In this document: piece after piece, positions 1 to 64,000 of the stretch
How positions within the stretch are numbered: the first letter of the stretch is position 1
Layout: the number at the start of each line of letters is the position of its first letter
Source of the DNA: Candidatus Omnitrophota bacterium
GTDB taxonomy: Bacteria > Omnitrophota > Omnitrophia > Omnitrophales > Aquincolibacteriaceae
Length of the DNA stretch: 64,000 nucleotides
Direction of reading: 5' to 3'
NCBI GenBank assembly: GCA_903856085.1
Contig: CAIOAT010000013.1
Span: 295,430-359,429, forward strand
Position numbers and translations under genes: made by a program
The notes under the pieces: model-generated
What the model saw: only the letters and a program-made list of their open reading frames with translations
What the model was told of the DNA's origin: nothing
Database searches by the model: none

Positions 1-383
1 TATCGACTATCGTACCAAGTCAGTCTGTCTTGATTAAAGACTATTCCCACGGAGGGCCTCCAGCCAGAACTGCAAATCTGATTTCTAAAATATAAATATT
101 CGTACCTAGAACCGACGCCATAAGTCTGTTGAATGACTTTATACGTCTTTCCTGTAAGAAAATGCAGCCGCTCTTTCAAGCTCTCCCCTCGAATACCTTC
201 CTTTAAAGCAGAGGAGCCTAAAAGAACTATGTCGGGCTTTTCCCGTTGAATCCTGTTCCGGAGCCTATAATCGATCCCTTGACCAGACGGATAAAAGACC
301 GCGGCAAAAAAGAAAACAACAGCAACCAACACGATCGCATTAAAAACAAGCAGCTTGTTAAAACTTGAACTATAAGAAATCAT
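1..383 (-). CDS. N-terminal part of a membrane-anchored SGNH/GDSL-like protein, truncated by the window start; paralog of 880..1875
   Basis: Reverse-strand translation from the ATG at 381-383 (GGAG RBS) gives MISYSSSFNKLLVFNAIVLVAVVFFFAAVFYPSGQGIDYRLRNRIQREKPDIVLLGSS..., collinear with the N-terminus of the 331-aa ORF at 880..1875. Confidence 0.55.
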   Translation of the reverse strand, partial: MISYSSSFNKLLVFNAIVLVAVVFFFAAVFYPSGQGIDYRLRNRIQREKPDIVLLGSSALKEGIRGESLKERLHFLTGKTYKVIQQTYGVGSRYEYLYFRNQICSSGWRPSVGIVFNQDRLTWYDSR

Positions 384-879
384 AGGAATCAACTCCTCCT
401 GCGAAAATCATAAAACCTCGGTCTTTGGCGCCCAGGCTGGGAGGCAAAGAGATCGCTTAAAACAGAAATAGCACGACATCCCACCGGTAAAAGACTGCGA
501 TCACAGTGGTCGACCCGCACACGATCGGGTTTCCAGCATCACCTGATCTCAAAAGCCGGGGCAAGATATCTCCACCCCGCCCCCTCATTTTTTATGCTCT
601 CTTTTATTTCGTCTTTGATTCGCTCTTCGCCTTGCACCAAGTCCCCCTCGTCCGGCTACCGTTATGCTTCGTTTTTATGGACGGTACCATGCGTCCCCCA
701 AGCCATTGCCCTGCCGCCTATCTTGGACTCTCATGACTCGGAAAATCAACCCCTTCATACTTCCGTTTCTAATTCCAAGCTCGACCCTCCCCGAAGACTA
801 CAGCACCCTCCGGAATAAACCAACAAATCTCTCTTCTTTGTGCCCACCACCGAGTGATTCTCTCTTGGTCAAAAAAAGA

Positions 880-1875
880 TCATTTCACAATGCCTTTGGC
901 AACCAATTCTTGCGCCAGCAATTCGTGAAACCGCATAAAACTTTTCATATGCGCGGTATCGAGAAAAAGATCGGGGTTGTTCAGCTCCTCATTATCCCAA
1001 AAGGAAACGTACTTGATTCCATTATCCTCAAGATAATTCTCTAGTTGAGAATAATACCGTTGCTTCTGGTTGTATGAAAACCCTTGTTCAACCTGAGGAT
1101 ACGTGGGAAGCACTGCAACAAAAAGATCGATATTATATTTGTGTTTCAATACCACGATGCGCTGGAGAAGAGAGCCTCCCAGGTCTTTATCAAAACGATA
1201 GTTTGCAGCATAAGGCCCGCCATCGTAGAGATCGGCACCATCCTTAAAACTTCCTACGCGAAACTTCATGCTCAGCACATCCACACCATCAACCGAGGGA
1301 GCTATTTTTTCCAAGATCTCTTTTAAAAAAATATGCAGAAGATCTCTCGATATGTCCCCGGCACATCTCATAAGGAGAATACGCTCTGCCAAAATATCGT
1401 TTACTCCACGCTTGCTCATTAACCCCGGCTGAAAATCAGAAAGCCGCTCCCCTTTCCCAAGCTGTCTCCTGATTTTAGTGGTAATGGCTTTTCGGTTGTA
1501 AAAACGAGTCAGTTTGTCCCGAATTATGACCAAGCCCACGAGCGGTTTCCAGCTGGAATTGCAAACCTGATTCCTAAAGAATAAATAGAAGGGCGCAGAG
1601 CCTTGGTTCTCAACGTGACTGATAATACTGTACGTTTTTCCTTGAAGAGCGCTCAACTGCCTTTCCAGCGCGCCCTCACAAATAGCTGTCCCCAACACTG
1701 ATGTGCCTAAAAGAACGATGTCGGGCTTTTCCTCTTGGATCATGTCCCGGAGCGTATAATCGATTCCTTGACCGTCCGGTGGATAAAACACACCCACAAA
1801 AAAGAAAGACGCAGCGACCAAAATGACCGCACCAAGAATAAATAATCCGTTGAGAATTGAAATACGTGAAATCAT
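880..1875 (-). CDS. Membrane-anchored SGNH/GDSL-like hydrolase-fold protein (DltD/AlgJ-like), possibly polysaccharide O-acyl modification
   Basis: 331-aa ORF with an N-terminal TM helix, DIVLLGTS (GDS-like block I) and a C-terminal DTAHM (DxxH-like block V). It sits next to glycosyltransferase genes. Family assignment is inferred from motifs only. Confidence 0.5.
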   Translation of the reverse strand: MISRISILNGLFILGAVILVAASFFFVGVFYPPDGQGIDYTLRDMIQEEKPDIVLLGTSVLGTAICEGALERQLSALQGKTYSIISHVENQGSAPFYLFFRNQVCNSSWKPLVGLVIIRDKLTRFYNRKAITTKIRRQLGKGERLSDFQPGLMSKRGVNDILAERILLMRCAGDISRDLLHIFLKEILEKIAPSVDGVDVLSMKFRVGSFKDGADLYDGGPYAANYRFDKDLGGSLLQRIVVLKHKYNIDLFVAVLPTYPQVEQGFSYNQKQRYYSQLENYLEDNGIKYVSFWDNEELNNPDLFLDTAHMKSFMRFHELLAQELVAKGIVK

Positions 1876-1979
1876 AGGCGTTAACTCCTGCGAAGATCAT
1901 TAGCCATAGGCCCGCGAAAGCGTAAAATAAAATCTGGCTTCGCCGCATCGTCCGGGCAATTCAACGAATCTTTTTTTGC

Positions 1980-2198
1980 CTACCCACGGGGGTTATTGAG
2001 CTCCTGGTAATCCCAAAAAGAAATAAATTTGATCCCATTGCCCTCAAGGTAATTCCCCAGTCTAGAATAATGTCGCTTCTTCTGATCGTATGAACACCCT
2101 TCGTCAATCTGAGGATAAATGGGGAGCGCTACGGCGAAAAGATCGATGTTGTATTTATGTTTTAATGCTACGATGCGCGGAAGAAGTGATCTCTCCAT
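1980..2198 (-). pseudogene. Remnant C-terminal fragment of the SGNH-like paralog family
   Basis: The 72-aa ORF aligns with the last ~70 residues of the 880..1875 protein (RIVALKHKYNIDLF...YSRLGNYLEGNGIKFISFWDYQELNNP versus RIVVLKHKYNIDLF...YSQLENYLEDNGIKYVSFWDNEELNNP). No upstream coding continuation. Confidence 0.55.
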
Positions 2199-2231
2199 CT
2201 GCTTGTCAAAATCATAGCTTCGCCGGCGGGA

Positions 2232-2509
2232 TTACGGAAGCTTAGGCTTTGCCGGCGGCTGCTTTGAGAAAGCTTGGAAGTGGACCCGCTTGACAACGTC
2301 CTTTTTACCATCCTTCTCCCGCTCAACCTGCTTCACGACAAACTGGCCGAGACCCGCAACTTTCACAACCCCGGTTGTTGTCTCCTTGATCTCCCAAGCG
2401 ATCTGCTTGAAGACTTCCCGCAAAAGCATGCACCCTCTTTCGTCATTAAGCTTTTCAAGTTTTGGCTCCACCTGCTTGGCGCAATGCACAAATTCTCTGA
2501 TATCCATAA
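2232..2509 (-). CDS. Divergent HU/IHF-like DNA-binding protein
   Basis: ATG at 2507-2509 preceded by GGAGG. MDIREFVHCAKQV...VAGLGQFVVKQ... resembles the HU fold (N-terminal helices plus the GxGxF arm). The long ORF 2232..2576 has an unsupported N-terminal extension. Confidence 0.45.
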
Positions 2510-2520
2510 CGACCTCCGTT

Positions 2521-5500
2521 TTATTGGTTAAAATGAGAATCAACGACCTTTGATTGCTGCGTTTTTCCAGCCTCAAACAAATTCTTATAGATTCCGGCTA
2601 ATTCTTCCGCCTGATCCGATGGCAGACGCAATCGCTTCCCTGTCTTGACGCCACGAAAGTTCAGGTAGAAATCTTTATTTTTGTTGATCTGACCGAACAC
2701 CTTCATTAAATCTTGATGATCGTCCACCGAGATAACATTGCCATCGATCCCCTCGTGGACATCCGCACCAATCGCTCCCCGGTCCGAGGCAATGACCCAA
2801 ACACCCGCCATTTTCGCCTCCCGCGTTACAAGTCCGTAGCTCTCCGGCCAGGTGGAGGGCGCGACTAATACATCGATCTCACTGTACACCCGGTTGATCT
2901 CTTCCTGCTTCACTCGCGGAATGATCCTCACCTGTGTTTTTCCCCACGTTTCGCGGAGCTCTTCGCCCAGCTCAAGGGCGTGATCGACCACGATGGCCTC
3001 AATACGCTCAAAAACCCCTTTTTTCAAGGCCTCCCGGAATAAAGAAAAACCCTTATGCGGAGGGATACCTCCGACATGGGCTACGCGCACCTTGCCGTGA
3101 GGGCTGGACACTTTGGGCAATATTTCAAAGGGTTCCACGCCATTTTCGTTCACAATAACATTGGTTAAACCCGACGCCCGATAAATTTTCGCGAATGTCT
3201 CAGAAACCGCCAAGACCGCCCGGGCCTGTCTTAAGCACCGTTTCAAAGAGTCCCGGCGATTCATTTCTTCCGGCTTTGCACGGGGGTTAAACGGGTCGAC
3301 CGTCTTGCCATCTTCATCGACTAGAAACTGATGGGACGAGAGCCACCACCCATCATGAACTGTCACTACATAGGGTATTCTCAACGCCTGCGCTCCATCC
3401 ACCACGGAAGCCGTTAAGATTTGAAGGCAATGGAAATGGATGAGATCAAAATTGTACTTCAAATAAAAATCCCGGCAAAAAGCCAACACTTTAGGATCCG
3501 AGTGCTCCTGCCACGGCTTGTCTGGAACATAAAGCTTTGTCACCAGGACATCTCCGAAAACATACTGCTCGACCTCATAGGGAGCCCTGAACCCGGAACA
3601 GTCCGCACAAAGAACATGTATTTCGTACTCACTTCCATATTTCTCCGCAAGATAACTGACCTGCGATTCTGCGATCCGGGTCGCTCCGCCTATCGATTGC
3701 GGAGCAAAGTAAGTATTCACCACCAAGATCCTCTTGCGTTGGTTGGGAGATACGGGGGGCAAATAATGCTGTAAGATCTCTGCCGCGCAAATTTCGCCGA
3801 TCTCTGCCCCATGGTCCGATAAAGCTCTTGCGCAAGCTCTGAACCCTATCCGTTCCCGCAGAGACGCATTGTCGATCAACTGCCCAAGGGCCTTCACCCA
3901 ATCCGCAATGGACGAGGCAAACAACGCTTCCCAGCCGTCGCCTAGAAGAGAACCATAGAGTTCGGTCGGCGTAAGAACAGAGGGAATCCCAAAAGCGGCC
4001 GCCTCCAACCATTTGATCTCACTCTTACAGTCCGTGAGAATGGTCTTTTCCAAGATGGCAACATTAATATCCGCCCTTTTCAGATGCTCCAAATATTCGC
4101 CGTAATCATCCATGAATGGAACCATCAAAATACGATCGGAAAAACGTTCCAAGATTTTCGGGAGCTTAAAATGACCGATCATCTGAACCTCAACCTGTTC
4201 ATATTTCTCCAGGATCATCGCAAAGGCAGGAACGAGGATATCGTAAAAGGCTTCCTTATGCGCCTTGGTTCCGCTTCCATAGAAAATCCTGAGTCGTCCA
4301 TCCTTGCGAAATGGTTTTTCCTGAAAATCGGCGAAAGACAATTTCCCGTCCGTTTTAACGCCTAGCGAAGCCAGCTCCTCCCCGATAAGATTGGGATAGA
4401 CCCAAACAGGTGTCTTTTCGGCAACGCATTGCTGTACCTGTCTGGCCAGCGGAGCTGTGGAAACAATAATGCCGTCACAACATAAAAGCACCGCCCGGAA
4501 AAGAGGAACGTCGAGCATCAAGTGAACATGGGTTCTTTGATCTATTAACTCCGCATACGATGTGAGGGGCGCTGGAAAGTGGGCCCCGTCAAAGATCAGG
4601 TCATCGATATCGTAGAGAACGGGGATCCCCAACCCCTTGGCGTAATAAATAAACCGCAGGACTTCAAATGTGGCTGGCAATCGACACACGACCACTAAAT
4701 CCACGTCGATGAGCCTCGATTGCCATTGTAAACCGCCGAGTTCGGCTTGCTCCAGATAGTCCGTCTTGAGGCCGAGTTTTTTAAAATGTTCTGCCTTCTG
4801 CTTGGCCCGATAGTAGTAGCTCTGCGGGATATAAGGCGTACCTACGATAAGAATCTTGCCAAATCGAGGTCTCATGGGTGTTACGCCGCCCCTTTGCCCT
4901 AGATTCTTTTGAAACAATTCGTTTTTCAATTGGACTAGACGGCTGAGCAAGTCCAACATTTTTCCGCGCAAAATTTGAGCCGCAACCGGATTCTCCAACA
5001 ACCCCAAGGCTGCCGTTTTGTGAATAATGATATTTGAAAAACGGGACAAGATCACATCGATCAACTGAACGGCATAACCTGATGTGGGATCGAATTCATA
5101 GGCCGCCATCACCCAACGAAGAACATAATCCATCGCGTATGCCAGAGTGGAAAGTTCTGTCTCTGCAGCCTCAAAGGCAATGCTCGCCGCCAACATATAC
5201 AATTTAGGATCCGGCAACAATTTTGCGACAGGTTTTCCGCGGACGATCATATCTTTATAGCGCTTGTCCAACTTGCCGCGCATTTGAATGATCGCTCTCA
5301 TAAGGGACGAGTCCGCCGAGAATGACAATTCGTGGGATTTGCTCTGGGGCGCTACATTTCGAGAACGCTTTTTGATCTTCCGCAGATACATGTGAACTTG
5401 ATCCCGGGAAGGATCCTTATGGATAACGACGATTTCCCACGGAGAAGACTTGGGTCGAACAAGCAGGATCAACCCGCCTCCGTGAATTCCATTGGCGGCC

Positions 5501-5757
5501 ATAATATTGACTGTGGTCATTCCCGGAATCGACCCGGCACAAACCCGGCCCTCTTTCTTGCCGAATACAAGCCAATGCCTGATGGCTTTTCCTTTTGTGT
5601 TGATTCCGTTCTGCTCTAAATCCGGGTACATCCGGATGTATTGCTTCCATTGAAAATTGGGATAAAGAAAAAATTGCGCGCCATAAGATCCCAGCATGGC
5701 CAGCCGCGCACTCAGAAAACCTGCTATTTTGTGCCTCACCGATACTCCCCGGCTCAT
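2521..5757 (-). CDS. Large fused glycosyltransferase: unknown N-terminal ~250-aa region plus two GT4 (GT-B fold) domains
   Basis: 1078-aa ORF with two repeats of the GT4-like pattern, including C-terminal EPFGLV/ESYGLV-type motifs (…STWPESYGLVTREAKMAGVWVIAS…). Confidence 0.7.
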   Translation of the reverse strand: MSRGVSVRHKIAGFLSARLAMLGSYGAQFFLYPNFQWKQYIRMYPDLEQNGINTKGKAIRHWLVFGKKEGRVCAGSIPGMTTVNIMAANGIHGGGLILLVRPKSSPWEIVVIHKDPSRDQVHMYLRKIKKRSRNVAPQSKSHELSFSADSSLMRAIIQMRGKLDKRYKDMIVRGKPVAKLLPDPKLYMLAASIAFEAAETELSTLAYAMDYVLRWVMAAYEFDPTSGYAVQLIDVILSRFSNIIIHKTAALGLLENPVAAQILRGKMLDLLSRLVQLKNELFQKNLGQRGGVTPMRPRFGKILIVGTPYIPQSYYYRAKQKAEHFKKLGLKTDYLEQAELGGLQWQSRLIDVDLVVVCRLPATFEVLRFIYYAKGLGIPVLYDIDDLIFDGAHFPAPLTSYAELIDQRTHVHLMLDVPLFRAVLLCCDGIIVSTAPLARQVQQCVAEKTPVWVYPNLIGEELASLGVKTDGKLSFADFQEKPFRKDGRLRIFYGSGTKAHKEAFYDILVPAFAMILEKYEQVEVQMIGHFKLPKILERFSDRILMVPFMDDYGEYLEHLKRADINVAILEKTILTDCKSEIKWLEAAAFGIPSVLTPTELYGSLLGDGWEALFASSIADWVKALGQLIDNASLRERIGFRACARALSDHGAEIGEICAAEILQHYLPPVSPNQRKRILVVNTYFAPQSIGGATRIAESQVSYLAEKYGSEYEIHVLCADCSGFRAPYEVEQYVFGDVLVTKLYVPDKPWQEHSDPKVLAFCRDFYLKYNFDLIHFHCLQILTASVVDGAQALRIPYVVTVHDGWWLSSHQFLVDEDGKTVDPFNPRAKPEEMNRRDSLKRCLRQARAVLAVSETFAKIYRASGLTNVIVNENGVEPFEILPKVSSPHGKVRVAHVGGIPPHKGFSLFREALKKGVFERIEAIVVDHALELGEELRETWGKTQVRIIPRVKQEEINRVYSEIDVLVAPSTWPESYGLVTREAKMAGVWVIASDRGAIGADVHEGIDGNVISVDDHQDLMKVFGQINKNKDFYLNFRGVKTGKRLRLPSDQAEELAGIYKNLFEAGKTQQSKVVDSHFNQ

Positions 5758-6019
5758 CGTAACGATTAGCTAAAGTTAGTTGAAATGCTCTGAAGAATCC
5801 TGGGACCTCCCCTCGAACAGGGCTGTACAACAGCCTCAAGGAAAAGAACCCATGGCCGCAAATAATGTAACAAGGAAACACGGAAAATCAAAGGTAAAGA
5901 TCGACGAGAAAACTAAAAACAGCGCTGCAATAAATCGCAGAAAGCTACCGAGAAGATTTTGAAAAGCCGGGTCGATTTCTGACGACGGAACTTCTCGTGC
6001 CATGCGCGGCAAGAAATGC

Positions 6020-8071
6020 TTACTTGATGAAAAAAACAGGCTGTTGTGCATAACGCGGCGGCCAGGCCAGACTGAAATCCGCATCATCAAGCGTAAGGTT
6101 GGGACTGTAGGCCGGATCATTCACCAGCCGATCCCCCCAGCGTTTTTTCATATATTGAATTTCGCGGGCAAAACGCGCCATTTTTTTCTGAGTATCCTCA
6201 AACCCTCGCGTCGCTGACTCGCGATGCCAAAGCTCTGCGTAAGGCGTCCAAAGATTGCGATATCCGTCCTCGCGGACCCGGAGACAGAAATCGACATCAT
6301 TAAAGGCGATGGGGAGATCCTTCTCATTAAGTCCGCCCACGTCTTCATATATGGATTTTTTGATGACAAGACACGCTCCCGTCACGGCTGAAAAGGATTG
6401 TAGCAGCTCCGCGCGCGCAAAATATCCGGGCAAACCCCGGCCCAATCCCTTATGCGAATGCTCGGCACACCCCTTAAGCCCCGTGATAACACCTCCGTGT
6501 TGCAATGTCCTGTCGGGATACCACAATCTCGCGCCGACCGCTCCCACTCCAGGTTGGATCGCCAAACTGACCAACTCCGACAACCAATCCTCAGAAATCA
6601 CTTCTATATCGTCGTTGATAAGACCGATCAGTTCACCTTGGACCGCTTTGACCGCCGCATTATTCAAAGCTGCGAAATTGAACGGGCGATTATCCCGGAG
6701 CACCCGTACGTTGGATTTGGATGCGATTTCCTTTAAATAGTGAAGTGTCTGCGGATCATCGGATCCGTTATCGATGATCAGAATTTCATAACAAGGATAG
6801 GTGGTCTTCTGGAAGATGCTTTTCACACACTCGCGGATCAAGGGGAATCCGTTTCTTGTGGGAATGATGAGACTGACCTTCGGTGGAATTTCAGGCAACG
6901 CATAACGTACTCGATAACCGTGGGGCACCGGCTCCGCTGTCGCCCGGATTCCCTGCCGCTTGAAATACTCATTCAGAACCCTTTCTCCGGCGTGAAGAGC
7001 GTAGGGTTTAGTGCCCAGATGCGACGCTGTGCTCGAATCGTGCATCCTCCAATGGAAGAGAACCCGGGGGATGTGCTGGATCTTCTTGGCGCCGATGACT
7101 TCTAGACACCTCAGAGCCAGATCATAATCCTGGGCTCCTTCCACGCCTAAACGAAAGCCCCCGACCTCTCGAAGAAGTCGCGTTTTATAAACACCCAGAT
7201 GATTGGTTATATTGTGAGACAGAAAAAGATCATAGTTCCAGTCGCACTTAAAATAGGGTTTTACTCTTTTCCCCTCTTTGTCGATCTTGTCCTCATCCGA
7301 ATAGATCAAGCAGGTTTCAGGATGACGATGGATGGTTTCAGCCACCCAGAACAAAGCGTGTTCCGACAGCAGGTCATCGTGATCGAGTAAGGCAACCCAA
7401 TCTCCCGTGGCAAGCTCCAAAGCACTGTTCGAGGCTGCCGAGATATGCCCATTCTGCTCGCGGAACACTACTTTGATGCGGCCGTCTTCCCTCGTATATT
7501 GTTCCAAAAGAGTCCGGATCGTTGGATCCGTAGAAGCATCGTCTGCAATGCAAAGCTCCCAATGGGGATAGATCTGATTCCGAACGGATTCAATAGCTTC
7601 CTTCAGCCAAACGGGATTCGTATTGTAGACCGGCATCACAACAGAGATAACCGGTCGGGACGGAAAGACCTTGATCTGCTGACGCAGGCTGGCGCGCGCC
7701 TCATCGGTAAGCGTATCGTAGCGACGAATCCACTCCGGGTAATCGTTTAACAAAGAAGCGACCCCAGGCCGCCGTCCTTCGGCTTTCCCATGCCGGGCAT
7801 AATGCTCATAGGGATCCATACCGCTCGCTAAGACATCCGGATTTTCCTTGAGGTAGAACTCGGCATCAAAGGGCGGCCGGTCGATAAGAAACTCCATCCG
7901 ATAATAAAAAGATGGGTAGTGCCTATAAAAAAAATCAGCGACCTTCTGCCGCTGTGCCTGTCTCAGAGGAATCATTCGATAAGCCGCCCAAAGGAACAAC
8001 AAAAACCATTTGAGGAACTTTCTCGCGAATGTTACCAAAACTCCCGCCACGGCCTTGATCCCAGGTTCCAT
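6020..8071 (-). CDS. Tandem GT2 (GT-A fold) glycosyltransferase, two domains
   Basis: 683-aa ORF with two GT2 signatures (VSVVMPVYNT…DDASTD…LDHDD and SLIIPTRNG…IDNGSDD…INDD). Confidence 0.75.
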   Translation of the reverse strand: MEPGIKAVAGVLVTFARKFLKWFLLFLWAAYRMIPLRQAQRQKVADFFYRHYPSFYYRMEFLIDRPPFDAEFYLKENPDVLASGMDPYEHYARHGKAEGRRPGVASLLNDYPEWIRRYDTLTDEARASLRQQIKVFPSRPVISVVMPVYNTNPVWLKEAIESVRNQIYPHWELCIADDASTDPTIRTLLEQYTREDGRIKVVFREQNGHISAASNSALELATGDWVALLDHDDLLSEHALFWVAETIHRHPETCLIYSDEDKIDKEGKRVKPYFKCDWNYDLFLSHNITNHLGVYKTRLLREVGGFRLGVEGAQDYDLALRCLEVIGAKKIQHIPRVLFHWRMHDSSTASHLGTKPYALHAGERVLNEYFKRQGIRATAEPVPHGYRVRYALPEIPPKVSLIIPTRNGFPLIRECVKSIFQKTTYPCYEILIIDNGSDDPQTLHYLKEIASKSNVRVLRDNRPFNFAALNNAAVKAVQGELIGLINDDIEVISEDWLSELVSLAIQPGVGAVGARLWYPDRTLQHGGVITGLKGCAEHSHKGLGRGLPGYFARAELLQSFSAVTGACLVIKKSIYEDVGGLNEKDLPIAFNDVDFCLRVREDGYRNLWTPYAELWHRESATRGFEDTQKKMARFAREIQYMKKRWGDRLVNDPAYSPNLTLDDADFSLAWPPRYAQQPVFFIK

Positions 8072-8134
8072 CTCCGAGAGACCTCTCTTTCCCGGCGGAG
8101 AAATCCGCGGGGATTGTCGCTGTTTGGGTCGACT

Positions 8135-9874
8135 TCAGTTATTCTGAATGCAGGTCTGGTTCTTGCCGGAGGATTTTGCCTTGAGCAGGGCTTCCTGGGC
8201 GCGCTCAACAACCTTTTTGGGATCCTTTTCATCACGACTAAGCACCGACACCCCGACGCTGGCCGTAACTTTGAAAGAGGATCCTCCGGGGGCATGAAAT
8301 TCGAGACGCTCCGTCGCTTTACGGATTCTCTCCGCCACCCCGAAGGCCGCGTTCGCCAGGTTGTAACCCACGAGCAGGACAATGAATTCTTCTTCCCCGT
8401 AGCGACCTGCGATATCCGGCATCGCGCGGCCTTTGGTGCGGATCGCATATTGGATGATCTCCGCAACTTTTTTGAGAACCTCGTCACCGGTTCTATAGCC
8501 GTAGGCTTCATTAATCTTGCGAAAATCATCAATATCCAGAAGGATCACAGCAAAAGGTTTCCGGAAGGTGCGGGAATAGGAAAGCGCCTGCGACAGAAAG
8601 GTATTCACATAGCGCATGACAAAAAGCCCAGTCAGCTCATCGCGCACCGCCAGACTCAGATAATAAATCCGTTCCTTGTATTCCTGGACCTTGGCGACCG
8701 CAAAGGAAATCAGGGAATAAAAGAAAATCAGAAAAAGCGGCGATGCGATTCCGATCAGGACTCCTCCCCGTAAGAAAAGCGCGAACGAGATTGCGATCCA
8801 AATACCCGCCAGCAGGATCACGCGCAAAATCGAAAACACGCTCCGGAAAGCGATCAGGATAAACCCGGTTAAAAGCGCGAGCAAAAAAAGAAGCGCAGAA
8901 AAAATCTTGGGCGAAAGAACGTGAAGGTACTGCCGGGTCAAAAGGGTGTTGATAATATTCCCGAGCGCCCCAATGCTCGGGCTCGCTGCCTCAAGCGGCG
9001 TCATCTTGAAATCGGAAACGGTCATGCCGATAAGACAGATCTTTCCTTTAAAATCCCTGGCGGTGATCGGCGCCTTTTTGCCCTTGGAGACCAGAGCGTA
9101 ACTGTTCAGTACATCCACGAACGGATAATAACCGGAGGAATCGTTCCAGCGCTTGGCCCAATGAATGAGAAGATTGTTCTGGTCGTCGCGCGGAAAATCG
9201 CACCGCTCCATCGTCGGCACGGGTTTCCCGAGGAAATCGTACGCGACCCGGATCCCGAGATGCGGTACGAGCTCTTTGTTGAACTTCACGAAGGGATACA
9301 CGCGCCGGATCACGTTGTCAGGGTCCTGGTTGTAATTGATATGCCCAATCCCCCGAGCGGCCGCGCTATAAACCTGCGCCGATTGGTTGATGTAATAATA
9401 GTTCCTGAATCCCTCCGAATCGAAAGAGATCGGCAGATAAAAATTGGGCGTTTTCTTAAATTCCTCAAGAAGCGCCTGATCATCCTCAGGCGTATCCTTC
9501 TCCTCAGAAAAGAAAAGATTGAACACGATGGCCTTCGCGCCCCATTCCCGCAAAATACGCGTCATCGCCGCGTAGTAGCGCTTGGGCCAGGGAAAAGGCC
9601 GTATGGCCTGCAGGCTGCTCCTGTCGATCCCGATGTAGACGACCGCCGGATCAACCATGGGGGCGGGTTGATATTTGAGGAACTGATCGTAAACGTGATC
9701 ATCGAAAGACCGGAAGGTCTGGGTCCCTGAAAAACTGAGCGAGAGAACGAATACCAGGATAAATCCAAGGATCTGGATTATGCGAAGAGGCGTAAAAAAA
9801 AGAACTACCTGCCTCAGGGGTTCGGTCGAGTATCCCTGGCGTTTTTGAACAAGTCCTGTGGGCTCTTTTTCCAT
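8135..9874 (-). CDS. CHASE2 sensor-domain diguanylate cyclase (GGDEF, active-site GGEEF)
   Basis: 579 aa with an N-terminal periplasmic CHASE2-like region between TM segments and a C-terminal GGDEF domain (…RYGEEEFIVLL…). Confidence 0.75.
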   Translation of the reverse strand: MEKEPTGLVQKRQGYSTEPLRQVVLFFTPLRIIQILGFILVFVLSLSFSGTQTFRSFDDHVYDQFLKYQPAPMVDPAVVYIGIDRSSLQAIRPFPWPKRYYAAMTRILREWGAKAIVFNLFFSEEKDTPEDDQALLEEFKKTPNFYLPISFDSEGFRNYYYINQSAQVYSAAARGIGHINYNQDPDNVIRRVYPFVKFNKELVPHLGIRVAYDFLGKPVPTMERCDFPRDDQNNLLIHWAKRWNDSSGYYPFVDVLNSYALVSKGKKAPITARDFKGKICLIGMTVSDFKMTPLEAASPSIGALGNIINTLLTRQYLHVLSPKIFSALLFLLALLTGFILIAFRSVFSILRVILLAGIWIAISFALFLRGGVLIGIASPLFLIFFYSLISFAVAKVQEYKERIYYLSLAVRDELTGLFVMRYVNTFLSQALSYSRTFRKPFAVILLDIDDFRKINEAYGYRTGDEVLKKVAEIIQYAIRTKGRAMPDIAGRYGEEEFIVLLVGYNLANAAFGVAERIRKATERLEFHAPGGSSFKVTASVGVSVLSRDEKDPKKVVERAQEALLKAKSSGKNQTCIQNN

Positions 9875-10250
9875 GGTTCCCTCGTCATTATTAAATGGGG
9901 TTTAAAGGAATTCGAACTATGTAACGGCCAGAACTCTCCTTCTATTAAACAATAAACGTGTAGTTGTGACCGTCCAAACTTTTATTTCTTTTTCAAAATG
10001 GCTGTTGGGAAGGCCCGATTTTCAACCTGCGTTGAAATTGACAAGTATTAAGACCGCCCCAATCTCCGCCTTACTTCGATTGAAAAGCATTGGGACGGCC
10101 ATACTGAGCTAAAACCTACTTTCTTCCAAGAAAATTTTTTCGAAAAAATCCCTGCATCTTGGGGGAAGCTACAGTATAATCTCGCTCTACATAAAAGGCG
10201 CGATCATGGCGCCCGCGTTCTCAGCGGACCTTTAAAGATTGAGGAGAATT

Positions 10251-10955
10251 ATGGCGATCCAGGGATGGTTTAAATTTAAAAAGATCCGGTTACTGCTGGC
10301 CTGGGGTTCGATCCCCATTCTACTCTTTTACTCCCACATGAACGACAAGAGCTTCCGCTGGGGCATTGTGCTTATGGTGATCGGTGAATTGATCCGTTTT
10401 TGGGCCCTCGGATTCGTGGAAAAAAAAGGCCGGAAACTCGCCACGAGCGGTCCTTATGCCTTCGTGCGCAACCCCCTTTATGTCGGCAATTTCTTTCTAG
10501 GCCTCGGAGTTGCCGTAATCGTCTGGAACTGGGTCATCCTGCTCCTTTTTCTCGCTGGCTTCCTGGGAATCTATACGGGGACCATTCGAGGCGAAGAAAA
10601 ACACTTGCGAGAGATGTTTGGAAAACCTTACGAGGATTATTGCAAAAATGTCCCCTCGTTCCTTCCGCGGTTGACACCTTACGCGGCGCCCGAGAAGGAC
10701 TCTTTCCTCTGGAGCCGTATCATCAAACATCACGAATACATCACGGTTGCCGGCATCTTCCTCATTCTCATGCTGATCCATCTTTACGAGGAGCTCTTCC
10801 TTGCCAAAGAACCGATGACCCAGCAAATACCTCTGATCATCGCAACCGTGATCGTGGCGCTCGCGCTTGCGTTGGAACGGATATTCGTCAGCCGCCTGCA
10901 CATCACGTTCTTTGAACGCCTGCGCGAAAAAGACGCTCCGAAAAATAATCCGTAA
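10251..10955 (+). CDS. Isoprenylcysteine carboxyl methyltransferase (ICMT)/phospholipid methyltransferase family membrane protein
   Basis: Multi-TM protein with the RNPLYVG motif typical of ICMT/PEMT-family methyltransferases. ATG at 10251 follows GAGGAG; the ORF tool used TTG at 10239. Confidence 0.65.
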   Translation: MAIQGWFKFKKIRLLLAWGSIPILLFYSHMNDKSFRWGIVLMVIGELIRFWALGFVEKKGRKLATSGPYAFVRNPLYVGNFFLGLGVAVIVWNWVILLLFLAGFLGIYTGTIRGEEKHLREMFGKPYEDYCKNVPSFLPRLTPYAAPEKDSFLWSRIIKHHEYITVAGIFLILMLIHLYEELFLAKEPMTQQIPLIIATVIVALALALERIFVSRLHITFFERLREKDAPKNNP

Positions 10956-11038
10956 TCGCTCCCGACGGACAGGAAGAGGTTGACCCGGACAAGCCTGAGT
11001 CTCTATAATCCCTCCATTAATTTTTTTCACGGGAGATA

Positions 11039-12496
11039 ATGATCATGCTGGATTTTAAACAGAAGGTCCTTTGCATCGGATTCGGTTCCGTGGGCAAATG
11101 CGCCCTGCCGATCCTCCTCGAACATATCCGCATCCCTTATAAGAATATCACCGTGCTCGACTTCGCCGACAAGCGCAAGGAACTCGCACCCTGGATCAAA
11201 AAAGGCGTCCGTTACTCTCAGGAAAAACTCAGCCCTGTCAACGTTGCGCGAACGCTTTCCAAGTATGTCTCCCCCGGCGGAATGATCATCGACCTGTCCT
11301 GGAATATCGATTCCCTCGACATGCTCTCTTGGTGTCATGAAAACAAAGTGCTTTATGTGAACACCTCGGTTGAGGAATGGGACCCGTACGCCAATATCGA
11401 AAAAAAGACACCGCTTGAGAAGTCGCTCTATTTTAAACAGATGGGGCTCCGCAAGATGACGGCGAAATGGGCGCATGATTCCACAACGGCAGTACTCGAC
11501 CACGGCGCCAACCCCGGGCTCATCAGTCACTTCACAAAACAGGGCCTTCTCGATATTGCCGAAAAAGCAACACATGACAAGACCACCTCCAAGAAAGACC
11601 GGAAATCCCTGGAACGTCTGATCCGCGACGAGAAATTCCACCGCTTGGCCATGAAACTTGGTGTGAAGACGATCCACGTGAGTGAACGCGACACCCAGAT
11701 CACGGATCAGCCCAAAGAAGTCGATGAATTTGTCGGTACCTGGTCGATCGAGGGTTTACGCGAAGAAGCGACTTCTCCGGTCGAAATGGGTTGGGGAACG
11801 CACGAGAAAGAGCTGCCCACTCTCGCCACGATCCCCGACTACGGCCCGCAGAACCAGATCTTTCTTTCTCAAATGGGCATGAACACCTGGGTGCGTTCCT
11901 GGGTCCCGAACTACGAGATCGTCGGCATGGTCATCCGCCACGGTGAAGCCTTCAGCATTTCCGAAAAGCTCACGGTCTGGAAAAGCGGAAAGCCCATCTA
12001 TCGCCCGACGGTTCATTATGTGTACATGCCTTGTAATGAAACGATCGCCTCGGTCCACGAACTCCGCTGCCGGAATTACGAACTTCAGCCCAAATGCCGC
12101 ATCATGTCTGATGAGATCGTGAAGGGCTCGGACATCTTGGGTTCATTGATCATGGGGCACAAATACAATTCCTGGTGGACCGGAAGCGTCCTCACGATCG
12201 ACGAAGCACGCAAACTCGTCCCCCATCAGAACGCCACCACCATCCAAGTCGCGATCGGCGTAGTGGCGGCGGCCATGTGGATGATCGAACATCCCAATAA
12301 AAGCGTCTGCGTCCCGGACGATCTCCCTCACAAGGAGATCCTCGCCACAGCGAAACCTTATCTGGGTACGGTGGTCTCGGAGCCTTACGACTGGACACCT
12401 TTTAAGAATTATCAGGTGTTCTTCCAGGAAAATCAGGGTTCGCACTTGGACAAAAAAAACCCCTGGTGCTTTAAGAATTTCCTGTTTAAACAATAA
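11039..12496 (+). CDS. hss: Homospermidine synthase
   Basis: 485 aa with an N-terminal GFGSVG Rossmann motif and conserved blocks RDTQ, NTWS, VRSW, YRPTVHYVYMPCN, DQNATTIQV, KPYLG, DWTP, PWCFKNFL that match bacterial homospermidine synthase. The start may be the second ATG at 11045, which has better RBS spacing. Confidence 0.8.
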   Translation: MIMLDFKQKVLCIGFGSVGKCALPILLEHIRIPYKNITVLDFADKRKELAPWIKKGVRYSQEKLSPVNVARTLSKYVSPGGMIIDLSWNIDSLDMLSWCHENKVLYVNTSVEEWDPYANIEKKTPLEKSLYFKQMGLRKMTAKWAHDSTTAVLDHGANPGLISHFTKQGLLDIAEKATHDKTTSKKDRKSLERLIRDEKFHRLAMKLGVKTIHVSERDTQITDQPKEVDEFVGTWSIEGLREEATSPVEMGWGTHEKELPTLATIPDYGPQNQIFLSQMGMNTWVRSWVPNYEIVGMVIRHGEAFSISEKLTVWKSGKPIYRPTVHYVYMPCNETIASVHELRCRNYELQPKCRIMSDEIVKGSDILGSLIMGHKYNSWWTGSVLTIDEARKLVPHQNATTIQVAIGVVAAAMWMIEHPNKSVCVPDDLPHKEILATAKPYLGTVVSEPYDWTPFKNYQVFFQENQGSHLDKKNPWCFKNFLFKQ

Positions 12497-12518
12497 ATGC
12501 GAGAAACACGTTCTTAAA

Positions 12519-12866
12519 ATGATCAAGAAAAAAGCCGAACAAGAAGTTGAAAAGCGCCATGTGATGCGCGGCGGTACAGGCGAAGTCACGATCCGCCATT
12601 ATTTAAAACACGAAGAGATCAAGGCGCGCACACGGCTTTGCGCGGAACTCGTCCTTCCTGCCGGTGCGAGTATCGGTCCCCACGACCACGTAGACGAAGA
12701 CGAGATTTACATCATCCAAAAAGGCCACGGGCTCATGACCGACGGCGGCAAAGAGTTCACCGTAGCGGCCGGCGATGCCATTCTCACCGGCCAGGGTGCC
12801 TCCCACTCCATCAAGAATACCGGCACCGAAGACCTCGTGGTCACAGCCGTCATTATCCAATACTAA
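12519..12866 (+). CDS. Cupin domain protein
   Basis: 115 aa with GPHDH…E…G and a second PxGxxH-like cupin motif. Confidence 0.6.
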   Translation: MIKKKAEQEVEKRHVMRGGTGEVTIRHYLKHEEIKARTRLCAELVLPAGASIGPHDHVDEDEIYIIQKGHGLMTDGGKEFTVAAGDAILTGQGASHSIKNTGTEDLVVTAVIIQY

Positions 12867-13981
12867 TGCATCCTATTTTTCCGCAGGAAACTTTTCTCCC
12901 GGCCAAAATCCTCTTTAAAAAAGGCGGGCTCTCAGACCTTGCAAAGGAAACCGCAGAATTCGGTGCTCGCGGGCTCGTAATTCACGGCGCCTCGTTTGAA
13001 AAAAATGGCTTCAAAGAAAAAATCGCGGACGACTTCAAGAAAACGGGCTTATTCGCCGAGTTTTTTTGCCGCACGCAGGGTGAACCGACCCTCGGCGAGA
13101 TCAGCGCAGTCATTGAAAAAGGACGCGTCTTAAAAATCGATTGGATCCTCGGGATCGGTGGCGGCAGCGTGTTGGACCTTGCCAAGGCCGCAGCCGGACT
13201 TTTCCACGCCAAAGAAAAACCGGTTTTTTATCAAGAAGGGGGCGCTCTCGGAGAACGGGGGATCCCGTTCATCGCAGTTCCAACGACCGCAGGCAGCGGC
13301 TCGGAAGCATCCCCTAATTCCGTGATCATCCATCCTGAAAAAAAAGTGAAGCTCTCGATCCGCCACCAAGATTTTCTCGCGCGCAAAGTGATCCTCGATC
13401 CGGACCTTCTTAAAGGCCTGCCCTTCGCCGTGATGTGCTATTCGGGAATGGATGCCTGGGTCCAGGCGTATGAATCGTTCATCTCAAAACACGCAACCTG
13501 GTTCAGTGAAAACTTCGCGCTCAAAGCTATTCAGCTAATCAGCCGTCACCTGACGCCCGCGTTAAACGCAGGCCGCGACGAAGACCTGGGCGGGCTCATG
13601 CTCGGAAGTTTTTTCTCAGGGATCGCGTTCTCCCATTCGCGCTTAGGTGTGATCCACGGCCTCGCGCATCCGCTGGGTGTCCTTTATAACGTCCCGCATG
13701 GACTGATTTGCTCGATCTGTTTCGCGCCTTCCATCAAACTCAATCTCGAAGCCATGGGCAATCAGAAATACGCCATCATGAGCCAAGCCGTCGGCATGGA
13801 CCTCCTCCAGAAAGTCCATGAACTTCAGAAAACGCTCAAGATCATTTCCCCTTTCAAAGGAAAACCACTCCTCGAAAAAGAAAAAATCATCGCAGAAACG
13901 CTCAAGTCCGGCTCCACCGCAGCAAACCCAAAACCCATCACCCGGGATGATGTCGAATATCTTTTGCGGGAGATCTTTTAA
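12867..13981 (+). CDS. Iron-containing alcohol dehydrogenase family protein
   Basis: GGGSVLDLAK and PTTAGSGSE motifs, plus His-rich metal-site motifs. True start is the ATG at 12867 (MHPIFPQ…); the longer ORF from 12638 overlaps the cupin gene out of frame. Confidence 0.75.
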
Positions 13982-14081
13982 AAAGTCTTGCGAGACGCGA
14001 GATAAACGCGCACGGCATTGCCCTAGAAACCTTCTCCGCAAAAATATTTTCTTATCTTTGCATCTATGTTAGCATGGCCTC

Positions 14082-14984
14082 ATGCACGAAAAACCTTCCT
14101 TTAATTATTGGCTTCAATACCTCGTCGTCCGGTTTTTGGCTATGCTCGCGACAGCCCTTCCTGTGGAGGTTTCGCATAGAATCGCCTGCGGATTTGGGAC
14201 CTTAACCTACTGGATCTTGGGAAAACGTCGCAAGATCGCCCTAAAAAATATCGCCAGCGCGCTTGGAAACTCCCTTCCCGATCGGAGAAAAAAAGAGATC
14301 GCACGCTCCGCGTTCCAGAGTGCCGCACTTTCCATGATGGAACTTTTCACGGTCGAAAAAATCAAAAAAGAGGCCGAGACGCGTTTTCAGCTTTTCGGAA
14401 ATGAATTCCTGGAAGAAGCCTTTTCTAAAGAGCAAGGCGTCGTCCTCGTGATCTCCCATCTGGGTTCTTGGGAATATCTTTCATTCCTTCCTTATTTCAC
14501 AAAACGGCCCTGGTCGGTCGTGGTCAAGAACATCAAGAACCCTTATCTGGACAAAGCGATCGATACCATGCGCCGTGTCATGACTGTCAATCCGATCTCA
14601 AAAGACAGCTCGGTCAGGGCCATCTTTCATGAGCTGAAGGCAGGCCACGGAGTCGCTATTCTGGTGGACCAATGGGCCGGTAATGAAGGTCTTTGGGTTG
14701 ATTTTTTTGATACGAAGACATCGACCACGTCGATCCCCGCGCGACTTTCCGAAAAGACCGGCTGCGCGCTCGTTTCCGCATACTGCCTCCGAAAGGCACC
14801 CGGGCATTATGAAATCCACATCGAAAAACCGGTCGTTCATAATATGGACCAGCCGGGCTGGGAAAAAACCATCACAAAAGATCTCAATGAAGTTCTCGAA
14901 CGTCAGATCTTGGGCCATCCCGAACAATGGCTCTGGGGTCATCGGCGGTGGAAAAATAAACCTGATAATCTGAGACAGACTTAA
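14082..14984 (+). CDS. LpxL/HtrB-family lipid A biosynthesis (lauroyl/myristoyl) acyltransferase
   Basis: 300 aa with an N-terminal TM helix and an HxxxxD-like acyltransferase region (VISHLGSWEY). Size and organisation match LpxL/LpxM. Confidence 0.6.
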   Translation: MHEKPSFNYWLQYLVVRFLAMLATALPVEVSHRIACGFGTLTYWILGKRRKIALKNIASALGNSLPDRRKKEIARSAFQSAALSMMELFTVEKIKKEAETRFQLFGNEFLEEAFSKEQGVVLVISHLGSWEYLSFLPYFTKRPWSVVVKNIKNPYLDKAIDTMRRVMTVNPISKDSSVRAIFHELKAGHGVAILVDQWAGNEGLWVDFFDTKTSTTSIPARLSEKTGCALVSAYCLRKAPGHYEIHIEKPVVHNMDQPGWEKTITKDLNEVLERQILGHPEQWLWGHRRWKNKPDNLRQT

Positions 14985-15050
14985 CCACGGGCCTGCCCAC
15001 TGTCTTGAGATACACTTTCGCACGCGTCGGATGTGACCTAAGAGGAAAAG

Positions 15051-16301
15051 ATGGATATTGAACTCAAGATCGAAAAACTGGTATTCGGCGGCGATGGCCT
15101 AGGATTCGTCGAAGGAAAGGCCTGCTTTGTAGAAAGGACTCTTCCGGGCGAGAAAATCCTTGCGCGGATCTTAAGCGATAAGCCCAACTTCATGAAGGCA
15201 AAGCTCATTCGCGTCCTGGAACCTTCCCCTCACCGCATCCATCCGTCCTGCCCTTACATCGAACGCTGCGGCGGCTGCCAGTACCAGCATCTCCCCTATC
15301 CGGAAGAATTGAAGTGGAAAGAACACCAAGTGCGTGAGAGTTTCGCTCAGGCGTTCAAGGCGGAGGAGATTTCGATCCTCCCGATCCAATATGGCTCCAA
15401 GGAATACGGTTACCGGACGAGCATTACGATCCACCGCACGACGGAGAAGAATAATAAACCTCAGCGTCTCGGTTTCATCGGCCACGACAATTATTCCAAG
15501 GTTCTGATCGACCATTGCATGCTCGCGGACGAACGGCTCAAGGAGATCTTTACGGCCGAGCACAAGCTCAACCGGCGTGAAGAAAAAAGAGGTTTCAAAC
15601 TGGACGAAAAAGGCCGGATCTTCACCAACGATGAAGAAAAGCTTTATCGCGTTAGTGTCGGCGGCCGATCGCTCTGGACAAGCTCCATGGGATTTTTCCA
15701 GAATAATATTGAGGTCACTGAACTCATCGCAAAGAAACTATCGGAGTATATCGAAGTCTTGAAGCCCGCCCGCTTTTTAGATCTCTACGCGGGCGTCGGA
15801 ACTTTTCCGCTTCTCGCAGCTCGCGGCGTACCGGAGGTCCACTGTTTTGAAGACAGCCCCTACAGCACGGGCTGTCTCCGGAGAAATGTTAGAGAGTGCG
15901 AGTTGCCTCTGGCGGGTATTTTTGCGGGGAAAGTCGAAAAAACCTTCCCGCGTTTTATTATCCACAGTCCCAATACCAATCAATCGAAGCGAAGCGGAGA
16001 TTGCGACAGTCCTTGTCTCCATCCTGAAGAAGAAATGAAAGACAAGGACAGCCCAAAGCCCGGGACGCTTGTCTTCATGGATCCGCCGCGGCAGGGCATC
16101 GCCTCTTCCCTAGCAGACTTCTTGTCCAAGGAAGATGTGGGAGAGAACATCTTTTATCTTGCTTGCGATCTTCCGATCCTCTTGCGGGATCTAAAACAGA
16201 TCCTTGCCTCCGGCCGTTACAAGATCCGGGAAGTCATCCCCTTCGACATGTTTCCTCGAACGAAGCACATTGAGGTGTTGGTACATCTTCAAAAAATTTA
16301 A
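15051..16301 (+). CDS. 23S rRNA (uracil-5)-methyltransferase RlmD/RumA family (TRAM + Fe-S + SAM MTase)
   Basis: N-terminal TRAM-like beta region, Cys cluster CPYIERCGGCQYQH, and a C-terminal SAM methyltransferase fold (DLYAGVGTF…DPPR). Confidence 0.7.
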   Translation: MDIELKIEKLVFGGDGLGFVEGKACFVERTLPGEKILARILSDKPNFMKAKLIRVLEPSPHRIHPSCPYIERCGGCQYQHLPYPEELKWKEHQVRESFAQAFKAEEISILPIQYGSKEYGYRTSITIHRTTEKNNKPQRLGFIGHDNYSKVLIDHCMLADERLKEIFTAEHKLNRREEKRGFKLDEKGRIFTNDEEKLYRVSVGGRSLWTSSMGFFQNNIEVTELIAKKLSEYIEVLKPARFLDLYAGVGTFPLLAARGVPEVHCFEDSPYSTGCLRRNVRECELPLAGIFAGKVEKTFPRFIIHSPNTNQSKRSGDCDSPCLHPEEEMKDKDSPKPGTLVFMDPPRQGIASSLADFLSKEDVGENIFYLACDLPILLRDLKQILASGRYKIREVIPFDMFPRTKHIEVLVHLQKI

Positions 16302-16325
16302 GGCGGGAACGAAAAGCCCTCTACG

Positions 16326-17538
16326 CTAGCCGTTCGACACTCCCCGTCCGTTGCAACCCCCGGCGACAGCACCGCTGGCCCAGGCCCAAGCAAGATTGTA
16401 TCCGCCCCGCCGTCCCTGCACATCGAGCACTTCTCCTGAAAAATAAAGGCCTTTTTGGAGCTTGGACTCAAGGGTCAAAGGATCCACTTCATCTAACGGA
16501 ACCCCTCCCGCGGTGAATTCCGCTTCATTCCAACCGCGCGTGCCGATCACCTTGAATTCTTTGTGCTTGAGCAGATGGGCGATCGACGAAGCGTCCGCGT
16601 TGTGGATCGCGCTGCGAAAGGCAAGGAAAAATTTGTGCGCCAAGAGCCCCTCCAGCAAATTCTCATGTGTCACGCCCTTTTCAAAACGACGGGAAAGTTC
16701 TTCCGCGAATGCGGCCTCGCCCATGAAAGGGATCAGGTCGGCCACCACGGTAACGTTTTTCATGTGGTCGCGGTTAAGAGCAATCGAGATCTCGTCACTC
16801 ACATCCAGGATCGCGGTCCCGGAAAGTCCGTACTGTGTAAAAAGAAGTTCTCCCGATACAGTCCGGATATTTTTCCCCTCGATACGGCTGGTAACCTTCG
16901 CGCGAACCTTCTGGCCTTGCAAAAAATGGCAGCAGGGGTCTTTCACGAGCAAAGGAACCGTGCTCGGAACCGGCTCATTGATCCTGTGCCCGAACGCCGC
17001 GGCCAGCGCATAGCCATTCCCGTCCGCGCCGAGCGCCGGATAGGATTTTCCTCCCGCGCATAAAATGACCTTCCGGCATATTTCTTTTTCTCCGGTCTTG
17101 GCAGAAACTTCAAAACCATTCTTAAAAGCCCGAATATTTTGTATCTCGCATCCAAGATCAAGCGTTACCTTGAGCCTCTCTAGTTCCATCTCCAGCACTT
17201 TGAGCACCGAAGCAGCCTGATTCGTCACCGGAAAGATCCGGCCTGTTTCATCCGCATAGGTCGCAAGCCCCAGTTCTTTAAAAAAATCCAGCATGTCTTT
17301 TTTCCCGAATTGGTCCAAAATCGATTGAACAAACGTCTGGCCGCCGGGATTATAAAAAGAAGCATCGAGCACATCGTTCAAGAGATTGCATCGACCCGCG
17401 CCCGTGATGAGCAGTTTCTTCCCGATCTTCGGCATCTTTTCGCACACAAGGACCGATGCGCCCTGGCGCTTCGCAGTAATGGCGGCCATAATTCCAGCAG
17501 CGCCCCCACCGATCACGATCACATCATGCTCGGCCATG
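16326..17538 (-). CDS. HI0933/BaiN-family FAD-dependent oxidoreductase
   Basis: DVIVIGGGAAGIMAAI dinucleotide motif and family-typical length. ATG at 17536-17538 with GGAGAG RBS; the longer ORF to 17612 overlaps the upstream gene. Confidence 0.7.
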
Positions 17539-19365
17539 TTCGCTCTCCTTTCGCGGAAAACGTTTACCGGAGAACGTGGGCCGGTTTTTATTCCCCATGA
17601 GACGTTCTCCACCCGATGTTTTTTGCCAGACCCCCGGAGGATGGATGACCCCCTCTCGTTTGGGCTGGATCAACTCACGTTGAAACTGCCGCTCCTTGTA
17701 AGTTTTGGCGCTCAGGACCGGTTCGCCGGTCATCGGATGCTTACCCGTGTAATACATACAAGTCGAAAGAGTCATGGGAAGCGGCATGAAATCCTGCACC
17801 TGCTCCGGATGCATTCGCTGTGCCGAAAAATATGCGGCAAGCTTCCCGGCATCTTGGTCCGTACACCCTGGATGCGAACTGATAAAATAATTCACAAGAT
17901 ATTGTTCTTTGCCGACTTTCCGATTCATGACCTTAAAACGCTCGACAAACCTCTCATAGATCTTGAACGGCGGTTTATTCATCATCTTGAGCGCTGCATC
18001 CGAGGCATGTTCCGGAGCGACCTTCAGCTGTCCGCTCACGTGACTGCGACAAAGCGCTTCAAGATAGGCATCCGATTCCTTTTCCACAAGCAGGTCATGC
18101 CGGAGACCGCTTTGAATGAAAAGATGTTTTACCTTCGGAACGGCCAGAACTTCTTTCCAAAGCTCCATGGATTTTTCGTACCCGAGTTTCAGATTTTTAC
18201 ATTTCGCGGGCATCATGCACTGTTGATTGCGACAAGCGCCGGAATGGTCCCACTGTTCACAGGTCGCCCCGTAGAGATTCGCGGTCGGACCGCCAATGTC
18301 AGTGATCGTACCCTTAAATTCTTTCCGCGCAGCCAGCGTCCGCACTTCATTTAAAATAGATTCTTTGCTACGGCTCTGGATCATCCGCCCTTGATGCGCA
18401 GAAAGTGAACAGAAGCTGCACTCTCCGGCACAACCGCGATGCGCCGTGATGGAAAAACGTACCGTCTCAAATCCCGGAACGCCTCCCATTTTTTCATAAA
18501 CCGGATGCCCCTCTCGAGCAAAGGGCAAGCTATAGTAATGATCAAGCTCCGCGGTCGTAAGCGACAGCGGAGGGGGCTCCTGGATCACGAACCGAGCACT
18601 GTGTTTTTGGATCACCGGTTTCCCACGCACAGGATCCCCTTCAAGATATGCGAGCCTGAACGCTTCATTAAATTTGTTTTTATCCGTACTCACTTCTTCA
18701 TAGGAAGGCAGTGTAACCGCACCTTCGAAACCTTCGCTGCTGCTTCGGACGATCACTGTCCCCCGGATATCTTTCAGCTTCTTAATGTCCTCCCCGTCGC
18801 CCAAGCGCCTCGCGATCTCAAGGATTTGGCTTTCTCCCATACCATAAACGAGAATATCCGCTTTCGAATCTACCAAAATAGACCGGCGCACGTCTTCAGC
18901 CCAATAATCAAAATGCGCGAGGCGGCGAAGGCTCGCTTCAACCCCGCCGAGCACGACCGGAACACCCGGAAAAAGGCCTTTGATCTTGCTGGTATAAACG
19001 ATTGTCGCACGATTAGGCCTCCGCCCGGACCGCCCGCCCGGCGCGTAATCGTCCGTACGCCTCGGCTTTTTGCTCGCCGTGTAATTACTGACCATGGAAT
19101 CAAGATTGCCGGCCGTGATCCCAAAAAAGAGCTTGGGACGACCCAGCGCGAGAAAATCCTCGGAGGTCTTCCAATCAGGCTGGGCGATGATCCCAACTTT
19201 ATACCCAGCATCTTCCAGAACCCGCCCGATGATCGCCGCACCATAGGAAGGATGATCCACGTACGCGTCGCCCGTAACAAGAATAATGTCACACGCATCC
19301 CAGCCGCGCTCCGCAATGTCTTGCTTTGAAATAGGAAGGAATTTTTTTCGCTCTGTTTGGGACAT
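17524..19365 (-). CDS. YgiQ-family radical SAM protein (UPF0313)
   Basis: N-terminus ILVTGDAYVDHPSYG and radical SAM cysteine cluster CAGECSFCS. ATG at 19363-19365 with GGAGG RBS. Confidence 0.75.
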   Translation of the reverse strand: MSQTERKKFLPISKQDIAERGWDACDIILVTGDAYVDHPSYGAAIIGRVLEDAGYKVGIIAQPDWKTSEDFLALGRPKLFFGITAGNLDSMVSNYTASKKPRRTDDYAPGGRSGRRPNRATIVYTSKIKGLFPGVPVVLGGVEASLRRLAHFDYWAEDVRRSILVDSKADILVYGMGESQILEIARRLGDGEDIKKLKDIRGTVIVRSSSEGFEGAVTLPSYEEVSTDKNKFNEAFRLAYLEGDPVRGKPVIQKHSARFVIQEPPPLSLTTAELDHYYSLPFAREGHPVYEKMGGVPGFETVRFSITAHRGCAGECSFCSLSAHQGRMIQSRSKESILNEVRTLAARKEFKGTITDIGGPTANLYGATCEQWDHSGACRNQQCMMPAKCKNLKLGYEKSMELWKEVLAVPKVKHLFIQSGLRHDLLVEKESDAYLEALCRSHVSGQLKVAPEHASDAALKMMNKPPFKIYERFVERFKVMNRKVGKEQYLVNYFISSHPGCTDQDAGKLAAYFSAQRMHPEQVQDFMPLPMTLSTCMYYTGKHPMTGEPVLSAKTYKERQFQRELIQPKREGVIHPPGVWQKTSGGERLMGNKNRPTFSGKRFPRKESEHGRA

Positions 19366-19590
19366 GGCAGGATTATAACCTCCCCAGGACCTATACCGCA
19401 TCAGATTTAAATATAAGGGTATGCGACACAGCGCTTAATTTTCATTAAAGAAAATGATCGGATATCAGTCCATCCCAAGTCGCCATGATAAAAAGAAATG
19501 ACGATTTTGGCGGAACTGTTAACCCCTGAGATCAAATTGAGAACCGTTCCAAAGGCCAAGGACTCGGGATTTTACTACGCGAGTATCAGG

Positions 19591-19618
19591 TTTACTGGAA
19601 AAAACCCCATGATATAAT
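19591..19618 (+). promoter_or_regulatory. Candidate sigma70-like promoter for the peroxiredoxin-sodB pair
   Basis: TTTACT (19591-19596), 16-nt spacer, TATAAT (19613-19618), ~100 nt upstream of the ATG at 19721. Confidence 0.35.
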
Positions 19619-19720
19619 GACGGCCTTGAATTCCAGTGGTCAGCAGCAAGTTGTCAGCGAAAAACTTAAAATAGAACCACTGAGTTTTTATGGCCTAGCA
19701 TGTTAAAAAAGGAGGGTGAC

Positions 19721-20284
19721 ATGATCAAGATCGGTGAAGCAGTTCCCAGTTTCGAAGCTCAGGCTTACCATCATAATGACATCAAACGGATTAAATTATC
19801 CGATTACAAAGGCAAATGGGTCGCGATCGTTTTCTACCCGGCGGATTTCACGTTTGTTTGTCCCACCGAACTCGAGGAGGCGGCCGGACTTTATGAAGAT
19901 TTCAAAAAAGAGGGCGCGGAACTCCTGAGCGTCAGCACCGACACTGTTTTCGTCCACAAGGCGTGGCATGACATCTCGCCCGCCATCCAGAAGGTCCAGT
20001 ACCCCATGGTCGCGGACCCGACGGGAAATCTTTCCAAGATGTTCGGGACCTACATTGAAGCCGAAGGTTTGGCGCTGCGCGGAAGTTTTATCATCGACCC
20101 GGACGGTGTGCTTCAGGCTTATGAGATCCATAATCTCCCGATCGGCCGCAGCATGCAGGAGTTGCTCCGCAAGCTCAAGGCCTCCAAGTTCGTCCGAGAA
20201 AACGGAGGCGAGGTCTGCCCCGCAAATTGGCAACCGGGCAAGAAAACCTTGAAACCGGGTCTCAATCTTGTAGGAAAGATCTAA
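19721..20284 (+). CDS. 2-Cys peroxiredoxin (AhpC/TSA family)
   Basis: FTFVCPTE peroxidatic Cys motif and resolving Cys near the C-terminus (EVCPANW). ATG at 19721 after GGAGGG. Confidence 0.85.
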   Translation: MIKIGEAVPSFEAQAYHHNDIKRIKLSDYKGKWVAIVFYPADFTFVCPTELEEAAGLYEDFKKEGAELLSVSTDTVFVHKAWHDISPAIQKVQYPMVADPTGNLSKMFGTYIEAEGLALRGSFIIDPDGVLQAYEIHNLPIGRSMQELLRKLKASKFVRENGGEVCPANWQPGKKTLKPGLNLVGKI

Positions 20285-20347
20285 GCCAGACAATCCTTAA
20301 CCAACGCAGCGAACGCAGGTCACGTATTCATTAAAGGAGAAACCATC

Positions 20348-20929
20348 ATGCCATTCACACTTCCTGAACTTCCCTATGCCTGGGACGCTCTAGCACCGCA
20401 TATCAGCAAAGAAACACTCGAATATCATTACGGCAAGCATCACAACGCCTACGTCACAAATCTTAACAACCTGACGGACGGAAAACCGGAAAACAACAAG
20501 TCGCTTGAAACACTGATCAAAACCGCCAAAGGACCTATCTTCAATAACGCAGCGCAGGTCTGGAACCACACCTTCTACTGGAACTGCCTGAAGCCCCAGG
20601 GCGGCGGACTTCCGGAAGGCGCCTTGCTCGAAGCGATCAACGCTTCCTTCGAAAGCTTTGAGGAGTTTAAAACGCTTTTCACGAAGATGGCCATCGGGCT
20701 CTTTGGATCCGGCTGGGTCTGGCTCGTGAAAGACGAGGACGGGACACTCGGAATCGAAGCGATGTCCAACGCCGGAAATCCCTTTACAAACGGCCAGACG
20801 CCGCTTCTCACGTGCGATGTTTGGGAACATGCCTATTACATTGATTACCGGAATGCCCGCGCTAAATATGTGGAAACGTTCTGGAATCTTGTGAATTGGG
20901 AATTTGCGGCAAAAAACCTGAACGGCTGA
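20348..20929 (+). CDS. sodB: Fe/Mn superoxide dismutase
   Basis: 193 aa with LPYAxDALEP, HxxKHH and DVWEHAYY signatures of the Fe/Mn-SOD family. Confidence 0.9.
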   Translation: MPFTLPELPYAWDALAPHISKETLEYHYGKHHNAYVTNLNNLTDGKPENNKSLETLIKTAKGPIFNNAAQVWNHTFYWNCLKPQGGGLPEGALLEAINASFESFEEFKTLFTKMAIGLFGSGWVWLVKDEDGTLGIEAMSNAGNPFTNGQTPLLTCDVWEHAYYIDYRNARAKYVETFWNLVNWEFAAKNLNG

Positions 20930-21002
20930 TTTCCCTTCAAGGCGGAAGGTGTGCGGAGTTCGGCAAAAAAACTTTCGCACGCGCAACGCTACACATCAAG
21001 TT

Positions 21003-21040
21003 AAAGCCCCGGTCTTTTAGTTAAGACCGGGGCTTTTTTT
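21003..21040 (+). terminator. Rho-independent terminator after sodB
   Basis: aaagccccggtctt / aagaccggggcttt stem with a ttagtt loop, followed by a T7 tract. Confidence 0.8.
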
Positions 21041-21075
21041 AGATCTTCGCCGCACGCACGACTCTGTACGCCGTA

Positions 21076-21567
21076 CTAATTAAGCATCGATTGCATTCTT
21101 GAAATGGCTTTTTCGGCTAGCGAATACTCGGGATTCTGCTCCAGGGCATGGCGATAGGCCTCCAACGCCTGAGTCCAATCCCCCATGTGTTCCCAGACAC
21201 GCCCTAAATTATACCAAGCGTAAAATTTTCCGTCATATCGTTCCGCCGCAGTCGCTTTTTCAAGCCAGGGAATCGCTTCTTCCCATCTTCCTGTTTCGAT
21301 CATATACGCTCCGATATCATTGTAAGGATTTCCATATTCCGGATCCAGCCGAACAGCTTTCTCGCATTCCCGAATCGCGTCTCCGTACCGGCCCTTGACG
21401 CTATACGCCCATCCCAGGCAGGTGTGCGCCTCAGGAGTAGGCTGTGCAGCGATGGAATTCAGGTAAAGAGCGATCGCTTCATCGACCTTTCCGGCCATCT
21501 GTTGGTCGTAAGCCTCCTGAAGAAACTTTGCAGCATCTTCATCTTTATTCAAATGAAACTCACTCAT
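21076..21567 (-). CDS. Tetratricopeptide repeat protein
   Basis: 163 aa with repeated W/LG/Y/A/F/A/P TPR-like 34-mers (…GDAIRECEKAVRLDPEYGNPYNDIG…). Confidence 0.65.
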   Translation of the reverse strand: MSEFHLNKDEDAAKFLQEAYDQQMAGKVDEAIALYLNSIAAQPTPEAHTCLGWAYSVKGRYGDAIRECEKAVRLDPEYGNPYNDIGAYMIETGRWEEAIPWLEKATAAERYDGKFYAWYNLGRVWEHMGDWTQALEAYRHALEQNPEYSLAEKAISRMQSMLN

Positions 21568-21628
21568 GGCTTCATACCGCCTTATTCTGGAAACTGTGAG
21601 TAAAGGCTCGAAATGGCATTCTCCGGCT

Positions 21629-22237
21629 CTATGAAGATTTCATGAACGGATTCGTGCGTCGCTCATGTTCGATCGTGGAAGAATCCGCATCCCCATAAGC
21701 ATGGCCAGGGAAAACTTTAAGCGCCCCATCCAGCGACGCAAGGCGTTTGAGGCTCTGCATGAGTTTCTTTTCATCGCCGCCCGGAAGATCGCAACGGCCG
21801 CAGGCTCCCACAAAAAGCGTGTCGCCTGTGATGATCTTATCACCAAACAAAATACACTGCGCTCCTTCCGTATGGCCCGGCGTGTGGAGAAAAGTCATTT
21901 CCACATCCCCGATCTTAAGCGTGGAACCTTCTTTTGTTTCCACAAGATGCTCTTTGCTCTCCTTCAGATACTTCGCCTCGTTCTCATGAACATAGACCTT
22001 CACCCCGGTCTTTTGGATCAGTCCTTCAACGCCGTTGCAATGGTCAAAGTGTGTATGCGTGAGGATCCCCGCCACGACCTTCATGCCGTCTTTCTCAGCT
22101 TTCTTGAGAACTGCATCCACGTCCCAAGCCGGATCCACCATCACGCATTCTTTTTTATTGCTATCACCGAGCAGATAGACAAAATTCCCCATATAGCCCA
22201 CGGGGATCTGCCTGAAATACAGGTTCTTGCTATCCAC
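21629..22237 (-). CDS. MBL-fold metallo-hydrolase (hydroxyacylglutathione hydrolase-like)
   Basis: HTHFDHCNG metal-binding motif and TPGHTEG. GTG start overlaps the folA stop. Confidence 0.7.
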   Translation of the reverse strand: MDSKNLYFRQIPVGYMGNFVYLLGDSNKKECVMVDPAWDVDAVLKKAEKDGMKVVAGILTHTHFDHCNGVEGLIQKTGVKVYVHENEAKYLKESKEHLVETKEGSTLKIGDVEMTFLHTPGHTEGAQCILFGDKIITGDTLFVGACGRCDLPGGDEKKLMQSLKRLASLDGALKVFPGHAYGDADSSTIEHERRTNPFMKSS

Positions 22238-22724
22238 AGCAACAACAACCCTTGTTCTTTGTGCTCTCGTAATAGATCACCTCAAGCGTTGGATTTTCTT
22301 GAAGCGGAAGCCGCTTTTTTTCAGTGAAAAATGGCGGGATCTCCGGGTAAAGGACATCCCCGACGTAATCGGCGTGAATACGTGTCAGATAGATCGCGTC
22401 CACGCGATCGATCGTGGTCCGGTAAAGCTCGGCCCCTCCAATGATAAAGGCATGCTCGGTTTTAACGCTCTTCAAAGCCTCATCCAGGGAAGCAAAAAAT
22501 GTCTGGCCCGGATACGGCTTTTGGCCGCTCCGGTCCAGGATCAGATTGACCCGGCCGGGTAAGGCCTTGCATCCTAGACTTTCAAATGTCTTTAAACCCA
22601 TGATCACGGTTTGCCCGAGAGTCGTCACCTTGAAATGCTGCAGATCTTTAGAAAAATGCCAGGGAAGCTTGTTTCCATTTCCGATGACGCGATGATTGGC
22701 TACTGCAACAATGTGATAGAGCAT
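22230..22724 (-). CDS. folA: Dihydrofolate reductase with an unusual C-terminal CCCCG tail
   Basis: DHFR signatures (IVAVANHRVIGNGNKLPW…GGAELY) directly downstream of thyA. Confidence 0.85.
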   Translation of the reverse strand: MLYHIVAVANHRVIGNGNKLPWHFSKDLQHFKVTTLGQTVIMGLKTFESLGCKALPGRVNLILDRSGQKPYPGQTFFASLDEALKSVKTEHAFIIGGAELYRTTIDRVDAIYLTRIHADYVGDVLYPEIPPFFTEKKRLPLQENPTLEVIYYESTKNKGCCCCG

Positions 22725-22818
22725 GATGGTATGGATTCTCCTTTTTTATGCTATGTTGACCTGGCAAATATACGGCCCGCGCTTTCCCGCCGAATTTCTC
22801 ACATCATACGCTGCACGT

Positions 22819-23613
22819 CTAAACAGCAACCGACGCTTTGATCGCCGGGTGCGGGTTGTAATTTTCGAGTGTAAAATCTTCATATTTGAAATCGAAAATG
22901 CTTTTGACCGCGGGATTAAGTTTCATTTGCGGGAGCGCGCGCGGTTCCCGCGAAAGCTGCAACTCCACCTGCTCTCGATGGTTCAGATAAATATGCACAT
23001 CCCCAAAGGTGTGAATGAATTCTCCGGGTTGAAGACCCGTCACTTGCGCCATCATCAGGGTCAGAAGTGCATAGGAAGCGATATTAAACGGCACTCCCAG
23101 AAAAACGTCGGCACTTCGCTGATAAAGCTGGCAGGAAAGTTTTCCCTTCAGCACATAGAACTGGAAAAACGCGTGGCAAGGCGGCAAAGCCATCTTTTCG
23201 ATCTCGCCGGCATTCCACGCACTCACAATGATCCGGCGACTATCGGGCGTTTTTTCAATCATTTCAACCGCCTGGGCGATCTGATCCACCACGGTGCCAT
23301 CCGGACGCTTCCACGCACGCCATTGAGCACCATAAACCGGTCCCAGGTCGCCTTTCGCGTCTGCCCACTCATCCCAGATCGTCACACCGTGGTCCGTCAG
23401 GAACTTAATATTCGTATCGCCGCCAAGCAACCAAAGAAGTTCATAGATCACGGCCTTGGTATAGACCTTTTTGGTGGTAAGGAGAGGAAATCCTTCGGCG
23501 AGGTCAAAGCGCATTTGATAACCGAAGGTGCTGATCGTCCCAACGCCGGTGCGATCCTTCTTTTCAGTGCCATGATCGAGGATATGGTTTAAAAGATCCA
23601 GATATGGCTTCAC
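22819..23613 (-). CDS. thyA: Thymidylate synthase
   Basis: 264 aa with the catalytic ALPPCH motif, RIIVSAWN and DRTGVGT. Confidence 0.95.
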
Positions 23614-24695
23614 GAAGCTTGTCCCTCGCTTTCCAATAGACTCGCGTTGATGTCTTGGGGCAAGTCCTTCTTGGGCTTTACGGCAGGCGAAACGTCTTTT
23701 AGAAAATGAATATCATCGACATTCAGGTCGTCAAAAAAAGAGCTCTTAAGGGCGAAAGCCGCTGGCTCCCCGGAACGCTTCACATAAAAAAGTTCTCCTT
23801 TGTCATCCTTCGAGCCCACAGTAAGAAGCTTTTTCTTACCGTTTTCGGTCACGGCTAGCTGCCAAACAGGTTTCTCAAAACCATACCCCTTCCCGCCAAG
23901 ATCCACGACCTTCTCGGCCCGGACACTGTTCATCACGACGATGAATTTCAGAACCTTATCAGGGTCAAGAGGAGAGGACATGTTTTTGCGCAGAAATTTC
24001 CAGGAATTTTTGAGCGGATCCTTGGGATCGGTCACGCGCTCCAATCCTGCGACCATAGTTTTTTCATCTCCCTTGAGAAGATAGACGGTGATCTTTGTTA
24101 CTTTCTCAGGATCCAAATTGAAAAGGCTGAGATCCGCCCAAAAAAGACTCGTCGGTGACGCGTCATGGAGATCCGTATGGATCCCCAAAAGCTCTGCCAT
24201 GTTCATGTCCACAAGATAGATATTTTCACTTGTGGCTTTACGGATGAAATAGGAATCCTCACCGGCCTGTTTCGTCCCAAGCCGAAGATCTTGGAGCAAA
24301 GTATTCCCGGCGCCAAAAAGCTTGATCGAAAAGGCATCCGCATCTTGAATGCCAAAATCCGCAAAAAAACTCTTCCCCGAAGTGCGCAGCTCTCCTCGGG
24401 ACGCGAGAAGCCCTTGAATGAACTTTTCCACCTTCGCAGGATTCGCCTTGGCATTCCAAAGACTTTTCACCTTCCAATCGCCATTTTCGTTGGCAAGTTC
24501 TACGGCCGGTGATTGACTGCCACAACCGATCAGTATCCTTTCAAGTTTCGCCGGATCGAATTCCACAAGCGCCACGCGTTCGTTTCGTGCGGAACCTGCA
24601 TTATCGCTCGCAGAACGAACCCAGAATTTCAAAAAGATCCCCAGCGCGAGGACCGCAAGAATAGCGCCTAAGATCATGATCTGTTTTTTTGTCAT
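23610..24695 (-). CDS. DUF4340-like lipo/periplasmic protein (ABC-transporter/gliding-motility GldG-associated)
   Basis: N-terminal TM/signal anchor, 361 aa, 4-nt overlap with thyA and 44-nt gap to the upstream permease gene; composition typical of DUF4340 partners of GldG-like transporters. Confidence 0.45.
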
Positions 24696-24738
24696 AGGAC
24701 CTGAGCCCGTTCAAAACCCGGGCGTTCATTGAGTGATT

Positions 24739-27240
24739 CTAAGAGATGGCTAGGTTTTTGAGATATTGCTGTTTCGCACGCCGGCGCATGTAGGCGCGCC
24801 CAAATCCGAGCAGGGCGACAACCACGGGCATCAAGAACACTATAAAAAGCCTCCATGCTACTTTTGCGGGAGCCGAGACCTTGGGAAGCGCGCGGCCCAC
24901 CTGTCCTTTCGAGCGGATCCCGATCAGCGCATCTCCCAGAGTTAAGACATCCATAGCGTTTAAGAAAAAATTCAGGTGCCCGCCATTTTGCATAAGTTGT
25001 TTTTGGAAAGGCGTCGCGGCACCGATCAGGAGGAGTTTTCCGGGCTTTGTCTGAAGAGGGGCGGGCGTTTTTTCTTTTTTTATTTCTTCCGCAGGATGAG
25101 GCGTTGCTGCATCGGCGGCCGCCTCCGGAGCCCATTTTGGAATTTTCTTATTTTTGAACGCGTCCGCAAATTGCCCTTCCGCCAGCACCGCCAGCGGGAA
25201 CGGTCCAGGAACGCTCGTCGCAACGTGTTCCAGTCCTTGGGTCATCATGCTCCCCGACTTGAACGGCACAGTCCAGGAACGCTTGCTGGAATGAAGCAAG
25301 GTCTGCACTTTGAGCCCCTGTGCTTTAACCTTCTCCGGGTCGATCTTCAGAGCACTGCCCCAGAGATAAAAGAACGCCGATAGACGCGACGTGATCGAAA
25401 CTCCGGTGTTCATTTCCGCATCCGTCAGCAGGATCTGGATCGGAAGTTTGACCGGGACAGAGACATCTGAAAGACCGCCACCGGCTGAAAGCGTGATCGC
25501 TTCGCTCTGCTCATCGGCCAGAACGCTTGTTTCTACCTGGAATCCCCACACAGAAAGCAAATCGTTCACGCCGGGATCTTTCTCACTTGGCACAAGCGTG
25601 ATCGCCCCCATGCCCTCGGGCTTGTAATTGAACTCGTAATTCTGCACGGCCATGAGCACAGAACCGCCCTGGCATAGAAAACGGTCGATCTCGTATTTCT
25701 GCCGTTCGCTCAAGTTCCCCGGCTGAACCACCGCAAGCGTCTTCGTCCCTTCCGGAATCCCGGACTTCTCACTTAAAGAAATGCGCTTCACGGGATAGCC
25801 TTCTCCTTCAAGTCCTAGTTGTAAATACTCATAGGGATCGTCGCGATAGCTTGGAGGAACCTGGCCGCCGAGCTGCTGAAGGAGCATCATGAGATTGGGA
25901 TCGACCGATCGCTCGGTATAAGGTGCCATCAGTGCAACCTTCGGGACCTCCGGAAGAGTCATGCGGTAAAGCTTGGAGATGATCGCATACTCCAGATCAT
26001 CCAAATTCCCCGAATGGATCTGCGGCAGGACTTCCTCGGGTTTTTCCTTGTAAGAGATCGTAAGCCCGGAATAGACGAGACGAACACCCATTTCATCCGA
26101 TTGGATGGATTCGACCTGAAAAGGCTGGAGACCTTTTTTGGCAAGTTGCTCTTCCATCGTGTCCTTCTTTTGAGTGCCCTCCACCGCGGTCGCAGCATCC
26201 ATGTGGAGAACCTGGTACTGAAAATGGCCTTCGGATACGGCGCGTAGTTCTTCCAGCTTATCGCGCGCGTCCTGTTCCAGCGTCTTCATGGAAGTCGGCA
26301 TTTTGTCCGCAGAAGAAATATAGAATTTTATGGTCACAGGAGACGGAAGGCTCCTCAGGATCTTTCGGGTCGCCGGAGAGATCGTGTAGGTTTGGCCCTC
26401 ACTCATATCGAAACGGCCGAGAGGAACCCCGGCCACAAGCCAATTACTCAGAAGAAAGATCCCGGCCGAGATCAGGGCTGCGGTCGCAAAGATCGAGGTG
26501 GCTTTCGGACGCATCCGTCCTTCGATCCAAAACCCATTCAGCACAAGTGCCACCGCACTGCCGACCCCGAAATAAAGAACATCGCGATTATCGATCACGC
26601 CCTTTGCGAACGTGCTGTAGTGATCCGCGGCACCGAGAAAATGCCGGAGAAAGGTCCCGAACCCCGCCACCCACCCATCGATAGAAGAAGCCACGAATTC
26701 GGTACCCGTAAGAAAAAGCCCGAAGCAGATCATCATGGAGAGGATGAACGCGACGATCTGATCACGAAAAAACCCCGACACAAGCGTTCCAATCGCAAGA
26801 AAGAACCCGCCCAGGAATGCCGCGCCGATATAGCCACTCAGGATCGCACCAAGATCCGGCCGCCCGAGCACGGCTAACATCACAGGAATCGGAAATGTGC
26901 AGGCAAGCGTGATCAGGTAGAAAAGGAAGCTTGCGAAGAATTTTCCGAGCACTAGTTCATGCGCCTGCATGGGGAAGGTCAAAAGCAACTCCTGCGTGTT
27001 CCCGCGTTTCTCCTCGGCCCAAAGGCGCATGGAAACTGCCGGCAAAAAAACCGAGAGGAAGAATGGGAGCGTATAAAAGAAAGCTCGCATATCCACGCGC
27101 CCGACCAGAAAGAATTGCGTCATAAAAAGCCCGCCGTTCAGGAGCGTAAAGATGATCATGAAAATATAAGCGATGGGAGAATTAAAATAAGCCGCCAGCT
27201 CTCTGCTTAAAATGATGCGAAGATTGGCGCACTTTTTCAT
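24739..27240 (-). CDS. ABC-2 family permease fused to a GldG-like periplasmic domain
   Basis: 833 aa with an N-terminal 6-TM ABC-2 permease region, a large extracytoplasmic domain and a C-terminal TM. 4-nt overlap with the ATPase gene. Confidence 0.65.
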   Translation of the reverse strand: MKKCANLRIILSRELAAYFNSPIAYIFMIIFTLLNGGLFMTQFFLVGRVDMRAFFYTLPFFLSVFLPAVSMRLWAEEKRGNTQELLLTFPMQAHELVLGKFFASFLFYLITLACTFPIPVMLAVLGRPDLGAILSGYIGAAFLGGFFLAIGTLVSGFFRDQIVAFILSMMICFGLFLTGTEFVASSIDGWVAGFGTFLRHFLGAADHYSTFAKGVIDNRDVLYFGVGSAVALVLNGFWIEGRMRPKATSIFATAALISAGIFLLSNWLVAGVPLGRFDMSEGQTYTISPATRKILRSLPSPVTIKFYISSADKMPTSMKTLEQDARDKLEELRAVSEGHFQYQVLHMDAATAVEGTQKKDTMEEQLAKKGLQPFQVESIQSDEMGVRLVYSGLTISYKEKPEEVLPQIHSGNLDDLEYAIISKLYRMTLPEVPKVALMAPYTERSVDPNLMMLLQQLGGQVPPSYRDDPYEYLQLGLEGEGYPVKRISLSEKSGIPEGTKTLAVVQPGNLSERQKYEIDRFLCQGGSVLMAVQNYEFNYKPEGMGAITLVPSEKDPGVNDLLSVWGFQVETSVLADEQSEAITLSAGGGLSDVSVPVKLPIQILLTDAEMNTGVSITSRLSAFFYLWGSALKIDPEKVKAQGLKVQTLLHSSKRSWTVPFKSGSMMTQGLEHVATSVPGPFPLAVLAEGQFADAFKNKKIPKWAPEAAADAATPHPAEEIKKEKTPAPLQTKPGKLLLIGAATPFQKQLMQNGGHLNFFLNAMDVLTLGDALIGIRSKGQVGRALPKVSAPAKVAWRLFIVFLMPVVVALLGFGRAYMRRRAKQQYLKNLAIS

Positions 27241-27989
27241 ACGGCCACCCGCTGCGAGGGCATGAGCAACTGGATAAAGATCTCTTCCAGGCTCAGATCC
27301 CGCGCCGCTTTGCCGGAGTTTTGGACTTTCTCCGCCAGCTCTTGCTTCGTTCCCTGCGCCACAAGCTTCCCTTCATTGATGATCACGATGCGGTCGGCAA
27401 GGGCTTCTACTTCCTGGAGAATGTGCGTGGAAAAAATAATGGTCTTTTCCTTGGCGAGACTTTTCACGAGAGAACGGATCTCGATAATCTGGATCGGATC
27501 CAACCCCGAAGTGGGTTCATCCAGGATCAGAACCTTGGGATCATGGATCAAAGCCTGCGCAATCCCAACCCTCTGACCATACCCCTTGGAGAGTTCACAT
27601 AAAAGATGTTTCCACGCGCTCTTAAGATGACAGGTGTTTTTAACCCATTCAATCCGTTCCGCAAGCTTGGCTCCTTCCAGTGCGCGAGCCTTGCCTACGA
27701 ACGTCAGATATTCATCAACCCGCATATCCCCGTAAAGCGGAACCGTCTCGGGCAAATATCCAATGCGTTTGCGAACCTCGATAGGATTTTCCAGGATATC
27801 GAACCCATCGACTTTTGCGGTACCGGAGGAAGGAAAAAGATAGGTCGTGAGAATCCTCATGGCGGTCGTCTTTCCCGCTCCGTTGGGGCCGAGAAGGCCC
27901 AGCACTTCGCCCGGATTCGCCTGAAAGGAAACATGATCCAGCGCAGTCGCCGGGCCATAACGCATCGAGAGGGATTGAACGTCGATCAT
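27237..27989 (-). CDS. ABC transporter ATP-binding protein
   Basis: Walker A GPNGAGKTT, signature LSKGYGQR, Walker B ILDEPTSGLD. Confidence 0.9.
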   Translation of the reverse strand: MIDVQSLSMRYGPATALDHVSFQANPGEVLGLLGPNGAGKTTAMRILTTYLFPSSGTAKVDGFDILENPIEVRKRIGYLPETVPLYGDMRVDEYLTFVGKARALEGAKLAERIEWVKNTCHLKSAWKHLLCELSKGYGQRVGIAQALIHDPKVLILDEPTSGLDPIQIIEIRSLVKSLAKEKTIIFSTHILQEVEALADRIVIINEGKLVAQGTKQELAEKVQNSGKAARDLSLEEIFIQLLMPSQRVAV

Positions 27990-27996
27990 TTTTTCT

Positions 27997-28027
27997 CCGT
28001 ACGCCGTACGCCGTACAGAGTACCGCG
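27997..28027. repeat. Tandem GTACNCC heptamer repeats in the 5' leader of the ABC transporter operon
   Basis: ccGTACGCCGTACGCCGTACagaGTACcgcg, 8 nt upstream of the ATPase start codon. Confidence 0.6.
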
Positions 28028-28067
28028 TGACAGCTGATAAAGCATAACGATCCGAGCCTTCTTTTTA

Positions 28068-28754
28068 CTAACGTCTGCGGCCAAAAATCTGCAGCAAGAA
28101 CAAGAACATATTAATGAAATCCAAATAGAGCATCAAAGCGCCAACGATCGCGAGTTGCTCCGGTGCGTTCTCCATATTTTGATGGATGGCCTTAAGCCTC
28201 TGCGTGTCATAAGCTGTAAGCCCGATAAAAACTGCAACGCCGCAGTAAGAAATGATCCAGGAAAAAACAGGCGAGTGAAAAAACCAGTTCGCCAAGCTCG
28301 CGACGATCACTCCGATAAGCGCCATAAAACAGAAACTCCCCACCGATGTCAGATCTTGCTTAGTCACCCAGCCGTATACGCTTACTCCCGCGAACGTCAT
28401 CGCCGTAATGAAAAAAGTTGAGGAAATCGAGGCGGAAGTGTAAATGAGGAAAATGCCCGACATCGTGATGCCGTTTAGCACGGAATAGGTCAGGAATCCA
28501 AGGGTCGCCGCCTGAACCGAGATCTTCTGCAAGCTCCGCGTAAGCCATATGACTAAAACAAACTCTGAAATGAAGAAAAGCCACATGCCGCCATGCAAAA
28601 GAAAGCGCAGAAGCGATGCATTGCCGATCGTAATGAAAGCTGCAAGACCGGTAAGCGCGAGCCCCATAGCCATCCACTGATATACCCGCTGCATAAAATT
28701 AGAAAAAACGGCATCCTGGGAATAGGAAAACGGCTTATTATCTTGCTGGTTCAT
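28068..28754 (-). CDS. Bax inhibitor-1/YccA family membrane protein
   Basis: 228 aa, 7 predicted TM helices, characteristic C-terminal charged tail (…LQIFGRRR). Confidence 0.7.
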   Translation of the reverse strand: MNQQDNKPFSYSQDAVFSNFMQRVYQWMAMGLALTGLAAFITIGNASLLRFLLHGGMWLFFISEFVLVIWLTRSLQKISVQAATLGFLTYSVLNGITMSGIFLIYTSASISSTFFITAMTFAGVSVYGWVTKQDLTSVGSFCFMALIGVIVASLANWFFHSPVFSWIISYCGVAVFIGLTAYDTQRLKAIHQNMENAPEQLAIVGALMLYLDFINMFLFLLQIFGRRR

Positions 28755-28864
28755 AGAGCACCCCTCCTGGTTAAATCTTGCACAAAAACATTCTAACCGA
28801 AAATCGAACTTCCCTCAAGAATCGGAACTACAGACTAGGAAAAATAAATCTCGCGGCTCTCGCC

Positions 28865-29263
28865 TCAAATCGTTGACGCGGTCGGAGGAGGCATCTCCGC
28901 GGGTACGACCGGCATCAGAAATTCTTTTATCTTTCTCGCCGGTCTTGCGACGATTGCCTTGTCGCCTCTTTCCACGATGGGACGCTGCAGAAGATCGGGA
29001 TAGATCGCCAAAAGATCCAGCCACTGCCCCTCAGTGAGTTGCTTTTCCCCGAGCCGAAGATCCCCAAAAAGCTGGTCTTTTTTACGGATCAATTCCTCGA
29101 CCGGCAGACCTAGTTTCTGAATGAGATCCTTGAGCTTCGCCTTGGGGATCGGATCGGTAAAATAATCCACCGCATCAAAATCCACGTTCGCTTCTTTCAG
29201 GATCTGATACACCTCTTTGCAGGTACTGCAGGTCGGTTTTTGATAAATGGTGATATCGGCCAT
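28865..29263 (-). CDS. ArsC/Spx/YffB-family thioredoxin-fold protein
   Basis: N-terminal CSTC (CxxC) at residues 12-15 in the ITIYQKPTCSTCK context, typical of this family. Confidence 0.65.
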   Translation of the reverse strand: MADITIYQKPTCSTCKEVYQILKEANVDFDAVDYFTDPIPKAKLKDLIQKLGLPVEELIRKKDQLFGDLRLGEKQLTEGQWLDLLAIYPDLLQRPIVERGDKAIVARPARKIKEFLMPVVPAEMPPPTASTI

Positions 29264-29282
29264 AAAAAATCCTTCTCCGAGT

Positions 29283-29789
29283 TTACATTTTTAGAAAATA
29301 CAGTCCTACATAAACCTTCGGATCCACAAGGAATCCCTTTTTTTCCATCTCATAAAGCCAAAGGTCCGCTTCTTTAAGCGGTATTTCGTGAACCTTGATG
29401 GATTCCGTAGCGTCTCCGCCGCCGGGCCCAATTTTAACTACATCCAAAGCCTGATAGAAGGTGATGCTTTCGGAACTCAAACCGCTTGAGATAGGCCCTT
29501 CCACCAAAAGCGATAAATGCCCCGCTTCATAGCCGGTCTCTTCCAAAAGCTCTCGGCGGGCCGCCTCTTCCATCGTCTCGGGATCAGGCAACGTCTTGTC
29601 ATTGACGAGCCCCGCGGGCCATTCGATCACTTGGGCTTCAACGGGCCTTCGGAACTGTTCGACAAAAATAACCTTGTGCTCTTTATTCATCGGAACAATG
29701 ACCACGATGCCGCTGCAATTGACCCGTTTGACGTACTCCCAATTATCTTCGCAGATCAGATGGAGATATTTGCCTTTATGCAGGATCAT
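29283..29789 (-). CDS. NUDIX hydrolase
   Basis: Nudix box GLVNDKTLPDPETMEEAARRELLEETGY. Confidence 0.75.
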   Translation of the reverse strand: MILHKGKYLHLICEDNWEYVKRVNCSGIVVIVPMNKEHKVIFVEQFRRPVEAQVIEWPAGLVNDKTLPDPETMEEAARRELLEETGYEAGHLSLLVEGPISSGLSSESITFYQALDVVKIGPGGGDATESIKVHEIPLKEADLWLYEMEKKGFLVDPKVYVGLYFLKM

Positions 29790-29872
29790 TTTTGCTCCAT
29801 GAGAACTGTCACACTATTGATTTTAAGGATTCACAGCGCTTGACCGTTCACTCGTAAAAGCAAAAAACGGTG

Positions 29873-31636
29873 CTAGAAACCAGCGGCTTCTCCGCTCGCA
29901 CGAGGATCGCTTTCGCCCTCTATTCTACCAGAACCCTCATCAAAACAAACCATTTGCGCAACCCCGATCGGGTCTTTTTTTTCGATATCATGCCCCCAAA
30001 GATCGAGCTTTAAACGTATCATCTCCTGATCATAAAGTCTGGACTCCATGTGAAGAGCTCTGTCCTGGACTAAAAGCCTCGGAGATTCCACCGCTCCGGA
30101 GCAGGACGCCCCCAAATCGATCTTCTGGACCATCACATTTAAAAGAACGGCCGCTGGATCGTCCGGGCCATAAGCATTCAACAAAAGAGAAGGCTTCCCG
30201 TTTTTGAAAATGAACGTGGGTGCTTCCGGTCCGCGAGGTCTTTGCCCTCCGGAGATCAGCGCCCATGATTGGGGAGCCTTAACAAGCGATGGGTCCGGGG
30301 TGAAATCAGTCAGCAGATCGTTTAAGAAAAAACCGTAGCCCGGCACCCTCAGTGCCGAGCCGAACGCGTCCCCAAGCGTCGTCGCAAGAACCGCAATATT
30401 TCCCTGAGGATCCACGATCAAGACAGAAGACCCCGTGCGCTTCTTTCCTCTTTCTGGCCCCGCCACCTTCATCTCATCAGACTTCAAGGCCTGATCAAAT
30501 TTAATGACACTCGCCCGGTCTTGCGCCCATGCTGCCGAAAGAAGTTCTTTGAGCGGAACATCAAAAAGATCGGGATCGGCCACGCCTGAGCGATTTGAAA
30601 AAGCGATCTTCTGCGCTTCTCCGAGAAGATGGTACGTCTCCGGAGCCTGCCCAAAACCGGGAATGCCGAAATGGGAAAGAAGATTGAGCCCGCGAGACAA
30701 CATCACGCCTCCGTCTGCCGGAGGTCCCGCGCTGAAAAGGTCGTATCCTTGATAGGTGATATGAATGGGACCTCGCTCTGCGATCGTATAATTTTCAAGA
30801 TCCCTCTCGCCCAACAGACCCGCTCTATAGGAATTTTTGTGCACGGCACGCGTCATCGCCTTTGCAATCGAACCTTTATAAAAAGCCGCTGTTCCCTTGC
30901 TCTGGATCAGACGAAACATCTGGGCAAGTTCAGGCTGGGAGAATTTTTGCCCTTCTTCAAGAGGAACGCTGTTCTTGAAAAACACCGTTCTCTTTGAATC
31001 CAAAAGCGCCAGCCTTTTTGCATTCTCACGAAGCGCCTTGGCAAGCGCTGCGGAGACTTCCGTTCCGCCTTCGGCAAGACGCTCCGCCGGACCCATAAGT
31101 TTCGCAAAAGGAAATTTATGCGTTCCGTATTTCGCATGAACTTCTTCGACTAATTTCAGCAGTCCCGGAACACCGACCGGAAGTCCCCCCGTATTCCGTT
31201 CCGGCTGATAAGGAAGAGGCTTTCCGTTTTCATCAAGGAACATCTTCGGAAGAATTTTCGCGGGGGCCTTGACGCTTCCATCGAAGGAAAGAATACGCCG
31301 TGTGCCGATATCATAAAAAAGGAGGAGGCCGCCGCCCCCGATCCCGGAAGCCTGCGGTTCGACCACATTGAGCACCCACTCGGCAGTTACGGCCGCGTCC
31401 ACCGCATTCCCGCCTTGTTTCAATACTTCTAAAGCGGCTCGCGTCGCGCGGGAGTCCGACGTCACCACCATGGCTTTTTCGCCCGTAGCGGCCTGGAGCG
31501 GGGTAGAAAAAAGAGTCGCGAAGAGAAGAACGAGTACGGCGAAAGGAATACGACGTACGGTGCTCTCTAGAGAGGAAAACTTTTCACAATCCGCGGTACG
31601 CCGTGCACGGTACGCCGTACCCAGGAGGGTCTTCAT
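29873..31636 (-). CDS. ggt: Gamma-glutamyltransferase
   Basis: 587 aa with GGT family blocks (…TTHFSVVD-like GTRRILSFDG…, large and small subunit regions). N-terminal extension has a twin-arginine-like TVRRIPF followed by a hydrophobic stretch. Confidence 0.75.
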   Translation of the reverse strand: MKTLLGTAYRARRTADCEKFSSLESTVRRIPFAVLVLLFATLFSTPLQAATGEKAMVVTSDSRATRAALEVLKQGGNAVDAAVTAEWVLNVVEPQASGIGGGGLLLFYDIGTRRILSFDGSVKAPAKILPKMFLDENGKPLPYQPERNTGGLPVGVPGLLKLVEEVHAKYGTHKFPFAKLMGPAERLAEGGTEVSAALAKALRENAKRLALLDSKRTVFFKNSVPLEEGQKFSQPELAQMFRLIQSKGTAAFYKGSIAKAMTRAVHKNSYRAGLLGERDLENYTIAERGPIHITYQGYDLFSAGPPADGGVMLSRGLNLLSHFGIPGFGQAPETYHLLGEAQKIAFSNRSGVADPDLFDVPLKELLSAAWAQDRASVIKFDQALKSDEMKVAGPERGKKRTGSSVLIVDPQGNIAVLATTLGDAFGSALRVPGYGFFLNDLLTDFTPDPSLVKAPQSWALISGGQRPRGPEAPTFIFKNGKPSLLLNAYGPDDPAAVLLNVMVQKIDLGASCSGAVESPRLLVQDRALHMESRLYDQEMIRLKLDLWGHDIEKKDPIGVAQMVCFDEGSGRIEGESDPRASGEAAGF

Positions 31637-31693
31637 TGCGGAAATATTCTCCGATCAGGAAAAACGCGGTTTTCACAACTTACGTAAGGGAGA

Positions 31694-32635
31694 TCAGCGG
31701 CCCAAGATCTTTTTTGCGGTTTTGATAATATAGGGATGGGTAAGGCCGTACTTTTCCAAAAGTTCGTCTGCCCTGCCGGACTCCGCAAAGGTATCTTGAA
31801 TGGCCACAAAACCCATCTTGCAAGGATGTTTCTTGGCGAGAAAAGTCGCCACCGCACTTCCGAGGCCGCCCCAGATTTGATGTTCTTCCGCGACCAGGAC
31901 ATGCCCGGTCCGCTTGGCTTCTTCCAGAATAAGATCCGTATCCAGCGGCTTCACCGTGTGCATATCGATCACGCTCGCACTGATACCTTCTTCGGCCAAA
32001 CGTTCCGCCGCTTCAAGCGCTTCGAAAACTTCCAAACCATTGGCGATAATCGTCAGATCCTTCCCCTCACGCAACCGGATCCCTTTACCGATCTTGAAAT
32101 CCGTGCCGGTTTTGTAAACGACCGGCGCTTTCGGACGTCCGGTGCGGACGTAAACAGGCCCAAGGTGCTTCGCGGTTTCAAGAACCAACGCCCGCGTGGA
32201 GACCTCATCGCTTGGGACCACCACCGAAAAACCAGGAAGGCTTGTCATGAGAGCCACGTCTTCGATCGCCATCTGAGAGGCGCCATCCTCCCCGACCGTG
32301 ATGCCGCCGTGGGAACCGACCACTTTAACATTCAGCTCAGAAAACGCAACGCCCATGCGAAATTGATCAAAACCTTTGCTCACCAAGAAGGATGCAAAAC
32401 TGGAGATGAAAGGGATCTTCCCGCAGGAGGCAAGCCCTGCGGCCACTCCCACCAGGTTCGCTTCCTGGATCCCGACGTTGAAGAACCTCTCCGGAAACTT
32501 TTCGGAAAAAAGCACCGACTTCGTGGCTTTGGAAAGATCCGCGTCCAACACGACCACATTCGGATTCATCTTGCCGATCTCGACAAGGGTCTCCCCGTAA
32601 GCATCCCGCGTGGCTTTGCCTAAGATTTTTTGCAT
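31694..32635 (-). CDS. Transketolase, C-terminal (pyrimidine-binding + C-terminal domain) subunit
   Basis: Split-type transketolase subunit B, 313 aa. Confidence 0.8.
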   Translation of the reverse strand: MQKILGKATRDAYGETLVEIGKMNPNVVVLDADLSKATKSVLFSEKFPERFFNVGIQEANLVGVAAGLASCGKIPFISSFASFLVSKGFDQFRMGVAFSELNVKVVGSHGGITVGEDGASQMAIEDVALMTSLPGFSVVVPSDEVSTRALVLETAKHLGPVYVRTGRPKAPVVYKTGTDFKIGKGIRLREGKDLTIIANGLEVFEALEAAERLAEEGISASVIDMHTVKPLDTDLILEEAKRTGHVLVAEEHQIWGGLGSAVATFLAKKHPCKMGFVAIQDTFAESGRADELLEKYGLTHPYIIKTAKKILGR

Positions 32636-33453
32636 CAGGATAATTCCTTTAGAGCTTTTTCAACTTCTTCGCGCGTCGGCGCGACGCCATGAAAAGCATT
32701 GTTCCCTTCCATGAAGGAAACGCCTTTGCCTTTGATCGTATGCGCGATGATCATGACCGGCTCATTCTTGACCTTTTTGGCCTTTTCCACCGCATGCAGG
32801 ATCTGTTTCACATCGTGCCCGTCGATTTCAAATGTGTGCCAGCGAAATGCCTTCCATTTTCCGACCACAGGCTCCATATCGCAGATATTTTTCGTAGAAT
32901 CATCGAGCTGATATTTGTTGTAATCAAGAAATGCGATCAGATGATCGACTTTGTGATGCGCCGCCATCGCGGCAGCCTCCCAAGTCTGGCCTTCATTCAT
33001 CTCACCATCGCTTGTAATGACATAGGTGTAGTATTTTTTTTCATCAAGACGCCGCGCAAGCGCCATACCAATCCCCATCGAAAGACCTTGCCCGAGCGAA
33101 CCCGTAGAAGCCTCCACCCCGGGCAACTTGCGCCGGTCCGGATGTCCTTGGAGCGGACTGCCAAGTTTACGGAAATCGGTAAGTGTCTTGGGGTCAAAAT
33201 ACCCGGATTCGGCAAGCGCCGCATAAAGAGCCGGTGAAGCGTGCCCCTTGCTCAAAATGAGACGGTCACGATCCGGCCATTGCGGGTCTTGGGGATTGTG
33301 GTCCATGAGGTTGAAATAGAGGGCTACCAGCATATCGGTAGCAGAAAGTGAACCGCCGGGATGCCCCGAAGCCGCAGCCCCGGTCATCTCGACAATATGG
33401 CGACGAACAAGTTTCGCCTTCGCCTTAAGTTGCTCTACGGACAGCTTTTCCAT
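32635..33453 (-). CDS. Transketolase, N-terminal (thiamine-diphosphate-binding) subunit
   Basis: Split-type transketolase subunit A with the ThDP-binding motif GDGEMNEGQTWEAA. Confidence 0.8.
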   Translation of the reverse strand: MEKLSVEQLKAKAKLVRRHIVEMTGAAASGHPGGSLSATDMLVALYFNLMDHNPQDPQWPDRDRLILSKGHASPALYAALAESGYFDPKTLTDFRKLGSPLQGHPDRRKLPGVEASTGSLGQGLSMGIGMALARRLDEKKYYTYVITSDGEMNEGQTWEAAAMAAHHKVDHLIAFLDYNKYQLDDSTKNICDMEPVVGKWKAFRWHTFEIDGHDVKQILHAVEKAKKVKNEPVMIIAHTIKGKGVSFMEGNNAFHGVAPTREEVEKALKELS

Positions 33454-33689
33454 TAAATTAAGTATGCCTTGGCTGATTTGTATAGAGGAAAAAGACAGCG
33501 AAGTTTAGCGGCTTTCACGAATATCGTCAATGAATAAAACGGGAATAAAAACTGCATCTCGGGAAACAAGGAACGGCAAATGTTGCATGTTAAAAGAGCG
33601 CATTTCCCGTTACCGTTACCCCTTTCCCAAAGCATGTTCTCCCAAAAACATATTGTCATACCGATAGTTCCCCATAGAATGATGTTCCT

Positions 33690-34817
33690 ATGTCTATCAA
33701 ACCAACCCTGTTGATCATCGCCTCAAGTGAAAAAGACGCGGACCTTTATTACGCGACGAAATTCATCGCGCCGGATCCGTTCGTCTTCATCCGGGTTCGC
33801 GGGAAAAACTATATTCTTATTAACGACCTTGAGATCGATCGTGCCAAAAAACAGGCCGAAGCCGATGGGATCTTTTCTACTTCCCGGCTCGCCGCCGAGT
33901 ATAAACAAAAACACAAGAAAGCTTGTTCCTTCACGGAATTGGTTCTTTATTTCCTAGAAAAACAAAAAATCAAAAGCGTGCTCGTACCTGGAAATTTTCC
34001 GGTCCAATATTATGAGCCCCTGAAACAAGCCGGCCTCCGGATCCAGTATAAAAACGGGCTCTTTTTTGATAAGCGCCTGATCAAGGACCGTGCCGAGATC
34101 GCGGCGATCACTCAGGCGCTGCGCGCCACAGAAAAATCAGCCCGGGAAGCAATCAAGGTCCTGAAAAAATCCGTCATCCGGAAAGATAAACTTTATTTCC
34201 AGGGGAAAGTCCTCACAAGCGAAGCCCTCCGCAAAGTCATTCATCAAACGCTTTTGGCAGAAGGATGCGCCGGCGAACATACCATCGTCTCCTGTGGCCA
34301 GCATTCCATCGATCCTCACGATCAAGGCACTGGACCGCTGCGACCTCACCAGCCCATCATTATGGATATTTTCCCACGCAGTGAGAAAACGCTTTATTAC
34401 GCGGATTTCACACGCACCGTGGTACGCGGCAAGGCATCCCCTGAACTTAAAAAAATATATGCGGCGGTCAAGGAAGGACAAAACATCGGTTTCAAAATGG
34501 TCCGTGCCGGAATGGCAAGTAAAAAAGTCCATGCGGCTATTCAATCCAGGTTTACGCATCTTGGCTTCAAAACAGGCCCGAAGGATGGCCGCATGCAAGG
34601 GTTCTTCCATAGCACCGGCCACGGACTCGGGCTGGACATCCATGAGCCACCGCGCCTCAGCGTCGGAGAGGATATTTTGAAAGAGGGACAAGTCGTGACC
34701 GTAGAGCCGGGACTTTACTACAAAGGCATCGGAGGCGTGCGCCTCGAGGATGTCGTCGTCGTGACAAAAACAGGCTGCAAGAATCTTACGAAATTCCCAA
34801 GATCGCTGGAAATCTGA
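33690..34817 (+). CDS. M24-family Xaa-Pro aminopeptidase/dipeptidase
   Basis: HSTGHGLGLDIHEPP and VTVEPGLY metal-ligand blocks of the pita-bread fold. Confidence 0.8.
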   Translation: MSIKPTLLIIASSEKDADLYYATKFIAPDPFVFIRVRGKNYILINDLEIDRAKKQAEADGIFSTSRLAAEYKQKHKKACSFTELVLYFLEKQKIKSVLVPGNFPVQYYEPLKQAGLRIQYKNGLFFDKRLIKDRAEIAAITQALRATEKSAREAIKVLKKSVIRKDKLYFQGKVLTSEALRKVIHQTLLAEGCAGEHTIVSCGQHSIDPHDQGTGPLRPHQPIIMDIFPRSEKTLYYADFTRTVVRGKASPELKKIYAAVKEGQNIGFKMVRAGMASKKVHAAIQSRFTHLGFKTGPKDGRMQGFFHSTGHGLGLDIHEPPRLSVGEDILKEGQVVTVEPGLYYKGIGGVRLEDVVVVTKTGCKNLTKFPRSLEI

Positions 34818-34919
34818 TATCCCCTATCCCCGCGGTCTAATTCACTTTACAAAACGCAGGAGCCTCTTAGAATGACGCGGAATCAGAACGTTTCACACCG
34901 CACAGACGGATAATAGCTC

Positions 34920-36341
34920 ATGGAAAAATCTCAAGGTTCAAAAAAAGGAACTTGGTTGTTTTTCGGATTGATCCTCTTCCTGGTAATGATTGCCTTCTAT
35001 TTTTATCTGGATTCCGAACATCGCTATTACCAGAGCTTCCGCTACGACCTGCAGGCCGACTATGGTTATGCTTTTCCAAAAGACTCTGCTGTCCCCGTCA
35101 CACTTGAAAAGAATGGGTTCAAATGGCCCTCGGCGAGGCCCGGTGCCGATACGGCTTTTCTTAAAATTGCGGTTCGTTCGGATTGGACAAGCCTTTTATT
35201 TCTTCCCTATGTTGAAGTTCGTTATCGCGATATCGTTTTGAAGCAATATTTTGAAAAAACAAGTTCCGGGATCCGTTATCTGAATCTGAGCCCGCTTTTG
35301 AAAGCAACCCCATCTCTTACCAAAAAAGAAGAAATTGTCTGCAAAGGGCATCACCTCTCCTGGGATCCAGGCGTTTCCGAGCTTTATCTTTTTCAAAATC
35401 CCGAGATTAAGAAAGCCAAGATCCTCATCCTCGCGCCGCACCCGGATGATGCCGAGATCGCGACTTTCGGCCTTTATGACGATCAAGATGCCTATGTCAT
35501 CACCCTCACGGCCGGCGAAGGCGGAAAAACAAAATATAAACGGTTTTTCAAGGATCCGAAAAAGCATGCTCTTTTTCAAGGGAAAGTTCGAACATGGGAT
35601 AGCCTCGTGGTCCCTTTTTGGGGTAACATCCCGCCTCAAAAATGCTTTAACCTCGGCTATTTTGATGGAACATTAAAAGCCATGTCCGGCAATCCAGCCC
35701 GGAAGTTTGCTTCGGAAGATGCGGGAACCTCCGACCTGAACACCTTTCGCCAATACAACGTTTCGGATCTTCTGCCTAAAGATATCCCGACCGAAGCTAC
35801 GTGGAACAACTTGGTCGCGGATCTGGAGCATCTCCTGAACAAGATCAATCCCACGATCATCGTCACTCCCAATCCTCTCATCGACGGACATCCGGACCAT
35901 CAATTTGCCACCCTCGCACTGCTTGAGGCCCTGCAGCGAACACCCGCCGTCAAAGGAAACTTGTACCTTTACACCGTGCACTGCGCCTATTCGACGCGCT
36001 GGCCCTTGGGAACGGCGAAAAGCGTTGTCTCCCTTCCGCCTTTCTTTTCCAAACTTCCATTTTTTGAGAAGATCTACGCCCTCCATTTGTCTCTTGACGT
36101 CTACACCCAGAAATTCTTCGCGATCGATGACATGCACGACATCCGGCCCGTCTATTTTCTCAATGCGCAACAAATCACCGAAGCACTTCCCTCGGCATTG
36201 CAATCCCTTTACCTCCACTGGAAAGGGGCTTTGACCATGCGGAAATATTTGCGAATGGACGAACTTTTCTTTGTAGCTCCTACGGAAAATGCGTCTCATC
36301 TTCGGGAACTATTCTTGAAAAACCTTGCGCCGGAGGATTGA
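34920..36341 (+). CDS. Membrane-anchored PIG-L/LmbE-family N-acetylglucosaminyl deacetylase
   Basis: N-terminal TM helix, then PHPDDAE and HPDH zinc-site motifs of the PIG-L family. Confidence 0.65.
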   Translation: MEKSQGSKKGTWLFFGLILFLVMIAFYFYLDSEHRYYQSFRYDLQADYGYAFPKDSAVPVTLEKNGFKWPSARPGADTAFLKIAVRSDWTSLLFLPYVEVRYRDIVLKQYFEKTSSGIRYLNLSPLLKATPSLTKKEEIVCKGHHLSWDPGVSELYLFQNPEIKKAKILILAPHPDDAEIATFGLYDDQDAYVITLTAGEGGKTKYKRFFKDPKKHALFQGKVRTWDSLVVPFWGNIPPQKCFNLGYFDGTLKAMSGNPARKFASEDAGTSDLNTFRQYNVSDLLPKDIPTEATWNNLVADLEHLLNKINPTIIVTPNPLIDGHPDHQFATLALLEALQRTPAVKGNLYLYTVHCAYSTRWPLGTAKSVVSLPPFFSKLPFFEKIYALHLSLDVYTQKFFAIDDMHDIRPVYFLNAQQITEALPSALQSLYLHWKGALTMRKYLRMDELFFVAPTENASHLRELFLKNLAPED

Positions 36342-36640
36342 GCTCTGTGGACATTCTTTTTAAGATCAGCGCCTGGGCGGGAGCGGTCCTTCCCCTTTTT
36401 AATATTCCGCTCATTACGCGAATCATCAAACGAAAATCCGCCGACGATATCAGTCTGGTCTGGCTTTTCGGGGTTTGGGTCTGCATCCTTTTGATGACCC
36501 CCGCCGCATTGACCTCCCAGGACATCGCTTTTCGCGCGTTCGGCTGGACGAATATCATTTTCTTCACCGGCGTCGTCATCGTGACCGTGAAGTATCATCA
36601 TAAAATGGGGGGAAAGGGGAACAGACCCCGGGGAACGTAA
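36338..36640 (+). CDS. Small 3-TM membrane protein, PQ-loop/SemiSWEET- or LAB_N-like
   Basis: ~100 aa with three predicted TM helices and a charged loop (ITRIIKRKSADDISL) after TM1, an architecture shared by SemiSWEET and lipid-A-biosynthesis N-terminal domain proteins. Confidence 0.4.
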   Translation: MSSVDILFKISAWAGAVLPLFNIPLITRIIKRKSADDISLVWLFGVWVCILLMTPAALTSQDIAFRAFGWTNIIFFTGVVIVTVKYHHKMGGKGNRPRGT

Positions 36641-36688
36641 AGCTTTTCCGTTGGCCGCTCCCCGTTCAACACTCCCCGGTCTTTAATC

Positions 36689-37126
36689 ATGCATCCCACC
36701 TATAAAAGAATGCTCGCGGGTCTCAAAAAAGAAAAACCCTCTGCAAACGGGAAGAAAACCGCAGACGATTGGTCTCTTTATATTCTGAAATGCCGCGATG
36801 GATCGTTTTACACCGGCATCACCAACAATCTGGAGCGTCGTCTCAAAATGCACCAGGACGGAAAAGCTTCCCGCTACACCCGCACCCGGGGGCCCGTAGA
36901 GATGCTCTACTCCGAAACGTGCGGCACGAGATCCAGCGCTTTGATACGGGAATGCGAAGTGAAGGAATGGCCTAAAAAGAAAAAAATCTCTTTGATCTCG
37001 GGTGAAGAAGAAACTCCTAAGAGACAAAGGAGAGAGAAAGAAACTTTGATAACATCGGGGAGTGGGAAACGAGAAAAGAAAAACCGAAACATTCACAGTT
37101 CCCCGGGTGACGTTCCCCGTTACTAA
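36689..37126 (+). CDS. GIY-YIG nuclease superfamily protein (UPF0213-like) with a Lys/Glu-rich C-terminal tail
   Basis: WSLYILKCRDGSFYTGITNNLERRLKMH matches the GIY-YIG motif. The C-terminal ~60 aa are low-complexity (K/E/R-rich). Confidence 0.65.
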   Translation: MHPTYKRMLAGLKKEKPSANGKKTADDWSLYILKCRDGSFYTGITNNLERRLKMHQDGKASRYTRTRGPVEMLYSETCGTRSSALIRECEVKEWPKKKKISLISGEEETPKRQRREKETLITSGSGKREKKNRNIHSSPGDVPRY

Positions 37127-37722
37127 TTGAGTTGATCTTCGAGTTTCTGCGCCAGGGCTTCCATTTGCTTGAGCAAGTAATCCGGCACGAGGTCCTCTTC
37201 TTCCAACTGGGTTTTCGCGGAATTAAGAAATCCGATCAGGCGTCTTAAAACCCCGTTGCGTTTCTGTTCTTTGGCCTCTGCCGTATCCTTCGGCGCATGT
37301 GTTTCGAGGATCTTTTTCACCTGCGCCCGGGCTTCCTTGACCTCCTTACCTTCATTGAGGACATCATTCCGGAGCTCGGCGAATTCATTGGTGGGAATAT
37401 TTTTGTTGTTCTTGGCGAGCCGGAGCACATTCACCGCTTCATAATCCGGGATCTTCCGGGGAGTTTCATCTTCCGTGAAATCCGGTTTTACGATGCGCGG
37501 CTCTTCTTTTTCAAGAAAAGAGTAGGATTTGATCAGTTTTGAGGCCGTCGCTTCCCGGATGCTCAGCTCTTTTTGACAATACGTCTCGAACGCCTGATAG
37601 CCCCATTCCTTATAAAGCTTGTTCTTATAAATGGAGAATAAGTGCTGGCCGAGCTGGATCCAGCTTGCTTTGTGATGTTTGGCGATCTCTACAGTCTTGA
37701 TGCGTAATTCGTCGTTAGCCAT
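37123..37722 (-). CDS. Hypothetical protein
   Basis: 199-aa ORF with RBS AAGGAG and no recognisable motifs. Its 5' leader contains GTACGGCGAAAGGCGTAC. Confidence 0.5.
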   Translation of the reverse strand: MANDELRIKTVEIAKHHKASWIQLGQHLFSIYKNKLYKEWGYQAFETYCQKELSIREATASKLIKSYSFLEKEEPRIVKPDFTEDETPRKIPDYEAVNVLRLAKNNKNIPTNEFAELRNDVLNEGKEVKEARAQVKKILETHAPKDTAEAKEQKRNGVLRRLIGFLNSAKTQLEEEDLVPDYLLKQMEALAQKLEDQLN

Positions 37723-37764
37723 TCTTAACTCCTTGTACGGCGAAAGGCGTACCCCTTACCTGTT

Positions 37765-38622
37765 CTAAATGAATTCAAGATGGATCTGTTTCGGAATGAT
37801 CTTGTGCCGGCACGCTTCATCCAGCAATCTACGGAATCCCGCTTCCCCGTCTTCTCCGAGATCGACCGTGCGATCATTCACATACATGGCAACGAAGCGG
37901 TCGTTCAGGTCCTCAGAGATCCCGCGACCGAATTGGCTCGCGTATTCTAAGGCATCCTTCCTGTGGTTCAAGGCATATTCAATGCTTTCTTTAAAGAGCT
38001 TGGCGAAGGAAGCTATCGTCTCCTGCCCCAGATCCCGGCGGATGATATCGATCCCAAGCGGAAGCGGGAGCTTCGTCTTTTGATGCCACCATTCCCCGAG
38101 GTCCAGGACCTTTTCGAGACCGTGTTCGGCATGCGTGATCTGTCCTTCATGGATCACAAGCCCGTAATCCACTTCCCCGCTTTTTACCGCATCAAAGATT
38201 TTATCGAAAGGAACAAAAACCGGCGTGAAATCTTTTGTGTGGAGTTGCAACACTAAAAATGCTGTGGTCAATTTTCCGGGGATCGCAATTCTTGTATGAC
38301 GATCCACGTTCCACGATCCGCGTTTCACATTTCCCGTGGCCCGCGCAACAATGATCGGCCCATAATTGTCGCCGACACTCGCCCCGGACCGCATGACGAG
38401 ATATTTGTCCGCGAGATAAGCATACGCGTGACAGGAAACGGCCGTCACTTCGAGTTCTTCTTTAAGCGCGCGCTGATTGAGAGATTCGATATCCTCGATC
38501 ACATGTTCGACTCGGAATCCCCGCATATCGATCTTTTCATGAGCGAGGGCATAGAACATGAACGCGTCGTCAGGGTCCGGACTGTGACCGACTCGGATAA
38601 TTTTGGGGGATGTTTCAAGCAT
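37765..38622 (-). CDS. MqnA/MqnD-family protein (futalosine-pathway menaquinone biosynthesis; likely 1,4-dihydroxy-6-naphthoate synthase)
   Basis: 285 aa with N-terminal VGHSPDPDDAFMFYAL, characteristic of the MqnA/MqnD periplasmic-binding-protein-like fold. Confidence 0.6.
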   Translation of the reverse strand: MLETSPKIIRVGHSPDPDDAFMFYALAHEKIDMRGFRVEHVIEDIESLNQRALKEELEVTAVSCHAYAYLADKYLVMRSGASVGDNYGPIIVARATGNVKRGSWNVDRHTRIAIPGKLTTAFLVLQLHTKDFTPVFVPFDKIFDAVKSGEVDYGLVIHEGQITHAEHGLEKVLDLGEWWHQKTKLPLPLGIDIIRRDLGQETIASFAKLFKESIEYALNHRKDALEYASQFGRGISEDLNDRFVAMYVNDRTVDLGEDGEAGFRRLLDEACRHKIIPKQIHLEFI

Positions 38623-38738
38623 AGAGGGAATATACGGGATACTTCGAGAAAGTCAACTTTTCCGCAACGCTCCACGCACCAAGCATCGCGGACCACGTGC
38701 TGCGTCTACCATAGTCCGTGATTCGCGCAATGTTCGCC

Positions 38739-41700
38739 TTACGCGCTCTTCGCGGTCGCGAAATACTCGGCCTGCATCTGCTCGACAAACTTGCTCACGC
38801 CGAGGCCGGCGAGATTGAGGAAATTCCGGAACATCTTCTGATCGATCGTCACGATGTTTTCTTTCAGCTCTTCTGCCAGAAGTGCCGTCTGGGGATTATG
38901 CGCTCCCGCGAAAACCATGGCCTTCAGATTCCAGGAATCACGGATAGGTGCGGCTTCACGATCGGTTGCCAGAAGTTCTCTCGCTTCATCCAGATTGGCG
39001 GCCGACAGAATGGTGGGCCGATTCGCTTGACGAAGTTGCTGATTGATCTTTTCAAGAAAAACGCGATCGGTGGAACCTTTTTCAGACAAGACAACGACAG
39101 GAATAGCTCCGAATACATTCCGGATCACATAAATAAGGCCTCGCTTGAAGGCTGTTTCGGGATCAAGAACAAGCGCATCGCTCGCCTGGATCGTCTTGAC
39201 GCCCAGCGCACGATAAAGCATCTTGATCTTAAGCTTACTGAAGAAATTCTTCGGCTCACGGGTCAACGTGACCGGTTCTCCAGCATAAGCAGCCGGGATC
39301 AAATTCGACAAGATAATATCTTTTGCCTTGTTCGTATAAGCCAAGAGCGAAACGATGCCATCCGCAAGTTTTTCTGTAACACCCCGGATACCTTGTTCGC
39401 GTCCGCCACCCCTCCGGAAGTTATCCTCAAAAAAATCACGAAGCCCGGCTACCGGCGACGAGGGTTTCGTCTCTTCAGCCGATCTCAATTCAGAGCGTTT
39501 GTTCAGTTCCATAATACCCGCTTGCGGCGCGTTCATGAAATGCAAGATCTCATCCCGGACTCCAGGACGGCTCTCCAGAAGGTCCTGCACGGGCCCATAG
39601 AACTGTTTAAATTCATGCCCGGCCATCCCCAAATGCCAAACGCTTGGCGACTGGACCGCAACGTGCGCATAGGGCAGCTTGACGTAAGCAATGGCGTGGA
39701 TCACCTCGGGATCGATCACGATCGTATCCCCCGCCTGGACCTTCATCACATATTCTTTCGAATGCTGTGTTTTGATATAAAAACCCATAGCTCCGTCGGC
39801 GACGTAATACAATTCGATGGCCTGCGCGCGTTTCCCTTCATGCTCCAGGGAAGAGCGGTGGGAGTGCACTCGCTCCCTGTCGCCATAGAGTTTCTCATCG
39901 TAGCGTGACAGATCCCTCCCGGGAAAAGATCTTTCCTGGGGTGCGTCTTCCCGGATGAGAGATGCCCCGTTCCAAAGAAACTGGTCTTTCCCGTCTGCTT
40001 TCCTGAAATGAGTATAGGCGGAATTGGCCCACTGGGTCGGCATACGGGAACTCGCGTACATAAAATTCTGTTTATCGGAAAGGGCGATAACAAGCACTCC
40101 CAGTTCCTGGAGCTTTTCGTTTGAAACTACCGCGGAGCGATCCGGCCCCGGGTGCGGCAAAGCCCTGAAATCCTCGCTTCCAAAATCCTTGAACCACGGC
40201 GGTGCCTTCCGCATATGGATCATGAACTCGGCCCCGCTCAAATCCAGAAGATCCAGAGTCACTCCCGGCGCTAGGTCTTTTATTACGATCACGCCCCGCT
40301 CGTTGAGCTCAATGACCTCCCGGTAGTTTCCGTGATTGACCTTGATCTTGACGGCTCCTCCCTGGACGTTATAAATCTGGATCTCGCCCGCAAAACCTCC
40401 GGCGACCTCTCCAGCCGCGAGGGCGCGTAGATATTTTTCTATCTGAGGGCCGACGTAAAAACTCAGATCCGAATCGCCTTCAACCTTCTGTCCCATCTGA
40501 CCCATATCGATCGGTTGAGTGAGTAGCTGTCCATTCTGGAAACGGTAAAAGTTCCCTGTCTGATGCGGCACCAGGGGCTGTAATGCACCCAACTTGGAAT
40601 ATTCAAAACCATCCGCCTTGACGAACCTCTTGATCCCCGCGATCTTGGCGTAGATCATTTCGTCCGAAGACGGCACCGGCAGGATCTCGAAGAAATGGAA
40701 CTGCCCCGGCCTCAGGATCACATTCAACGGCTTCATTTCGTCGGGCGTTCTTATGAAGGTAAGATCGTTTTCATGGGGCCATTCAAGCGCTCCCTTCCAA
40801 AAGCGGGTGCCCCGGTCACGAAGAATGTAGAAGTTGGAGGAAAAATCTGCACCAAAATATTTCTTGAGATCCAAGGAGATCGCGGCCACACCGTCTTCGG
40901 TCCGGCCTTCGTGGGTGATCCCCAAGAACCATTTGCCGTCGTAAGAAGTCATGGAGGCGGCCACCGTGGCATTTTTAGCATTCCAATTTCGCACCTGGAG
41001 CGGCGTCACGGTACCTTCAAAAAATGCGCGGTGCGAAACGAGCTGATTCCGGAATCCTTGAGCAGGATGCACATTGATCATCCCTTCGGGTCGCTCACCG
41101 CGAAGGAGCTCTTCGATGGAAACCCCACGCGCTTCGGACCGCTGGAGCGGAATAGTCGCTTTAGGGACCCTCCGGACAGCGGTGAATGCGATGTCCTGAT
41201 AGCTGTTGATCTCAAAACCAGAGATCGTAATGGGGATCTGCTGGACGGGAACTTTACCGACGGCTCTATAAAAATCCGCGAACTCCTCGGCCGTCATGCG
41301 TCCCTGAACGGGATAGACCAGCGTCACGTGAAAAGGCCGTGGCGGATTACCAAGACCAAGATGTTTTGCGATCGTCCCTTGGACTACGGCCAATGGATCT
41401 TCTTTCCCGTCAGCTTTCCAGATCATGACCACGCCAAGATCCCGGTGCCAGTAGGGCCCGATCAATTTTCCGTGAACTTCGGAAACGGAAGAACTTCGAA
41501 ACGCCTGCCGCAAAGCTTCGGTTGTCTTACGAAGAAAACCATTGTCGACTTCCGCCGCCGTCACCCCATGCTTCAAGCCCTGCAAAGTCAGGTGAAGCTC
41601 ATCCTGAGGAACCGTCAGAACACGAGGTCCGAGCGCGCCCTGGATCTCGGCTTGGATCTGCGTCATTTTTTGGACCGCTGCTTCCTGGTCCTTCCCAAAG

Positions 41701-44700
41701 AAAACACAAGCTGAGGCTCCGCGAGCGGTCACGATCTTGCCGCCCTTGAAGTTTTCCGCGATCCTCGGTAATTCCACCGCCGGCTGATCGCTTTGTAATA
41801 GCGAATCCATTTGCGCCTGAGCTTCAGTCCAAAACGCGTTCGAGGGACTTTCTTTCAATAAGCCAACAACCTTCTTGGCGTTAGCACTGATTTTCTTGGC
41901 CCCAAGGGTCGTTTGGATCTCTTGGGTGTCCCTCATCTCAGAACGCTGCTCAGAGACAGAAAACTCTCCATCCCTAACTCCGCCCGCTTGTTGCGCCCAT
42001 ATCCTCTCGGTGTGAAAAGCCGCATCCTGCAAAGTAACATCGGACGGCAATAAGAAGACAGTCGCTCCAAACGCTCCTGTGAATTGAGGGTATTTTTCGC
42101 GCGGATCGATTTCCGCAACAAGCTCATAGACGCCTTTCTCACCAGCCTGCTGTAAAGGCTTAATAATCCCTTCCCCCGGGATCTCCTGATCATGCCACGG
42201 CGGAACCGAGGTCCCTTTGCCTCTCGGTCCAAAGTGGACGAAGAAACGAGCCCTCTGAAGAGCTTCGTGCTTCATCCGAACCAACAACTTCAGCTGAAAA
42301 CGTCCGGACGCCTGCGGCTCGATCCTTACGCCTTTTTCAGGAAATTCAATGGCTCCTGCCAATTCCGCTTTCGCAGCCCCCGGAAGCACCACGGTTTTCT
42401 TTTCTTTTTGAGAAGGAATTCCGACCGCGAAATAATGAAAGCCGTTCGCTTCCAACTCATAAGGATCGTAGAAATGACGTCCGTCCACAACATTGAAATG
42501 CTCTGTAACGGATTTTCCAGAGGCCTCGGTCATCCCTCCCTCAAAAAACAGTGTTCGCCAATCCGCGTATTCGGGCCATTCGGTCACCAAAATTTGGGCG
42601 TCACTACCGCGAATCGCCTCACGCGCATTTTCAGCTGCATTTGTTTTATGATCGAAAAATTCGACCCCTTTAAGGTCCATCGCCCTTTTTGAAAAATGGT
42701 TTCGCACACTCGAAGCTGTGGCAGGATGCGCGTCCGTGACCCGCACCTTGGCGCCCTGTGCTAGCAACGCTTCTATTAATTTCAGGGAGGGCGCATTTTC
42801 AATGGAAGAATTCGGCCCGGGCTTATAAGCAAGGCCCAGAAGTGTGACCGTTTTCCCGCTCAAATTGCCTCCGACCGCTTCGCGCGTCTTATCGACATAG
42901 AGTTTAACCGCTCGCTCATTGCTCTCAGCGAACGCGGTAACAAAAGGCACTCTTGTGTCTGTCCCGTTACTCCCGCTAAACCCATAATGGCGCTTTAGGA
43001 TCTCGATCTGTTCTCGATATTCCCGGAGTTTGTCCATAAGACCTTCGCTGTGACTCTCTGCGAATTTAGTAAATTTTTCAAGAGCGGCAAAAAGATCGAA
43101 TCCACCAAACCCGATCCCGGGCTTCAGGTAGAGGTCTCCCACGACAGGATCCGCGCCAAGGCCTTTGAGGATGTCGCGAATATCGCCTCCCGACCTTTCG
43201 GCCAGCTCCGCGAGCGAGATCATAAAAGCGATCCTTCCGGCGAGAAAAAATTCGATCGCTTTTTTCACGAATTCGTCCATTCCACGGGTCAGAGAAGTAC
43301 CGGTTTCCCCGACGAAAGGACTCGGCAGCGTTTCATGGCTGATACCAAAATATTGAAAACCAAAACCCGCAACCTCCGCGGGATCCCAGGCGTTGCGCCC
43401 GTCAAAAACAAGCGGCCTCTTCTCCCTGTCGGGGAACATCGTTTGAACCTTTTTAAAATTGAGCTGTCTGAACGCATCCCATTCAGTGACAAGCACGATC
43501 GCACTGGCCCCTTCCATCATGCTGTAAAGATCTTCCGGATTTTGAAAATACTGCACGGGCGCCGCAGTGCCGGTGCCCGGGGCCGGATTCAGATCCGCAA
43601 GGGTTTTTTGTAAAGAGGGGATCGCCACAGGATCATAAACCCGCACCTGAGCGCCCCATTCCACCAATTGACGGATGATCAAGATAGAACGCGCTTCCCG
43701 GTCGTCGCTGGTATTGGGTTTAAAAGCCGCGCCCAGCACAACGACGGTTTTGTCTTTCACCCCGTCGAGCTTTTGCTTGATCCCGTTCGCGAACATTTGC
43801 CACTGTGCTTCATTGACCGCAAAGGTATCCATCATGAGCCCGAAAGGCATACCGGCTTTCGCCAGCTGTCTCATGAAAGAAAGGGAATCTTTCGGAAAAC
43901 ACGACCCGCCCCATCCGATCCCGGCTGAGAGAAACATCGGTCGGATCCTGGGGTCCGCTCCGAGTTTTTCAGCGACCTTTTTGACATTGAATCCGAAAAG
44001 CGCAGCATACCAGCTCAGGTGATTGATGAATGAGATCTTCCAGGCCCGGTAACCATTGGCCGCATATTTGACGAGCATGGCGCTTTTGATCCCCATCTTG
44101 AAGATCGGGATGGGTTTCCCCGGGTATTGAGGATTGATATTTTTCGGATCGTAAAGCGCTGCCACCCGGTCGGCAATCGCCGGCTTCTCAGCGCCAACAG
44201 CCATGCGCCCGGAACCTCCGAGGGCATCCTCCACCTCCAACCCCTCGCGCAGGAATTCCGGGATCCAGGCAAATTCGATCTCGGCGCCTTGCGGAAGACC
44301 GACCTGGTGTATCCTGGCTTTCAGCCTGTCAATGGTCTCTGGCGGAGCCGTGCTCTTTCCGATAATGATCTTCTTCTCGCCGGGTTTCATCAGTCGGGCG
44401 ATATCAGCAACCGCATCTTCGAGGAAATGGGTGTCACTTTCCCCATTGGAAAGATAGGGCGTCGGCAGGGCCAGGTAGATGATCTCGCGGCCCTCGATCG
44501 CTCCAGCAAGATTCGTCGTGAATCGGAGACGTTTCGCCGCCAAGCCTGCTTGGAGGAATTCCTCAAGACCCGGCGCGTAATTGACCAGCTTTCCACCATT
44601 TAAGGATGCCACGCTCGCGGGCTTAATATCCACAGCGGTCACATCATGACCGAATCGGGCAGAAAGCATAGAAGCTTCCGTCGCACCCACAAACCCTGCG

Positions 44701-47700
44701 CCACCGATCACCGCGATCTTCTGAGCCTCGTGCTGTGGCCACGCCGCATTTAATGTTCCGGCGTCTGAGGTTCCTGTCCTCGCTTCAGATCGCATCCCCT
44801 GCGTCGCCCCCTCAGAAGAATTGACGCCCACCGGGACCATTTGAAGGACCTGAAAACGCCACCCCAGCTGAGCGATCCCCGCGGGATCTTTCCTCTTCAC
44901 CACTGAAATGCCGACTCTCCATCCTTCTTTTTGAATAGAAGATAATGTGTGTTTCTTTTCGTAATCGATTTGGAGCATATGATCCCGGGTCTGATACACC
45001 AGGCTGGACTCCAACCCGAGCAACGAAATGCTCCCGACCCCGAACCACACTTTTCCTTCCTCTTTATTATAAGGAACCTTCGAGAAATGGATGGGAACCA
45101 CAACATGACGCTTGTGCTCGAATCCGTCCTTTTCTTCCTTCAATACTCGCGCAAGAACCACGGCCGTATCCCGGCTCGAATCGAGAAAAAAGACCTCTCC
45201 TCTTTCGAAAAGATCTTTCGTCTCAGGACTCTGCATCATGTTTTTTAATGCCCCGTAAACTTCCGCATCCCACTCTTTCATGTCCTCAAGAAGTTCGGGC
45301 ACAAGCGTCGCGATAAAGGCCATCACGGGACGAACGCCCTCCACCCCGAAAATAGCGTGGGCTTTGTCCCTGCCGATACCGGAAACCGTCTGAAGAAGCA
45401 TTTTCAGGTCTTCGGGCTTAGTCCCCTGGATCATTCGCTTTAGCCAATAAGTCCTAGGCTTTTGCTGCCGCAACTGCTCTCCAGAATTTCCGGAAACAAG
45501 AGAGCGCAGATCGTCCAGGATCAGAGATCCTCGCTGTTCTCTTTTCTTTTCCGGCTTCATGACCCCCGCGGCCTGCAATTCAAGGATTTGAAAATCGGGA
45601 ACTCCGATCGGTAAAGCCCCCTCCATTAACACCGAAAGAGGATAAGGCTTCCTCTCCTCGCCCGCCCCGTAAACTTCCCCCGTGATCGTATTTACAATGT
45701 GATAAGTCATGGCAGCTTCTGGATCGAGCATGTCCGTGAGCCATTGAAACGCTTTGTTTCCGTAAAACTGTCCCCAGGCCTTCGATTCTCCTCCGTCGAT
45801 GGCAGGATATTTTTGCTCTCCCAGATTAAGTCCTATGATGTATTTCTTATCGCCGACCTGAACGCCAAACCCTACAAGCTTTTTGTTCAAGGAACCGAAC
45901 CTCTTTCCCTTGGATTCCAGCAGGAAATAGAGGTTCTGCCGGAAAAGCTCATCCCTAAAAAGCCTTTCGTATTCTTTGCTGCGCGACTGAATGTAACCCT
46001 GCAAGACGGTCTCGGAGAGTTGGACCACAAAACGATCAAAAAGCCGGAGCGCCGCCAGATGAATCCGGACTTTTTCTAAAAGATCGTTCGTTTTGTCAGC
46101 CTCCGCCTTGAGCCGCATCATTTCCTGATAAAAATCGGGAGCTTCCTTTTCGAATCCTTCGAAATAATAAAGGATCTTTGCGAAGATCTCGCCCCTCGCC
46201 GCGTGATACGCGATCGACTTGTAGCTCTCGACGCCATGCGTCCGTACTTGCCGGGCGCTTTCAACAAACGTCAGGACTCCGGGAGGAGCGATCTCCAGAG
46301 CATTCGAAGGCTCACTCCTCCAGACAAATCCTCCGTCATTCCCGGATTTTTTTGAAAGAAATCTCAAAGCGCTTTCGGCAGAAAGTCCCGGCTTTGCCAA
46401 CAGAGCTTTTTGTTTCTCGGATTTCTGAACGACCCTCTGCCAAAGCTTGATATGCGCCCTTGCCTGACTTTTTTCCATATCGACCAGAGGCGAGGACCGG
46501 AGCGCTTCCCACTGAAGATTCATTCTGTCGCCAGAGACCGCGTATGCCTTTTGAAGGGCGATAAGGTCCTCGATCATGGATTCCGCGAGTGGATAAGGGG
46601 CGTTGACGACCTTGATATTCCCGTTGTCGTCGAGAGTGCTTAAGATGAACTTGCCGTCGCCATCCTTGCTGTAAAACACCAGAAAACCATTCGTGATCTT
46701 CCACTTTTTTGATTTGAGATTCTCAACCACCTGTTCGTAAGTGATCTTATCTCTAAAAATATCCTTTTCGAGCCCAGTCTCATTATCCACGATGGTGAAA
46801 AGTTCCGGCTGCGCGCCTCCCCAGGCCCCCATCAAAATGGCCCCGTTCGGCAGACCTTTCATCATACTGGTCGCGGAAGCCTCAAGGATCATGTAGGTGA
46901 TCATGACGGTTCCGGAAACGCCCTGGAAAATAATGGGCGCGTCTTTAATATTGTAGTTCTCGATGGTCGCGAATTTATCTTCGAGTTTAAGTTCCCGGAT
47001 AAGACGCTGGATCTCCAAGAAGAGCCCGTGCGCCTCATCATCGAATTCCCGGCCGCCGATTATGGCGCGCGCCGCCGTCTTTTTATACTGTTCGAGTTTG
47101 GCAGGATCTGCCGCTAGCGACCGGAGAATCTCAAGCCATTTGTCCGGCCCCTTGTAAGAAACCTGTCTGCGCACATTCGAAACGATTGCTGTTAAAAGGA
47201 ATTGCTTCCTGAGCGCCTGGGCCTTGGGATCCTTAAAGATCTGTTGCCATTCACTCTCATCTTCCAACGCCTTTTGGATCCGGGCTTGAAGATCTGCCAC
47301 AACCTGAGGCCCATCCACTTCCGTGATACCGAATTCTTCCTGATACGACTTCATCGCCTGATCGAACCATTCGGGTTTGTTCTGGCTTGCCTTGAGCCAT
47401 AGCATCAGCCGCCCCGCAAGGTAGGACTTGATCATGTCCGTTCTTTCCTTGAATTCCCCCAGGAAAGCCTCATTCCCCGGATGGCCAATCTTGATGAAGA
47501 AATCCCGGTCATCCGATTCAGAAGACATCCCGAGTTTCGCTTTGTAAGTATTGATCAATTGACGCAAAAACGGCGCCTGCCATTGTTCGAGCAGTACCCC
47601 GTTGGTGCTCCGCAGCCCACCCTGGTTGAAGCTATCGATCACATCGACATACCCCGGCATCACGCCTCCGGACACCGCGGGCGTATGCTCGTACAACGCA

Positions 47701-50700
47701 ACACCGGTCACGAGATCGTAAGAAATTCCCACCGCATCCACGATGCTGATCGTTCCATTCCTGATAATGCGCGACCGCATCGCCTGGGGATACCCCAAGA
47801 GTTGAAATGAGGCTTCAGCCGGCCGGTAGATGGTCGGCGAATACACAGAATGATTCATGTGGTGATGAGGCGCATCCGGAAAAAGAGGCGTCGGGATACT
47901 GGCGAAGACCTCGTTATCCACAAAGAGAATTTTCTTTTTAGCGATGCCCTTTTCCTGGAGTTTTAGCGTAAGGAGTTCTTTGGTTTTCCCATAAACTGCC
48001 AGATGCAGATCACGCCAAAGATTGGGACCGCCATCACGAGTATCCGGATAAACTTCATCAAAGATTTGGACCTTTGTCCCATCATCGGCAATATAAAAAG
48101 CCTCGATATAAAAATTCGGCATCCCGCCGGAAAATGTGTTTGTCGGATAAACCTTAACTTTGATCTCGCGATCCACCGCTTCTCGGGCTTGCTGGAGCCG
48201 TTTCTTATACAGCGGGTCCCCTGCGCGTCCGATCCATTCCTCAGCTTTGGCGCGGTATTCATTGCCAGCATCGAGAAAAATACTAAAACTCAATCCAGGA
48301 TCTTCGGTCAAAACCTCGCGAAGATAATCCCCCAGCGTCTTCTTACCGCTCGTCACTTCCTCCGGAAGATCTTTGGCGAATTCCTGTCCCTTGATCCGGT
48401 CATAGATCACATTCACGGCAAAAGCGTCGATGTTCGCTTTCTTGGGCTGGCCAAAATTCTTTTGCCACGAAGGAAAAAGATCATGCATCAGAGCTCCTAA
48501 TCCCCCCGTCACGGTTGTTGCTGCGACCAAGCCCGCAATCGTTTTGCCATATTTTTCTTCAAGCTTCTTTAGGATTTCACGATCCAACCCCGCCTCGAGT
48601 TGCCCAGTAACAACGGTATAATCCTCTAGCTCGGGAGCATTTTTCTCGGCCCAGGAACGCAATTCGGCGCGCTTGGAATTTGCTTTTTGAGCCACGCGAA
48701 CCATGGCTTGCGCGATTTCAAGACCATTTCCCACAGCCCCGCCTTCGATCACAGGCAAAACATTCTCGGACACATATCCGGCAGATCCGAGAGCATAAAG
48801 AAGCAATTGACCGCTCTCCTCCGCAGCCTGAACTCCCCTCGAGATACTGCGCGGCATGTTGCTTATAAATGCCGCAAGTTCTGAAATCGTCGGAAGATAA
48901 TGAGGCATGAAAACCGCTGCGATCGCAGCAGGATCCGCCGCCCGAGCTTCGGAACGAAGGGCAGCAAGAGGAATGCCATTTAAATGGAACGCGTTAAAGC
49001 GGGCTGTTTCATATAATTTTTTAAACTCCGGAACCAACTCGTCCCAGTCGCGGACAGAATTCATCCCGCGTGCTCGCATATCATAAAAGGCTTGGGGATC
49101 GTTCATGTAGACCGCAACAGCTCGCTCAGTAGCCTCATCAAAAAGCTTCATGACTGCTTCAAAGGACGGGGTTTTCTCAAGATCTTTGATCTTGTTCAAT
49201 CCTGGAAAATAGAACTTGAAGCCTGTGGCCATCGCCGCGTCTTCCTTGGGGTCCAGGACCGTATTATCAAGCCCGCCCACCGCATGCACGATCGGGATTC
49301 CGCCATACCGGAGGGCCTGCATTTGGCCAAGTCCGCAGGGTTCAAATTTTGAGGGCATAAGAAAAAAATCTTCCGCGGCATGTGCCTTCCGAACGAGCGT
49401 TTCACTGAAGGCGGGCGTGAAATAGGCGCGCCCCGGGAATTGCGCCATTAAGGCCCTGAAACCCTCCGCGTAGTGATTTTCCTCCCCGATCACGGCGATT
49501 TGAGCATTCGGATGCCGATTCAAGAGCCGGCGTGCTTCTTCAAGGATCAGCTCCGGACCCTTTTGATCCGCAAGTCGCGTAGCCGCCACAAAAAGCATGG
49601 CGTTCGGGTTTTGCTGGAGGCCGACTTCTTTTTGAAACTCTAATTTATTCGCACGCTTGCCTTCGGCTACGTTTTCAGACGTGTATTTTTGATAGATTTT
49701 GTTATCCTTCGATGGATTCCAAACACCGCTATCCACTCCGTTCAAGATCCCCGTGAAATCATCTTTCCGTTCGAGAAAAACGCCTTGCAGACCCGTGTCG
49801 GGATCCGCAAGAAGTTCTTCGCGATATTTCGGGCTCACCGTCATGAATTTTTCCGAAAAAACAAGCCCGGCCTTCATCAGATTGAGCCCGCCATGGAATT
49901 CGAGATACTTCCACCCAAACGCCCATTCGGGCATCCCCATGGACATAAGAAGCTGTTTGCCGTAATTAAAAAGATCCGGACCATAACGCTGTTGATACGC
50001 CGCATCAGCATTATGGATCGTCATCGTGATCCCGGAGGTCTGGAATTCACTGGGGAAAGCGGCTCGGATAAAAGCCGCGACAAGTCCCGGATGCGCGTCG
50101 TGTAGATGAATGATGTCGGGTTTCTTGACAGCGAATTTTTTACGAAGGATCTCCACGGCGGCACGAGAAAAAACCGCGTATTCCCGGAGCCCGTCGAGAC
50201 TTCCGGAACTCCAGTAGCCTTTTTGAAAATAACCGTCTTTCTTGATGAAATAATACCGGACACTGTGCGCAACTGCGGTATAAACCTCAAAAGTTTCCTC
50301 GCGCCCTTCGATGGGGATCTTCACAGTAAACCCAGCATTTTCAACTTTGAAAGTTTTCTGGGTAAAAACCGAGGGGTGGCCCGGCATGATCACAAATTGA
50401 TGAGCCCCTAAATGTTTTAAAAGCGCCGGCGGTTTTTCCCGAACGACATCTTTCACTCCCCCTTTGCCAAAAAAATCCGCCGATTCCATCGCGATATGAA
50501 CCACATCGTGGACCGGCATAGTCATGGCTTCATCGTTTCGCACCTCACTCCGGACTTTTCGGCTCGTAGGGGGCGCAGAACGAAACGCCGCAGGCAATAT
50601 GTTTATATGAAGCTGCTGCCCTAAAAATAACGGGTTAAAGTTTCCGGCAAGTTCCGCCGCCACACTCAGCGCAGCCTTTTGAAAACTTTGGGGAGACACA

Positions 50701-53700
50701 GCCATAAGGGTAAATGAAGGTCCCGTAGCATTCCAAACAGGCAACCCCAAGACCGCAAACCCTGCTCCGCTGAAAGCAAGGATCGCTTCCTTTTCGAACT
50801 GAAGGTGGGAATATGAGCGATTAGCCCTCTTCTCGGAGCGAAATCCCCCGGAAAATGCGGGCTTTCTCACGCGAGAAGAAGTGAAGTGGGCCTGACCGAG
50901 AGAGTCCACGCCGGTGAGCCGGAGGGTGAACTCTAAATCTTCGCCTGTTGTCCCGCTCGGAATTTTCGATTTGAATTCAAAACCGACATCGCGCCACTTC
51001 AAATCAACAGAGGGCATAGAAGCGCCCCGGGAGGGGTCATAAAGGGTCGAGGAAACCTCAAATTGGGCCTGACTTCCTTGGCTTTCACTCTGACGCAGTT
51101 TTGTTTCGGCTAAACGGATCGTGATGCCCGGAAAAATTTCCGCCGTTTTCCCGGAGCTCAGCGTAACCAGATGTTCAATTTTGCTGAAATCGAATGGATC
51201 TTTGATTGACTCAACAAGCGTTCTGTTTTCAGCTGTCGGCTGACCTTCATCCCGTATTTCGGAACGAATAAATTTTGCGGTCGAACCCTGCGGCAATGTC
51301 ACAGTGGGAATTTCATCCAGCGGACGCGGTTGAATGCTGAGAGGAACCTGGATGTTTTCCTTAAACTCTGTTTGCAAGATCCTTTCCACCACCGGGATTG
51401 CGCGAAGGATTCCGTCCTGAATTTTGTCACGCCCAAGGCCATCATAAAACCAATCCAAAATGGGAGCCGGCGCTCTTTTTTGACCTTCCTTATAATGAGG
51501 GTCTGTTTCGTTTAAAATAGCAACAATCACTGCGTCTGATATCTGACCTGTGGTGTTTAATTTTGACTGGATAAGCGCCACGGCTTTGGCTTTATCAATC
51601 TTCAACCGGTCTCTCATATTCATAGCAGAGTAAAAAACATCCCCGGCAAACTCTCTTCCGAGGAGCTTCCAAAGAACCACTCGCTCAAAACCTGTCGCGT
51701 TGCTTAGAAGATACCGTTTGGGACTTTGCGGATCTCCCCATCTTCCGTTGTAATCACCCCAAAAAGCATTCACGAGCGCCTGCAGGGACTGTCCATACTT
51801 GAGCTCCTTGGGCGGCTGAGGAAGGCTTCCCATTTTTATATTTTGCATCCACTGAGGAGCGACATACATCTTATCGGGTGTCTGTTTCAACAAGCCTTCA
51901 GCCCGGATTTTCTCAATGGCCTGCACCGCCAACTTCCGCGTATCCGGCCAGGTCCTATTCAATTCGGCCAAAGCAACGGCCACTGCTTGGGCGGCTTTTG
52001 CCCTTATTTCTTCCATCCTTTTTATAGAAGCGGCATCCTCCGCCGCGCCGGCGAAACGGATCGGCTTCCCAACCATCCGGCTCGCATTCATATAAAATCT
52101 TTCGGCCGACAAGGCTCCGTCAAAACGAATTTCGACATAAGGCTCGCTGCCACCCCCATAGGACTCCACAGTCCCGATTCTTCCGGCCCGCTCCACGCGC
52201 ACTCCTGCCATTCCTTTAACGCCTTTGAGATTCAGGGGCACCTCTTCCCCTCCCCGCATCTCGGCACGGATTTCGCCAACAGCGCTTGGCTCCGACGTTG
52301 CAAAAGAAACCATCAAAATATCGCCACGCGTCAATTGAGTCCCGCTCTCGCCGAGCACTTGAATTTTCCTGATTTTAGAAGAATTAAATTTCCCAATCTC
52401 CCTGATGGCTTGCGGCATTGAAATATCTTCCTTGATAAGAAATTCGCCCGGAGCCAGCTCCTTGATCAAAGAACTTAGACCCGCGTTTCCTCCTTCTAAC
52501 TCACTGGCTATTGCATCCAACCGCCGCATTAGCCCCAATGTCAAAGCGCGATAGGGAGCCAGTATCTCAATGACCGAATTGACGGTTCCGATCACTTGCA
52601 ACAGATCCGCCGGGAAATAGGTCAAGGCTTGGGTTAACACACCCAGAACTTCGTGCTTGTCGTTGGGATTGAGCGAATAATTTGAATCAATTTCTGTGCG
52701 GATAGCCTTAAGCTCCGCAATCATTTCTCCCATGCGAGCTTCGGTGATTTGAGGAGCCTGCTTGCCCGCCCGCACCTCGGAGCGGACTGCTTTACCCGGG
52801 GATTTCTGTGACAGTGCCACCGATGGGATCTCGTCCATCGGGCGGGGTTTGAGCGTGATCCCGATCTCAAGCCCCTTTTGGACTTCCGCCTGGAGGATTC
52901 TTTCCACCACGGGGATGGCGCGAAGAACCGCTGATTGGACATCGAACCCGCCCTCATTCCATCTTGCAACGGCCACCGGAGCTTTGGAATTTCCGGGCCT
53001 TGCTTCTCCCCATATTTCCTCAATGGTTTTATCGGAGATACGCCCGTATTTCAATTTAGACCTTATCTGCCAAGCTGTTTTCCCTTTTTCATCCTTAAGC
53101 CTTTCCCGAAGATTGAACGCGGAAAAGAAAACATCTCCGGCCAGCTCATGCCCCAAGATCTTCCAAAGCACGAAACGCTCCACGCCTGTCGCATTGCTAA
53201 AAAGATACCGCTCTTTCGCCCTTCCGTTATAAGCTCCCCAAAAAGCCTCCACCAAGCCTTGCAGGTCTTGGGCATACTCGGCGTCCGTCATTTTACGATC
53301 TTCTTCCTCTTCGCCGAGATTCTTGGGAGGCATTGCCGAACTGCTTGCAATGGCGATTTTTTTCATCCAACGGGAATGAACATACATCCGGTCGGCGGAT
53401 TGGTTCACAAGACTTTCTTTTTTAATGAGCGCGATGGCTCCTTTTGCCAGACCCGTTGTTTTAGTCCAGGTCTTCGCCAATTCACTGGCAGCTTTTTGCG
53501 CTTCAGCTTCCGCAGCCTTTCGCGATCCCAGCTCTTCCACCTCCGAGGCAAAAAGAAGGGGTTTTCCCACCGAGGCGCTGCCTCGTAAATAAAACGGTTG
53601 GATATCACTCTCTCCGTCGAAAAGGATCTCCAAAAACGGTTCTTTTCCACCGCCATAACCCTTTACGGTTCCAACCTTTCCGCCCCGTGTCACGCGGACA

Positions 53701-56700
53701 TTCATCTTCCCTTTGATTCCCTCTAAGTTCAGTGGTACCTCGCCCATGTTTCTCACCTCCGAGCGCGGGAAGAAGAGGATCGTCACCACGGAGCCAAGGA
53801 TTTGGTCCCGGCTCCAGGATTCCATGGAAAAAGATTGGCTCCTTTTCAAACCCGCAGGATCTATATGAAGGGCTTGGTCGCCGCGCTGTGCGTCCATATC
53901 CATCAGGCCCTCATGAGCTCTAAATTGACGGATCAGCGTATCAATGAAGAGCTGCCAGGCCACCTTCGGATCCCCCGGCAGGCTCCCGTCCCCCGCAGGG
54001 ATCTCCACGGCCAGGGCATCGGCTCCCTGAAATTCCGCGGCCCGTTCGGATAAATGAACCACGGCTTTGTGATTGCGCAGAAAGTCCGGAAGCACTGATT
54101 TTCCGACCCCTTCAAGACCTTTTAAAAAATCCGCTTCGTTAAAATTGGATGCAAGCATGATTTCATCGGGAAGCTCTCCCGGGCCAACCGGGCCAACCCC
54201 CGCAACAAACGCGGCAACGCCAATGCGGTGGGTTAGGGTGTGTACCATGGGACCGATGTCTTCATCTTCAGCCTTAGAAAAAAAGTTTTGAAGAAGCTTA
54301 TCCAGCGCTCCCTGGAACAGAAGGGTCTGAGGTTCTTTTGTTTTTTGAAAGGTCTCTAAAGCCTGGGTGATAGGAGCGGCTACGGCGCCAACCGCGGATA
54401 AAACGAGGTCATTCCGACCGCCCTTGTACACGTCTTCGAGGATCTTGTTAAGCATTTTGCGGACCATTCGGAAATTTTCCGCATTAATCTGGCTCTGCTG
54501 TCCCCGGATCGCTTCGATCACTTCCCTTATCTGCCCGACAGCCTTATCCCGCGCTTCAGCGCGGGGCGCCAAAAACAGATTGGTTTGGATGTTGGGGCCA
54601 AGCCAGCGATAAACGCCCTCCGGCAACCGGTCCTTTGATTCCATAAGAGCACGCGAAGGATCATCCGTGGCAGCCGGAACCAAGAGAAATATTCCTTCGT
54701 AGTCTTTCCAGTTGTAATAAGGCGTCGTAAAAGCGGAGCCTAGAAGTTTCACCTGGTTGGCCGGAAGGCCGTAGCTCTGCATAGAGGCTTCTGAAAAGGT
54801 CCAAGATTCTTTTTGTTTCGAATTCCCCCAGCGCAGATAAACTCTGAAATTCCCGGCGTTAAGGAATGCGTCGCGTGCTGCCGAATCCGGGAATTCCAAG
54901 GTCGAAGAAAAATCAGCCCGGTCCCCGTGGATCTCCACCTTGCCATCCTTCGAGCTCATGACCGGCAGAATTGGATTTGAACGCACTTCGGCGCGGGGCG
55001 AACCGGCCGCGGGAGCTGCGTGTCCTACTGGCCGCATAGCCAACGAGGGACTTTCGGGTGTCATTCTTGCCAACACCCGATAGGCTTGCTCGGTCTCATT
55101 ACTTTTCTGATCTTGAAGAAAGGGCGTTAACCGGATAAATTTACCGAGCCCCAATTCATCAAAACTCCCGGTCGCAAACCTGACGCTTTTTTCTACGATC
55201 CGGATCGAGTTATCTTCACGCTTGCGAAGAATCGCAACGATCGGGAATTCGCCCTGATACGCTTGCAAAACCTTTGGTGTTGCATCCTGCGCGCCTTGAA
55301 CGGAGAGTTCGGTTTTTTCAAGCCCTGCTCGGAAAGAAACCCGCCCCTCGGATCCCACCACGCGATATTCCAGCGAATGGTCAGGATGTAGGACAAATCC
55401 CCAAAAGTTTGGATCTGCAGGCAAGGTTCCATCAAAACTGATAACGCCCAAGTATTGATCATCCGCCGGCAGGATCTTCACGCCGCCATAGGTCGCATCA
55501 ATCTCTTCGCCCAATGTTTTAAAAAATACGTCGACTCTTGCCGCGCGCAGTTCGGGGCGAAACAAACCCGAGGGTTGAGGCTGAGATTGCCGCGGGGAAA
55601 CGCCAACGGCAGAAGCAATGATTTTTTTGAAGCCCGCATCAAACTCCGCCCTATTCTCCGCGCTGCGATCGTGGTAAGAAGCAACGGTCTCGCGCACAAT
55701 ATCGCGAATCCTGGCAAAACGGACCGCAAGTTCGCGACGCCAAAAACGCGGCGACACGGCGCTAAAAAAAGAGACCTGCTGGGTGACTTTTTCAGGAGCG
55801 ATATGAGAACGCGTAATCGCGTTGGAGCCAAGAAGCGCTGTCAGATAATTTTTGTTGGAATCGGCTGTGATCTCGCCGATGGAAGGCATGATGCCGATAT
55901 AAGAACTGCCGGAGGCTGTGATCGCCTGTTTAAAACCCTCGGTGTGAAAACCACCGGTGATGATGACCGCTTTCGTCTGCTTGCGCTCCTTCATCACTTC
56001 GCGCGCCCTCTTCATCATAAAATCTTCACGCTCGATGGCGCCGGAGTAAAAATTCAAAGCTTGCTCGTTAAGTTGCTGTAAGGCGGGCAGCGTGTCGCGT
56101 ACGGCGCTCTCTTTGCCCCGCACCCGATCAAGCGCTTGCATTAACTCGGAAGGAGAAATTTGACGTGACAGAACTTGCTGATATTCTCCGCGAGAAAGCT
56201 CCAAATGAAACAGCTTTTTAAGGAGTTGGTATTCGCGAAGCGAGCGCACAAGCGTTTTTTCCTCATCAGTTTTTACAAGGACTTCGACCAAGGACGCAGT
56301 AAGCTTTTTAATCTCGGACTGAAGCACCTCGCTCTGGAGTTCGCTTATAAGGATCATTTGCTGGATGCGAAGGCGGAGGTTCGGGTAAGCATTAAAAGAA
56401 AAGTCGGCTGGTAACGCATCCATCAGACGCTCGAAAACGAAGCGGGTCTTGTAGAGCGGCAAACCGCCTTTTTTCGCCATTTCGAACATCGCATTCATTT
56501 CATCTCCAAGCTTCTTTTCACCGTACTCCGTACTCTGTACTCCGTACTTAGCGATATCGCGTAGAAACGTTGCTTTCTCCGCTTCAACTTTTGAGAGATC
56601 AATCTTCCCATCCAACGATCTCAGCCGGAAATAGCGGACCAGGGTCGGCCACGCAAGCTGCGCCTTAACATCTGTAAGATCATTTCGTAGGATCGTATTC

Positions 56701-57425
56701 GAAGATTTCTTGAGTGTTTCCAGCCAGCTTTCAAGCGGGACGGTCCCCTCATCGAATGCAGCGTAACGGGTTATGAGTTCGCGAAGCTCAGGGTTCAGCC
56801 GAAGGCTTGCCTCTTTTTGCCACTCAAGATAAACACCTTTCAAAAACAGATCGGAGGCTCCTCGCCCTTCATAAACTTTCCTATAGGATTCACGATCCTT
56901 GGCGTATGCCGCAGCGTTTTCAATACCGTACGCCTCTGCTTGTACAGCGTCTTTCGTACCCCGTACTCCGTACGGCAACTGATCGATCATGAACACTTCT
57001 GCGCCGGTAAGTTCCCCGGCCTGCATGAGTTTTTCGTTCACTGAATGCTGAAGTTGGGCGTTCTTAGGAAAGAATCTGAAAGGTTCGGGCGTAAGTTTAT
57101 TGCCGGCGCCTTCTAAAAGGACAAGCTGGATGCCGTAATTTTTGGATAAATACTGAAGGATATTCTGGATATTCTTCTGGGCATCGTAGTTCGCATGAGC
57201 TTCCTGGATATGAATAAGGAGAGATCCTCCTTCAGAGCTCTTGATGCTGTCCGTGATCTTGCCGAACTCCGCTGGAATTTTAAATGAGTTTTCGGAAAAA
57301 AACTTCGGGAAGTTTTCGACGGTTTGGCCATAGGCGACAGGAGCAGGCGTAAGCGTGTTGGTCACGAAGAAAGTGACAACAATAACGCCCGCAAATAATC
57401 TCTGTAACCGCTTGAGACAGTTCAT
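38739..57425 (-). CDS. Giant 6228-aa multi-enzyme protein: signal peptide + TraB/GumN-like domain + duplicated unknown modules + glycogen synthase + alpha-glucan phosphorylase + UDP-glucose dehydrogenase + degenerate UGDH-like domain + 2H phosphoesterase + cupin, joined by recurrent RSE[VA]R linkers
   Basis: Uninterrupted 18,687-nt ORF with an ATG at 57423-57425. Domain calls rest on motifs read directly in the translation (see sub-features). Antisense ORFs across it are short and carry no motifs. Confidence 0.85.
   Translation of the reverse strand: [6228 protein letters not shown]
39621..39908 (-). other. Cupin domain with a His/Glu metal site (sugar-phosphate isomerase-like), aa ~5840-5935
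   Basis: [25 protein letters not shown] (HxH…E motif 1) and [18 protein letters not shown] (P…H motif 2). Confidence 0.45.
41226..41723 (-). other. 2H phosphoesterase (LigT/ThpR-like) domain, aa ~5235-5400
   Basis: Two H-x-T-x motifs in hydrophobic context ~88 aa apart ([10 protein letters not shown] and [10 protein letters not shown]), the hallmark of the 2H superfamily. Confidence 0.55.
42546..43328 (-). other. Second, degenerate UGDH-like domain lacking the catalytic cysteine, aa ~4700-4960
   Basis: [14 protein letters not shown] aligns to the [13 protein letters not shown] block but with Cys-to-Phe/Asp substitutions, followed by a UGDH C-terminal-like [20 protein letters not shown]. Confidence 0.5.
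43626..44720 (-). other. UDP-glucose/GDP-mannose 6-dehydrogenase domain, aa ~4236-4600
   Basis: [16 protein letters not shown] NAD-binding motif, catalytic [13 protein letters not shown] (Cys present), and C-terminal UDP-binding [18 protein letters not shown]. Confidence 0.75.
46746..48623 (-). other. Alpha-glucan (glycogen/maltodextrin) phosphorylase GT35-like domain, aa ~2935-3560 (may extend further C-terminal)
   Basis: [29 protein letters not shown] resembles the PLP-lysine block EASGTSxMKxxxNG of GT35 phosphorylases. An upstream Gly-rich [10 protein letters not shown] fits the N-terminal glucan phosphorylase region. Confidence 0.5.
48966..50522 (-). other. glgA: Glycogen/starch synthase (GT5, GlgA-like) domain, aa ~2302-2820
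   Basis: N-terminal [24 protein letters not shown] (compare GlgA …E.APF.KTGGL.DVV) and C-terminal [28 protein letters not shown] (GlgA EPCGL motif). Confidence 0.7.
51267..52253 (-). repeat. Internal protein module copy 2 (aa 1725-2053), paralogous to copy 1
   Basis: [45 protein letters not shown]…MYVAPQWM…[38 protein letters not shown]…[12 protein letters not shown]…[11 protein letters not shown]. Collinear with copy 1 at roughly 45-50% identity by eye. Confidence 0.7.
52785..53750 (-). repeat. Internal protein module copy 1 (aa 1226-1547, unknown function)
   Basis: [44 protein letters not shown]…MYVHSRWM…[38 protein letters not shown]…[12 protein letters not shown]…[11 protein letters not shown]. 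Confidence 0.7.
55566..57248 (-). other. N-terminal TraB/GumN/Tiki-superfamily-like domain (paralogous to the 733-aa neighbour)
   Basis: Shared blocks with the 57696..59897 protein: [16 protein letters not shown] / IQIQDVHAHATAQQNI, LLEGAG / [17 protein letters not shown] / VTGGFHTDGL. These resemble the GxxH…E…GxGH pattern of the TraB/GumN family (assignment inferred). Confidence 0.4.
57327..57425 (-). other. Predicted Sec signal peptide / N-terminal membrane anchor of the giant protein
   Basis: [34 protein letters not shown]: basic n-region, hydrophobic core, AxG-type cleavage context. Confidence 0.55.
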
Positions 57426-57625
57426 GAAATGGTCTTTCCCCTTTCAGAATTTGTATGGAGGATTTATAGAAATGTAACACGATTTTCTAAAATTTCAAGG
57501 GGTTGGAAAAGTATTTATCAGACTATGTTTAATGCCTTTTAAAGAAGGACTCCTTCCGAGGCTATTGCTAGTTTATGCTACAACTTGGTCTTGGCAGCAA
57601 TACCGATCTTTAACATCGCAAGGCA

Positions 57626-57654
57626 TTGATTTTACACGGGTTCTGGGCTATATA
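57626..57654 (+). promoter_or_regulatory. Candidate sigma70-like promoter for the 733-aa secreted paralog gene
   Basis: TTGATT (57626-57631), 17-nt spacer, TATATA (57649-57654), ~40 nt upstream of the ATG at 57696, in the divergent intergenic region shared with the giant gene. Confidence 0.3.
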
Positions 57655-57695
57655 TATGGGGTGCGCTCCCAACAGCTATTCAAGCGGAATCCATA

Positions 57696-59897
57696 ATGAA
57701 CAAGGTGCCCGTGAAAAAGCTACTCGCTGTCTTTCTTTTCCTGATCCTTCCGCTTACTTCGGCTCCGGTCGACTTGAGATCTGAAACGTCGGGACCCCAC
57801 TCGGAGGCATCTCTCCCTTTATCCAGCCTGGCGGTCCCTGAAGAGATTGGAAAAGTCCAGGAGCGCTTCGCTGGAAGCGGCTCAAGAATCATCATCCAGA
57901 TCCAGGATGTCCACGCACACGCCACCGCCCAACAAAACATCGCCGCTATGTTGGAGCATCTCCGCTCAGTGTTCGGTGTTCAGACCGTCGCGCTGGAAGG
58001 CGCCTGGGCCGCCACTTCCCTTTCTAAAAGCCATGCTATCCCGACCTCGCGTGAAAAACAGCTTCTCGCCAGAACCCTGCTTGAAGATGACAGAATCTCC
58101 GGGCCGGTTTATGCCGCGATCATGTCCTCGGAGCCGATGACACTTATTGGGATTGAAGATAACGTCCTTTACGAAAAAAACCGCGCTATTTTCCTCACAC
58201 ACCTCGTCAAGAATCGTGAGATCCAGGAAAAACTCCGGGCTTATAGCAAGACCCTTGAAGAATCTCAGCAATCGCTCTGGGGACCGAACCTTTTGACCTT
58301 TGGGAACGCTTTCGGAAAATTCCGCGAGGTTGAAGACCTTGGAAAATTTTTCCCTGTCCTCCTGAAAGCTGACGAAACCCAAAACGCTGAGATCTCGGAT
58401 CTCCCTCAGATCTCGCTCTTAAGAGACATCCTCGCCCTGGAAAAGACCTTTTCGAAGGAGAGACTGGAGCAGGAGGTCAAGCTCGTGATGCGAGAATATA
58501 AGGACACTCCCTTGACCTTGGAAGAATTGATCCGTGGCGGCAAGATCCCGGCTGAAAAAATAGGGTCTTACCCTGAGATCAAAAAACTGACTCATCTCTA
58601 TCAAATGCGCGATCAAATTTCCATTCGGGACTTAACGGCCCAGATCGAGACTTTGACCGGTCGTATCCTCGAAAAACTTCTTAAAACGCCGGAAGAAAAC
58701 GCGTTGTGGAAAAAAACCGAGCGGTTTTATCTCGCCCGGCGCATCCTTCTTTTACAAGCGACTCCCTCGGATATAACGGCCTATGAGAATGAAAAACTTT
58801 TGATCGAGCCCGAACTCGCCGAAGCCGGTCTTTCGGAAAGCCTGTCCTTGTCGCTTGATTTTTATGAGGCGGTCAAAAAACGCGATGAGATCTTCTTCGA
58901 TAAAATCATGAACGATCCGGCGCTGGCCGGCAATGTCGCAGTGGTAACAGGCGGATTCCACACGGATGGCCTTTCGCAAAAATTCCGCGACGCAGGGATT
59001 TCCTACATCACAGTCACGCCAGAACTCAGCAATACTTCTGCGAATGAAAAACTCTATGAAACCAGGATGGCGGATGACGCAGAGAGGATGGCAACAAATT
59101 CAAAGACGTCGCCTGAGATCCAACATCCAACACCCTCGGCTCACAGCGTCACACTATCCGAACTTCGAAACTCTATCGCTTGGGTCGATGACAGGTTCCC
59201 GGAAAGTTTTAAGGTGCTGCTACAAACCAAGGATGTCCGGAAAGCGGTCGCGGCTTTTCTGGGTGAGCCGGTTACGGTATCAAGATCCGCCAGGATTTCT
59301 CAGCTTTCGCGCGAAGGAAGGGTCATCCCGGAGTTAAGAACAGGGACCGCGATCAATGCCTCCGAGTTGCGGATCAGTGAATTTATGGCAAAGCCCCGTT
59401 TGGAACAGCTAAAAATTGTGCGGGGCTGGCAAACGCAAGGACCGGACCGACACGAAAAAGCAATGCTGGTCTCTTCGGTCAGCGTCCTTACGAGAATGCT
59501 TTCGCAGGAAAATGTCGTGAAACTTCTGAAGGAGGCCGTGGCGGGCGGTGATATCGTAGCGTTGGCTCAGGATGTCCCTGCAACACAAATGCCGGAGATC
59601 TTGCTATCCACCCGCGGAGTCGATCGCTTTGAGACGCCGGACATCGCGTCTCTGATCGAAAGAACGCCGCGTTTCGGACGTCTTGCCAAAAAACACCCCT
59701 TCGCGATCATGGAGAACGGACGTCAGGGCGGGGCTTATGTTGTGTTGCCGGAAAAACCAATCTCGCTTGTTCTTTTTCGCATCATCACGCTGAATCCCAG
59801 CCTTTACCAAGCCGCCAAAGATTCGGCGTTCCTAACTCTTCTGGAAGATCTCGTCTCTGAAATCTTGGCGCGGGAACTTCCACAGAAATCCGTTTAA
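57696..59897 (+). CDS. Secreted TraB/GumN-like protein, stand-alone paralog of the giant protein N-terminal domain
   Basis: 733 aa. Signal peptide MNKVPVKKLLAVFLFLILPLTSAP, then blocks collinear with giant-protein residues ~60-620 (QIQDVHAHA…LEGAWA…GGFHTDG). Confidence 0.75.
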   Translation: MNKVPVKKLLAVFLFLILPLTSAPVDLRSETSGPHSEASLPLSSLAVPEEIGKVQERFAGSGSRIIIQIQDVHAHATAQQNIAAMLEHLRSVFGVQTVALEGAWAATSLSKSHAIPTSREKQLLARTLLEDDRISGPVYAAIMSSEPMTLIGIEDNVLYEKNRAIFLTHLVKNREIQEKLRAYSKTLEESQQSLWGPNLLTFGNAFGKFREVEDLGKFFPVLLKADETQNAEISDLPQISLLRDILALEKTFSKERLEQEVKLVMREYKDTPLTLEELIRGGKIPAEKIGSYPEIKKLTHLYQMRDQISIRDLTAQIETLTGRILEKLLKTPEENALWKKTERFYLARRILLLQATPSDITAYENEKLLIEPELAEAGLSESLSLSLDFYEAVKKRDEIFFDKIMNDPALAGNVAVVTGGFHTDGLSQKFRDAGISYITVTPELSNTSANEKLYETRMADDAERMATNSKTSPEIQHPTPSAHSVTLSELRNSIAWVDDRFPESFKVLLQTKDVRKAVAAFLGEPVTVSRSARISQLSREGRVIPELRTGTAINASELRISEFMAKPRLEQLKIVRGWQTQGPDRHEKAMLVSSVSVLTRMLSQENVVKLLKEAVAGGDIVALAQDVPATQMPEILLSTRGVDRFETPDIASLIERTPRFGRLAKKHPFAIMENGRQGGAYVVLPEKPISLVLFRIITLNPSLYQAAKDSAFLTLLEDLVSEILARELPQKSV

Positions 59898-59902
59898 TAC
59901 TT

Positions 59903-59925
59903 CGGGGAACGGTTAACGGGGAACG
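59903..59925 (+). repeat. Two direct copies of CGGGGAACG downstream of the 733-aa gene
   Basis: cGGGGAACGgttaaCGGGGAACGcgg, immediately after the stop at 59895-59897. The same 9-mer is at 36629-36637 and inverted at 37111-37119. Confidence 0.6.
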
Positions 59926-59989
59926 CGGATTCAAGAGATTTTCCATCGCCTGTTTCGTATTTCCCGTTTTCAGGGGAAAAAGCAGTGGC

Positions 59990-60430
59990 CTATTTTTTTT
60001 CCGCGAGATCTTTCCAATTCGCGAGCGTATTCTCAAAACTCTGGTCGAGAATAGCCCGCACTTTCTGTTCTCCGAGGATCATCCCCGCGATCCCAAGATC
60101 CCAGCGAAATTCTGCGGCAATTTCAACTCCGGCAGGTTTTGTTTCAAAAACAAGTGCTCGCGTCATAGAGCCGTTCATGGGAAGCGTGCTTTGAATAACC
60201 GCTTTCCTCATAGGCTCCCAAACGGTCATTGTGTGCTCTACCTCAATATGCTGGCGGTCCAAGACACAACTTTCACGCCAGCGCATTCCACCCCCTTCGC
60301 GCACTGCTCCTGTTCGCTCACTTTCTTTGACGCCATCCACCCATTCAGGCGTACGCGTCACATCAGCGAGCAGATTCCAAATCCGCTCGAGTGGGGCCTT
60401 TATTAAAATATTTTTTGTGAGTAGATTCAT
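59990..60430 (-). CDS. SRPBCC (Bet v1-like/polyketide cyclase) family protein
   Basis: 146 aa. N-terminal IKAPLERIWNLLADVTRTPEW pattern typical of SRPBCC ligand-binding proteins. Confidence 0.55.
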   Translation of the reverse strand: MNLLTKNILIKAPLERIWNLLADVTRTPEWVDGVKESERTGAVREGGGMRWRESCVLDRQHIEVEHTMTVWEPMRKAVIQSTLPMNGSMTRALVFETKPAGVEIAAEFRWDLGIAGMILGEQKVRAILDQSFENTLANWKDLAEKK

Positions 60431-60440
60431 TAAAATTGAT

Positions 60441-60980
60441 TCAGGCGTCTAGAGATGAACGGTTTTGTTTTTGAAAAAATTTCAAAGTGCGACTGCTCAT
60501 CAAAAGAAAGCTGCCTCCAATGTAAGCGCTTAAAACATATACAATCACCTTCGGCAATCTCTGACTCCCGTTTCTATTGCATTCAAAAACCATTTGCATG
60601 ACCACTAGAAGCAGCAATTGCGTCAGATTGCCCAGCCAAAGCATCGAGTTGTTGATATGTTGGAGGATGTCACGTTTTTTAAAAAGATCAATCCTTTCAC
60701 CTTTCTGCCGCAACCTGATAAAAACTTCAGGTAATTGACCCAACGCTGGGATTAGGATTAGAAATGCGAAGCCGAGGATAGCAATGAGGATCGCGTAAAA
60801 AATAAAAAACTGACTTTTTGGCATCCACCCGTTCGCCTCCCCCGAAATTCCGAAATGCGCCGCCATGGTAGACGGTAATGCGAAATAATAAAATAATCCC
60901 TGGATCCCCATCAAAAGGATCATACCGAGAAAGATGTTCCGTGCTTTGTTCACTGTCGCCCTCCCTAAAGCCACGTTCAA
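60441..60980 (-). CDS. DUF1648/SdpI-like membrane protein
   Basis: 179 aa, 4 predicted TM helices. 4-nt overlap with xth. Confidence 0.4.
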   Translation of the reverse strand: MNVALGRATVNKARNIFLGMILLMGIQGLFYYFALPSTMAAHFGISGEANGWMPKSQFFIFYAILIAILGFAFLILIPALGQLPEVFIRLRQKGERIDLFKKRDILQHINNSMLWLGNLTQLLLLVVMQMVFECNRNGSQRLPKVIVYVLSAYIGGSFLLMSSRTLKFFQKQNRSSLDA

Positions 60981-61750
60981 TCCGCCAACACCAAAGAAAC
61001 GGGCGCGTGGTCCGATCCTACCACATCGCTTAAAATCGTAGCGCTCTTCACGCGCGGCACAAGATCTTCTGTCACAAAATGATAATCAATACGCCACCCG
61101 ACATTCCGATCCCGCGCACTGGTCTTCATATCCCACCAGCTATAATGGCCTGGCTCTTTATGAAACTCCCGAAAGATATCTACTTGTCCGTCGGCAACCC
61201 ACTTATCAAGCCACGCGCGTTCGATGGGCAGAAAGCCAGAGGTCTCTTCGTTCTCTTTGGGCCGCGCAAGATCGATCTCCCTATGCGCCGTGTTGTAATC
61301 GCCGGAAATAATGACTTTTTTGCCTTCCTTTTTCAACGCCTGTACACACTTCAAGGTCGCATCATAGAAATCCATTTTAAACTTAAGCCGCTCGTCGCTT
61401 GCCTTGCCGTTTGGAAAATAGATATTGAGAAATGTGAATTCGGGATATTCGGCGATAAGAACACGCCCTTCCTCGTCGAATTTCTTGATTCCAAATCCAC
61501 GCTTCACGTTCAAAGGCTTTTCTTTTGTGAAAATCGCGACACCACTGTAGCCCTTTTTGACCGCGGACCAGGCCCAGTGAGTTTCATAACCGGCGGGATG
61601 CATCAAAAACGCGTCAAGCTGATCAGGGTGGGCCTTGGTCTCCTGAACGCCGAGAATGTCCGGCTTCTCCCTCTCGAGCCATTCTAGAAAACCTTTTTTT
61701 TGAACTGCCCGGATACCGTTGACATTCCAGGAGAGAATTTTAATGGGCAT
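60977..61750 (-). CDS. xth: Exodeoxyribonuclease III
   Basis: ILSWNVNGIRA N-terminus, GDYN and SDHAPV catalytic blocks of the EEP/Xth family. Confidence 0.9.
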   Translation of the reverse strand: MPIKILSWNVNGIRAVQKKGFLEWLEREKPDILGVQETKAHPDQLDAFLMHPAGYETHWAWSAVKKGYSGVAIFTKEKPLNVKRGFGIKKFDEEGRVLIAEYPEFTFLNIYFPNGKASDERLKFKMDFYDATLKCVQALKKEGKKVIISGDYNTAHREIDLARPKENEETSGFLPIERAWLDKWVADGQVDIFREFHKEPGHYSWWDMKTSARDRNVGWRIDYHFVTEDLVPRVKSATILSDVVGSDHAPVSLVLAD

Positions 61751-61761
61751 GTGCTGGCAAT

Positions 61762-62154
61762 CTATTTGCTGAGAATGTCTTGCGCTCGTTCAGGCTGGTC
61801 GGTGCGGATCACGAGACACCCGCAGTCTTGGTTTGGCGTAGCGGTGCAATAGGCATAAGCGATATTAATATCCGCTTCGGCGAGAGATTGGCAGATGCGC
61901 GCCAGGGTTCCGGCTTTGTTATCGATCTCGACGACGAGGACATCTTGCTCCATCACGTAAAGCTCTTCTTGTTCAAGAAGAAGTGTCGCTTTAGTGGGAT
62001 GGTCGACGATGAACCGAACAACGGCATTATCGACGGTGTCATGAACCGCCATCGCAAGAATATTGACCCCGGCTTCGGAAAGAATGGCGCATGTGCGCGC
62101 CATAATGCCGGGACGATTCGGAAGGAATACGGAAAGTTGTTTTTGTATGGGCAT
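61762..62154 (-). CDS. Tandem ACT-domain protein
   Basis: Two ~60-aa beta-alpha-beta-beta-alpha-beta units (LSVFLPNRPGIMARTCAIL… and LVVEIDNKAGTLARICQSL…). Confidence 0.6.
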   Translation of the reverse strand: MPIQKQLSVFLPNRPGIMARTCAILSEAGVNILAMAVHDTVDNAVVRFIVDHPTKATLLLEQEELYVMEQDVLVVEIDNKAGTLARICQSLAEADINIAYAYCTATPNQDCGCLVIRTDQPERAQDILSK

Positions 62155-62297
62155 AACAGCAACATCCTAACATTAGGGCATGGTCTCGAAACGATTTCCA
62201 GCACATTCAGTTTAACAATTTTCGCCGCGCTAAGCGACTGTTTTTTCTCGAGCTCTAAACTCTACTCCAAAACGGAGATGCCGTTTAAATAACCACC

Positions 62298-62669
62298 TCA
62301 TACAATATTTCGACGAATCAATGCGAGCAATTTTTCGCGCTCATAAGGCTTTGCGATAAAAAAATTACCGCCAATGTTATTCTTCGTCGCTTTCTCCTCG
62401 TCCTTGGAAATAATGCCTGTGAGAAATATGATCGGAATATATTTTGTCAAAGGGCTCTTCTTAAGCTCTTGTGCGGTTTCTCCCCCATCCAAACCCGGCA
62501 TCGTAATATCAAGCAGGATAAGGTCGGGTTGCTCCGTCTTTGCCGTCGCAATGGCCTCGCTGCCATTTTCCGCTTTCAACACCCGATAACCCGCGTCGGT
62601 CAAGTGCTGTGCGAGAAGCTTGAGTGTCACAGGATCATCGTCCACTGTGAGAATTTTTTTCTTAGTCAC
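62298..62669 (-). CDS. Single-domain response regulator (CheY-like receiver)
   Basis: ILTVDDD…DLILLDITMPGLDG…K: phospho-acceptor Asp and conserved Lys present. Confidence 0.8.
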   Translation of the reverse strand: MTKKKILTVDDDPVTLKLLAQHLTDAGYRVLKAENGSEAIATAKTEQPDLILLDITMPGLDGGETAQELKKSPLTKYIPIIFLTGIISKDEEKATKNNIGGNFFIAKPYEREKLLALIRRNIV

Positions 62670-62688
62670 GACTGACTCCTTTGCTGGG

Positions 62689-63465
62689 TTAAAAAGCCGC
62701 CGCTCTCATCGCCTTAACAAGTTCGGCCGGATCGTCATAACCGACAAGCTTTACGCCTGCTTTTTCGCATATTTTTTCTGCGACCGTCTGATCGATCGTG
62801 CTCTTATAAGGCGTGTATAAAACGACTGGAATATCCGCGGTCCGGGGAATCTGTTTCAACTTTGCGGCCAAAAGGTCCCCCGAAAGATCCGGTAGCCCTA
62901 ATTTCATCAGGATCATCTCCGGCAGATCGGCCATGATCTTATCGACGGCCTCCATGCCGCTTCGCGCCGCGGTAACATTGTACCCAGCATTGATGAACGA
63001 CATAACGATCCTGTTGAGATCATCTTGATCATCCTCGACAACCAAAAGCTTTTTAGGACTTTCCTTGGGCTTGGATTCTTTAGCCCATTCCGTTCGATAT
63101 CTTTTCGCAATGATAATGTCAACTTCCGAGAGGGCTTTTTTGATATCGAACGGCTTTGTAATAAAACCATCCACGTTCAGGTCCCTAAACAGCGAACCCA
63201 TTTCTTCGCGGGTCGTCAGAACTAGAACCGGAAACAGCGAACGTCCCGTCCCCGCGATCAAATCCCTGTAAACGTCCAGACCGCTCACCTTCGGCATATT
63301 GATATCGAGAATAATCAGGTCGGGCCGTTTCTCGCGGATTAATTTCAACCCTTCCGCTCCGTCCGCGGCTTCCAGCACATTATATTTTTTGATCTCGAGG
63401 TGGAGCCGTAAGAGCTTCCGCACGTCGATAGCATCATCGATCACCAAAATCGTTCTTTTATCCAT
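62689..63465 (-). CDS. Response regulator with two tandem receiver domains
   Basis: ILVIDDAIDV…DLIILDINMPKVSG and LLVVEDDQDD… second REC. ATG at 63463-63465 after AAAGGAGAG. Confidence 0.75.
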   Translation of the reverse strand: MDKRTILVIDDAIDVRKLLRLHLEIKKYNVLEAADGAEGLKLIREKRPDLIILDINMPKVSGLDVYRDLIAGTGRSLFPVLVLTTREEMGSLFRDLNVDGFITKPFDIKKALSEVDIIIAKRYRTEWAKESKPKESPKKLLVVEDDQDDLNRIVMSFINAGYNVTAARSGMEAVDKIMADLPEMILMKLGLPDLSGDLLAAKLKQIPRTADIPVVLYTPYKSTIDQTVAEKICEKAGVKLVGYDDPAELVKAMRAAAF

Positions 63466-63476
63466 GTTCTCTCCTT

Positions 63477-63797
63477 TCAAATAAGCTTTTTCAGCTCCTC
63501 AAACCCGCGCTTAAAGCTCTCCACATGCATCTTGATCATTTTAAGGTCTTTGCCTTCTTTCGCACCGGACTCTATTTCTTTCGCAATCGCGTAAAGCTCT
63601 CCAATCCTCAAGTTTCCGGTAGAGCCCTTTATAAAATGTCCTCTTTCCATGATTTGTTGAAAATCCTTTGCTTCAACTGCGGCCTGCAATTGCGGCAACA
63701 CAGTCTCGGCCTGGCTAGTAAAATCCTGCAAAAGTTCATTATACATGTCTTCCGAAATGCCAAGTTCTTCCGCTATCTTTTTTTTGTCTAGCTTCAT
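63477..63797 (-). CDS. Hpt (histidine phosphotransfer) domain protein
   Basis: HFIKGSTGNLRIGEL matches the HxxKG Hpt active-site motif. Start taken at the ATG 63795-63797; a longer GTG-start version would overlap the upstream gene end. Confidence 0.65.
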   Translation of the reverse strand: MKLDKKKIAEELGISEDMYNELLQDFTSQAETVLPQLQAAVEAKDFQQIMERGHFIKGSTGNLRIGELYAIAKEIESGAKEGKDLKMIKMHVESFKRGFEELKKLI

Positions 63798-63817
63798 GTC
63801 CCCTCTTTTCTCTGACG

Positions 63818-64000
63818 TTACGATGTAGGACGGCCTGCCCACTCGAGGATCTTCTCTCTCAGCCGGGTCAATTCCACGGGCTTCGTTATAAAATCGTTCA
63901 TACCAGAAGCCAGGCTCTTTTGTTCGTCCTCTTTCAGAACTGCGGCTGTCAAAGCGAGGATGGGAAGCGTCTTGCTGATCTGGCTTCGAATGATCGCCGT
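63818..64000 (-). CDS. C-terminal receiver domain of a (hybrid) sensor kinase or response regulator, truncated by the window end
   Basis: Reverse translation gives …SKTLPILALTAAVLKEDEQKSLASGMNDFITKPVELTRLREKILEW…*, the C-terminal half of a REC domain (conserved T and K-P). Confidence 0.55.
   Translation of the reverse strand, partial: TAIIRSQISKTLPILALTAAVLKEDEQKSLASGMNDFITKPVELTRLREKILEWAGRPTS

Follow-up and report, generated by a model that had tools for sequence, protein, structure and literature searches.

An Omnitrophota gene encodes a modular pre-protein of fixed grammar: a signal peptide, an N-terminal domain (N-domain), a variable series of cassettes and a C-terminal domain, with the pentapeptide R-[SAP]-E-x-R (RSExR) at every inter-module junction. 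In the literature open to search, this grammar has no earlier description. The gene occupies positions 38739 to 57425 (stop codon included) on the minus strand of the 64,000-nucleotide stretch of DNA analyzed here, which we call the window; by ATG ORF listing and translation, its product has 6,228 amino acids and a mass of 692 kDa. Our best explanation, put forward tentatively, is that this product is an exported polyprotein processed at RSExR. Taken separately, cleavage at the delimiters is fairly probable, and export of the precursor is somewhat probable.

The initial annotation described one uninterrupted 18.7-kb minus-strand ORF, and this description held. The translation contains no internal stops, and extending the frame from stop to stop gains only 6 codons upstream. 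Two further assemblies (ENA ERZ18624489 and JGI 3300022555) show no mismatches to window positions 47696 to 64000 (16,305 nt), the 6,228-aa product is called in both, and the frameshifts or stops that would point to separate genes do not appear in these independent assemblies. The exact protein occurs on 15 contigs (NCBI, JGI, ENA, and GEM), the longest of 382 kb. It is a genuine, conserved Omnitrophota gene.

All 15 junctions of the giant are short linkers of about 10 to 20 residues, each carrying R-[S/A/P]-E-x-R. The 15 sites compare with 0.30 expected and a maximum of 4 in 2,000 shuffles, and none of the other real genes of the window has such a site. On the minus strand, in order from the N terminus, the delimiters are (1) RPELR (aa 623, 55545 to 55559), (2) RAEVR (aa 811, 54981 to 54995), (3) RAEAR (aa 955, 54549 to 54563), (4) RSEVR (aa 1221, 53751 to 53765), (5) RSEVR (aa 1548, 52770 to 52784; the site of a 266-aa cassette indel in the strain variants P0028 and P0030), (6) RAEMR (aa 1720, 52254 to 52268), (7) RSEIR (aa 2054, 51252 to 51266), (8) RSEKR (aa 2196, 50826 to 50840), (9) RSEVR (aa 2292, 50538 to 50552; 10 aa ahead of the GlgA fold start), (10) RSEAR (aa 2824, 48942 to 48956; 14 aa past the GlgA fold end), (11) RAELR (aa 2919, 48657 to 48671), (12) RSEAR (aa 4212, 44778 to 44792), (13) RSEMR (aa 5161, 41931 to 41945), (14) RSEAR (aa 5429, 41127 to 41141), and (15) RSELR (aa 5977, 39483 to 39497; immediately ahead of the C-terminal domain). 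These delimiters draw on six Arg codons and four Ser codons, so it is the peptide and not the DNA that is under selection. The most informative feature of the gene, RSExR at each junction, was absent from the initial annotation.

Although the motif was chosen with the window sequence already in view, it replicates in independent sequences. The window's giant and the giants of 27 related genome loci together hold 221 candidate sites; over 220 sites, R1, E3, and R5 are 100% conserved, R is hardly ever replaced by K or E by D, and the flanks are unconserved. Motif density is 2.33 per 1,000 aa in the family giants versus 0.12 in neighboring ORFs. No motif falls inside any recognized domain envelope of the window's giant, and bulky-hydrophobic content drops only within about 10 residues of the motif. 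Giants that do not carry RSExR carry [AG]xSLG, a second delimiter, the first copy of which lies at the same position (about aa 575 to 625); about 20 of 107 long family members have no recognizable delimiter. RSExR defines gene-sized cassettes and gives the polyprotein idea concrete candidate cleavage sites.

The architecture had been thought lineage specific, a view that did not survive: the giant is one member of a family of more than 10,000 cluster representatives and sits at a conserved syntenic locus. The 27 related loci are all from Omnitrophota MAGs. Cassettes S5/S7, S10, S12, S13, and S16 (numbered along the giant) are also found in other species, though not at the positions they hold here, and where a cassette matched over its full length, its projected ends lay within 9 aa of a motif in 14/14 cases. 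In a strain more than 90% identical (P0028), a 266-aa cassette starting MIPKLAMAGVFALGF is inserted in register inside motif 5, upstream of S6, so that the borders RSEGR...RYEVR stand where the window's giant has a single RSEVR. Cassette gain, loss, and reordering occur at the delimiters. Across species the cargo includes radical SAM, Maf, methyltransferase, PPDK, and receiver domains, and cassette content is functionally incoherent between species. Internal hydrophobic segments begin within 25 aa after a motif in 13 of 38 cases, versus 6% expected (p 2e-7), and some post-motif segments are textbook signal peptides, as in L024 (RSEIR-KG-MKPFIFSVVLASILGLATSLNA, followed by QS). The cassettes look like whole pre-proteins. 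Positions following a motif show no enrichment of start Met.

The last segment, S16 (aa 5982 to 6228; 38742 to 39482, minus strand), ends in the conserved tail AEYFATAKSA-stop. It is terminal in L007, L012, and L021 (E values of 1e-35 to 1e-39) and occurs in 13 of 162 representatives (1,164 to 6,292 aa), every time at the extreme C terminus; a fixed S16 C-terminal domain is a trait of the window's subfamily. Family-wide, 94 of 139 representatives end in SA, AA, or RA. The AF2 model of S16 is unusable (pLDDT 45).

At the other end lies a predicted signal peptide of the Sec type, or a signal anchor (aa 1 to 34, MNCLKRLQRLFAGVIVVTFFVTNTLTPAPVAYG followed by Q; 57324 to 57425, minus strand). The signal peptide proposed initially is borne out by an n-region with a net charge of +3, an h-region that starts at residue 10, and an AF2 model that predicts a helix from residues 2 to 24 and then a disordered stretch. 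Of 158 family members, 94% have the charge distribution that the positive-inside rule requires for N-in/C-out insertion. Next comes the N-domain (aa ~47 to 540; 55806 to 57287, minus strand), a putative hydrolase with the characteristic alpha/beta fold of the TIKI/TraB/ChaN/erythromycin-esterase superfamily, the two halves of which are separated by a helical insertion of ~300 residues. Its motifs are HIQEAH (aa 72 to 77), LLEGAG (aa 103 to 108), and GGFHT (aa 491 to 495), and the catalytic His-Glu pair and second His from the 2His/2Glu set of active TIKI-superfamily members are present; H77, E105, H494, and R466 are invariant in 186 to 187 of 188 sequences. The H-to-E spacing of 28 equals that of Bcr135 (H85/E113) and RRSP (H3902/E3930). 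A difference from the TIKI/TraB-PrgY/GumN/ChaN/erythromycin esterase superfamily is that the position equal to RRSP Glu3900, the first Glu of this set (E75 in the giant), varies family-wide among N, D, and E. Against curated Pfam models (PF01963 TraB and PF04187 ChaN) the N-domain gave no significant match, the only hit being ChaN at an E value of 0.078 (13.4 bits; cutoff, 27.7), so that the earlier TraB/GumN-like label stands by fold but not by Pfam.

Family members share the N-terminal signal peptide and the TIKI-fold domain with its invariant catalytic residues, and stand-alone N-domain proteins that lack cargo exist. In the window, tblastn and phmmer identified a short, 733-aa N-domain paralog (57696 to 59897, plus strand), divergently transcribed from the giant, which matches the giant's N-domain with an E value of 4e-22 (phmmer). 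It has its own signal peptide, the same catalytic motifs, no RSExR, and no Cys. A paralog with 41 to 69% identity lies upstream of the giant in ~19 of 27 loci (tblastn), and it is a conserved neighbor of the giant gene.

Between the N-domain and the C-terminal domain are 14 cassettes, all on the minus strand. S2, S3, and S4 (aa 628 to 810, 816 to 954, and 960 to 1220; 53766 to 55544) belong to no recognizable family; they had nothing significant in Pfam, and a search of the 27 related loci at E<1e-5 turned up no equivalent of them. This stretch, put at roughly 400 aa initially, comes to about 590 aa. S5 (aa 1226 to 1547; 52785 to 53750) and S7 (aa 1725 to 2053; 51267 to 52253) are the two copies of a ~325-aa module of no known family that had been noticed earlier: at 322 and 329 aa, they are 46% identical (E value of 1e-83). 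S5 had no PDB sequence match, and a module of its type is also found, flanked by motifs, in L011. Searches against Pfam assigned no family to S6 (aa 1553 to 1719; 52269 to 52769), to S8 and S9 (aa 2059 to 2195 and 2201 to 2291; 50553 to 51251), or to the 90-aa S11 (aa 2829 to 2918; 48672 to 48941).

S10 (aa 2297 to 2823; 48957 to 50537) is a GlgA-like GT5 glycogen/starch synthase, as annotated initially. It scores 341.9 bits against TIGR02095 (cutoff, 328.45) over aa 2307 to 2807 and model positions 2 to 476 of 477, and Pfam adds Glyco_transf_5 (E value of 3e-39) and Glycos_transf_1 (E value of 6e-12). EPCGLGQ (aa 2695 to 2701) represents the conserved E-P-C-G-L-x-Q of GlgA, and GKGGVKDV (aa 2320 to 2327) is a variant of its N-terminal KTGGL (K-x-G-G) motif. 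The NCBIfam GlgA equivalog models were all far below their cutoffs (e.g., NF001903, 294 versus 616) and stand-alone GlgAs share no more than 38% identity with S10, which belongs to a divergent GlgA subfamily. Motif-bounded cassettes of this type recur in L004, L014, and L020.

S12 (aa 2924 to 4211, 145 kDa; 44793 to 48656) may be a very divergent GT35-like glucan-phosphorylase core with a ~650-aa extension. The PLP-Lys-type block EASATSMMKG lies at aa 3515 to 3524. Scores were below cutoff for PF00343 (19 versus 27 bits, model positions 526 to 591 only) and TIGR02094 (21.9 versus 191.7). A profile of nine orthologous cassettes (A4) matched only GT35 enzymes in PDB (26 sequences; best E value of 9.7e-7), aligning the invariant E-A-s-A-T-s-M-M-K with EASGTSNMK, although only ~110 of ~800 residues align. 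The phosphorylase reading is accordingly weak, favored by the PDB profile matches over the PLP-Lys block but not by PF00343. Full-length, motif-bounded orthologs of S12 occur in L008, L009, L010, and L021.

S13 (aa 4217 to 5160; 41946 to 44777) combines a complete nucleotide-sugar 6-dehydrogenase, a degenerate second copy, and a ~150-aa tail. It scores 392 bits against TIGR03026 (cutoff, 190), and the three Pfam domains all exceed their cutoffs (PF03721, 120 to 122 bits; PF00984, 125 to 129; PF03720, 128 to 133), the central and C domains being found twice and the N domain once. The catalytic motif GGSCFPKD (aa 4506 to 4513) contains Cys4509. What had been called a canonical UDP-glucose 6-dehydrogenase keeps its family but not its substrate, since the substrate-level equivalogs fall short (TuaD, 369 versus a cutoff of 700; AglM, 309 versus 670); from these scores, the first unit is taken as a nucleotide-sugar dehydrogenase not assignable to one substrate. 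The Cys-less UGDH-like domain seen initially is indeed there: the second copy, which has only central and C-terminal domains and reads GIGFGGFD, is probably noncatalytic because it has neither the Cys nor an NAD-binding domain. Cassettes of the S13 type are also present in L008 and L010. Overall, HMM searches uphold the GlgA and UGDH assignments, while that of GT35 is weak.

The remaining cassettes are less clear. S14 (aa 5166 to 5428; 41142 to 41930) is a possible 2H phosphoesterase; both HxTx motifs of the earlier assignment are present (HLTL, aa 5278; HVTL, aa 5366), but the LigT_PEase model PF02834 (E value of 3.6e-4, 21.1 bits) is below its cutoff of 23.3, and there was no PDB sequence match. 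S15 (aa 5434 to 5976; 39498 to 41126) is mostly of no known family, with a possible cupin/jelly-roll near aa 5868 to 5912. The cupin named initially is a weak assignment, the Cupin_2 match being subthreshold (E value of 0.018, 15.2 bits; cutoff, 27.2); the only PDB hits, to the CRP beta-roll, were insignificant, with E values of about 0.4.

Cysteine is strongly depleted throughout the chain. It makes up 0.064% of the giant versus 1.02% of the window's other genes (p 1e-22), a 16-fold purge, and 0.14 to 0.15% of the family, for a range of 7- to 16-fold. The giant has 4 Cys in total, and 2 of them belong to conserved motifs of GlgA and UGDH; radical-SAM/SPASM ligands account for 8 of the 10 Cys of L018. 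Cytoplasmic-type cassettes share the purge: the GlgA cassette has 0.19% Cys versus 1.0% in stand-alone GlgAs.

We propose that the 692-kDa product would be a polyprotein, exported unfolded with its N terminus first and cut by a site-specific endopeptidase that recognizes the delimiters. Export of an unfolded precursor would explain why a signal peptide is found throughout the family and why hardly any Cys is left outside motifs and ligand sites. Cutting at all delimiters would yield fragments of about 9 to 145 kDa, including GlgA (59 kDa), S12 (145 kDa), and the UGDH tandem (103 kDa). Candidates for the protease are the TIKI-fold N-domain and the adjacent 733-aa paralog, both predicted to be extracytoplasmic, whose fold and catalytic His/Glu set are also those of two endopeptidases, Tiki and RRSP; a protease role for the N-domain is a guess, because TIKI-fold proteins also include esterases and a heme binder. 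The cargo enzymes need ADP- or UDP-glucose, NAD+, SAM, ATP, or Fe-S clusters. Such cofactors are absent from the periplasm, so export would be sensible only with delivery to another cell, and because of this dependence on cofactors and nucleotide sugars we speculate that the enzymes may work not in the periplasm but inside a host or prey cell, in a compartment resembling the cytoplasm, as is the case for the secreted glycogen enzymes of chlamydiae. Machinery for secretion or injection was not found within the 64-kb window. For Omnitrophota giants in general, it is an open question whether they are cleaved, and cleavage points are not known (bioRxiv 10.1101/2023.11.21.568195). The processed polyprotein, membrane-tethered metabolon, and exported effector offered in the initial annotation all remain live readings.

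An alternative hypothesis, the current reading in the literature, is that the giant is an unprocessed mega-enzyme or scaffold, kept in one piece and anchored to the membrane by its N-terminal hydrophobic segment and any internal ones; we consider it less likely. RSExR would then have a nonproteolytic role, for example in partner docking, as a hinge, or as a folding or pausing signal. The sole internal hydrophobic segment of the giant (aa 2214 to 2232, in S9) separates the dark N-terminal third from GlgA, and a two-TM topology would put all recognizable enzymes in the cytoplasm: the N-terminal third would face outward and the enzymes past aa 2232 would form a membrane-tethered alpha-glucan metabolon, in which glucan turnover could be channeled by having GlgA and the GT35-like module on the same chain. 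However, L018, L022, and L023 have cytoplasmic-type enzymes and zero internal hydrophobic segments, so this two-TM solution is not general. No multidomain protein that stays uncleaved is known to us in which each linker bears an invariant pentapeptide. The functional incoherence of the cassettes across species also speaks against a scaffold, and the Cys purge in its supposedly cytoplasmic part would be unexplained. In its favor, a membrane-anchored reading is given in a 2026 preprint (bioRxiv 10.64898/2026.06.07.730766), and a single long mRNA and expression have been reported for other Omnitrophota giants (bioRxiv 10.1101/2023.11.21.568195).

Less probable still is a "translational operon," in which a protease in the producer's own cytoplasm would cut the chain at RSExR, during or after translation, and each cassette would then be independent: signal-peptide cassettes and the N-domain would be exported, while GlgA, the GT35-like module, UGDH, and radical SAM enzymes would stay in the cytoplasm. 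The mixture of cytoplasmic-type and secreted-type cassettes in one ORF agrees with this arrangement, only a cytoplasm supplies the cofactors on which the cargo depends, and Fe-S ligand Cys are conserved. The signal-peptide-like segments that cluster right after delimiters, as in L024 and the P0028 insert, fit better with individual targeting after cytoplasmic cleavage. Such processing would also resolve the topology paradox of the 2026 preprint (bioRxiv 10.64898/2026.06.07.730766). Yet the Cys purge, which extends to cytoplasmic-type cassettes, would be left unexplained; the missing enrichment of start Met after motifs weighs against it, a candidate cytoplasmic protease was not found in the window, and an N-terminal signal peptide would tend toward Sec engagement before downstream cleavage. 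That the region is several adjacent genes joined by an assembly chimera or missed frameshifts is a negligible prospect, for which nothing speaks beyond the general caution due to a metagenome origin and which is ruled out by the identical protein on 15 public contigs from four sources, alongside two assemblies that are base-identical across their common 16.3 kb, more than 20 independent MAGs with the same architecture and synteny, and thousands of family members.

The processed, exported polyprotein that we prefer has parallels in several known systems. Viral polyproteins (picornavirus/potyvirus 3C/NIa-type) and the gingipains RgpA and Kgp yield several mature proteins from one ORF by means of short, strictly conserved recognition sequences in flexible linkers, with the protease in the chain or encoded nearby. 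They differ from the giant in that no homology was detected, the cassette repertoire of the giant family is highly variable between species, and the giant's candidate protease is TIKI-fold whereas theirs are chymotrypsin-like or caspase-like cysteine proteases. The MARTX toxins of Vibrio resemble the giant in having fixed ends, a swappable enzyme array, and short linkers, a likeness that is one of design by analogy and not of homology; they have a C-terminal T1SS signal and toxin cargo, in contrast to an N-terminal Sec-type signal and metabolic enzymes. Processing between modules is a further feature of MARTX toxins, and for the giant it is a proposal. Membership in the MARTX group was considered and rejected, Pfam searches of the whole protein and every segment having found no RTX/glycine-rich repeats and no Peptidase_C80.

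Among Omnitrophota, a 2023 preprint reported giants that contain GT5 glycogen-synthase domains (bioRxiv 10.1101/2023.11.21.568195), and a "multi-enzyme metabolic cluster" class of long proteins was described in 2026, with starch synthase in 153 proteins and signal peptides and/or TM segments in most (bioRxiv 10.64898/2026.06.07.730766). The initial statement that no such fusion was known is therefore superseded by these two preprints, both of which describe Omnitrophota multi-enzyme giants rich in starch-synthase domains. The giant fits class 1 of the 2026 scheme in its Omnitrophota origin, its many enzyme Pfams with none dominating, and its signal peptide. Like it, those proteins have an N-terminal signal peptide, scattered hydrophobic segments, a typical cargo of PF08323 plus GT1, radical SAM, HAD, methyltransferase, and receiver domains, and cytoplasm-type enzymes that conflict with an exported topology. 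At 6.2 kaa, it is shorter than the proteins on which the catalogs center (a corpus of ≥10 kaa in 2026; genes of >90 kb in West-Roberts, Archaeovorins), and Pfam found no SecA/DEAD, dockerin, C39, or S8 domains in it. Neither preprint speaks of motifs between modules, of linkers or polyproteins, of a TIKI-like N-domain, or of a C-domain that is fixed.

In Chlamydia trachomatis, a member of the PVC group, GlgA, GlgP, and phosphoglucomutase, all of housekeeping type, are exported and act beyond the bacterium's cytoplasm on host-derived sugar nucleotides (PMC4829429; PMC9251005). The chlamydial enzymes are separate, unfused proteins that lack a Sec signal peptide and are delivered by type 3 secretion, whereas the giant is fused and bears a Sec-type signal, and its delivery to a host would be speculative. 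For the export of alpha-glucan enzymes, C. trachomatis provides a precedent (Gehre et al. 2016, PMC4829429; PMC9251005).

The giant gene occupies positions 38739 to 57425 on the minus strand of the window, begins with ATG, and comprises 6,228 codons with no internal stop (predicted mass, 692 kDa); just six more sense codons lie upstream of the ATG. Four sources together contribute 15 contigs (of up to 382 kb) that carry an exact copy of the 6,228-aa protein. Two independent assemblies, ENA ERZ18624489 and JGI 3300022555, match the window base for base across the 16.3 kb that they share with it, and the 6,228-aa product was called in both. The single uninterrupted open reading frame (ORF) described in the initial annotation is thus confirmed, and an assembly chimera is ruled out.

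The other genes of the window are ordinary chromosomal housekeeping genes (lipid A acyltransferase, SOD, AhpC, DHFR, transketolase, ABC transporters, GGDEF, mqnA-like, GGT, and M24 peptidase). No mobile element or secretion system was found among them, and tRNA and Rfam scans across the window returned no match. Two multi-glycosyltransferase fusions are encoded on the minus strand, one of 1,078 aa (Glyco_trans_1_2, GT4, and GT1; 2521 to 5757) and one of 683 aa with two GT2 domains (6020 to 8071); neither carries the delimiter of the giant protein. The ORFs for an HI0933-like flavoprotein (16326 to 17612) and a radical-SAM protein (Radical_SAM_N; 17524 to 19401), both on the minus strand, overlap by 89 nt as listed, and the GTG start of one of them was probably called too far upstream. 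Just past the right end of the window, a few kilobases upstream of the giant's locus, a 1,984-aa CHASE/PAS multi-sensor protein is followed by Hpt and two receiver genes (16123 to 22077 in L028/L029).

The initial annotation read the protein as a fusion of a glycogen synthase (GlgA), a GT35-like phosphorylase, UDP-glucose dehydrogenase (UGDH), and other modules. The GlgA call is solid, though the domain is divergent: TIGR02095 matched over its full length (342 bits; cutoff, 328), Pfam matched GT5 and GT1, and the EPCGLGQ motif is at aa 2695, while every equivalog model stayed under its cutoff and identity to stand-alone GlgAs did not exceed 38%. Equally solid is a nucleotide-sugar dehydrogenase (TIGR03026, 392 versus a cutoff of 190) with its catalytic Cys within GGSCFPKD, followed by the expected Cys-less second copy, which is partial and lacks the NAD domain. 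The two modules of ~325 aa are real duplicates (E value of 1e-83, 46% identity). The GT35-like call stood in part: a profile built from nine orthologous cassettes matched only alpha-glucan phosphorylases in the PDB (best E value, 1e-6), over the PLP-lysine block only, whereas the domain was sub-threshold in Pfam and NCBIfam. The 2H phosphoesterase candidate has both HxTx motifs but scored slightly under the Pfam cutoff, and the cupin match was sub-threshold. Single-sequence PDB searches gave no match for the possible 2H segment (S14) or the first duplicate (S5) and only noise for the possible cupin (S15).

The key feature was absent from that account. A pentapeptide, R-[S/A/P]-E-x-R (RSExR), occurs at every block junction of the giant protein, in 15 copies starting at aa 623, 811, 955, 1221, 1548, 1720, 2054, 2196, 2292, 2824, 2919, 4212, 5161, 5429, and 5977. 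Recognized domain envelopes contain none of these copies; GlgA (HMM aa 2307 to 2810) is flanked by those at 2292 and 2824, and the dehydrogenase tandem by those at 4212 and 5161. Splitting at the motifs yields 16 segments of 90 to 1,288 aa (S1 to S16). Shuffled versions of the protein held a mean of 0.30 copies and a maximum of 4 (2,000 trials), and the other real genes of the window held none; chance is ruled out by the shuffles together with replication in independent sequences. A DNA-level origin as a repeat, binding site, or recombination signal is also ruled out, because the copies use six different Arg and four Ser codons, and such free synonymous variation places the constraint on the peptide.

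Across 220 sites, R1, E3, and R5 are 100% conserved, position 2 is S (79%), A (14%), or P (7%), and position 4 is aliphatic or small. Flanking residues are unconserved, and Lys for Arg or Asp for Glu occurs almost never. Bulky-hydrophobic content dips solely within ~10 residues of the motif, which indicates that the linkers are short, and motif-to-motif lengths are protein-like (median, 188 aa; 10th to 90th percentile, 52 to 948 aa). Start Met residues are not enriched after motifs. The motif also has dialects. One representative, P0165, uses RAExR, and giants without any RSExR (P0269 [7,376 aa], P0271, P0277, P0282, and L026) show over-representation of [AG]-x-S-L-G, as in GASLGT. The first copy of the latter falls at aa ~575 to 625, directly after the N-terminal domain, matching the position of the first RSExR elsewhere. 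About 20 of 107 long members have neither motif, and no third delimiter was found in them; nor was delimiter type linked to the residue at N-domain position 75.

Homologs of the first 620 aa, which include a TIKI-fold head (the N-domain), are Candidatus Omnitrophica proteins, many with the motif immediately after the shared domain. An exhaustive HMMER search with an N-domain profile retrieved 10,146 cluster representatives (7,282 with E values of ≤1e-30); among the best 150, the domain is N-terminal in essentially all, and lengths reach 7,498 aa. Among 139 new representatives, those longer than 1,200 aa carry 2 to 3.5 motif copies per 1,000 aa. One named match belongs to Candidatus Auribacterota, suggesting that the N-domain, but not the motif, reaches slightly past Omnitrophota within the PVC group. 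Scanning a single genome per species gave 27 loci, all in Omnitrophota MAGs, and the N-domain heads a giant ORF in 22 of them. For most of these ORFs, the length of >3,900 aa is a lower bound, as the fetched DNA stops before the ORF does; the complete ORFs measure 3,750, 3,436, 3,218, and 2,369 aa. Motif density was 2.33 per 1,000 aa in the giants versus 0.12 in neighboring ORFs, several of whose matches fall within further giant ORFs. At one locus (L025:4752-16795, UBA1443), the N-domain ORF is interrupted (45 aa), and a 2,127-aa ORF that carries RSExR motifs and ends like S16 follows in another frame; this copy is probably frameshifted, pseudogenized, or the product of a sequencing error.

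Divergent from the giant gene lies a short N-domain paralog of 733 aa (57696 to 59897, plus strand), whose identical sequence occurs on at least 18 contigs. The protein carries a signal peptide of its own, shares the catalytic motifs of the N-domain (here QIQDVHAH, ALEGAW, and GGFHT), contains neither RSExR nor Cys, and had no Pfam match. The paralog is kept beside the giant in ~19 of the 27 Omnitrophota loci, and an Exo_endo_phos gene upstream and an mqnA-like gene downstream of the giant are also syntenic. Conserved ends and neighbors combined with varying cargo indicate an orthologous locus with cassette turnover.

The cargo itself moves in units. In varying positions and combinations, the GlgA cassette (S10) recurs in L004, L014, and L020; the 1,288-aa GT35-like cassette (S12) recurs in L008, L009, L010, and L021; the dehydrogenase tandem (S13) in L008 and L010; and the duplicated module (S5/S7) in L011. 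Among the 14 full-length matches, a motif was found no more than 9 residues from the projected cassette end; this was so for every left end (14 of 14) and for each of the 10 right ends that could be evaluated. Other cargo in relatives includes SDR epimerase, histidine phosphatase, amidohydrolase, radical SAM/SPASM, HAD, PPDK-like, Maf, methyltransferase, aldose epimerase, and receiver domains. A database search with the GlgA cassette, aimed at further giants, returned only ordinary stand-alone GlgAs. The clearest single event is seen in two 6,494-aa variants (P0028 and P0030) from the same 90% cluster, >90% identical to the window protein, which carry 266 extra residues exactly within motif 5 (aa 1548; window 52770 to 52784). 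The junction reads KAV-RSEVR-AGKQ in the window and KAV-RSEGR-GGMIPKLAMAGVFALGF...NPTT-RYEVR-AGKQ in the variant, which implies gain or loss of an entire cassette whose two breakpoints both fall in register with the delimiter. The insert is beta-rich, and its start resembles a Met and signal peptide of its own.

At the other end of the protein, S16 is a conserved C-terminal domain. It closes the protein in L007, L012, and L021, as well as in 13 of 162 representatives (1,164 to 6,292 aa), nearly always with a motif directly before it. The extreme C-terminus of this subfamily reads ...AEY[LF]A[TL]A[KR]SA-stop (window 38742 to 38771, minus strand), and endings in SA, AA, or RA occur in 94 of 139 family representatives, short members included (e.g., P0007, ...ARSA); this conserved tail may be a C-terminal recognition signal. 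HHalign comparisons of S16 with the C-terminal regions of the 733-aa paralog and of short members P0007 to P0009 did not support homology (probabilities of 4% and 0.5%). An AF2 model of S16 was unusable (pLDDT, 45), and a database search with S16 returned three fragments only. In L012, the C-domain (19538 to 20299) has a 9-residue, delimiter-bearing insertion (GRSEVRSGA) in a loop, and a second giant ORF of at least 3,220 aa, ending ...ASSA, lies directly upstream (2 to 9661), indicating that family members can occur in tandem.

Two features bear on where these proteins reside. The N-terminal signal is present across the family: in 158 Met-start members, its h-region begins at a median of residue 10 and is preceded by a net charge of +3 and followed by one of -1, and 94% of these proteins match an N-in/C-out orientation. 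The signal region (window 57324 to 57425, minus strand) is unusually conserved among close homologs, with V17, F19, F20, T22, N23, T24, L25, and P27 invariant (FF.TNTL.PAP), which hints that recognition may involve a specific step in addition to generic Sec targeting. The second feature is cysteine content. Only 4 of the giant's 6,228 residues are Cys (0.064%), versus 1.02% in the window's other 32 genes (p of 1e-22); family giants have 0.14 to 0.15%, and the GlgA cassette has a single Cys, stand-alone GlgAs averaging 1.0%. Likely exported proteins of the window (GGT, DUF4340, and an ABC auxiliary protein) are also Cys-poor (0.3 to 0.5%) but far less so. Such loss is typical of proteins that are translocated unfolded or reside in an oxidizing milieu. 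The four residues lie in the signal peptide, the GlgA EPCGLGQ, the UGDH GGSCFPKD, and S14; radical-SAM CxxxCxxC and SPASM ligands make up 8 of the 10 Cys of L018. Nonessential Cys has been stripped from all cassettes, cytoplasm-type enzymes included, and the retained catalytic and Fe-S ligand residues argue that the enzymes are functional and require a cytoplasm-like environment.

The most economical reading is a modular polyprotein in which the delimiters would be processing sites. It draws on the strict short site that each linker carries, the gene-like size of the cassettes, the dialects of the site, and a protease-type fold that is fixed at the head and duplicated next door. The N-domain retains the catalytic residues of active TIKI-fold hydrolases: H77, E105, R466, and H494 are invariant in 186 to 187 of 188 sequences, and the H-to-E spacing of 28 equals that of Bcr135 (H85/E113) and RRSP (H3902/E3930), the latter a sequence-specific endopeptidase (PMC6254334). 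We consider it probable that the delimiters serve as processing sites and, with a little less assurance, that the precursor is exported; that both hold together we would put at somewhat under an even bet. The boldest form, which we regard as unlikely, is that RSExR (xSLG in a sister clade) serves as a cleavage code for a polyprotein system in bacteria that spans >10,000 protein clusters, in which a membrane or periplasmic TIKI-fold endopeptidase, either the N-domain or the adjacent paralog, would cut an exported, cysteine-free precursor into dozens of independent enzymes that would be delivered to and work in a host or prey cell. Such delivery would reconcile export with cofactor dependence, and Chlamydia offers a precedent in its secreted GlgA, GlgP, and PGM (PMC4829429, PMC9251005).

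One main alternative, possible though rather doubtful in our judgment, is the current literature reading of an uncut, membrane-anchored chain: the sole internal hydrophobic segment of the giant (aa 2214 to 2232) would place all recognizable enzymes on the cytoplasmic side, but relatives without any internal hydrophobic segment contradict anchoring as a general solution. Where such segments exist in the family, 13 of 38 start within 25 aa after a motif versus 6% expected (p of 2e-7), and some are textbook pre-protein N-termini (e.g., RSEIR-KG-MKPFIFSVVLASILGLATSLNA|QS in L024). Processing in the cytoplasm followed by sorting of cassettes one by one would best account for these internal signal peptides and for the cofactor needs but leaves the Cys purge unexplained, and we think it improbable.

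Omnitrophota giant genes are known to be transcribed and expressed and to combine cytoplasm-type enzymes with export signals; the long proteins on record include one of 39,678 aa (LiM). GT5 is the second most common domain in a set of giant Omnitrophota proteins catalogued in 2023 (46 long proteins), whose possible cleavage was discussed; lacking information on cleavage points, which they describe as unknown, those authors could not subdivide the giants (West-Roberts et al. 2023, bioRxiv 10.1101/2023.11.21.568195). A 2026 preprint, with 916 catalogued long proteins, defined a "multi-enzyme metabolic cluster" class, counted PF08323 in 153 long proteins, reported signal peptides and/or TM segments in 94% of its catalogue, and noted the resulting paradox (bioRxiv 10.64898/2026.06.07.730766). 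Both catalogues leave open whether the giants remain one chain or are cut (bioRxiv 10.1101/2023.11.21.568195; 10.64898/2026.06.07.730766). The fusion as such is therefore not unprecedented, as the initial annotation had supposed; its observation holds, and its interpretation is partly supported. The words motif (in the sense of a delimiter), linker, and polyprotein are absent from both texts, and our literature search found no paper with the motif strings in such a context or pairing Omnitrophota with polyproteins. What the analysis adds to this Omnitrophota giant multi-enzyme protein is a defined cassette grammar with a fixed head (TIKI-fold) and tail (C-terminal), together with conservation of the locus and a cysteine-free composition.

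The delimiter makes a recognized question, whether and where giants are cut, directly testable, since it predicts exact sites (15 here), precise masses for the fragments (59 kDa for S10, 145 kDa for S12, 103 kDa for S13, and 70 kDa for S1), and a candidate protease encoded by the giant gene itself and by its neighbor. Confirmed cleavage would be a rare bacterial case of polyprotein-style gene expression, would provide a rule for splitting giants in structure prediction and annotation and lead to reinterpreted topologies, and would explain the evolution of these genes by cassette gain and loss at the delimiter; with the cysteine purge, it would point to metabolic-enzyme export by ultra-small, host-dependent bacteria. 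If cleavage were refuted, one would still have to explain why thousands of proteins share an invariant pentapeptide in their linkers.

If the precursor is exported and cut and its enzymes are delivered to a host or prey cell, the delimiters would supply the missing cleavage map for Omnitrophota giants, and many predicted "TM helices" could be reread as signal peptides of single cassettes. The family would then amount to a delivery platform like that of MARTX toxins, with metabolic instead of toxic cargo. The likeness to MARTX toxins is one of design: their defining features (RTX repeats, C80 protease, and T1SS) are absent from the giant, which would be analogous to them in working but is not a member.

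Follow-up and report, generated by a model that had tools for sequence, protein, structure and literature searches.

The 64,000-nucleotide stretch of DNA analysed here (the window), from a Candidatus Omnitrophota bacterium, encodes a 6228-residue protein in which a strict pentapeptide, R-[S/A]-E-[V/A/L/M/I/T/S]-R, recurs in the linkers at module boundaries. It may well be the site-specific processing signal of an exported, self-processing bacterial polyprotein, a reading that we hold with moderate confidence. The original prediction had taken the pentapeptide for a boundary signal, serving either as a protease-processing site or as a docking peptide, and this is partly supported: a recurrent, selected boundary signal is what we find, and of the two mechanisms protease processing fits the data better, cleavage itself being something that we infer. 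If such cutting is true, the giant protein and its thousands of relatives, all of which begin with one shared protease-like domain, would look like bacterial polyproteins that are split into separate enzymes.

Architecture of the giant protein

The giant gene, its assigned parts and its divergent neighbour are as follows.

38739..57425, minus strand: giant open reading frame, 6228 aa, proposed exported polyprotein
57327..57425, minus strand: signal peptide, aa 1-33 (hydropathy scan and N-termini of relatives)
55821..57293, minus strand: TIKI/TraB/ChaN/RRSP-like hydrolase domain, aa ~45-535
48996..50507, minus strand: complete GlgA module (ADP-glucose-type glycogen synthase), aa 2307-2810 (TIGR02095, PF08323, PF00534)
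44793..48656, minus strand: alpha-glucan-phosphorylase-like cassette, aa 2924-4211 (sub-threshold PF00343, TIGR02094)
43392..44720, minus strand: complete UGDH module (UDP-glucose 6-dehydrogenase), aa 4236-4678 (TIGR03026)
38742..39482, minus strand: conserved C-terminal module, aa 5982-6228, with a Rossmann-like alpha/beta core
57696..59897, plus strand: 733-aa paralogue of the N-terminal domain (hmmsearch against the N-domain profile, E = 6e-72)

The signal peptide has an n-region rich in K/R and a c-region terminating in AYG (AxA in relatives). It contains the only strongly hydrophobic, transmembrane-like segment of the protein (aa 10-28), and the hydropathy scan found no transmembrane segments beyond it. 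Cysteine is 8- to 15-fold depleted and the remaining residues are confined to catalytic or conserved positions, including the catalytic Cys4509 of the UGDH module. Together with the signal peptide, this points to export. At least 12 cargo modules lie between the TIKI-like domain and the C-terminal module, which terminates in ...AKSA-COOH. The GlgA module matches TIGR02095 with 345 bits (cutoff 328) over profile positions 2-476 of 477, as well as PF08323 and PF00534 of Pfam, and the UGDH module matches TIGR03026 with 399 bits (cutoff 190) over positions 2-413 of 413. Behind the UGDH module, an internal repeat forms a second, partial UGDH-like copy. Sub-threshold matches weakly suggest that the ~1290-aa cassette between them, common to the giant protein and seven relatives, is a phosphorylase-like family member. 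Two further modules, A and B, are duplicates (46% identity across 352 aa). An ENA metagenome assembly contains a 2184-aa fragment (P0001) that is 100% identical to the giant protein.

A strict pentapeptide in the linkers

Canonical sites and two near-misses are distributed along the protein.

55545..55559, minus strand: RPELR, aa 623, degenerate near-miss
54981..54995, minus strand: RAEVR, aa 811
54549..54563, minus strand: RAEAR, aa 955, absent from the original prediction
53751..53765, minus strand: RSEVR, aa 1221, starts duplicated module A
52770..52784, minus strand: RSEVR, aa 1548
52254..52268, minus strand: RAEMR, aa 1720, starts duplicated module B
51252..51266, minus strand: RSEIR, aa 2054
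50826..50840, minus strand: RSEKR, aa 2196, near-miss
50538..50552, minus strand: RSEVR, aa 2292, 11 residues before GlgA
48942..48956, minus strand: RSEAR, aa 2824, 14 residues past GlgA
48657..48671, minus strand: RAELR, aa 2919, absent from the original prediction, true start of the phosphorylase-like cassette
44778..44792, minus strand: RSEAR, aa 4212, 20 residues before UGDH
41931..41945, minus strand: RSEMR, aa 5161
41127..41141, minus strand: RSEAR, aa 5429
39483..39497, minus strand: RSELR, aa 5977, precedes the conserved C-terminal module, in a stretch with pLDDT below 50

All eleven pentapeptides reported earlier are present at their protein and nucleotide coordinates; the list was incomplete, since its own regular expression also matches at aa 955 and aa 2919. 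When the residues of the giant protein are shuffled 20,000 times, the motif count averages 0.087 and never exceeds 2; the 13 canonical sites observed (Poisson P ~2e-24) bear out the claim that their number is beyond chance. No other real open reading frame of the window carries the motif, and nothing was seen in the other five reading frames. RPELR at aa 623 occupies the position of the first canonical motif in close relatives (RSEVR at aa 620 of relative P0004 aligns with it), and RSEKR at aa 2196 has Lys at the variable position, outside the residues favoured family-wide.

Chance, composition bias or duplication of one linker might be suspected in a protein with a high content of R, E and A and two duplicated modules. 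Besides the shuffles, the flanks of the 13 sites are mutually unrelated and the motif turns up over 1,200 times in hundreds of relatives, counted in non-redundant contexts, which together refute this explanation and leave it a negligible probability. Scarcely more credible is that the motif translates a nucleic-acid feature, such as a recombination scar, a signal for internal ribosome binding or translation start, or a site of RNA processing. Paralogues do exchange cassettes with the motif at their ends, but the 15 nucleotides are unconserved and conservation is visible in the amino-acid frame only. At the sites Arg is written with all six of its codons, Ser with at least five and Glu with both, and any aliphatic codon occurs; this synonymous variation indicates that selection acts on the protein rather than the DNA and effectively refutes an origin at the nucleic-acid level.

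The motif marks linkers and module boundaries. For 12 of the 13 sites the surrounding composition is linker-like, and the flanks of the motif are unconserved; in the aligned C-terminal region, nothing but the motif is invariant within an indel-rich stretch, which is modelled as coil with pLDDT below 50. BLAST blocks start within 20 aa of a motif in 46% of cases, compared to 8% at random, and cassettes common to different proteins have motifs at both ends in both partners. The block at aa 1221-1552, for example, corresponds to aa 785-1114 of relative P0002, whose motifs are at 785 and 1110, and blocks matching P0007, P0009, P0013 and P0043 begin at aa 2919, with the partners' motifs at both block ends. 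The GlgA module is framed by motifs 2292 and 2824, and when 114 stand-alone GlgAs are aligned, their residue 1 falls ~10 residues past the former and their last residue ~13 before the latter. As originally proposed, motifs 2292 and 4212 precede GlgA and UGDH, and motifs 1221 and 1720 the duplicated modules; the distance given, 5-10 residues to the next domain, holds roughly and is slightly short for GlgA (11) and UGDH (20).

Distribution of the motif in an Omnitrophota family

Hundreds of Omnitrophota relatives carry the motif, at a density of ~1.85 per 1000 aa. Homology searches returned 105 hits with 293 sites, and 128 independent representatives contain 609 sites in 330,906 aa, with a maximum of 28 per protein. 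Across 80 genomic loci, its density is 1.88 per 1000 aa in family open reading frames and 0.05 in 502 others, whose eight sites are mostly within probable family fragments. In genomes of this kind, unrelated proteins thus show a ~37-fold lower density; the refutation test set out in the original prediction, a comparable density in such proteins, therefore does not refute it. In 120 stand-alone GlgAs there is no site at all. Genomes encode three to five paralogues of the family. The family-wide occurrence had not been part of the original prediction, nor had the two further sites or a candidate protease at the N-terminus and in the divergent neighbouring gene. We found no description of the pentapeptide in the literature.

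In de novo k-mer counting, RSE.R is by far the top word, and replacement of Arg by Lys or of Glu by Asp is not enriched across the family. The footprint reaches from -2 to +5 (n = 1201): positions -1 and -2 favour small residues and disfavour acidic ones, and Pro is 3.4-fold depleted at +5, yet enriched at -1 and -2. Protease sites typically show such strictness. The median distance between sites is 235 aa and overlapping double sites occur (e.g. RSEARAEIR). The first site follows the N-terminal domain directly in 80% of members (median aa 648), and the domain itself is nearly motif-free in relatives (0.08 per 1000 aa). Presence of the motif tracks clades of the N-domain tree, and ~40% of the sampled clades lack RSExR or any other recurrent short motif.

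That a short linear motif in linkers might just as well bind a partner speaks against processing. The motif might stay uncut and act as a docking or recognition peptide, e.g. for a chaperone, a factor of secretion or translocation, a scaffold or either of the conserved terminal modules, with the giant protein working intact as a membrane-tethered multi-enzyme assembly. Five to seven residues, a disordered context and unconserved flanks are hallmarks of short linear motifs, overlapping double sites would suit avidity, and a 2026 preprint on Omnitrophota multi-enzyme giant proteins invokes no cleavage (bioRxiv 10.64898/2026.06.07.730766). However, the motif sits exactly at the boundaries of complete autonomous enzymes and shuffled cassettes, one per junction, its first copy lies immediately past the hydrolase domain, proline is excluded directly past the second Arg, and every member encodes in cis a hydrolase whose superfamily includes proteases. 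A docking peptide requires none of these features, and we regard this explanation as possible but unlikely.

Candidate proteases and a proposed processing model

The TIKI/TraB/PrgY/ChaN/erythromycin-esterase superfamily includes the Wnt protease Tiki1, the Ras/Rap1 endopeptidase RRSP, EreA/B and ChaN. All family members begin with a signal peptide, followed by a domain of roughly 490 aa, which we identified as a new hydrolase of the TIKI/TraB/ChaN/RRSP superfamily with an intact 2His/2Glu/Arg set. Its model (pLDDT 87.8) shows a core split by a ~300-aa helical insertion, which, like the fusion to kilobases of cargo, distinguishes it from known members. No Pfam or NCBIfam model matches the domain above threshold, the best being PF04187 (ChaN; E = 0.045). 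E75-x-H77, E105, R466 and H494 are the candidate catalytic residues. They are conserved, and their spacings of 28 and 28 resemble those of E3900-x-H3902, E3930, R4001 and H4030 (28 and 29) in RRSP, a MARTX effector that has the TIKI fold and the same set and depends on these residues for its endopeptidase activity (PMC6254334). The catalytic set is equally conserved in motif-less clades and no N-domain residues were found to separate these from motif-bearing clades, so the domain is not necessarily a protease specific for RSExR. The superfamily also includes esterases (Ere) and haem binders (ChaN), which counts against processing.

The 733-aa paralogue combines a signal peptide, a TIKI-like domain with intact catalytic set and a ~270-aa tail, and has neither motif nor Cys. 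At least 13 loci of other MAGs keep its head-to-head pairing with the giant gene, and we consider it a candidate trans-acting partner or protease. No other protease gene is conserved beside the locus. An M24 aminopeptidase ~4 kb off looks housekeeping.

A separate trans-acting protease encoded elsewhere, e.g. a periplasmic serine protease specific for Arg or Glu, or an enzyme of the S8 subtilisin/kexin type, might instead cleave the motif, and the N-domain would then serve in anchoring, as an esterase or in maturation of a different bond. This would agree with the catalytic set being retained in motif-less clades, with the lack of specificity-linked residues, and with the S8 and C39 peptidase domains of other Omnitrophota giant proteins (bioRxiv 10.1101/2023.11.21.568195). 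We nevertheless deem it improbable, more so than docking, as the motif is practically restricted to N-domain proteins (eight sites in the 502 other open reading frames) and the TIKI-like paralogue is the only conserved protease candidate beside the locus.

We favour protease processing over docking because a strict site of ~7 residues sits in disordered linkers, because whole enzymes are framed on both sides, because exchanged cassettes bear the motif at both ends, and because a TIKI/RRSP-superfamily hydrolase domain is encoded in cis in every member. The gene would produce a single Sec-targeted precursor, in which signal peptide and TIKI/RRSP-like domain are followed by autonomous enzyme modules (GlgA, a phosphorylase-like unit, UGDH and several of unassigned identity) and the conserved C-terminal module. 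Disordered linkers, about 25-40 residues long and each with the motif, would connect the modules. After export, we infer, the precursor would be cut at or beside each motif, possibly past the second Arg, freeing the modules as separate proteins; the likeliest protease would be the N-terminal TIKI-like domain in cis or the stand-alone paralogue. A point against processing is that it is hard to explain why enzymes that depend on NAD and nucleotide sugars should be exported.

Viral polyproteins (picornavirus 3C, potyvirus NIa/TEV, flavivirus NS3) provide a precedent: one open reading frame yields several mature proteins, with a strict 5-7-residue site in exposed linkers at every junction and the protease within the same polypeptide. 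The Omnitrophota footprint is of comparable length, whereas the gene family is cellular and bacterial, its cargo consists of metabolic enzymes, its candidate protease has another fold class, and its processing is proposed from sequence. In MARTX toxins of Vibrio and relatives, an in-polypeptide protease domain cuts inter-module linkers, past Leu and at no strict pentapeptide, and frees the modules. Both are giant proteins, secreted or, for the Omnitrophota family, predicted to be, with conserved N- and C-terminal regions around variable modules. Neither RTX repeats nor a C80 cysteine protease domain was detected in the giant protein, whose candidate protease is N-terminal and TIKI-like, unlike MARTX C80; targeting would rely on a Sec signal peptide rather than type I secretion, and the cargo comprises central-carbon and glycogen enzymes rather than cytotoxic effectors.

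[quoted passage not shown] Their cleavage into smaller products has already been suspected, and the proteases discussed for them are C39 and S8 (bioRxiv 10.1101/2023.11.21.568195). In text searches, 'linker' and 'polyprotein' are absent from both preprints and 'motif' and 'cleav' from the 2026 one, and we found no mention in either of a TIKI-like N-domain, of the depletion of Cys or of the C-terminal signature. The family presented here shares with these proteins the phylum and long open reading frames tiled with enzyme domains, but its members are mostly 1.5-7 kaa in size, compared to above 30 kaa for the described giants.

A recurrent pentapeptide in the giant protein and its family

The giant protein is encoded by the sole 18.7-kb ORF of the window and carries thirteen copies of the pentapeptide R-[S/A]-E-x-R (RSExR). 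All eleven copies named in the original prediction were found, and their protein and nucleotide coordinates are exact; the count has to be raised, as two further copies match the regular expression used there and were not listed. Two near-misses complete the set.

38739..57425, minus strand: ORF of the giant protein, 6228 aa
aa 955: RAEAR, additional site
aa 2919: RAELR, additional site
aa 623: RPELR, near-miss
aa 2196: RSEKR, near-miss

Thirteen sites compare with a mean of 0.087 and a maximum of 2 in 20,000 shuffles of the giant protein, so that the frequency is indeed far beyond chance, and an accidental origin of the pattern has virtually no probability. The motif is absent from every other real ORF of the 64-kb window. 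The fifteen nucleotides show no conservation: at the sites, Arg is encoded by all six of its codons, Glu by both and Ser by several. Selection therefore acts on the peptide, and explanations in which the DNA or RNA is the element that recurs fall away: codon variation rules them out and leaves them a negligible probability.

The motif is a trait of the family, that is, of proteins starting with the same N-terminal domain (N-domain), and not a peculiarity of the giant gene. A search with aa 1-2300 of the giant protein yielded 105 relatives of 1,300-4,000 aa, which have only the first ~550 residues in common with it; those with a source name are mostly labelled Candidatus Omnitrophota/Omnitrophica, and a few Auribacterota or Elusimicrobia. 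Their cargo beyond this point is very diverse (UGDH, PEP-utilising enzymes, phosphoglucomutase, GAPDH plus PGK, NDK, phosphorylase, response regulators, methyltransferases and others), and 60 of the 105 contain the motif (293 sites in total, at most 12 per protein). Searching 1.84 billion representatives with an N-domain profile returned 10,283 clusters, 7,205 of them at E up to 1e-30, in host proteins of up to 7,376 aa, with the domain beginning near residue 25-45 in every case. At least one site is present in 98 of 128 new representatives (609 sites in 330,906 aa, 28 of them in one protein), with a median inter-site spacing of 235 aa. When genomic loci were scanned with each species represented by a single genome, at least 417 were returned and 80 of these kept; most bear titles of Omnitrophota/Omnitrophica MAGs and the rest are labelled 'uncultured bacterium'. 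Here, motif density is 1.88 per 1000 aa in N-domain ORFs vs 0.05 in 502 other ORFs, whose eight stray sites lie mostly inside probable fragments of family genes, and none of 120 stand-alone GlgAs carries the motif. Unrelated proteins therefore do not approach the density of the family, and the refuting condition set in the original prediction, a similar density outside the family, does not hold.

The consensus drawn from 1,201 pooled non-redundant sites is R-[S 81%/A 19%]-E-[V, A, L, M, T, I, S]-R. No enrichment is seen for Lys in place of either Arg or for Asp in place of Glu, nor for relaxed variants (K, D, Q, or T/G at position 2). Just outside the motif, positions -1 and -2 favour Ala, Ser and Pro and avoid Asp and Glu, and position +5 favours Thr, Asn, Ser, Glu and Ala, with Pro (18 observed vs 60 expected), Arg and large hydrophobic residues depleted there. 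Glu is enriched at +7 to +10 and Asp at +6; the flanks farther out are not conserved. Phosphorylation of the Ser is unlikely to be the role of the motif, because Ala replaces it at ~20% of the sites. The motif is not a dibasic site of the furin/kexin type (R-x-[K/R]-R or K-R before the cut), since Glu is obligatory in R-x-E-x-R and Lys is not tolerated, which agrees with the view taken at the outset. The likeness to the PL7 alginate-lyase strings 'R[STN]E[LV]R' and 'RSELR' is a coincidence of letters: Pfam scans detected no PL7 domain in the giant protein, and the motif lies here in disordered linkers, not in a beta-sandwich. In the relative P0039, three overlapping double sites have the middle Arg in common (RSEARAEIR, aa 1272-1280; RSETRAEAR, 1518-1526; RSEARAEVR, 1704-1712).

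Motifs at module boundaries

The modules of the giant protein discussed here are the following.

aa 623-810, window 54996-55559, minus strand: module recurring in a relative
aa 1221-1547 and aa 1720-2053, window 50553-53765, minus strand: duplicated ~330-aa module
aa 2307-2810: GlgA module
aa 4236-4678: UGDH module
aa ~4719-5001, window 42423-43271, minus strand: second, partial UGDH-like copy (central and C-terminal domains)
aa 5166-5428, window 41142-41930, minus strand: module with two H-x-T-L motifs (HLTL, HVTL)
aa 5434-5976: module following it

The GlgA module, located between sites 2292 and 2824, is full-length (TIGR02095, 345.4 bits vs cutoff 328.45; profile positions 2-476 of 477). 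When 114 stand-alone GlgAs are aligned to it, their residue 1 falls ~10 residues past motif 2292, confirming that this motif precedes the GlgA N-terminus, and their last residue ~13 residues ahead of the next motif. The homologue search with this module, which served to define its boundaries and to compare Cys content, returned ordinary stand-alone GlgAs only and no other giant architectures. The UGDH module is likewise complete (TIGR03026, 399.1 bits vs cutoff 189.8) and keeps the catalytic Cys4509 in GGSCFPKD; site 4212 does precede it, with a spacer of 20 residues and not the 5-10 originally given. The motifs at 1221 and 1720 stand, as claimed, before the copies of a duplicated module, which are 46% identical.

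Among family members, 46% of BLAST blocks start within 20 residues of a motif, vs 8% for random positions. Block end-points were analysed for this purpose; the binary coverage profile around motifs is flat because close homologues align straight over the junctions. Cassettes common to two proteins have a motif at both ends in both partners.

Cassettes common to the giant protein and its relatives
Giant protein 1221-1552: P0002 785-1114, P0002 motifs at 785 and 1110
Giant protein 2919-4216: P0007 802-2090, P0007 motifs at 802 and 2086
Giant protein 5977-6227: P0003 3657-3902, P0003 motif at 3657

Given that the second of these blocks is flanked by motifs, site 2919 is the true start of a phosphorylase-like cassette of ~1,290 aa. 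The C-terminal module (~245 aa, with a generic Rossmann-like fold) recurs in conserved form at the extreme C-terminus of twelve close relatives, always 5-51 residues past a motif, and when 13 C-terminal regions are aligned the motif is the sole invariant feature within an indel-rich stretch. AlphaFold2 predicts this stretch as coil (pLDDT <50) and the next domain at 80-90; by composition, 12 of the 13 sites of the giant protein fall in linker-like windows. Two features of a polyprotein are thus present, namely autonomous modules (complete GlgA and UGDH, cassette boundaries, low-confidence linkers) and a recurrent, specific junction site.

Scanned as a whole against Pfam and NCBIfam, the giant protein matches only GT5/GT1, UGDH and, weakly, phosphorylase, and Pfam annotates little in three motif-rich relatives. 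Module 5161-5428 has a weak LigT/2H-phosphoesterase match in Pfam (E = 4e-4) and the module behind it a weak cupin match (5429-5976). The partial UGDH-like copy is 27% identical to the first, and no canonical motif lies between the two. Each copy of the duplicated module is followed by an unrelated smaller module, and P0002 has the same cassette once. The module at aa 623-810 recurs deep inside P0015 (aa 2291-2445, 43% identity), an example of cassette relocation.

Export, the N-terminal domain and putative processing

The giant protein begins with a signal peptide, consisting of a K/R n-region and its sole strongly hydrophobic, TM-like segment (aa 10-28) and ending in AYG (AxA in relatives), which is followed by the ~490-aa N-domain. 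Only 4 of its 6228 residues are Cys (0.06%); the proportion is 0.14% in family ORFs, 0.084% in the 128 further representatives and 1.0-1.15% in neighbouring genes. Signal peptide and Cys purge together support export. One Cys lies in the signal peptide (aa 3) and two occupy conserved or catalytic positions (GlgA EPCG, UGDH GGSCFPKD); the GlgA module has a single Cys vs a median of 5 in stand-alone GlgAs. The retention of Cys at such positions argues that the enzyme modules are functional, as judged from their sequences.

The N-domain matches no Pfam or NCBIfam model at threshold and none at E up to 0.01; its best sub-threshold match is PF04187 (Tiki superfamily, ChaN; E = 0.045, 14 bits vs cutoff 27.7), and a PDB sequence search recovered no superfamily member. 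It has the alpha/beta fold with a parallel beta-sheet core found in ChaN, Ere, TraB and RRSP, and its listed relatives are ChaN, two Bacillus Ere-type proteins, HopBA1, a TraB-family protein, the MARTX effector RRSP and EreC. Given the lack of a significant match to curated models or PDB sequences, the N-domain is a new, insertion-bearing family within the TIKI/TraB/ChaN/Ere superfamily. Invariant positions comprise H77, E105/G106, G167/E169, Y174, Y460, R466, G491-G-F-H494 and P514, with E/D75-x-H77, E105, R466 and H494 invariant or nearly so in 26-94 sequences. The 2His/2Glu plus basic set of RRSP is E3900, H3902, E3930, R4001 and H4030, and spacings within the set are 28 and 28 in the N-domain vs 28 and 29 in RRSP (PMC6254334). 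The N-domain is probably an active hydrolase, and this putative TIKI-like enzyme is present with an intact catalytic set in every family polypeptide, motif-less clades included. Motif density is 0.08 per 1000 aa within the domain vs 1.85 in the rest of the protein, and the first site follows directly behind it (median aa 648; 500-800 in 80% of proteins).

Tiki1 and RRSP are endopeptidases, while the TIKI superfamily also has esterase or binding members. We propose that the whole polyprotein precursor would be exported by Sec and cut at or beside each motif, which would yield separate enzyme modules; the most economical choice of protease would be the family's own TIKI-like domain or a stand-alone paralogue. 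The depletion of Pro directly past the second Arg weakly hints at an R↓X cut. That the motifs are processing sites for a cis-acting or paralogous TIKI protease is, in our estimate, an evenly balanced proposition. Several observations speak against it: ~40% of the sampled N-domain clades have no RSExR, yet their catalytic residues are equally conserved; a search for N-domain residues that set motif-bearing clades apart gave none of note, so that no specificity-linked positions emerged; the superfamily includes non-proteases; and the export of NAD- and nucleotide-sugar-dependent enzymes is puzzling. A gapped 5-mer search, which returned RSE.R from a control clade, found no comparable alternative motif in the motif-less clades. 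These clades (P0035-P0104; tree clusters 1, 2, 5, 6 and 9) carry multi-enzyme cargo and include proteins named for Auribacterota or Elusimicrobia.

Cleavage at the motif by an unrelated protease acting in trans is improbable in our judgement. The original prediction had offered a protease site or a docking peptide, an interpretation that is supported in part. A recurrent boundary signal is borne out, and both roles retain weight: an uncleaved docking motif would fit the same boundary signal, and we hold it to be rather unlikely, the TIKI-dependent cut being our preferred reading. On that reading, the feature is best classed as a putative self-processing, multi-module secreted polyprotein. More tentatively, and with confidence short of even, we suggest a phylum-wide, previously undescribed maturation system of Omnitrophota, in which thousands of Sec-exported, Cys-purged precursors would be cut at R-S/A-E-x-R by their own TIKI-fold endopeptidase and glycogen, sugar-nucleotide, glycolytic and signalling enzymes freed outside the cytoplasm, which could mean the periplasm or the inside or surface of a host or prey cell.

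The closest functional analogues of the giant protein are MARTX toxins, which combine conserved ends and swappable modules with a cis protease cutting the linkers, and viral polyproteins, whose junctions all bear a strict short site. Since Pfam and NCBIfam scans found neither RTX/GD-rich repeats nor a C80 cysteine protease domain in the giant protein, it does not itself belong to the MARTX family. If the phylum-wide system exists, it would parallel the expression of viral polyproteins in a cellular setting and the delivery of MARTX effectors in a metabolic one, and would furnish the cleavage code so far missing for the giant proteins of Omnitrophota.

Multi-enzyme giant proteins of Omnitrophota have already been described, with cleavage suspected and cleavage points lacking, which blocked further analysis (West-Roberts et al., bioRxiv 10.1101/2023.11.21.568195), and one of the classes listed in a 2026 preprint, the 'multi-enzyme metabolic cluster', has signal peptides (bioRxiv 10.64898/2026.06.07.730766). 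Neither text contains 'linker' or 'polyprotein', the 2026 text has neither 'motif' nor 'cleav', and in neither paper did we find the TIKI-like N-domain, the C-terminal signature or the Cys purge described. A literature search retrieved no paper joining Omnitrophota with 'polyprotein', and the motif strings only in unrelated work. The motif offers a directly testable candidate cleavage code, by which the open question of whether these giants act as one chain or as cut pieces can be addressed. Being strict and easily searchable, it also provides a practical way of splitting ORFs for structure prediction and annotation, and the new TIKI-superfamily domain defines a large uncharacterised family of ~10,000 clusters at 50% identity. 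Were processing real, bacteria would be using a polyprotein strategy for ordinary metabolic enzymes, with implications for stoichiometric co-expression and for the exports of these host-dependent nanobacteria, and a new sequence-specific protease and site pair would be available as a tool.

Paralogues, neighbouring genes and C-terminal tails

The gene divergent from that of the giant protein encodes a paralogue.

57696..59897, plus strand: 733-aa ORF with signal peptide, N-domain with intact catalytic set and ~270-aa tail

This paralogue has no motif and no Cys. The head-to-head pair with a polyprotein gene is kept in at least 13 loci from other MAGs, where the two genes are mostly ~15-400 bp apart, and the remaining neighbours are housekeeping-like (M24 peptidase, PIG-L, a menaquinone-biosynthesis (VitK2_biosynth) protein, GGT and an ABC transporter). 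Complete family proteins in loci L001-L080, polyproteins and ~730-aa paralogues alike, nearly all finish with an amphipathic helix and, behind it, [K/R/Q/S/A/V]-[S/A]-[A/V]-COOH (window 38742-38800, minus strand, in the giant protein), with KAA, RSA, KSA, KSV, ASA, SAA and VAA among the tails seen. This ending might serve in sorting, secretion or protease docking, and it is similar to the motif's first half. Genomes in the 80 loci have 3-5 paralogues, often in tandem; same-strand arrays are frequent (L007, L016, L017, L020, L035, L044, L046/L059), and in them a large motif-rich ORF with the family C-terminal signature is followed, a few hundred bp downstream of its end, by the next family gene.

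What the first reader, a model, noticed from the sequence alone, without database searches (positions are those of the whole stretch)
46746..50522. Opposing alpha-glucan synthesis (GT5) and phosphorolysis (GT35) activities encoded on one polypeptide
The GlgA-like domain (aa ~2302-2820) is followed after one linker by a glucan phosphorylase-like domain (from aa ~2935). Synthase and phosphorylase are normally separate, reciprocally regulated proteins. Their covalent linkage suggests a futile-cycle-proof processing scheme, a scaffold, or dedicated glucan remodelling.
Basis: partly seen in the sequence, partly recalled or inferred. Interest (0 to 1): 0.6.

Follow-up and report, generated by a model that had tools for sequence, protein, structure and literature searches.

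The report
Glycogen synthase–phosphorylase modules in giant protein
A real glycogen-synthase domain and a very divergent glycogen-phosphorylase-like domain sit side by side inside a 6,228-residue, apparently exported, modular protein of an Omnitrophota bacterium, so the pair looks like part of an exported sugar-polymer enzyme array, not a cytoplasmic anti-futile-cycle device.

Summary
Window 38739-57425 (-) is one 6,228-aa ORF. Residues 2306-2812 are a GT5 glycogen/starch synthase: TIGR02095 scores 344 bits against a cut-off of 328, and PDB 1rzu matches at 3e-49. Residues ~2920-3800 belong to a deep-branching GT35-like clade. This sequence scores below Pfam's threshold (18.9 vs 27 bits). The assignment rests on relatives that pass it, a profile that hits only GT35 in the PDB, an AlphaFold model whose top hits are GT35 phosphorylases, and invariant catalytic motifs including the PLP lysine (K3523).

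The protein starts with a signal-peptide-like N-terminus. It consists of about 16 modules delimited by a conserved R-S-E-x-R pentapeptide, found 15 times against 0.3 expected. It belongs to a mostly Omnitrophota family of 2,000 to >7,500-aa proteins. In these, the GT35-like module co-occurs with debranching enzyme, MalQ, amylase, phosphoglucomutase and UDP-glucose dehydrogenase modules. GT5 directly precedes the GT35-like module in 8 of 195 relatives.

My best reading is an exported, possibly proteolytically processed, alpha-glucan-processing enzyme array, functionally reminiscent of Chlamydia's secreted glycogen enzymes. I class it as a new variant of a known kind.

The parts
38739..57425 (-). 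Giant ORF, 6,228 aa, made of about 16 modules
   Evidence: ORF list and translation. A gene of the same length was called on a 149.6-kb contig of a separate assembly record.
57327..57425 (-). Predicted Sec signal peptide, aa 1-33 (MNCLKRLQR / LFAGVIVVTFFVTNTL / TPAPVAYG|Q)
   Evidence: This is the only strongly hydrophobic stretch at the N-terminus. Relatives show the same n-h-c pattern ending in AHA, AYA or AFA. This is inferred from the sequence; no signal-peptide predictor was available.
55560..57326 (-). N-terminal conserved module M01 (aa 34-622), a candidate Tiki/ChaN/EreA-like hydrolase
   Evidence: Shared by many relatives. Invariant residues are H..Q..H, EG, R and GGFH. Weak PF04187 hits in 8 of 15 members. 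The AF2 model has pLDDT 84.6, but fold matches are not significant.
50538..50552 (-). RSEVR delimiter preceding the GT5 module (aa 2292-2296)
48957..50537 (-). GT5 glycogen/starch synthase module (aa 2297-2823; HMM match 2306-2812)
   Evidence: It keeps E2695 (equivalent to E. coli E377, in SKFEPCG), R2617/K2622 (R300/K305) and the HD-x-H motif. The KTGGL motif is GKGGV here (aa 2320-2324).
48942..48956 (-). RSEAR delimiter after the GT5 module (aa 2824-2828)
48672..48941 (-). 90-aa spacer module of unknown function (aa 2829-2918)
   Evidence: No Pfam hit at E<=1
48657..48671 (-). RAELR delimiter preceding the GT35-like module (aa 2919-2923). Its position is conserved in more than 20 Omnitrophota loci.
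46026..48656 (-). GT35-like, putatively PLP-dependent, alpha-glucan phosphorylase module (aa 2924-3800). The PLP lysine K3523 is at nt 46857-46859.
44793..46025 (-). C-terminal extension that travels with the GT35-like module in Omnitrophota relatives (aa 3801-4211), function unknown
   Evidence: Co-conserved in L001-L015 and others. No Pfam hit.
41946..44777 (-). UDP-glucose 6-dehydrogenase module plus a second copy lacking the NAD-binding domain (aa 4217-5160). By my reading, the second copy's catalytic-Cys block GGSCFPKD is replaced by GGFDLFAA.
   Evidence: Pfam and NCBIfam hits. The Cys-block replacement was read directly from the translation.
38742..39482 (-). Conserved C-terminal module M16 (aa 5982-6228), unknown function. 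In relatives it is preceded by an RSExR motif.
57696..59897 (+). Divergently transcribed 733-aa paralogue of module M01, with its own signal-peptide-like N-terminus
   Evidence: (22% identity over 466 aa, E 1e-17)

Best explanation
The region encodes two adjacent, probably active, catalytic modules. One is a GT5 NDP-glucose:alpha-1,4-glucan glucosyltransferase. The other is a deep-branching GT35-like, PLP-dependent alpha-glucan phosphorylase. Both lie within a 6,228-aa, Sec-signal-bearing, modular multi-enzyme protein of an Omnitrophota bacterium.

The protein is one member of a family of giant enzyme arrays. In these, a signal peptide plus conserved N-terminal module and a conserved C-terminal module bracket variable enzyme modules, each delimited by an R-S-E-[LVMA]-R pentapeptide.

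I propose that the array is exported to the periplasm, the cell surface or a host/prey interface, and that the two modules act in sequence and not against each other. The synthase traps NDP-glucose as alpha-glucan. The phosphorylase, together with debranching, MalQ, amylase and PGM modules in relatives, converts alpha-glucan to glucose-1-phosphate. This would be analogous to the glycogen enzymes that Chlamydia secretes.

The RSExR motifs most likely mark flexible inter-module junctions that serve as proteolytic processing sites. If so, the gene would be a polyprotein that delivers a fixed set of enzymes together.

Shown: the domain identities, the conserved catalytic residues, the motif enrichment and its positional conservation, and the family architecture. 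Inferred: export, processing, substrate, and direction of flux.
For: GT5 identity.

GT35-like identity:
- Four relatives from the first search pass PF00343's gathering score, as do P0004 and L008, at 27.2 bits against 27.
- Every hit listed for the family profile in the PDB is a GT35 or alpha-glucan phosphorylase, best E 3.6e-6.
- The AF2 model has pLDDT 74. Its 19 best Foldseek hits are GT35 phosphorylases aligned over ~890 columns, E down to 1.9e-8.
- hhalign against E. coli MalP/GlgP gives probability 92%, E 5e-7.
- GGLG, N-H, T-N-G..W, R-R-Q-V-x-Y-K-G, GGR, E-A-S-x-T and the PLP Lys are invariant or nearly so in 34 family members.

Family and architecture: 41 loci, mostly Omnitrophota, almost all within ORFs of 2,000 to >7,500 aa, with shared N- and C-terminal modules.

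Alpha-glucan context in relatives:
- GT5 lies immediately upstream of the GT35-like module in 8 of 195 relatives.
- GH13 amylase, GH77 MalQ x2, GDE_C debrancher at 2e-98 and PGM.
- PPDK_N plus PEP-utilizer domains.
- UGDH in 4 of the 26 relatives scanned, besides this protein itself.

RSExR motif:
- 15 in this protein against 0.34 expected from shuffles.
- 0 in 11,914 residues of the other 30 genes in the window.
- 5-19 per protein in most full-length Omnitrophota relatives, sitting exactly at module starts.
- A sharply defined logo from 417 instances.
- Variable codons, so selection acts on the peptide and not the DNA.
- The motifs lie next to low-confidence ends of both AF2 models.

Signal peptide: conserved n-h-AxA N-termini.

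Precedent and biology: Chlamydia trachomatis secretes GlgA, GlgP and other glycogen enzymes and uses host UDP-glucose (PMC4829429), and also secretes its PGM (PMC9251005). Omnitrophota are inferred to be predators or parasites with giant ORFs of unknown function (PMC10066038). GT5 and PPDK domains are known to be common in their giant proteins (bioRxiv 10.1101/2023.11.21.568195).
Against: - No experimental data exist on localisation, cleavage or activity.
- NDP-glucose, NAD+ (needed by the UGDH module) and phosphate-driven chemistry are normally cytoplasmic, so an exported array needs an external supply such as a host cell.
- The signal peptide is judged by eye only.
- The GT5 module has lost the canonical Lys15 of KTGGL (it reads GKGGV), as have the GT5 modules of other giant proteins. 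Its donor, or even its activity, is therefore uncertain.
- The GT35-like module is too far from canonical GT35 for HMMER to connect them in a 1.84-billion-protein library: only 238 hits were found.
- The AF2 model is low-confidence around the PLP block (residues 586-623), and TM-scores are only 0.40-0.49.
- The equivalence of R3420/K3425 to GP R569/K574 rests on motif spacing, not on a significant alignment.
- Most of the protein (aa 623-2291 and others) has no recognisable function.
- The protease idea for M01 is not supported at significance.
Confidence: 0.5

Rival explanations
1. An uncleaved, cytoplasmic (or membrane-tethered, cytoplasm-facing) bifunctional synthase-phosphorylase uses covalent linkage to coordinate or channel glucan synthesis and phosphorolysis, for glucan remodelling or to avoid a futile cycle.
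For: Both modules are on one ORF and appear catalytically competent. The GT5-then-GT35-like order recurs in 8 relatives. In L023, which has almost no RSExR motifs, the two domains are only ~7 aa apart, which suggests that physical linkage can matter. All cofactors and substrates (NDP-glucose, Pi, NAD+) are cytoplasmic.
Against: A signal-peptide-like N-terminus is conserved across the family. Two conserved RSExR delimiters and a 90-aa spacer lie between the domains. The GT5 partner is absent from most relatives, whereas GT35-like, the module used to retrieve them, is present in all. Co-expression of glgA and glgP from one operon is already normal in bacteria, so fusion adds no obvious anti-futile-cycle logic.
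Confidence: 0.17
2. Both modules work in the synthetic direction. The GT35-like enzyme uses glucose-1-phosphate to make or extend malto-oligosaccharide primers, as proposed for plant Pho1, and the GT5 module then elongates them. The result would be an extracellular or surface alpha-glucan, such as a capsule or coat.
For: Phosphorylase reactions are reversible (established enzymology of GT35). UGDH and epimerase modules in the same proteins point to polysaccharide building blocks. 'Ca. Velamenicoccus' is described as coated (PMC10066038).
Against: Relatives combine the GT35-like module mainly with catabolic partners: debrancher, MalQ, amylase and PGM. GT5 is rare among them. No branching enzyme or G1P-generating module was seen.
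Confidence: 0.13
3. The GT5 and GT35-like modules are catalytically dead carbohydrate-binding or structural units within a giant surface adhesin.
For: Giant Omnitrophota ORFs are usually interpreted as adhesins or coat proteins (PMC10066038). The GT5 module has lost K15 of KTGGL, the Trp of HDWH and the GxGD loop. The second UGDH copy in the same protein is degenerate.
Against: The complete GT35 catalytic constellation, including the PLP Lys, is invariant across 34 members at 24-69% identity. That is hard to explain without catalysis. The GT5 module keeps E377, R300, K305 and H161 equivalents and passes the curated glgA HMM cut-off.
Confidence: 0.1
4. The ORF is an artefact: a chimeric assembly, or a decayed string of pseudogenes read through by chance.
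For: Its length is extraordinary and most of it is unannotatable.
Against: The frame is open for 18.7 kb with uniform composition. A gene of identical length with the same neighbours was called in a second assembly record. Dozens of homologous giant ORFs with the same N- and C-terminal modules exist in other genomes.
Confidence: 0.02

Closest known systems
Bacterial glycogen synthase GlgA (CAZy GT5; TIGR02095; PDB 1rzu, 2qzs)
   Same: Full-length GT-B match, 31-38% identity to ordinary GlgAs. The catalytic Glu (FEPCG), R300/K305 (RLxxQKG), NGVDxxxWNP and the His of HDxH are conserved.
   Different: It is embedded at aa 2297-2823 of a 6,228-aa exported protein. K15 of KTGGL is replaced: the motif reads GKGGV, with the Lys shifted by one. 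The Trp of HDWH is Ala, and the GxGD loop is altered. No close relative exists in a 5.8-billion-protein database: the best hit is 38% identical.
Alpha-glucan phosphorylases GlgP/MalP/glycogen phosphorylase (CAZy GT35; PF00343; PDB 7tm7, 2ecp, 2c4m)
   Same: The predicted fold and size match. All signature blocks occur in the right order and spacing, including the PLP-lysine block EASATSMMK..NGA..GGAxPE and the R-x-x-x-Y-K phosphate-site block.
   Different: Identity is only ~11-13%. This sequence scores below the Pfam and NCBIfam cut-offs. A large helical insertion lies between the TNG and RRQVxYKG blocks, and NDTH is replaced by DNEV. The clade has only ~240 detectable members, nearly all inside giant multi-module proteins. 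A co-conserved ~410-aa C-terminal extension follows it.
Omnitrophota giant proteins ('Archaeovorins' and related; West-Roberts et al., bioRxiv 10.1101/2023.11.21.568195; Seymour et al., PMC10066038)
   Same: Same phylum. They are multi-enzyme giant ORFs in which GT5 glycogen-synthase-like, PPDK, PGM and other sugar-metabolism domains are reported. Extracellular location and post-translational cleavage have been proposed for them.
   Different: This protein is smaller (6.2 kaa, against 20-85 kaa). It has a single N-terminal signal-like segment instead of many TM helices. The full text of that paper does not contain the word 'phosphorylase' and says cleavage points are unknown. Here a GT35-like module is present in every relative retrieved (it was the query), and a positionally conserved RSExR delimiter is defined.
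Secreted glycogen-metabolism enzymes of Chlamydia trachomatis (Gehre et al. 2016, PMC4829429; PMC9251005)
   Same: Synthase, phosphorylase and accessory glycogen enzymes, including PGM, act outside the bacterial cytoplasm to capture host sugar nucleotides and release hexose phosphates. I recall from memory that Omnitrophota is assigned to the same PVC superphylum as Chlamydiae; no tool result or cited paper here confirms this.
   Different: In Chlamydia these are separate proteins exported by type 3 secretion. Here they are modules of one Sec-signal-bearing giant polypeptide. The analogy is functional and inferred, not homologous delivery.
Known fusions of alpha-glucan enzymes (TreS-Mak; GlgB-MalQ in Neisseria; chlamydial GlgA-GlgB), reviewed in PMC11046441
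   Same: Consecutive pathway enzymes are fused in one polypeptide.
   Different: Those are two-domain cytoplasmic proteins. The fusion-related passages I searched in that review show no GT5-GT35 fusion.

Membership tests
GT5 glycogen/starch synthase (GlgA, TIGR02095) | Full-length match to the curated family HMM above its cut-off | tested here: met
   TIGR02095 scores 344.3 bits against a cut-off of 328.45, covering model positions 2-476 of 477. PF08323 matches at 9e-40. None of the GlgA equivalog models is reached; the best is 296 bits against 616.
GT5 glycogen/starch synthase (GlgA, TIGR02095) | Catalytic and nucleotide-sugar residues: E377, R300, K305 and H161 in E. coli numbering (residue roles from my knowledge of the E. 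coli GS literature) | tested here: met
   Alignment with E. coli GlgA and 10 homologues shows SKFEPCG (E2695), TRLADQKG (R2617, K2622) and HLHDAH.
GT5 glycogen/starch synthase (GlgA, TIGR02095) | N-terminal K-[TV]-G-G-L motif with Lys15 | tested here: not met
   The motif reads GKGGV, so Lys15 aligns with Gly and a Lys follows one position later. Of the 11 reference GlgAs in the alignment, 10 have the Lys and one has Arg (RGGL). GT5 modules of other giant proteins also lack it: GTGGL and DKGGL.
GT35 alpha-glucan phosphorylase (PF00343) | Match to the family HMM above the gathering threshold | tested here: not met
   This sequence scores 18.9 bits against 27, and 26.6 against 191.7 for TIGR02094. 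Relatives P0002, P0003, P0006 and P0007 score 30-36 bits, P0004 scores 34.3, and L008 scores 27.2.
GT35 alpha-glucan phosphorylase (PF00343) | PLP-binding lysine in the E-A-[SC]-G-x-[GS]-x-M-K-x(2)-[LM]-N block (PROSITE pattern quoted from memory) | tested here: met
   EASATSMMKGLPN aligns with EASGTSNMKFMMN of 2c4m. E, A, T and K are invariant in 34 members. The literal pattern is missed at two positions (G to A, and L/M to P).
GT35 alpha-glucan phosphorylase (PF00343) | Phosphate and glucose site residues: GP G135 (GGLG), H377, N484, R569, Y573, K574, E672, S674 and T676 (roles from my knowledge of the phosphorylase literature) | tested here: inconclusive
   Motif equivalents are invariant in the family: TGGLG, NH[ST]V, TNG, RRQVxYKG and EASxT. 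The TNG and PLP blocks are aligned by hhalign at 92% probability. The RRQVxYKG = KRxHEYKRQ equivalence rests on spacing only, and the N-terminal half did not align significantly.
GT35 alpha-glucan phosphorylase (PF00343) | GT35-type GT-B fold of ~800 residues | tested here: met
   The AF2 model has pLDDT 74.2 and pTM 0.65. The top 19 Foldseek PDB hits are GT35 phosphorylases, with probability 1.00, ~890 aligned columns and E 1.9e-8 to 2e-6, but TM-scores of only 0.40-0.49.
GT35 alpha-glucan phosphorylase (PF00343) | Phosphorolysis of alpha-1,4-glucan with bound PLP | not testable with these tools
   This needs recombinant protein.
Tiki/TraB/ChaN/EreA hydrolase superfamily (for N-terminal module M01) | Significant sequence or fold match, and paired His-containing motifs plus conserved Glu and Arg | tested here: inconclusive
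   PF04187 is hit weakly by 8 of 15 members, best E 0.0085. Conserved residues are H..Q..H, EG, R and GGFH. The PDB profile search was empty. Foldseek finds EreC, BcR135 and ChaN only at E 0.6-1.8. hhalign against E. coli YbaP is not significant.
Proteolytically processed polyprotein | Demonstrated cleavage at defined inter-domain sites by a cognate protease | not testable with these tools
   Only indirect evidence is available: a conserved, peptide-level RSExR motif at module boundaries.
Sec-exported protein | N-terminal signal peptide with n-, h- and c-regions and an AxA-type cleavage site | tested here: inconclusive
   The pattern is visible and conserved in 10 relatives, but no predictor or experiment was available.

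The most novel reading that the evidence does not exclude
The gene is a bacterial polyprotein. A Sec-exported precursor is cut at its R-S-E-x-R junctions, perhaps by its own N-terminal Tiki/ChaN-like module or by the adjacent 733-aa paralogue. This releases a stoichiometric set of glycogen and sugar-nucleotide enzymes (synthase, a new GT35-like phosphorylase, UDP-glucose dehydrogenase and others). These enzymes then operate outside the cell or inside a prey or host cell to siphon its sugar pools. It would be an Omnitrophota counterpart of Chlamydia's secreted glycogen pathway, built on a previously unrecognised motif-delimited module system.
Probability: 0.2. Interest if true: 0.9.

Novelty: new variant of a known kind. 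Interest (0 to 1): 0.62.

Why it matters
1. It defines a deep-branching GT35-like clade with an intact PLP catalytic constellation. Standard annotation misses this clade, and it lives almost exclusively inside giant modular proteins.

2. I found no GT5-GT35 fusion in the prokaryotic alpha-glucan review I searched. Here the fusion recurs in several lineages and is predicted to be extracytoplasmic. This bears on how host-dependent Omnitrophota might exploit host or prey carbohydrate, in parallel with Chlamydia.

3. The R-S-E-x-R delimiter gives the first concrete, testable candidate for where Omnitrophota giant proteins might be cut. The giant-gene literature states explicitly that cleavage points are unknown. 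The motif also gives a practical rule for splitting these proteins into modules for structure prediction and expression.

Tried and rejected
- Single-sequence searches of the GT35-like module were only marginal: PDB phmmer E 0.028, and Pfam and NCBIfam below cut-off. Family alignments were therefore needed.
- Global hhalign of the family against E. coli MalP/GlgP mis-aligned the N-terminal half. Only the local C-terminal alignment is trustworthy.
- The 1.84-billion-representative hmmsearch did not bridge to canonical GT35.
- A literature search for the pentapeptide strings returned only noise. A search for Omnitrophota plus 'glycogen phosphorylase' returned nothing relevant.
- I considered that RSExR is a DNA-level recombination or repeat signal. 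I rejected this because the codons differ at every instance.
- I considered an assembly artefact and rejected it.
- I looked for stand-alone glgA, glgB, glgC or glgP in the window by reading the translations of the larger ORFs, and recognised none. No family search was run on those ORFs. The rest of the genome could not be searched with these tools.
- Pfam at E<=1 on the nine unannotated modules gave only weak LigT (3.8e-4) and cupin (0.018) hints.

Full report
WHAT IS THERE

The finding lies inside one uninterrupted ORF, window 38739..57425 on the minus strand, encoding 6,228 aa. Base composition is uniform across the ORF. A gene of exactly 6,228 residues, with the same neighbours, was called on a 149.6-kb contig of a separate assembly record. 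The ORF is therefore real and not a chimeric assembly.

THE SYNTHASE MODULE

Residues 2306-2812 match Pfam Glyco_transf_5 (9e-40) and Glycos_transf_1 (3e-13). They match the curated glgA subfamily model TIGR02095 end to end, at 344.3 bits against a cut-off of 328.45. They match solved bacterial glycogen synthases, with 1rzu at 2.9e-49.

The nearest database proteins are ordinary ~480-aa GlgAs at only 31-38% identity.

I aligned the module with E. coli GlgA (fetched) and ten homologues. It keeps:
- the catalytic Glu in SKFEPCG (E2695);
- the R/K pair in TRLADQKG;
- NGVDxxxWNP;
- the His of HDxH.

It differs in three places:
- the N-terminal KTGGL is GKGGV, so Lys15 becomes Gly and a Lys follows one position later;
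- the Trp of HDWH is Ala;
- the GxGD loop is altered.

GT5 modules in related giant proteins also lack Lys15 (GTGGL, DKGGL) but keep FEPxG and QKG. The module is a GT5 synthase by family test. Its donor-site detail is atypical, so its donor sugar nucleotide is uncertain.

THE PHOSPHORYLASE-LIKE MODULE

On its own, this sequence fails family thresholds: PF00343 scores 18.9 bits against 27, and TIGR02094 scores 26.6 against 191.7. PDB phmmer reaches only E 0.028, although that alignment is the PLP block EASATSMMK..NGA..GGAQPE against EASGTSNMK..NGA..DGANVE.

Family-level evidence settles the assignment:
- A word-indexed search found nine relatives. Four of them pass PF00343's gathering score, and one carries a C-terminal GH13 amylase domain.
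- A profile of these sequences hits only GT35 and alpha-glucan phosphorylases in the PDB list, best E 3.6e-6.
- An AlphaFold2 model of aa 2920-3800 has pLDDT 74.2 and pTM 0.65. Its 19 best Foldseek hits are GT35 phosphorylases aligned over ~890 columns, with probability 1.00, E down to 1.9e-8 and TM 0.40-0.49.
- hhalign of a 34-member family alignment against E. coli MalP/GlgP gives 92% probability, E 5e-7, over the C-terminal half.

Across those 34 members (24-69% identity to the window), the following blocks are invariant or nearly so:
- TGGLG;
- N-H-[ST]-V;
- T-N-G..W;
- N-V-R-R-Q-V-x-Y-K-G-P;
- G-G-R;
- E-N-Y;
- E-A-S-x-T-x-x-x-K (K3523);
- N-G-A;
- G-G-A-x-P-E.

By order and spacing these correspond to the GGLG loop, H377, N484, K568/R569/Y573/K574 and E672-K680 of glycogen phosphorylase. 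The residue roles come from my knowledge of the phosphorylase literature. The R/K-block equivalence rests on spacing and not on a significant alignment.

The clade is small and remote. A profile search of 1.84 billion representatives found only 238 hits at E<=1e-3. Most lie inside proteins of 2,000-7,900 aa, and canonical phosphorylases were not reached.

A ~410-aa extension (to aa 4211) follows it and is co-conserved in Omnitrophota relatives.

THE CONTEXT CHANGES THE INTERPRETATION

Fifteen R-[SAP]-E-x-R pentapeptides divide the protein into about 16 modules.
- Shuffling predicts 0.34 such motifs.
- The other 30 genes of the window (11,914 residues) contain none.
- The GT5 module is bracketed by RSEVR (aa 2292) and RSEAR (aa 2824). 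A 90-aa spacer follows, then RAELR (aa 2919) opens the GT35-like module, and RSEAR (aa 4212) closes it.
- Codons differ at every instance, so the constraint is on the peptide.

A scan of GTDB species genomes with the family patterns returned 41 loci. Most are Omnitrophota, with a few Elusimicrobia, Planctomycetia and Eisenbacteria. In nearly all of them the module sits in an ORF of 2,000 to >7,500 aa. Many share the window protein's N-terminal module (aa 1-622) and C-terminal module (aa 5977-6228).

In most of the full-length Omnitrophota relatives the motif is 10-40-fold enriched. It aligns exactly at the start of the GT35-like and C-terminal modules. It is absent from the non-Omnitrophota relatives. 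A logo from 417 instances is R100 S86 E100 [L/V/M/A] R100, with small residues before it.

The N-terminus of the window protein is MNCLKRLQR-LFAGVIVVTFFVTNTL-TPAPVAYG|Q. Those of ten relatives end in AHA, AYA or AFA. They look like classical Sec signal peptides. The only strongly hydrophobic N-terminal stretch is aa 10-28.

A divergently transcribed 733-aa neighbour (57696-59897) is a paralogue of the N-terminal module and has its own signal-like N-terminus.

WHAT TRAVELS WITH THE GT35-LIKE MODULE

Local HMM searches show that 8 of 195 GT35-like-containing sequences also carry a GT5 domain. It is always immediately N-terminal to the GT35-like module. They are the window protein, L001, L002, L023, P0204, P0207, P0252 and P0281. 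In L023, which has almost no RSExR motifs, the two domains are ~7 residues apart.

Pfam censuses of 26 relatives, plus three scanned individually, found:
- GH77 4-alpha-glucanotransferase (2);
- GDE_C amylo-1,6-glucosidase (2e-98);
- GH13 amylase (2);
- phosphoglucomutase (2);
- PPDK_N plus PEP-utilizer domains (2);
- UDP-glucose dehydrogenase (4);
- an NAD epimerase;
- unrelated enzymes: cytidine deaminase, DHDPS and methyltransferases.

So the GT35-like module recurrently keeps company with the classical glycogen-degrading set. This supports an alpha-glucan substrate. GT5 is an occasional partner, not an obligatory one.

MECHANISM

I consider it most likely (about 0.5) that this is an exported modular enzyme array. 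In it, the GT5 and GT35-like modules act sequentially on alpha-1,4-glucan outside the cytoplasm: the synthase traps NDP-glucose as polymer, and the phosphorylase releases it as glucose-1-phosphate. The RSExR junctions would serve as flexible and probably proteolytic boundaries.

Export, cleavage and flux direction are inferences. The strongest objection is that NDP-glucose and NAD+ are cytoplasmic metabolites. This is why a host or prey interface is attractive. Omnitrophota are inferred to be predators or parasites with unexplained giant ORFs (PMC10066038). Chlamydia trachomatis secretes GlgA, GlgP and other glycogen enzymes, and its PGM, to build and degrade glycogen from host UDP-glucose outside the bacterium (PMC4829429; PMC9251005).

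The rival explanations are:
- a purely synthetic primer-plus-elongation pair making a surface glucan (about 0.13);
- catalytically dead binding modules of an adhesin (about 0.10), which is disfavoured by the invariant catalytic residues;
- an artefact (about 0.02).

The idea that the N-terminal module is the processing protease is only a lead:
- weak PF04187 (ChaN/Tiki superfamily) hits in 8 of 15 members;
- a confident AF2 model, pLDDT 84.6, with only non-significant EreC, BcR135 and ChaN fold matches;
- no PDB profile hit;
- no significant hhalign match to E. coli YbaP.

COMPARISON WITH WHAT IS KNOWN

GT5 domains are already reported as the second most common domain type in Omnitrophota giant 'Archaeovorins'. 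PPDK and PGM domains, and the suspicion of extracellular location and post-translational cleavage, are also reported. That paper's text contains no occurrence of the word 'phosphorylase', and it states that cleavage points are unknown (bioRxiv 10.1101/2023.11.21.568195).

The passages on fused enzymes in a recent review of prokaryotic alpha-glucan enzymes mention TreS-Mak and GlgB-MalQ fusions, but no GT5-GT35 fusion (PMC11046441).

In E. coli, glgA and glgP are adjacent and co-oriented in the order glgC-glgA-glgP. Co-production of synthase and phosphorylase is therefore ordinary. What is unusual here is the covalent, exported, motif-delimited setting, and the remoteness of the phosphorylase-like clade.

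VERDICT

- The finding is a new variant of known kinds: GT5 and GT35 enzymes, and Omnitrophota giant multi-enzyme proteins.
- The most valuable by-products are the unannotated GT35-like clade and the RSExR delimiter, which makes the question of whether giant proteins are processed directly testable.

Noticed in passing
window 38739-57425 (-): motifs at aa 623, 811, 955, 1221, 1548, 1720, 2054, 2196, 2292, 2824, 2919, 4212, 5161, 5429 and 5977: An R-[SAP]-E-x-R pentapeptide delimits every module of the giant protein. There are 15 against 0.34 expected, and none in the other 30 genes of the window. It is conserved at homologous module boundaries in Omnitrophota relatives, and its codons vary, so the constraint is on the peptide.
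   Followed up: yes
window 57696-59897 (+): A divergently transcribed 733-aa protein is a paralogue (22% identity over 466 aa) of the giant protein's N-terminal module. It has its own signal-peptide-like N-terminus and the same H..Q..H / GGFH motifs. It is a candidate trans-acting partner or protease.
   Followed up: partly
window 51267-52253 and 52785-53750 (-) (aa 1725-2053 and 1226-1547): Two modules of unknown function are 45% identical duplicates of each other (E 5e-88). Neither has a Pfam hit.
   Followed up: partly
window 41946-44777 (-) (aa 4217-5160): A complete UDP-glucose 6-dehydrogenase is followed by a second copy that matches only the central and C-terminal UGDH domains. By my reading of the translation, its catalytic-Cys block GGSCFPKD is replaced by GGFDLFAA, so it is probably a pseudo-enzyme.
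   Followed up: partly
window 41142-41930 (-) (aa 5166-5428): Weak LigT-like 2H-phosphoesterase signal (PF02834, E 3.8e-4, 21 bits against 23.3), with two H-x-T-x motifs (HLTL, HVTL) visible in the sequence.
   Followed up: partly
window 39498-41126 (-) (aa 5434-5976): Weak cupin signal (PF07883, E 0.018). Otherwise this 540-aa module is unannotated.
   Followed up: no
L002:482-15289 and L004:1853-15823: Close relatives carry PPDK_N plus PEP-utilizer mobile domains upstream of the GT35-like module. This domain pair is also found in glucan-water dikinases. L002 also has a cytidine/dCMP deaminase module.
   Followed up: no
L018 (ORF aa 3334-4139 and 4320-5130): One relative carries two tandem GT35-like modules within an ORF of more than 7,400 aa.
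   Followed up: no
window 2521-8071 (-): Two large putative glycosyltransferase genes (1,078 and 683 aa, the latter GT2-like by eye) lie next to a CHASE2-GGDEF-like gene (8135-9874). This looks like a separate polysaccharide locus about 30 kb from the giant gene. The assignments come from reading the translations only.
   Followed up: no
window 38718-39908, 40695-41714, 51726-52421 and others (+): Several ORFs of 150-400 aa on the strand opposite the giant gene are almost certainly spurious shadows of the long coding frame.
   Followed up: no
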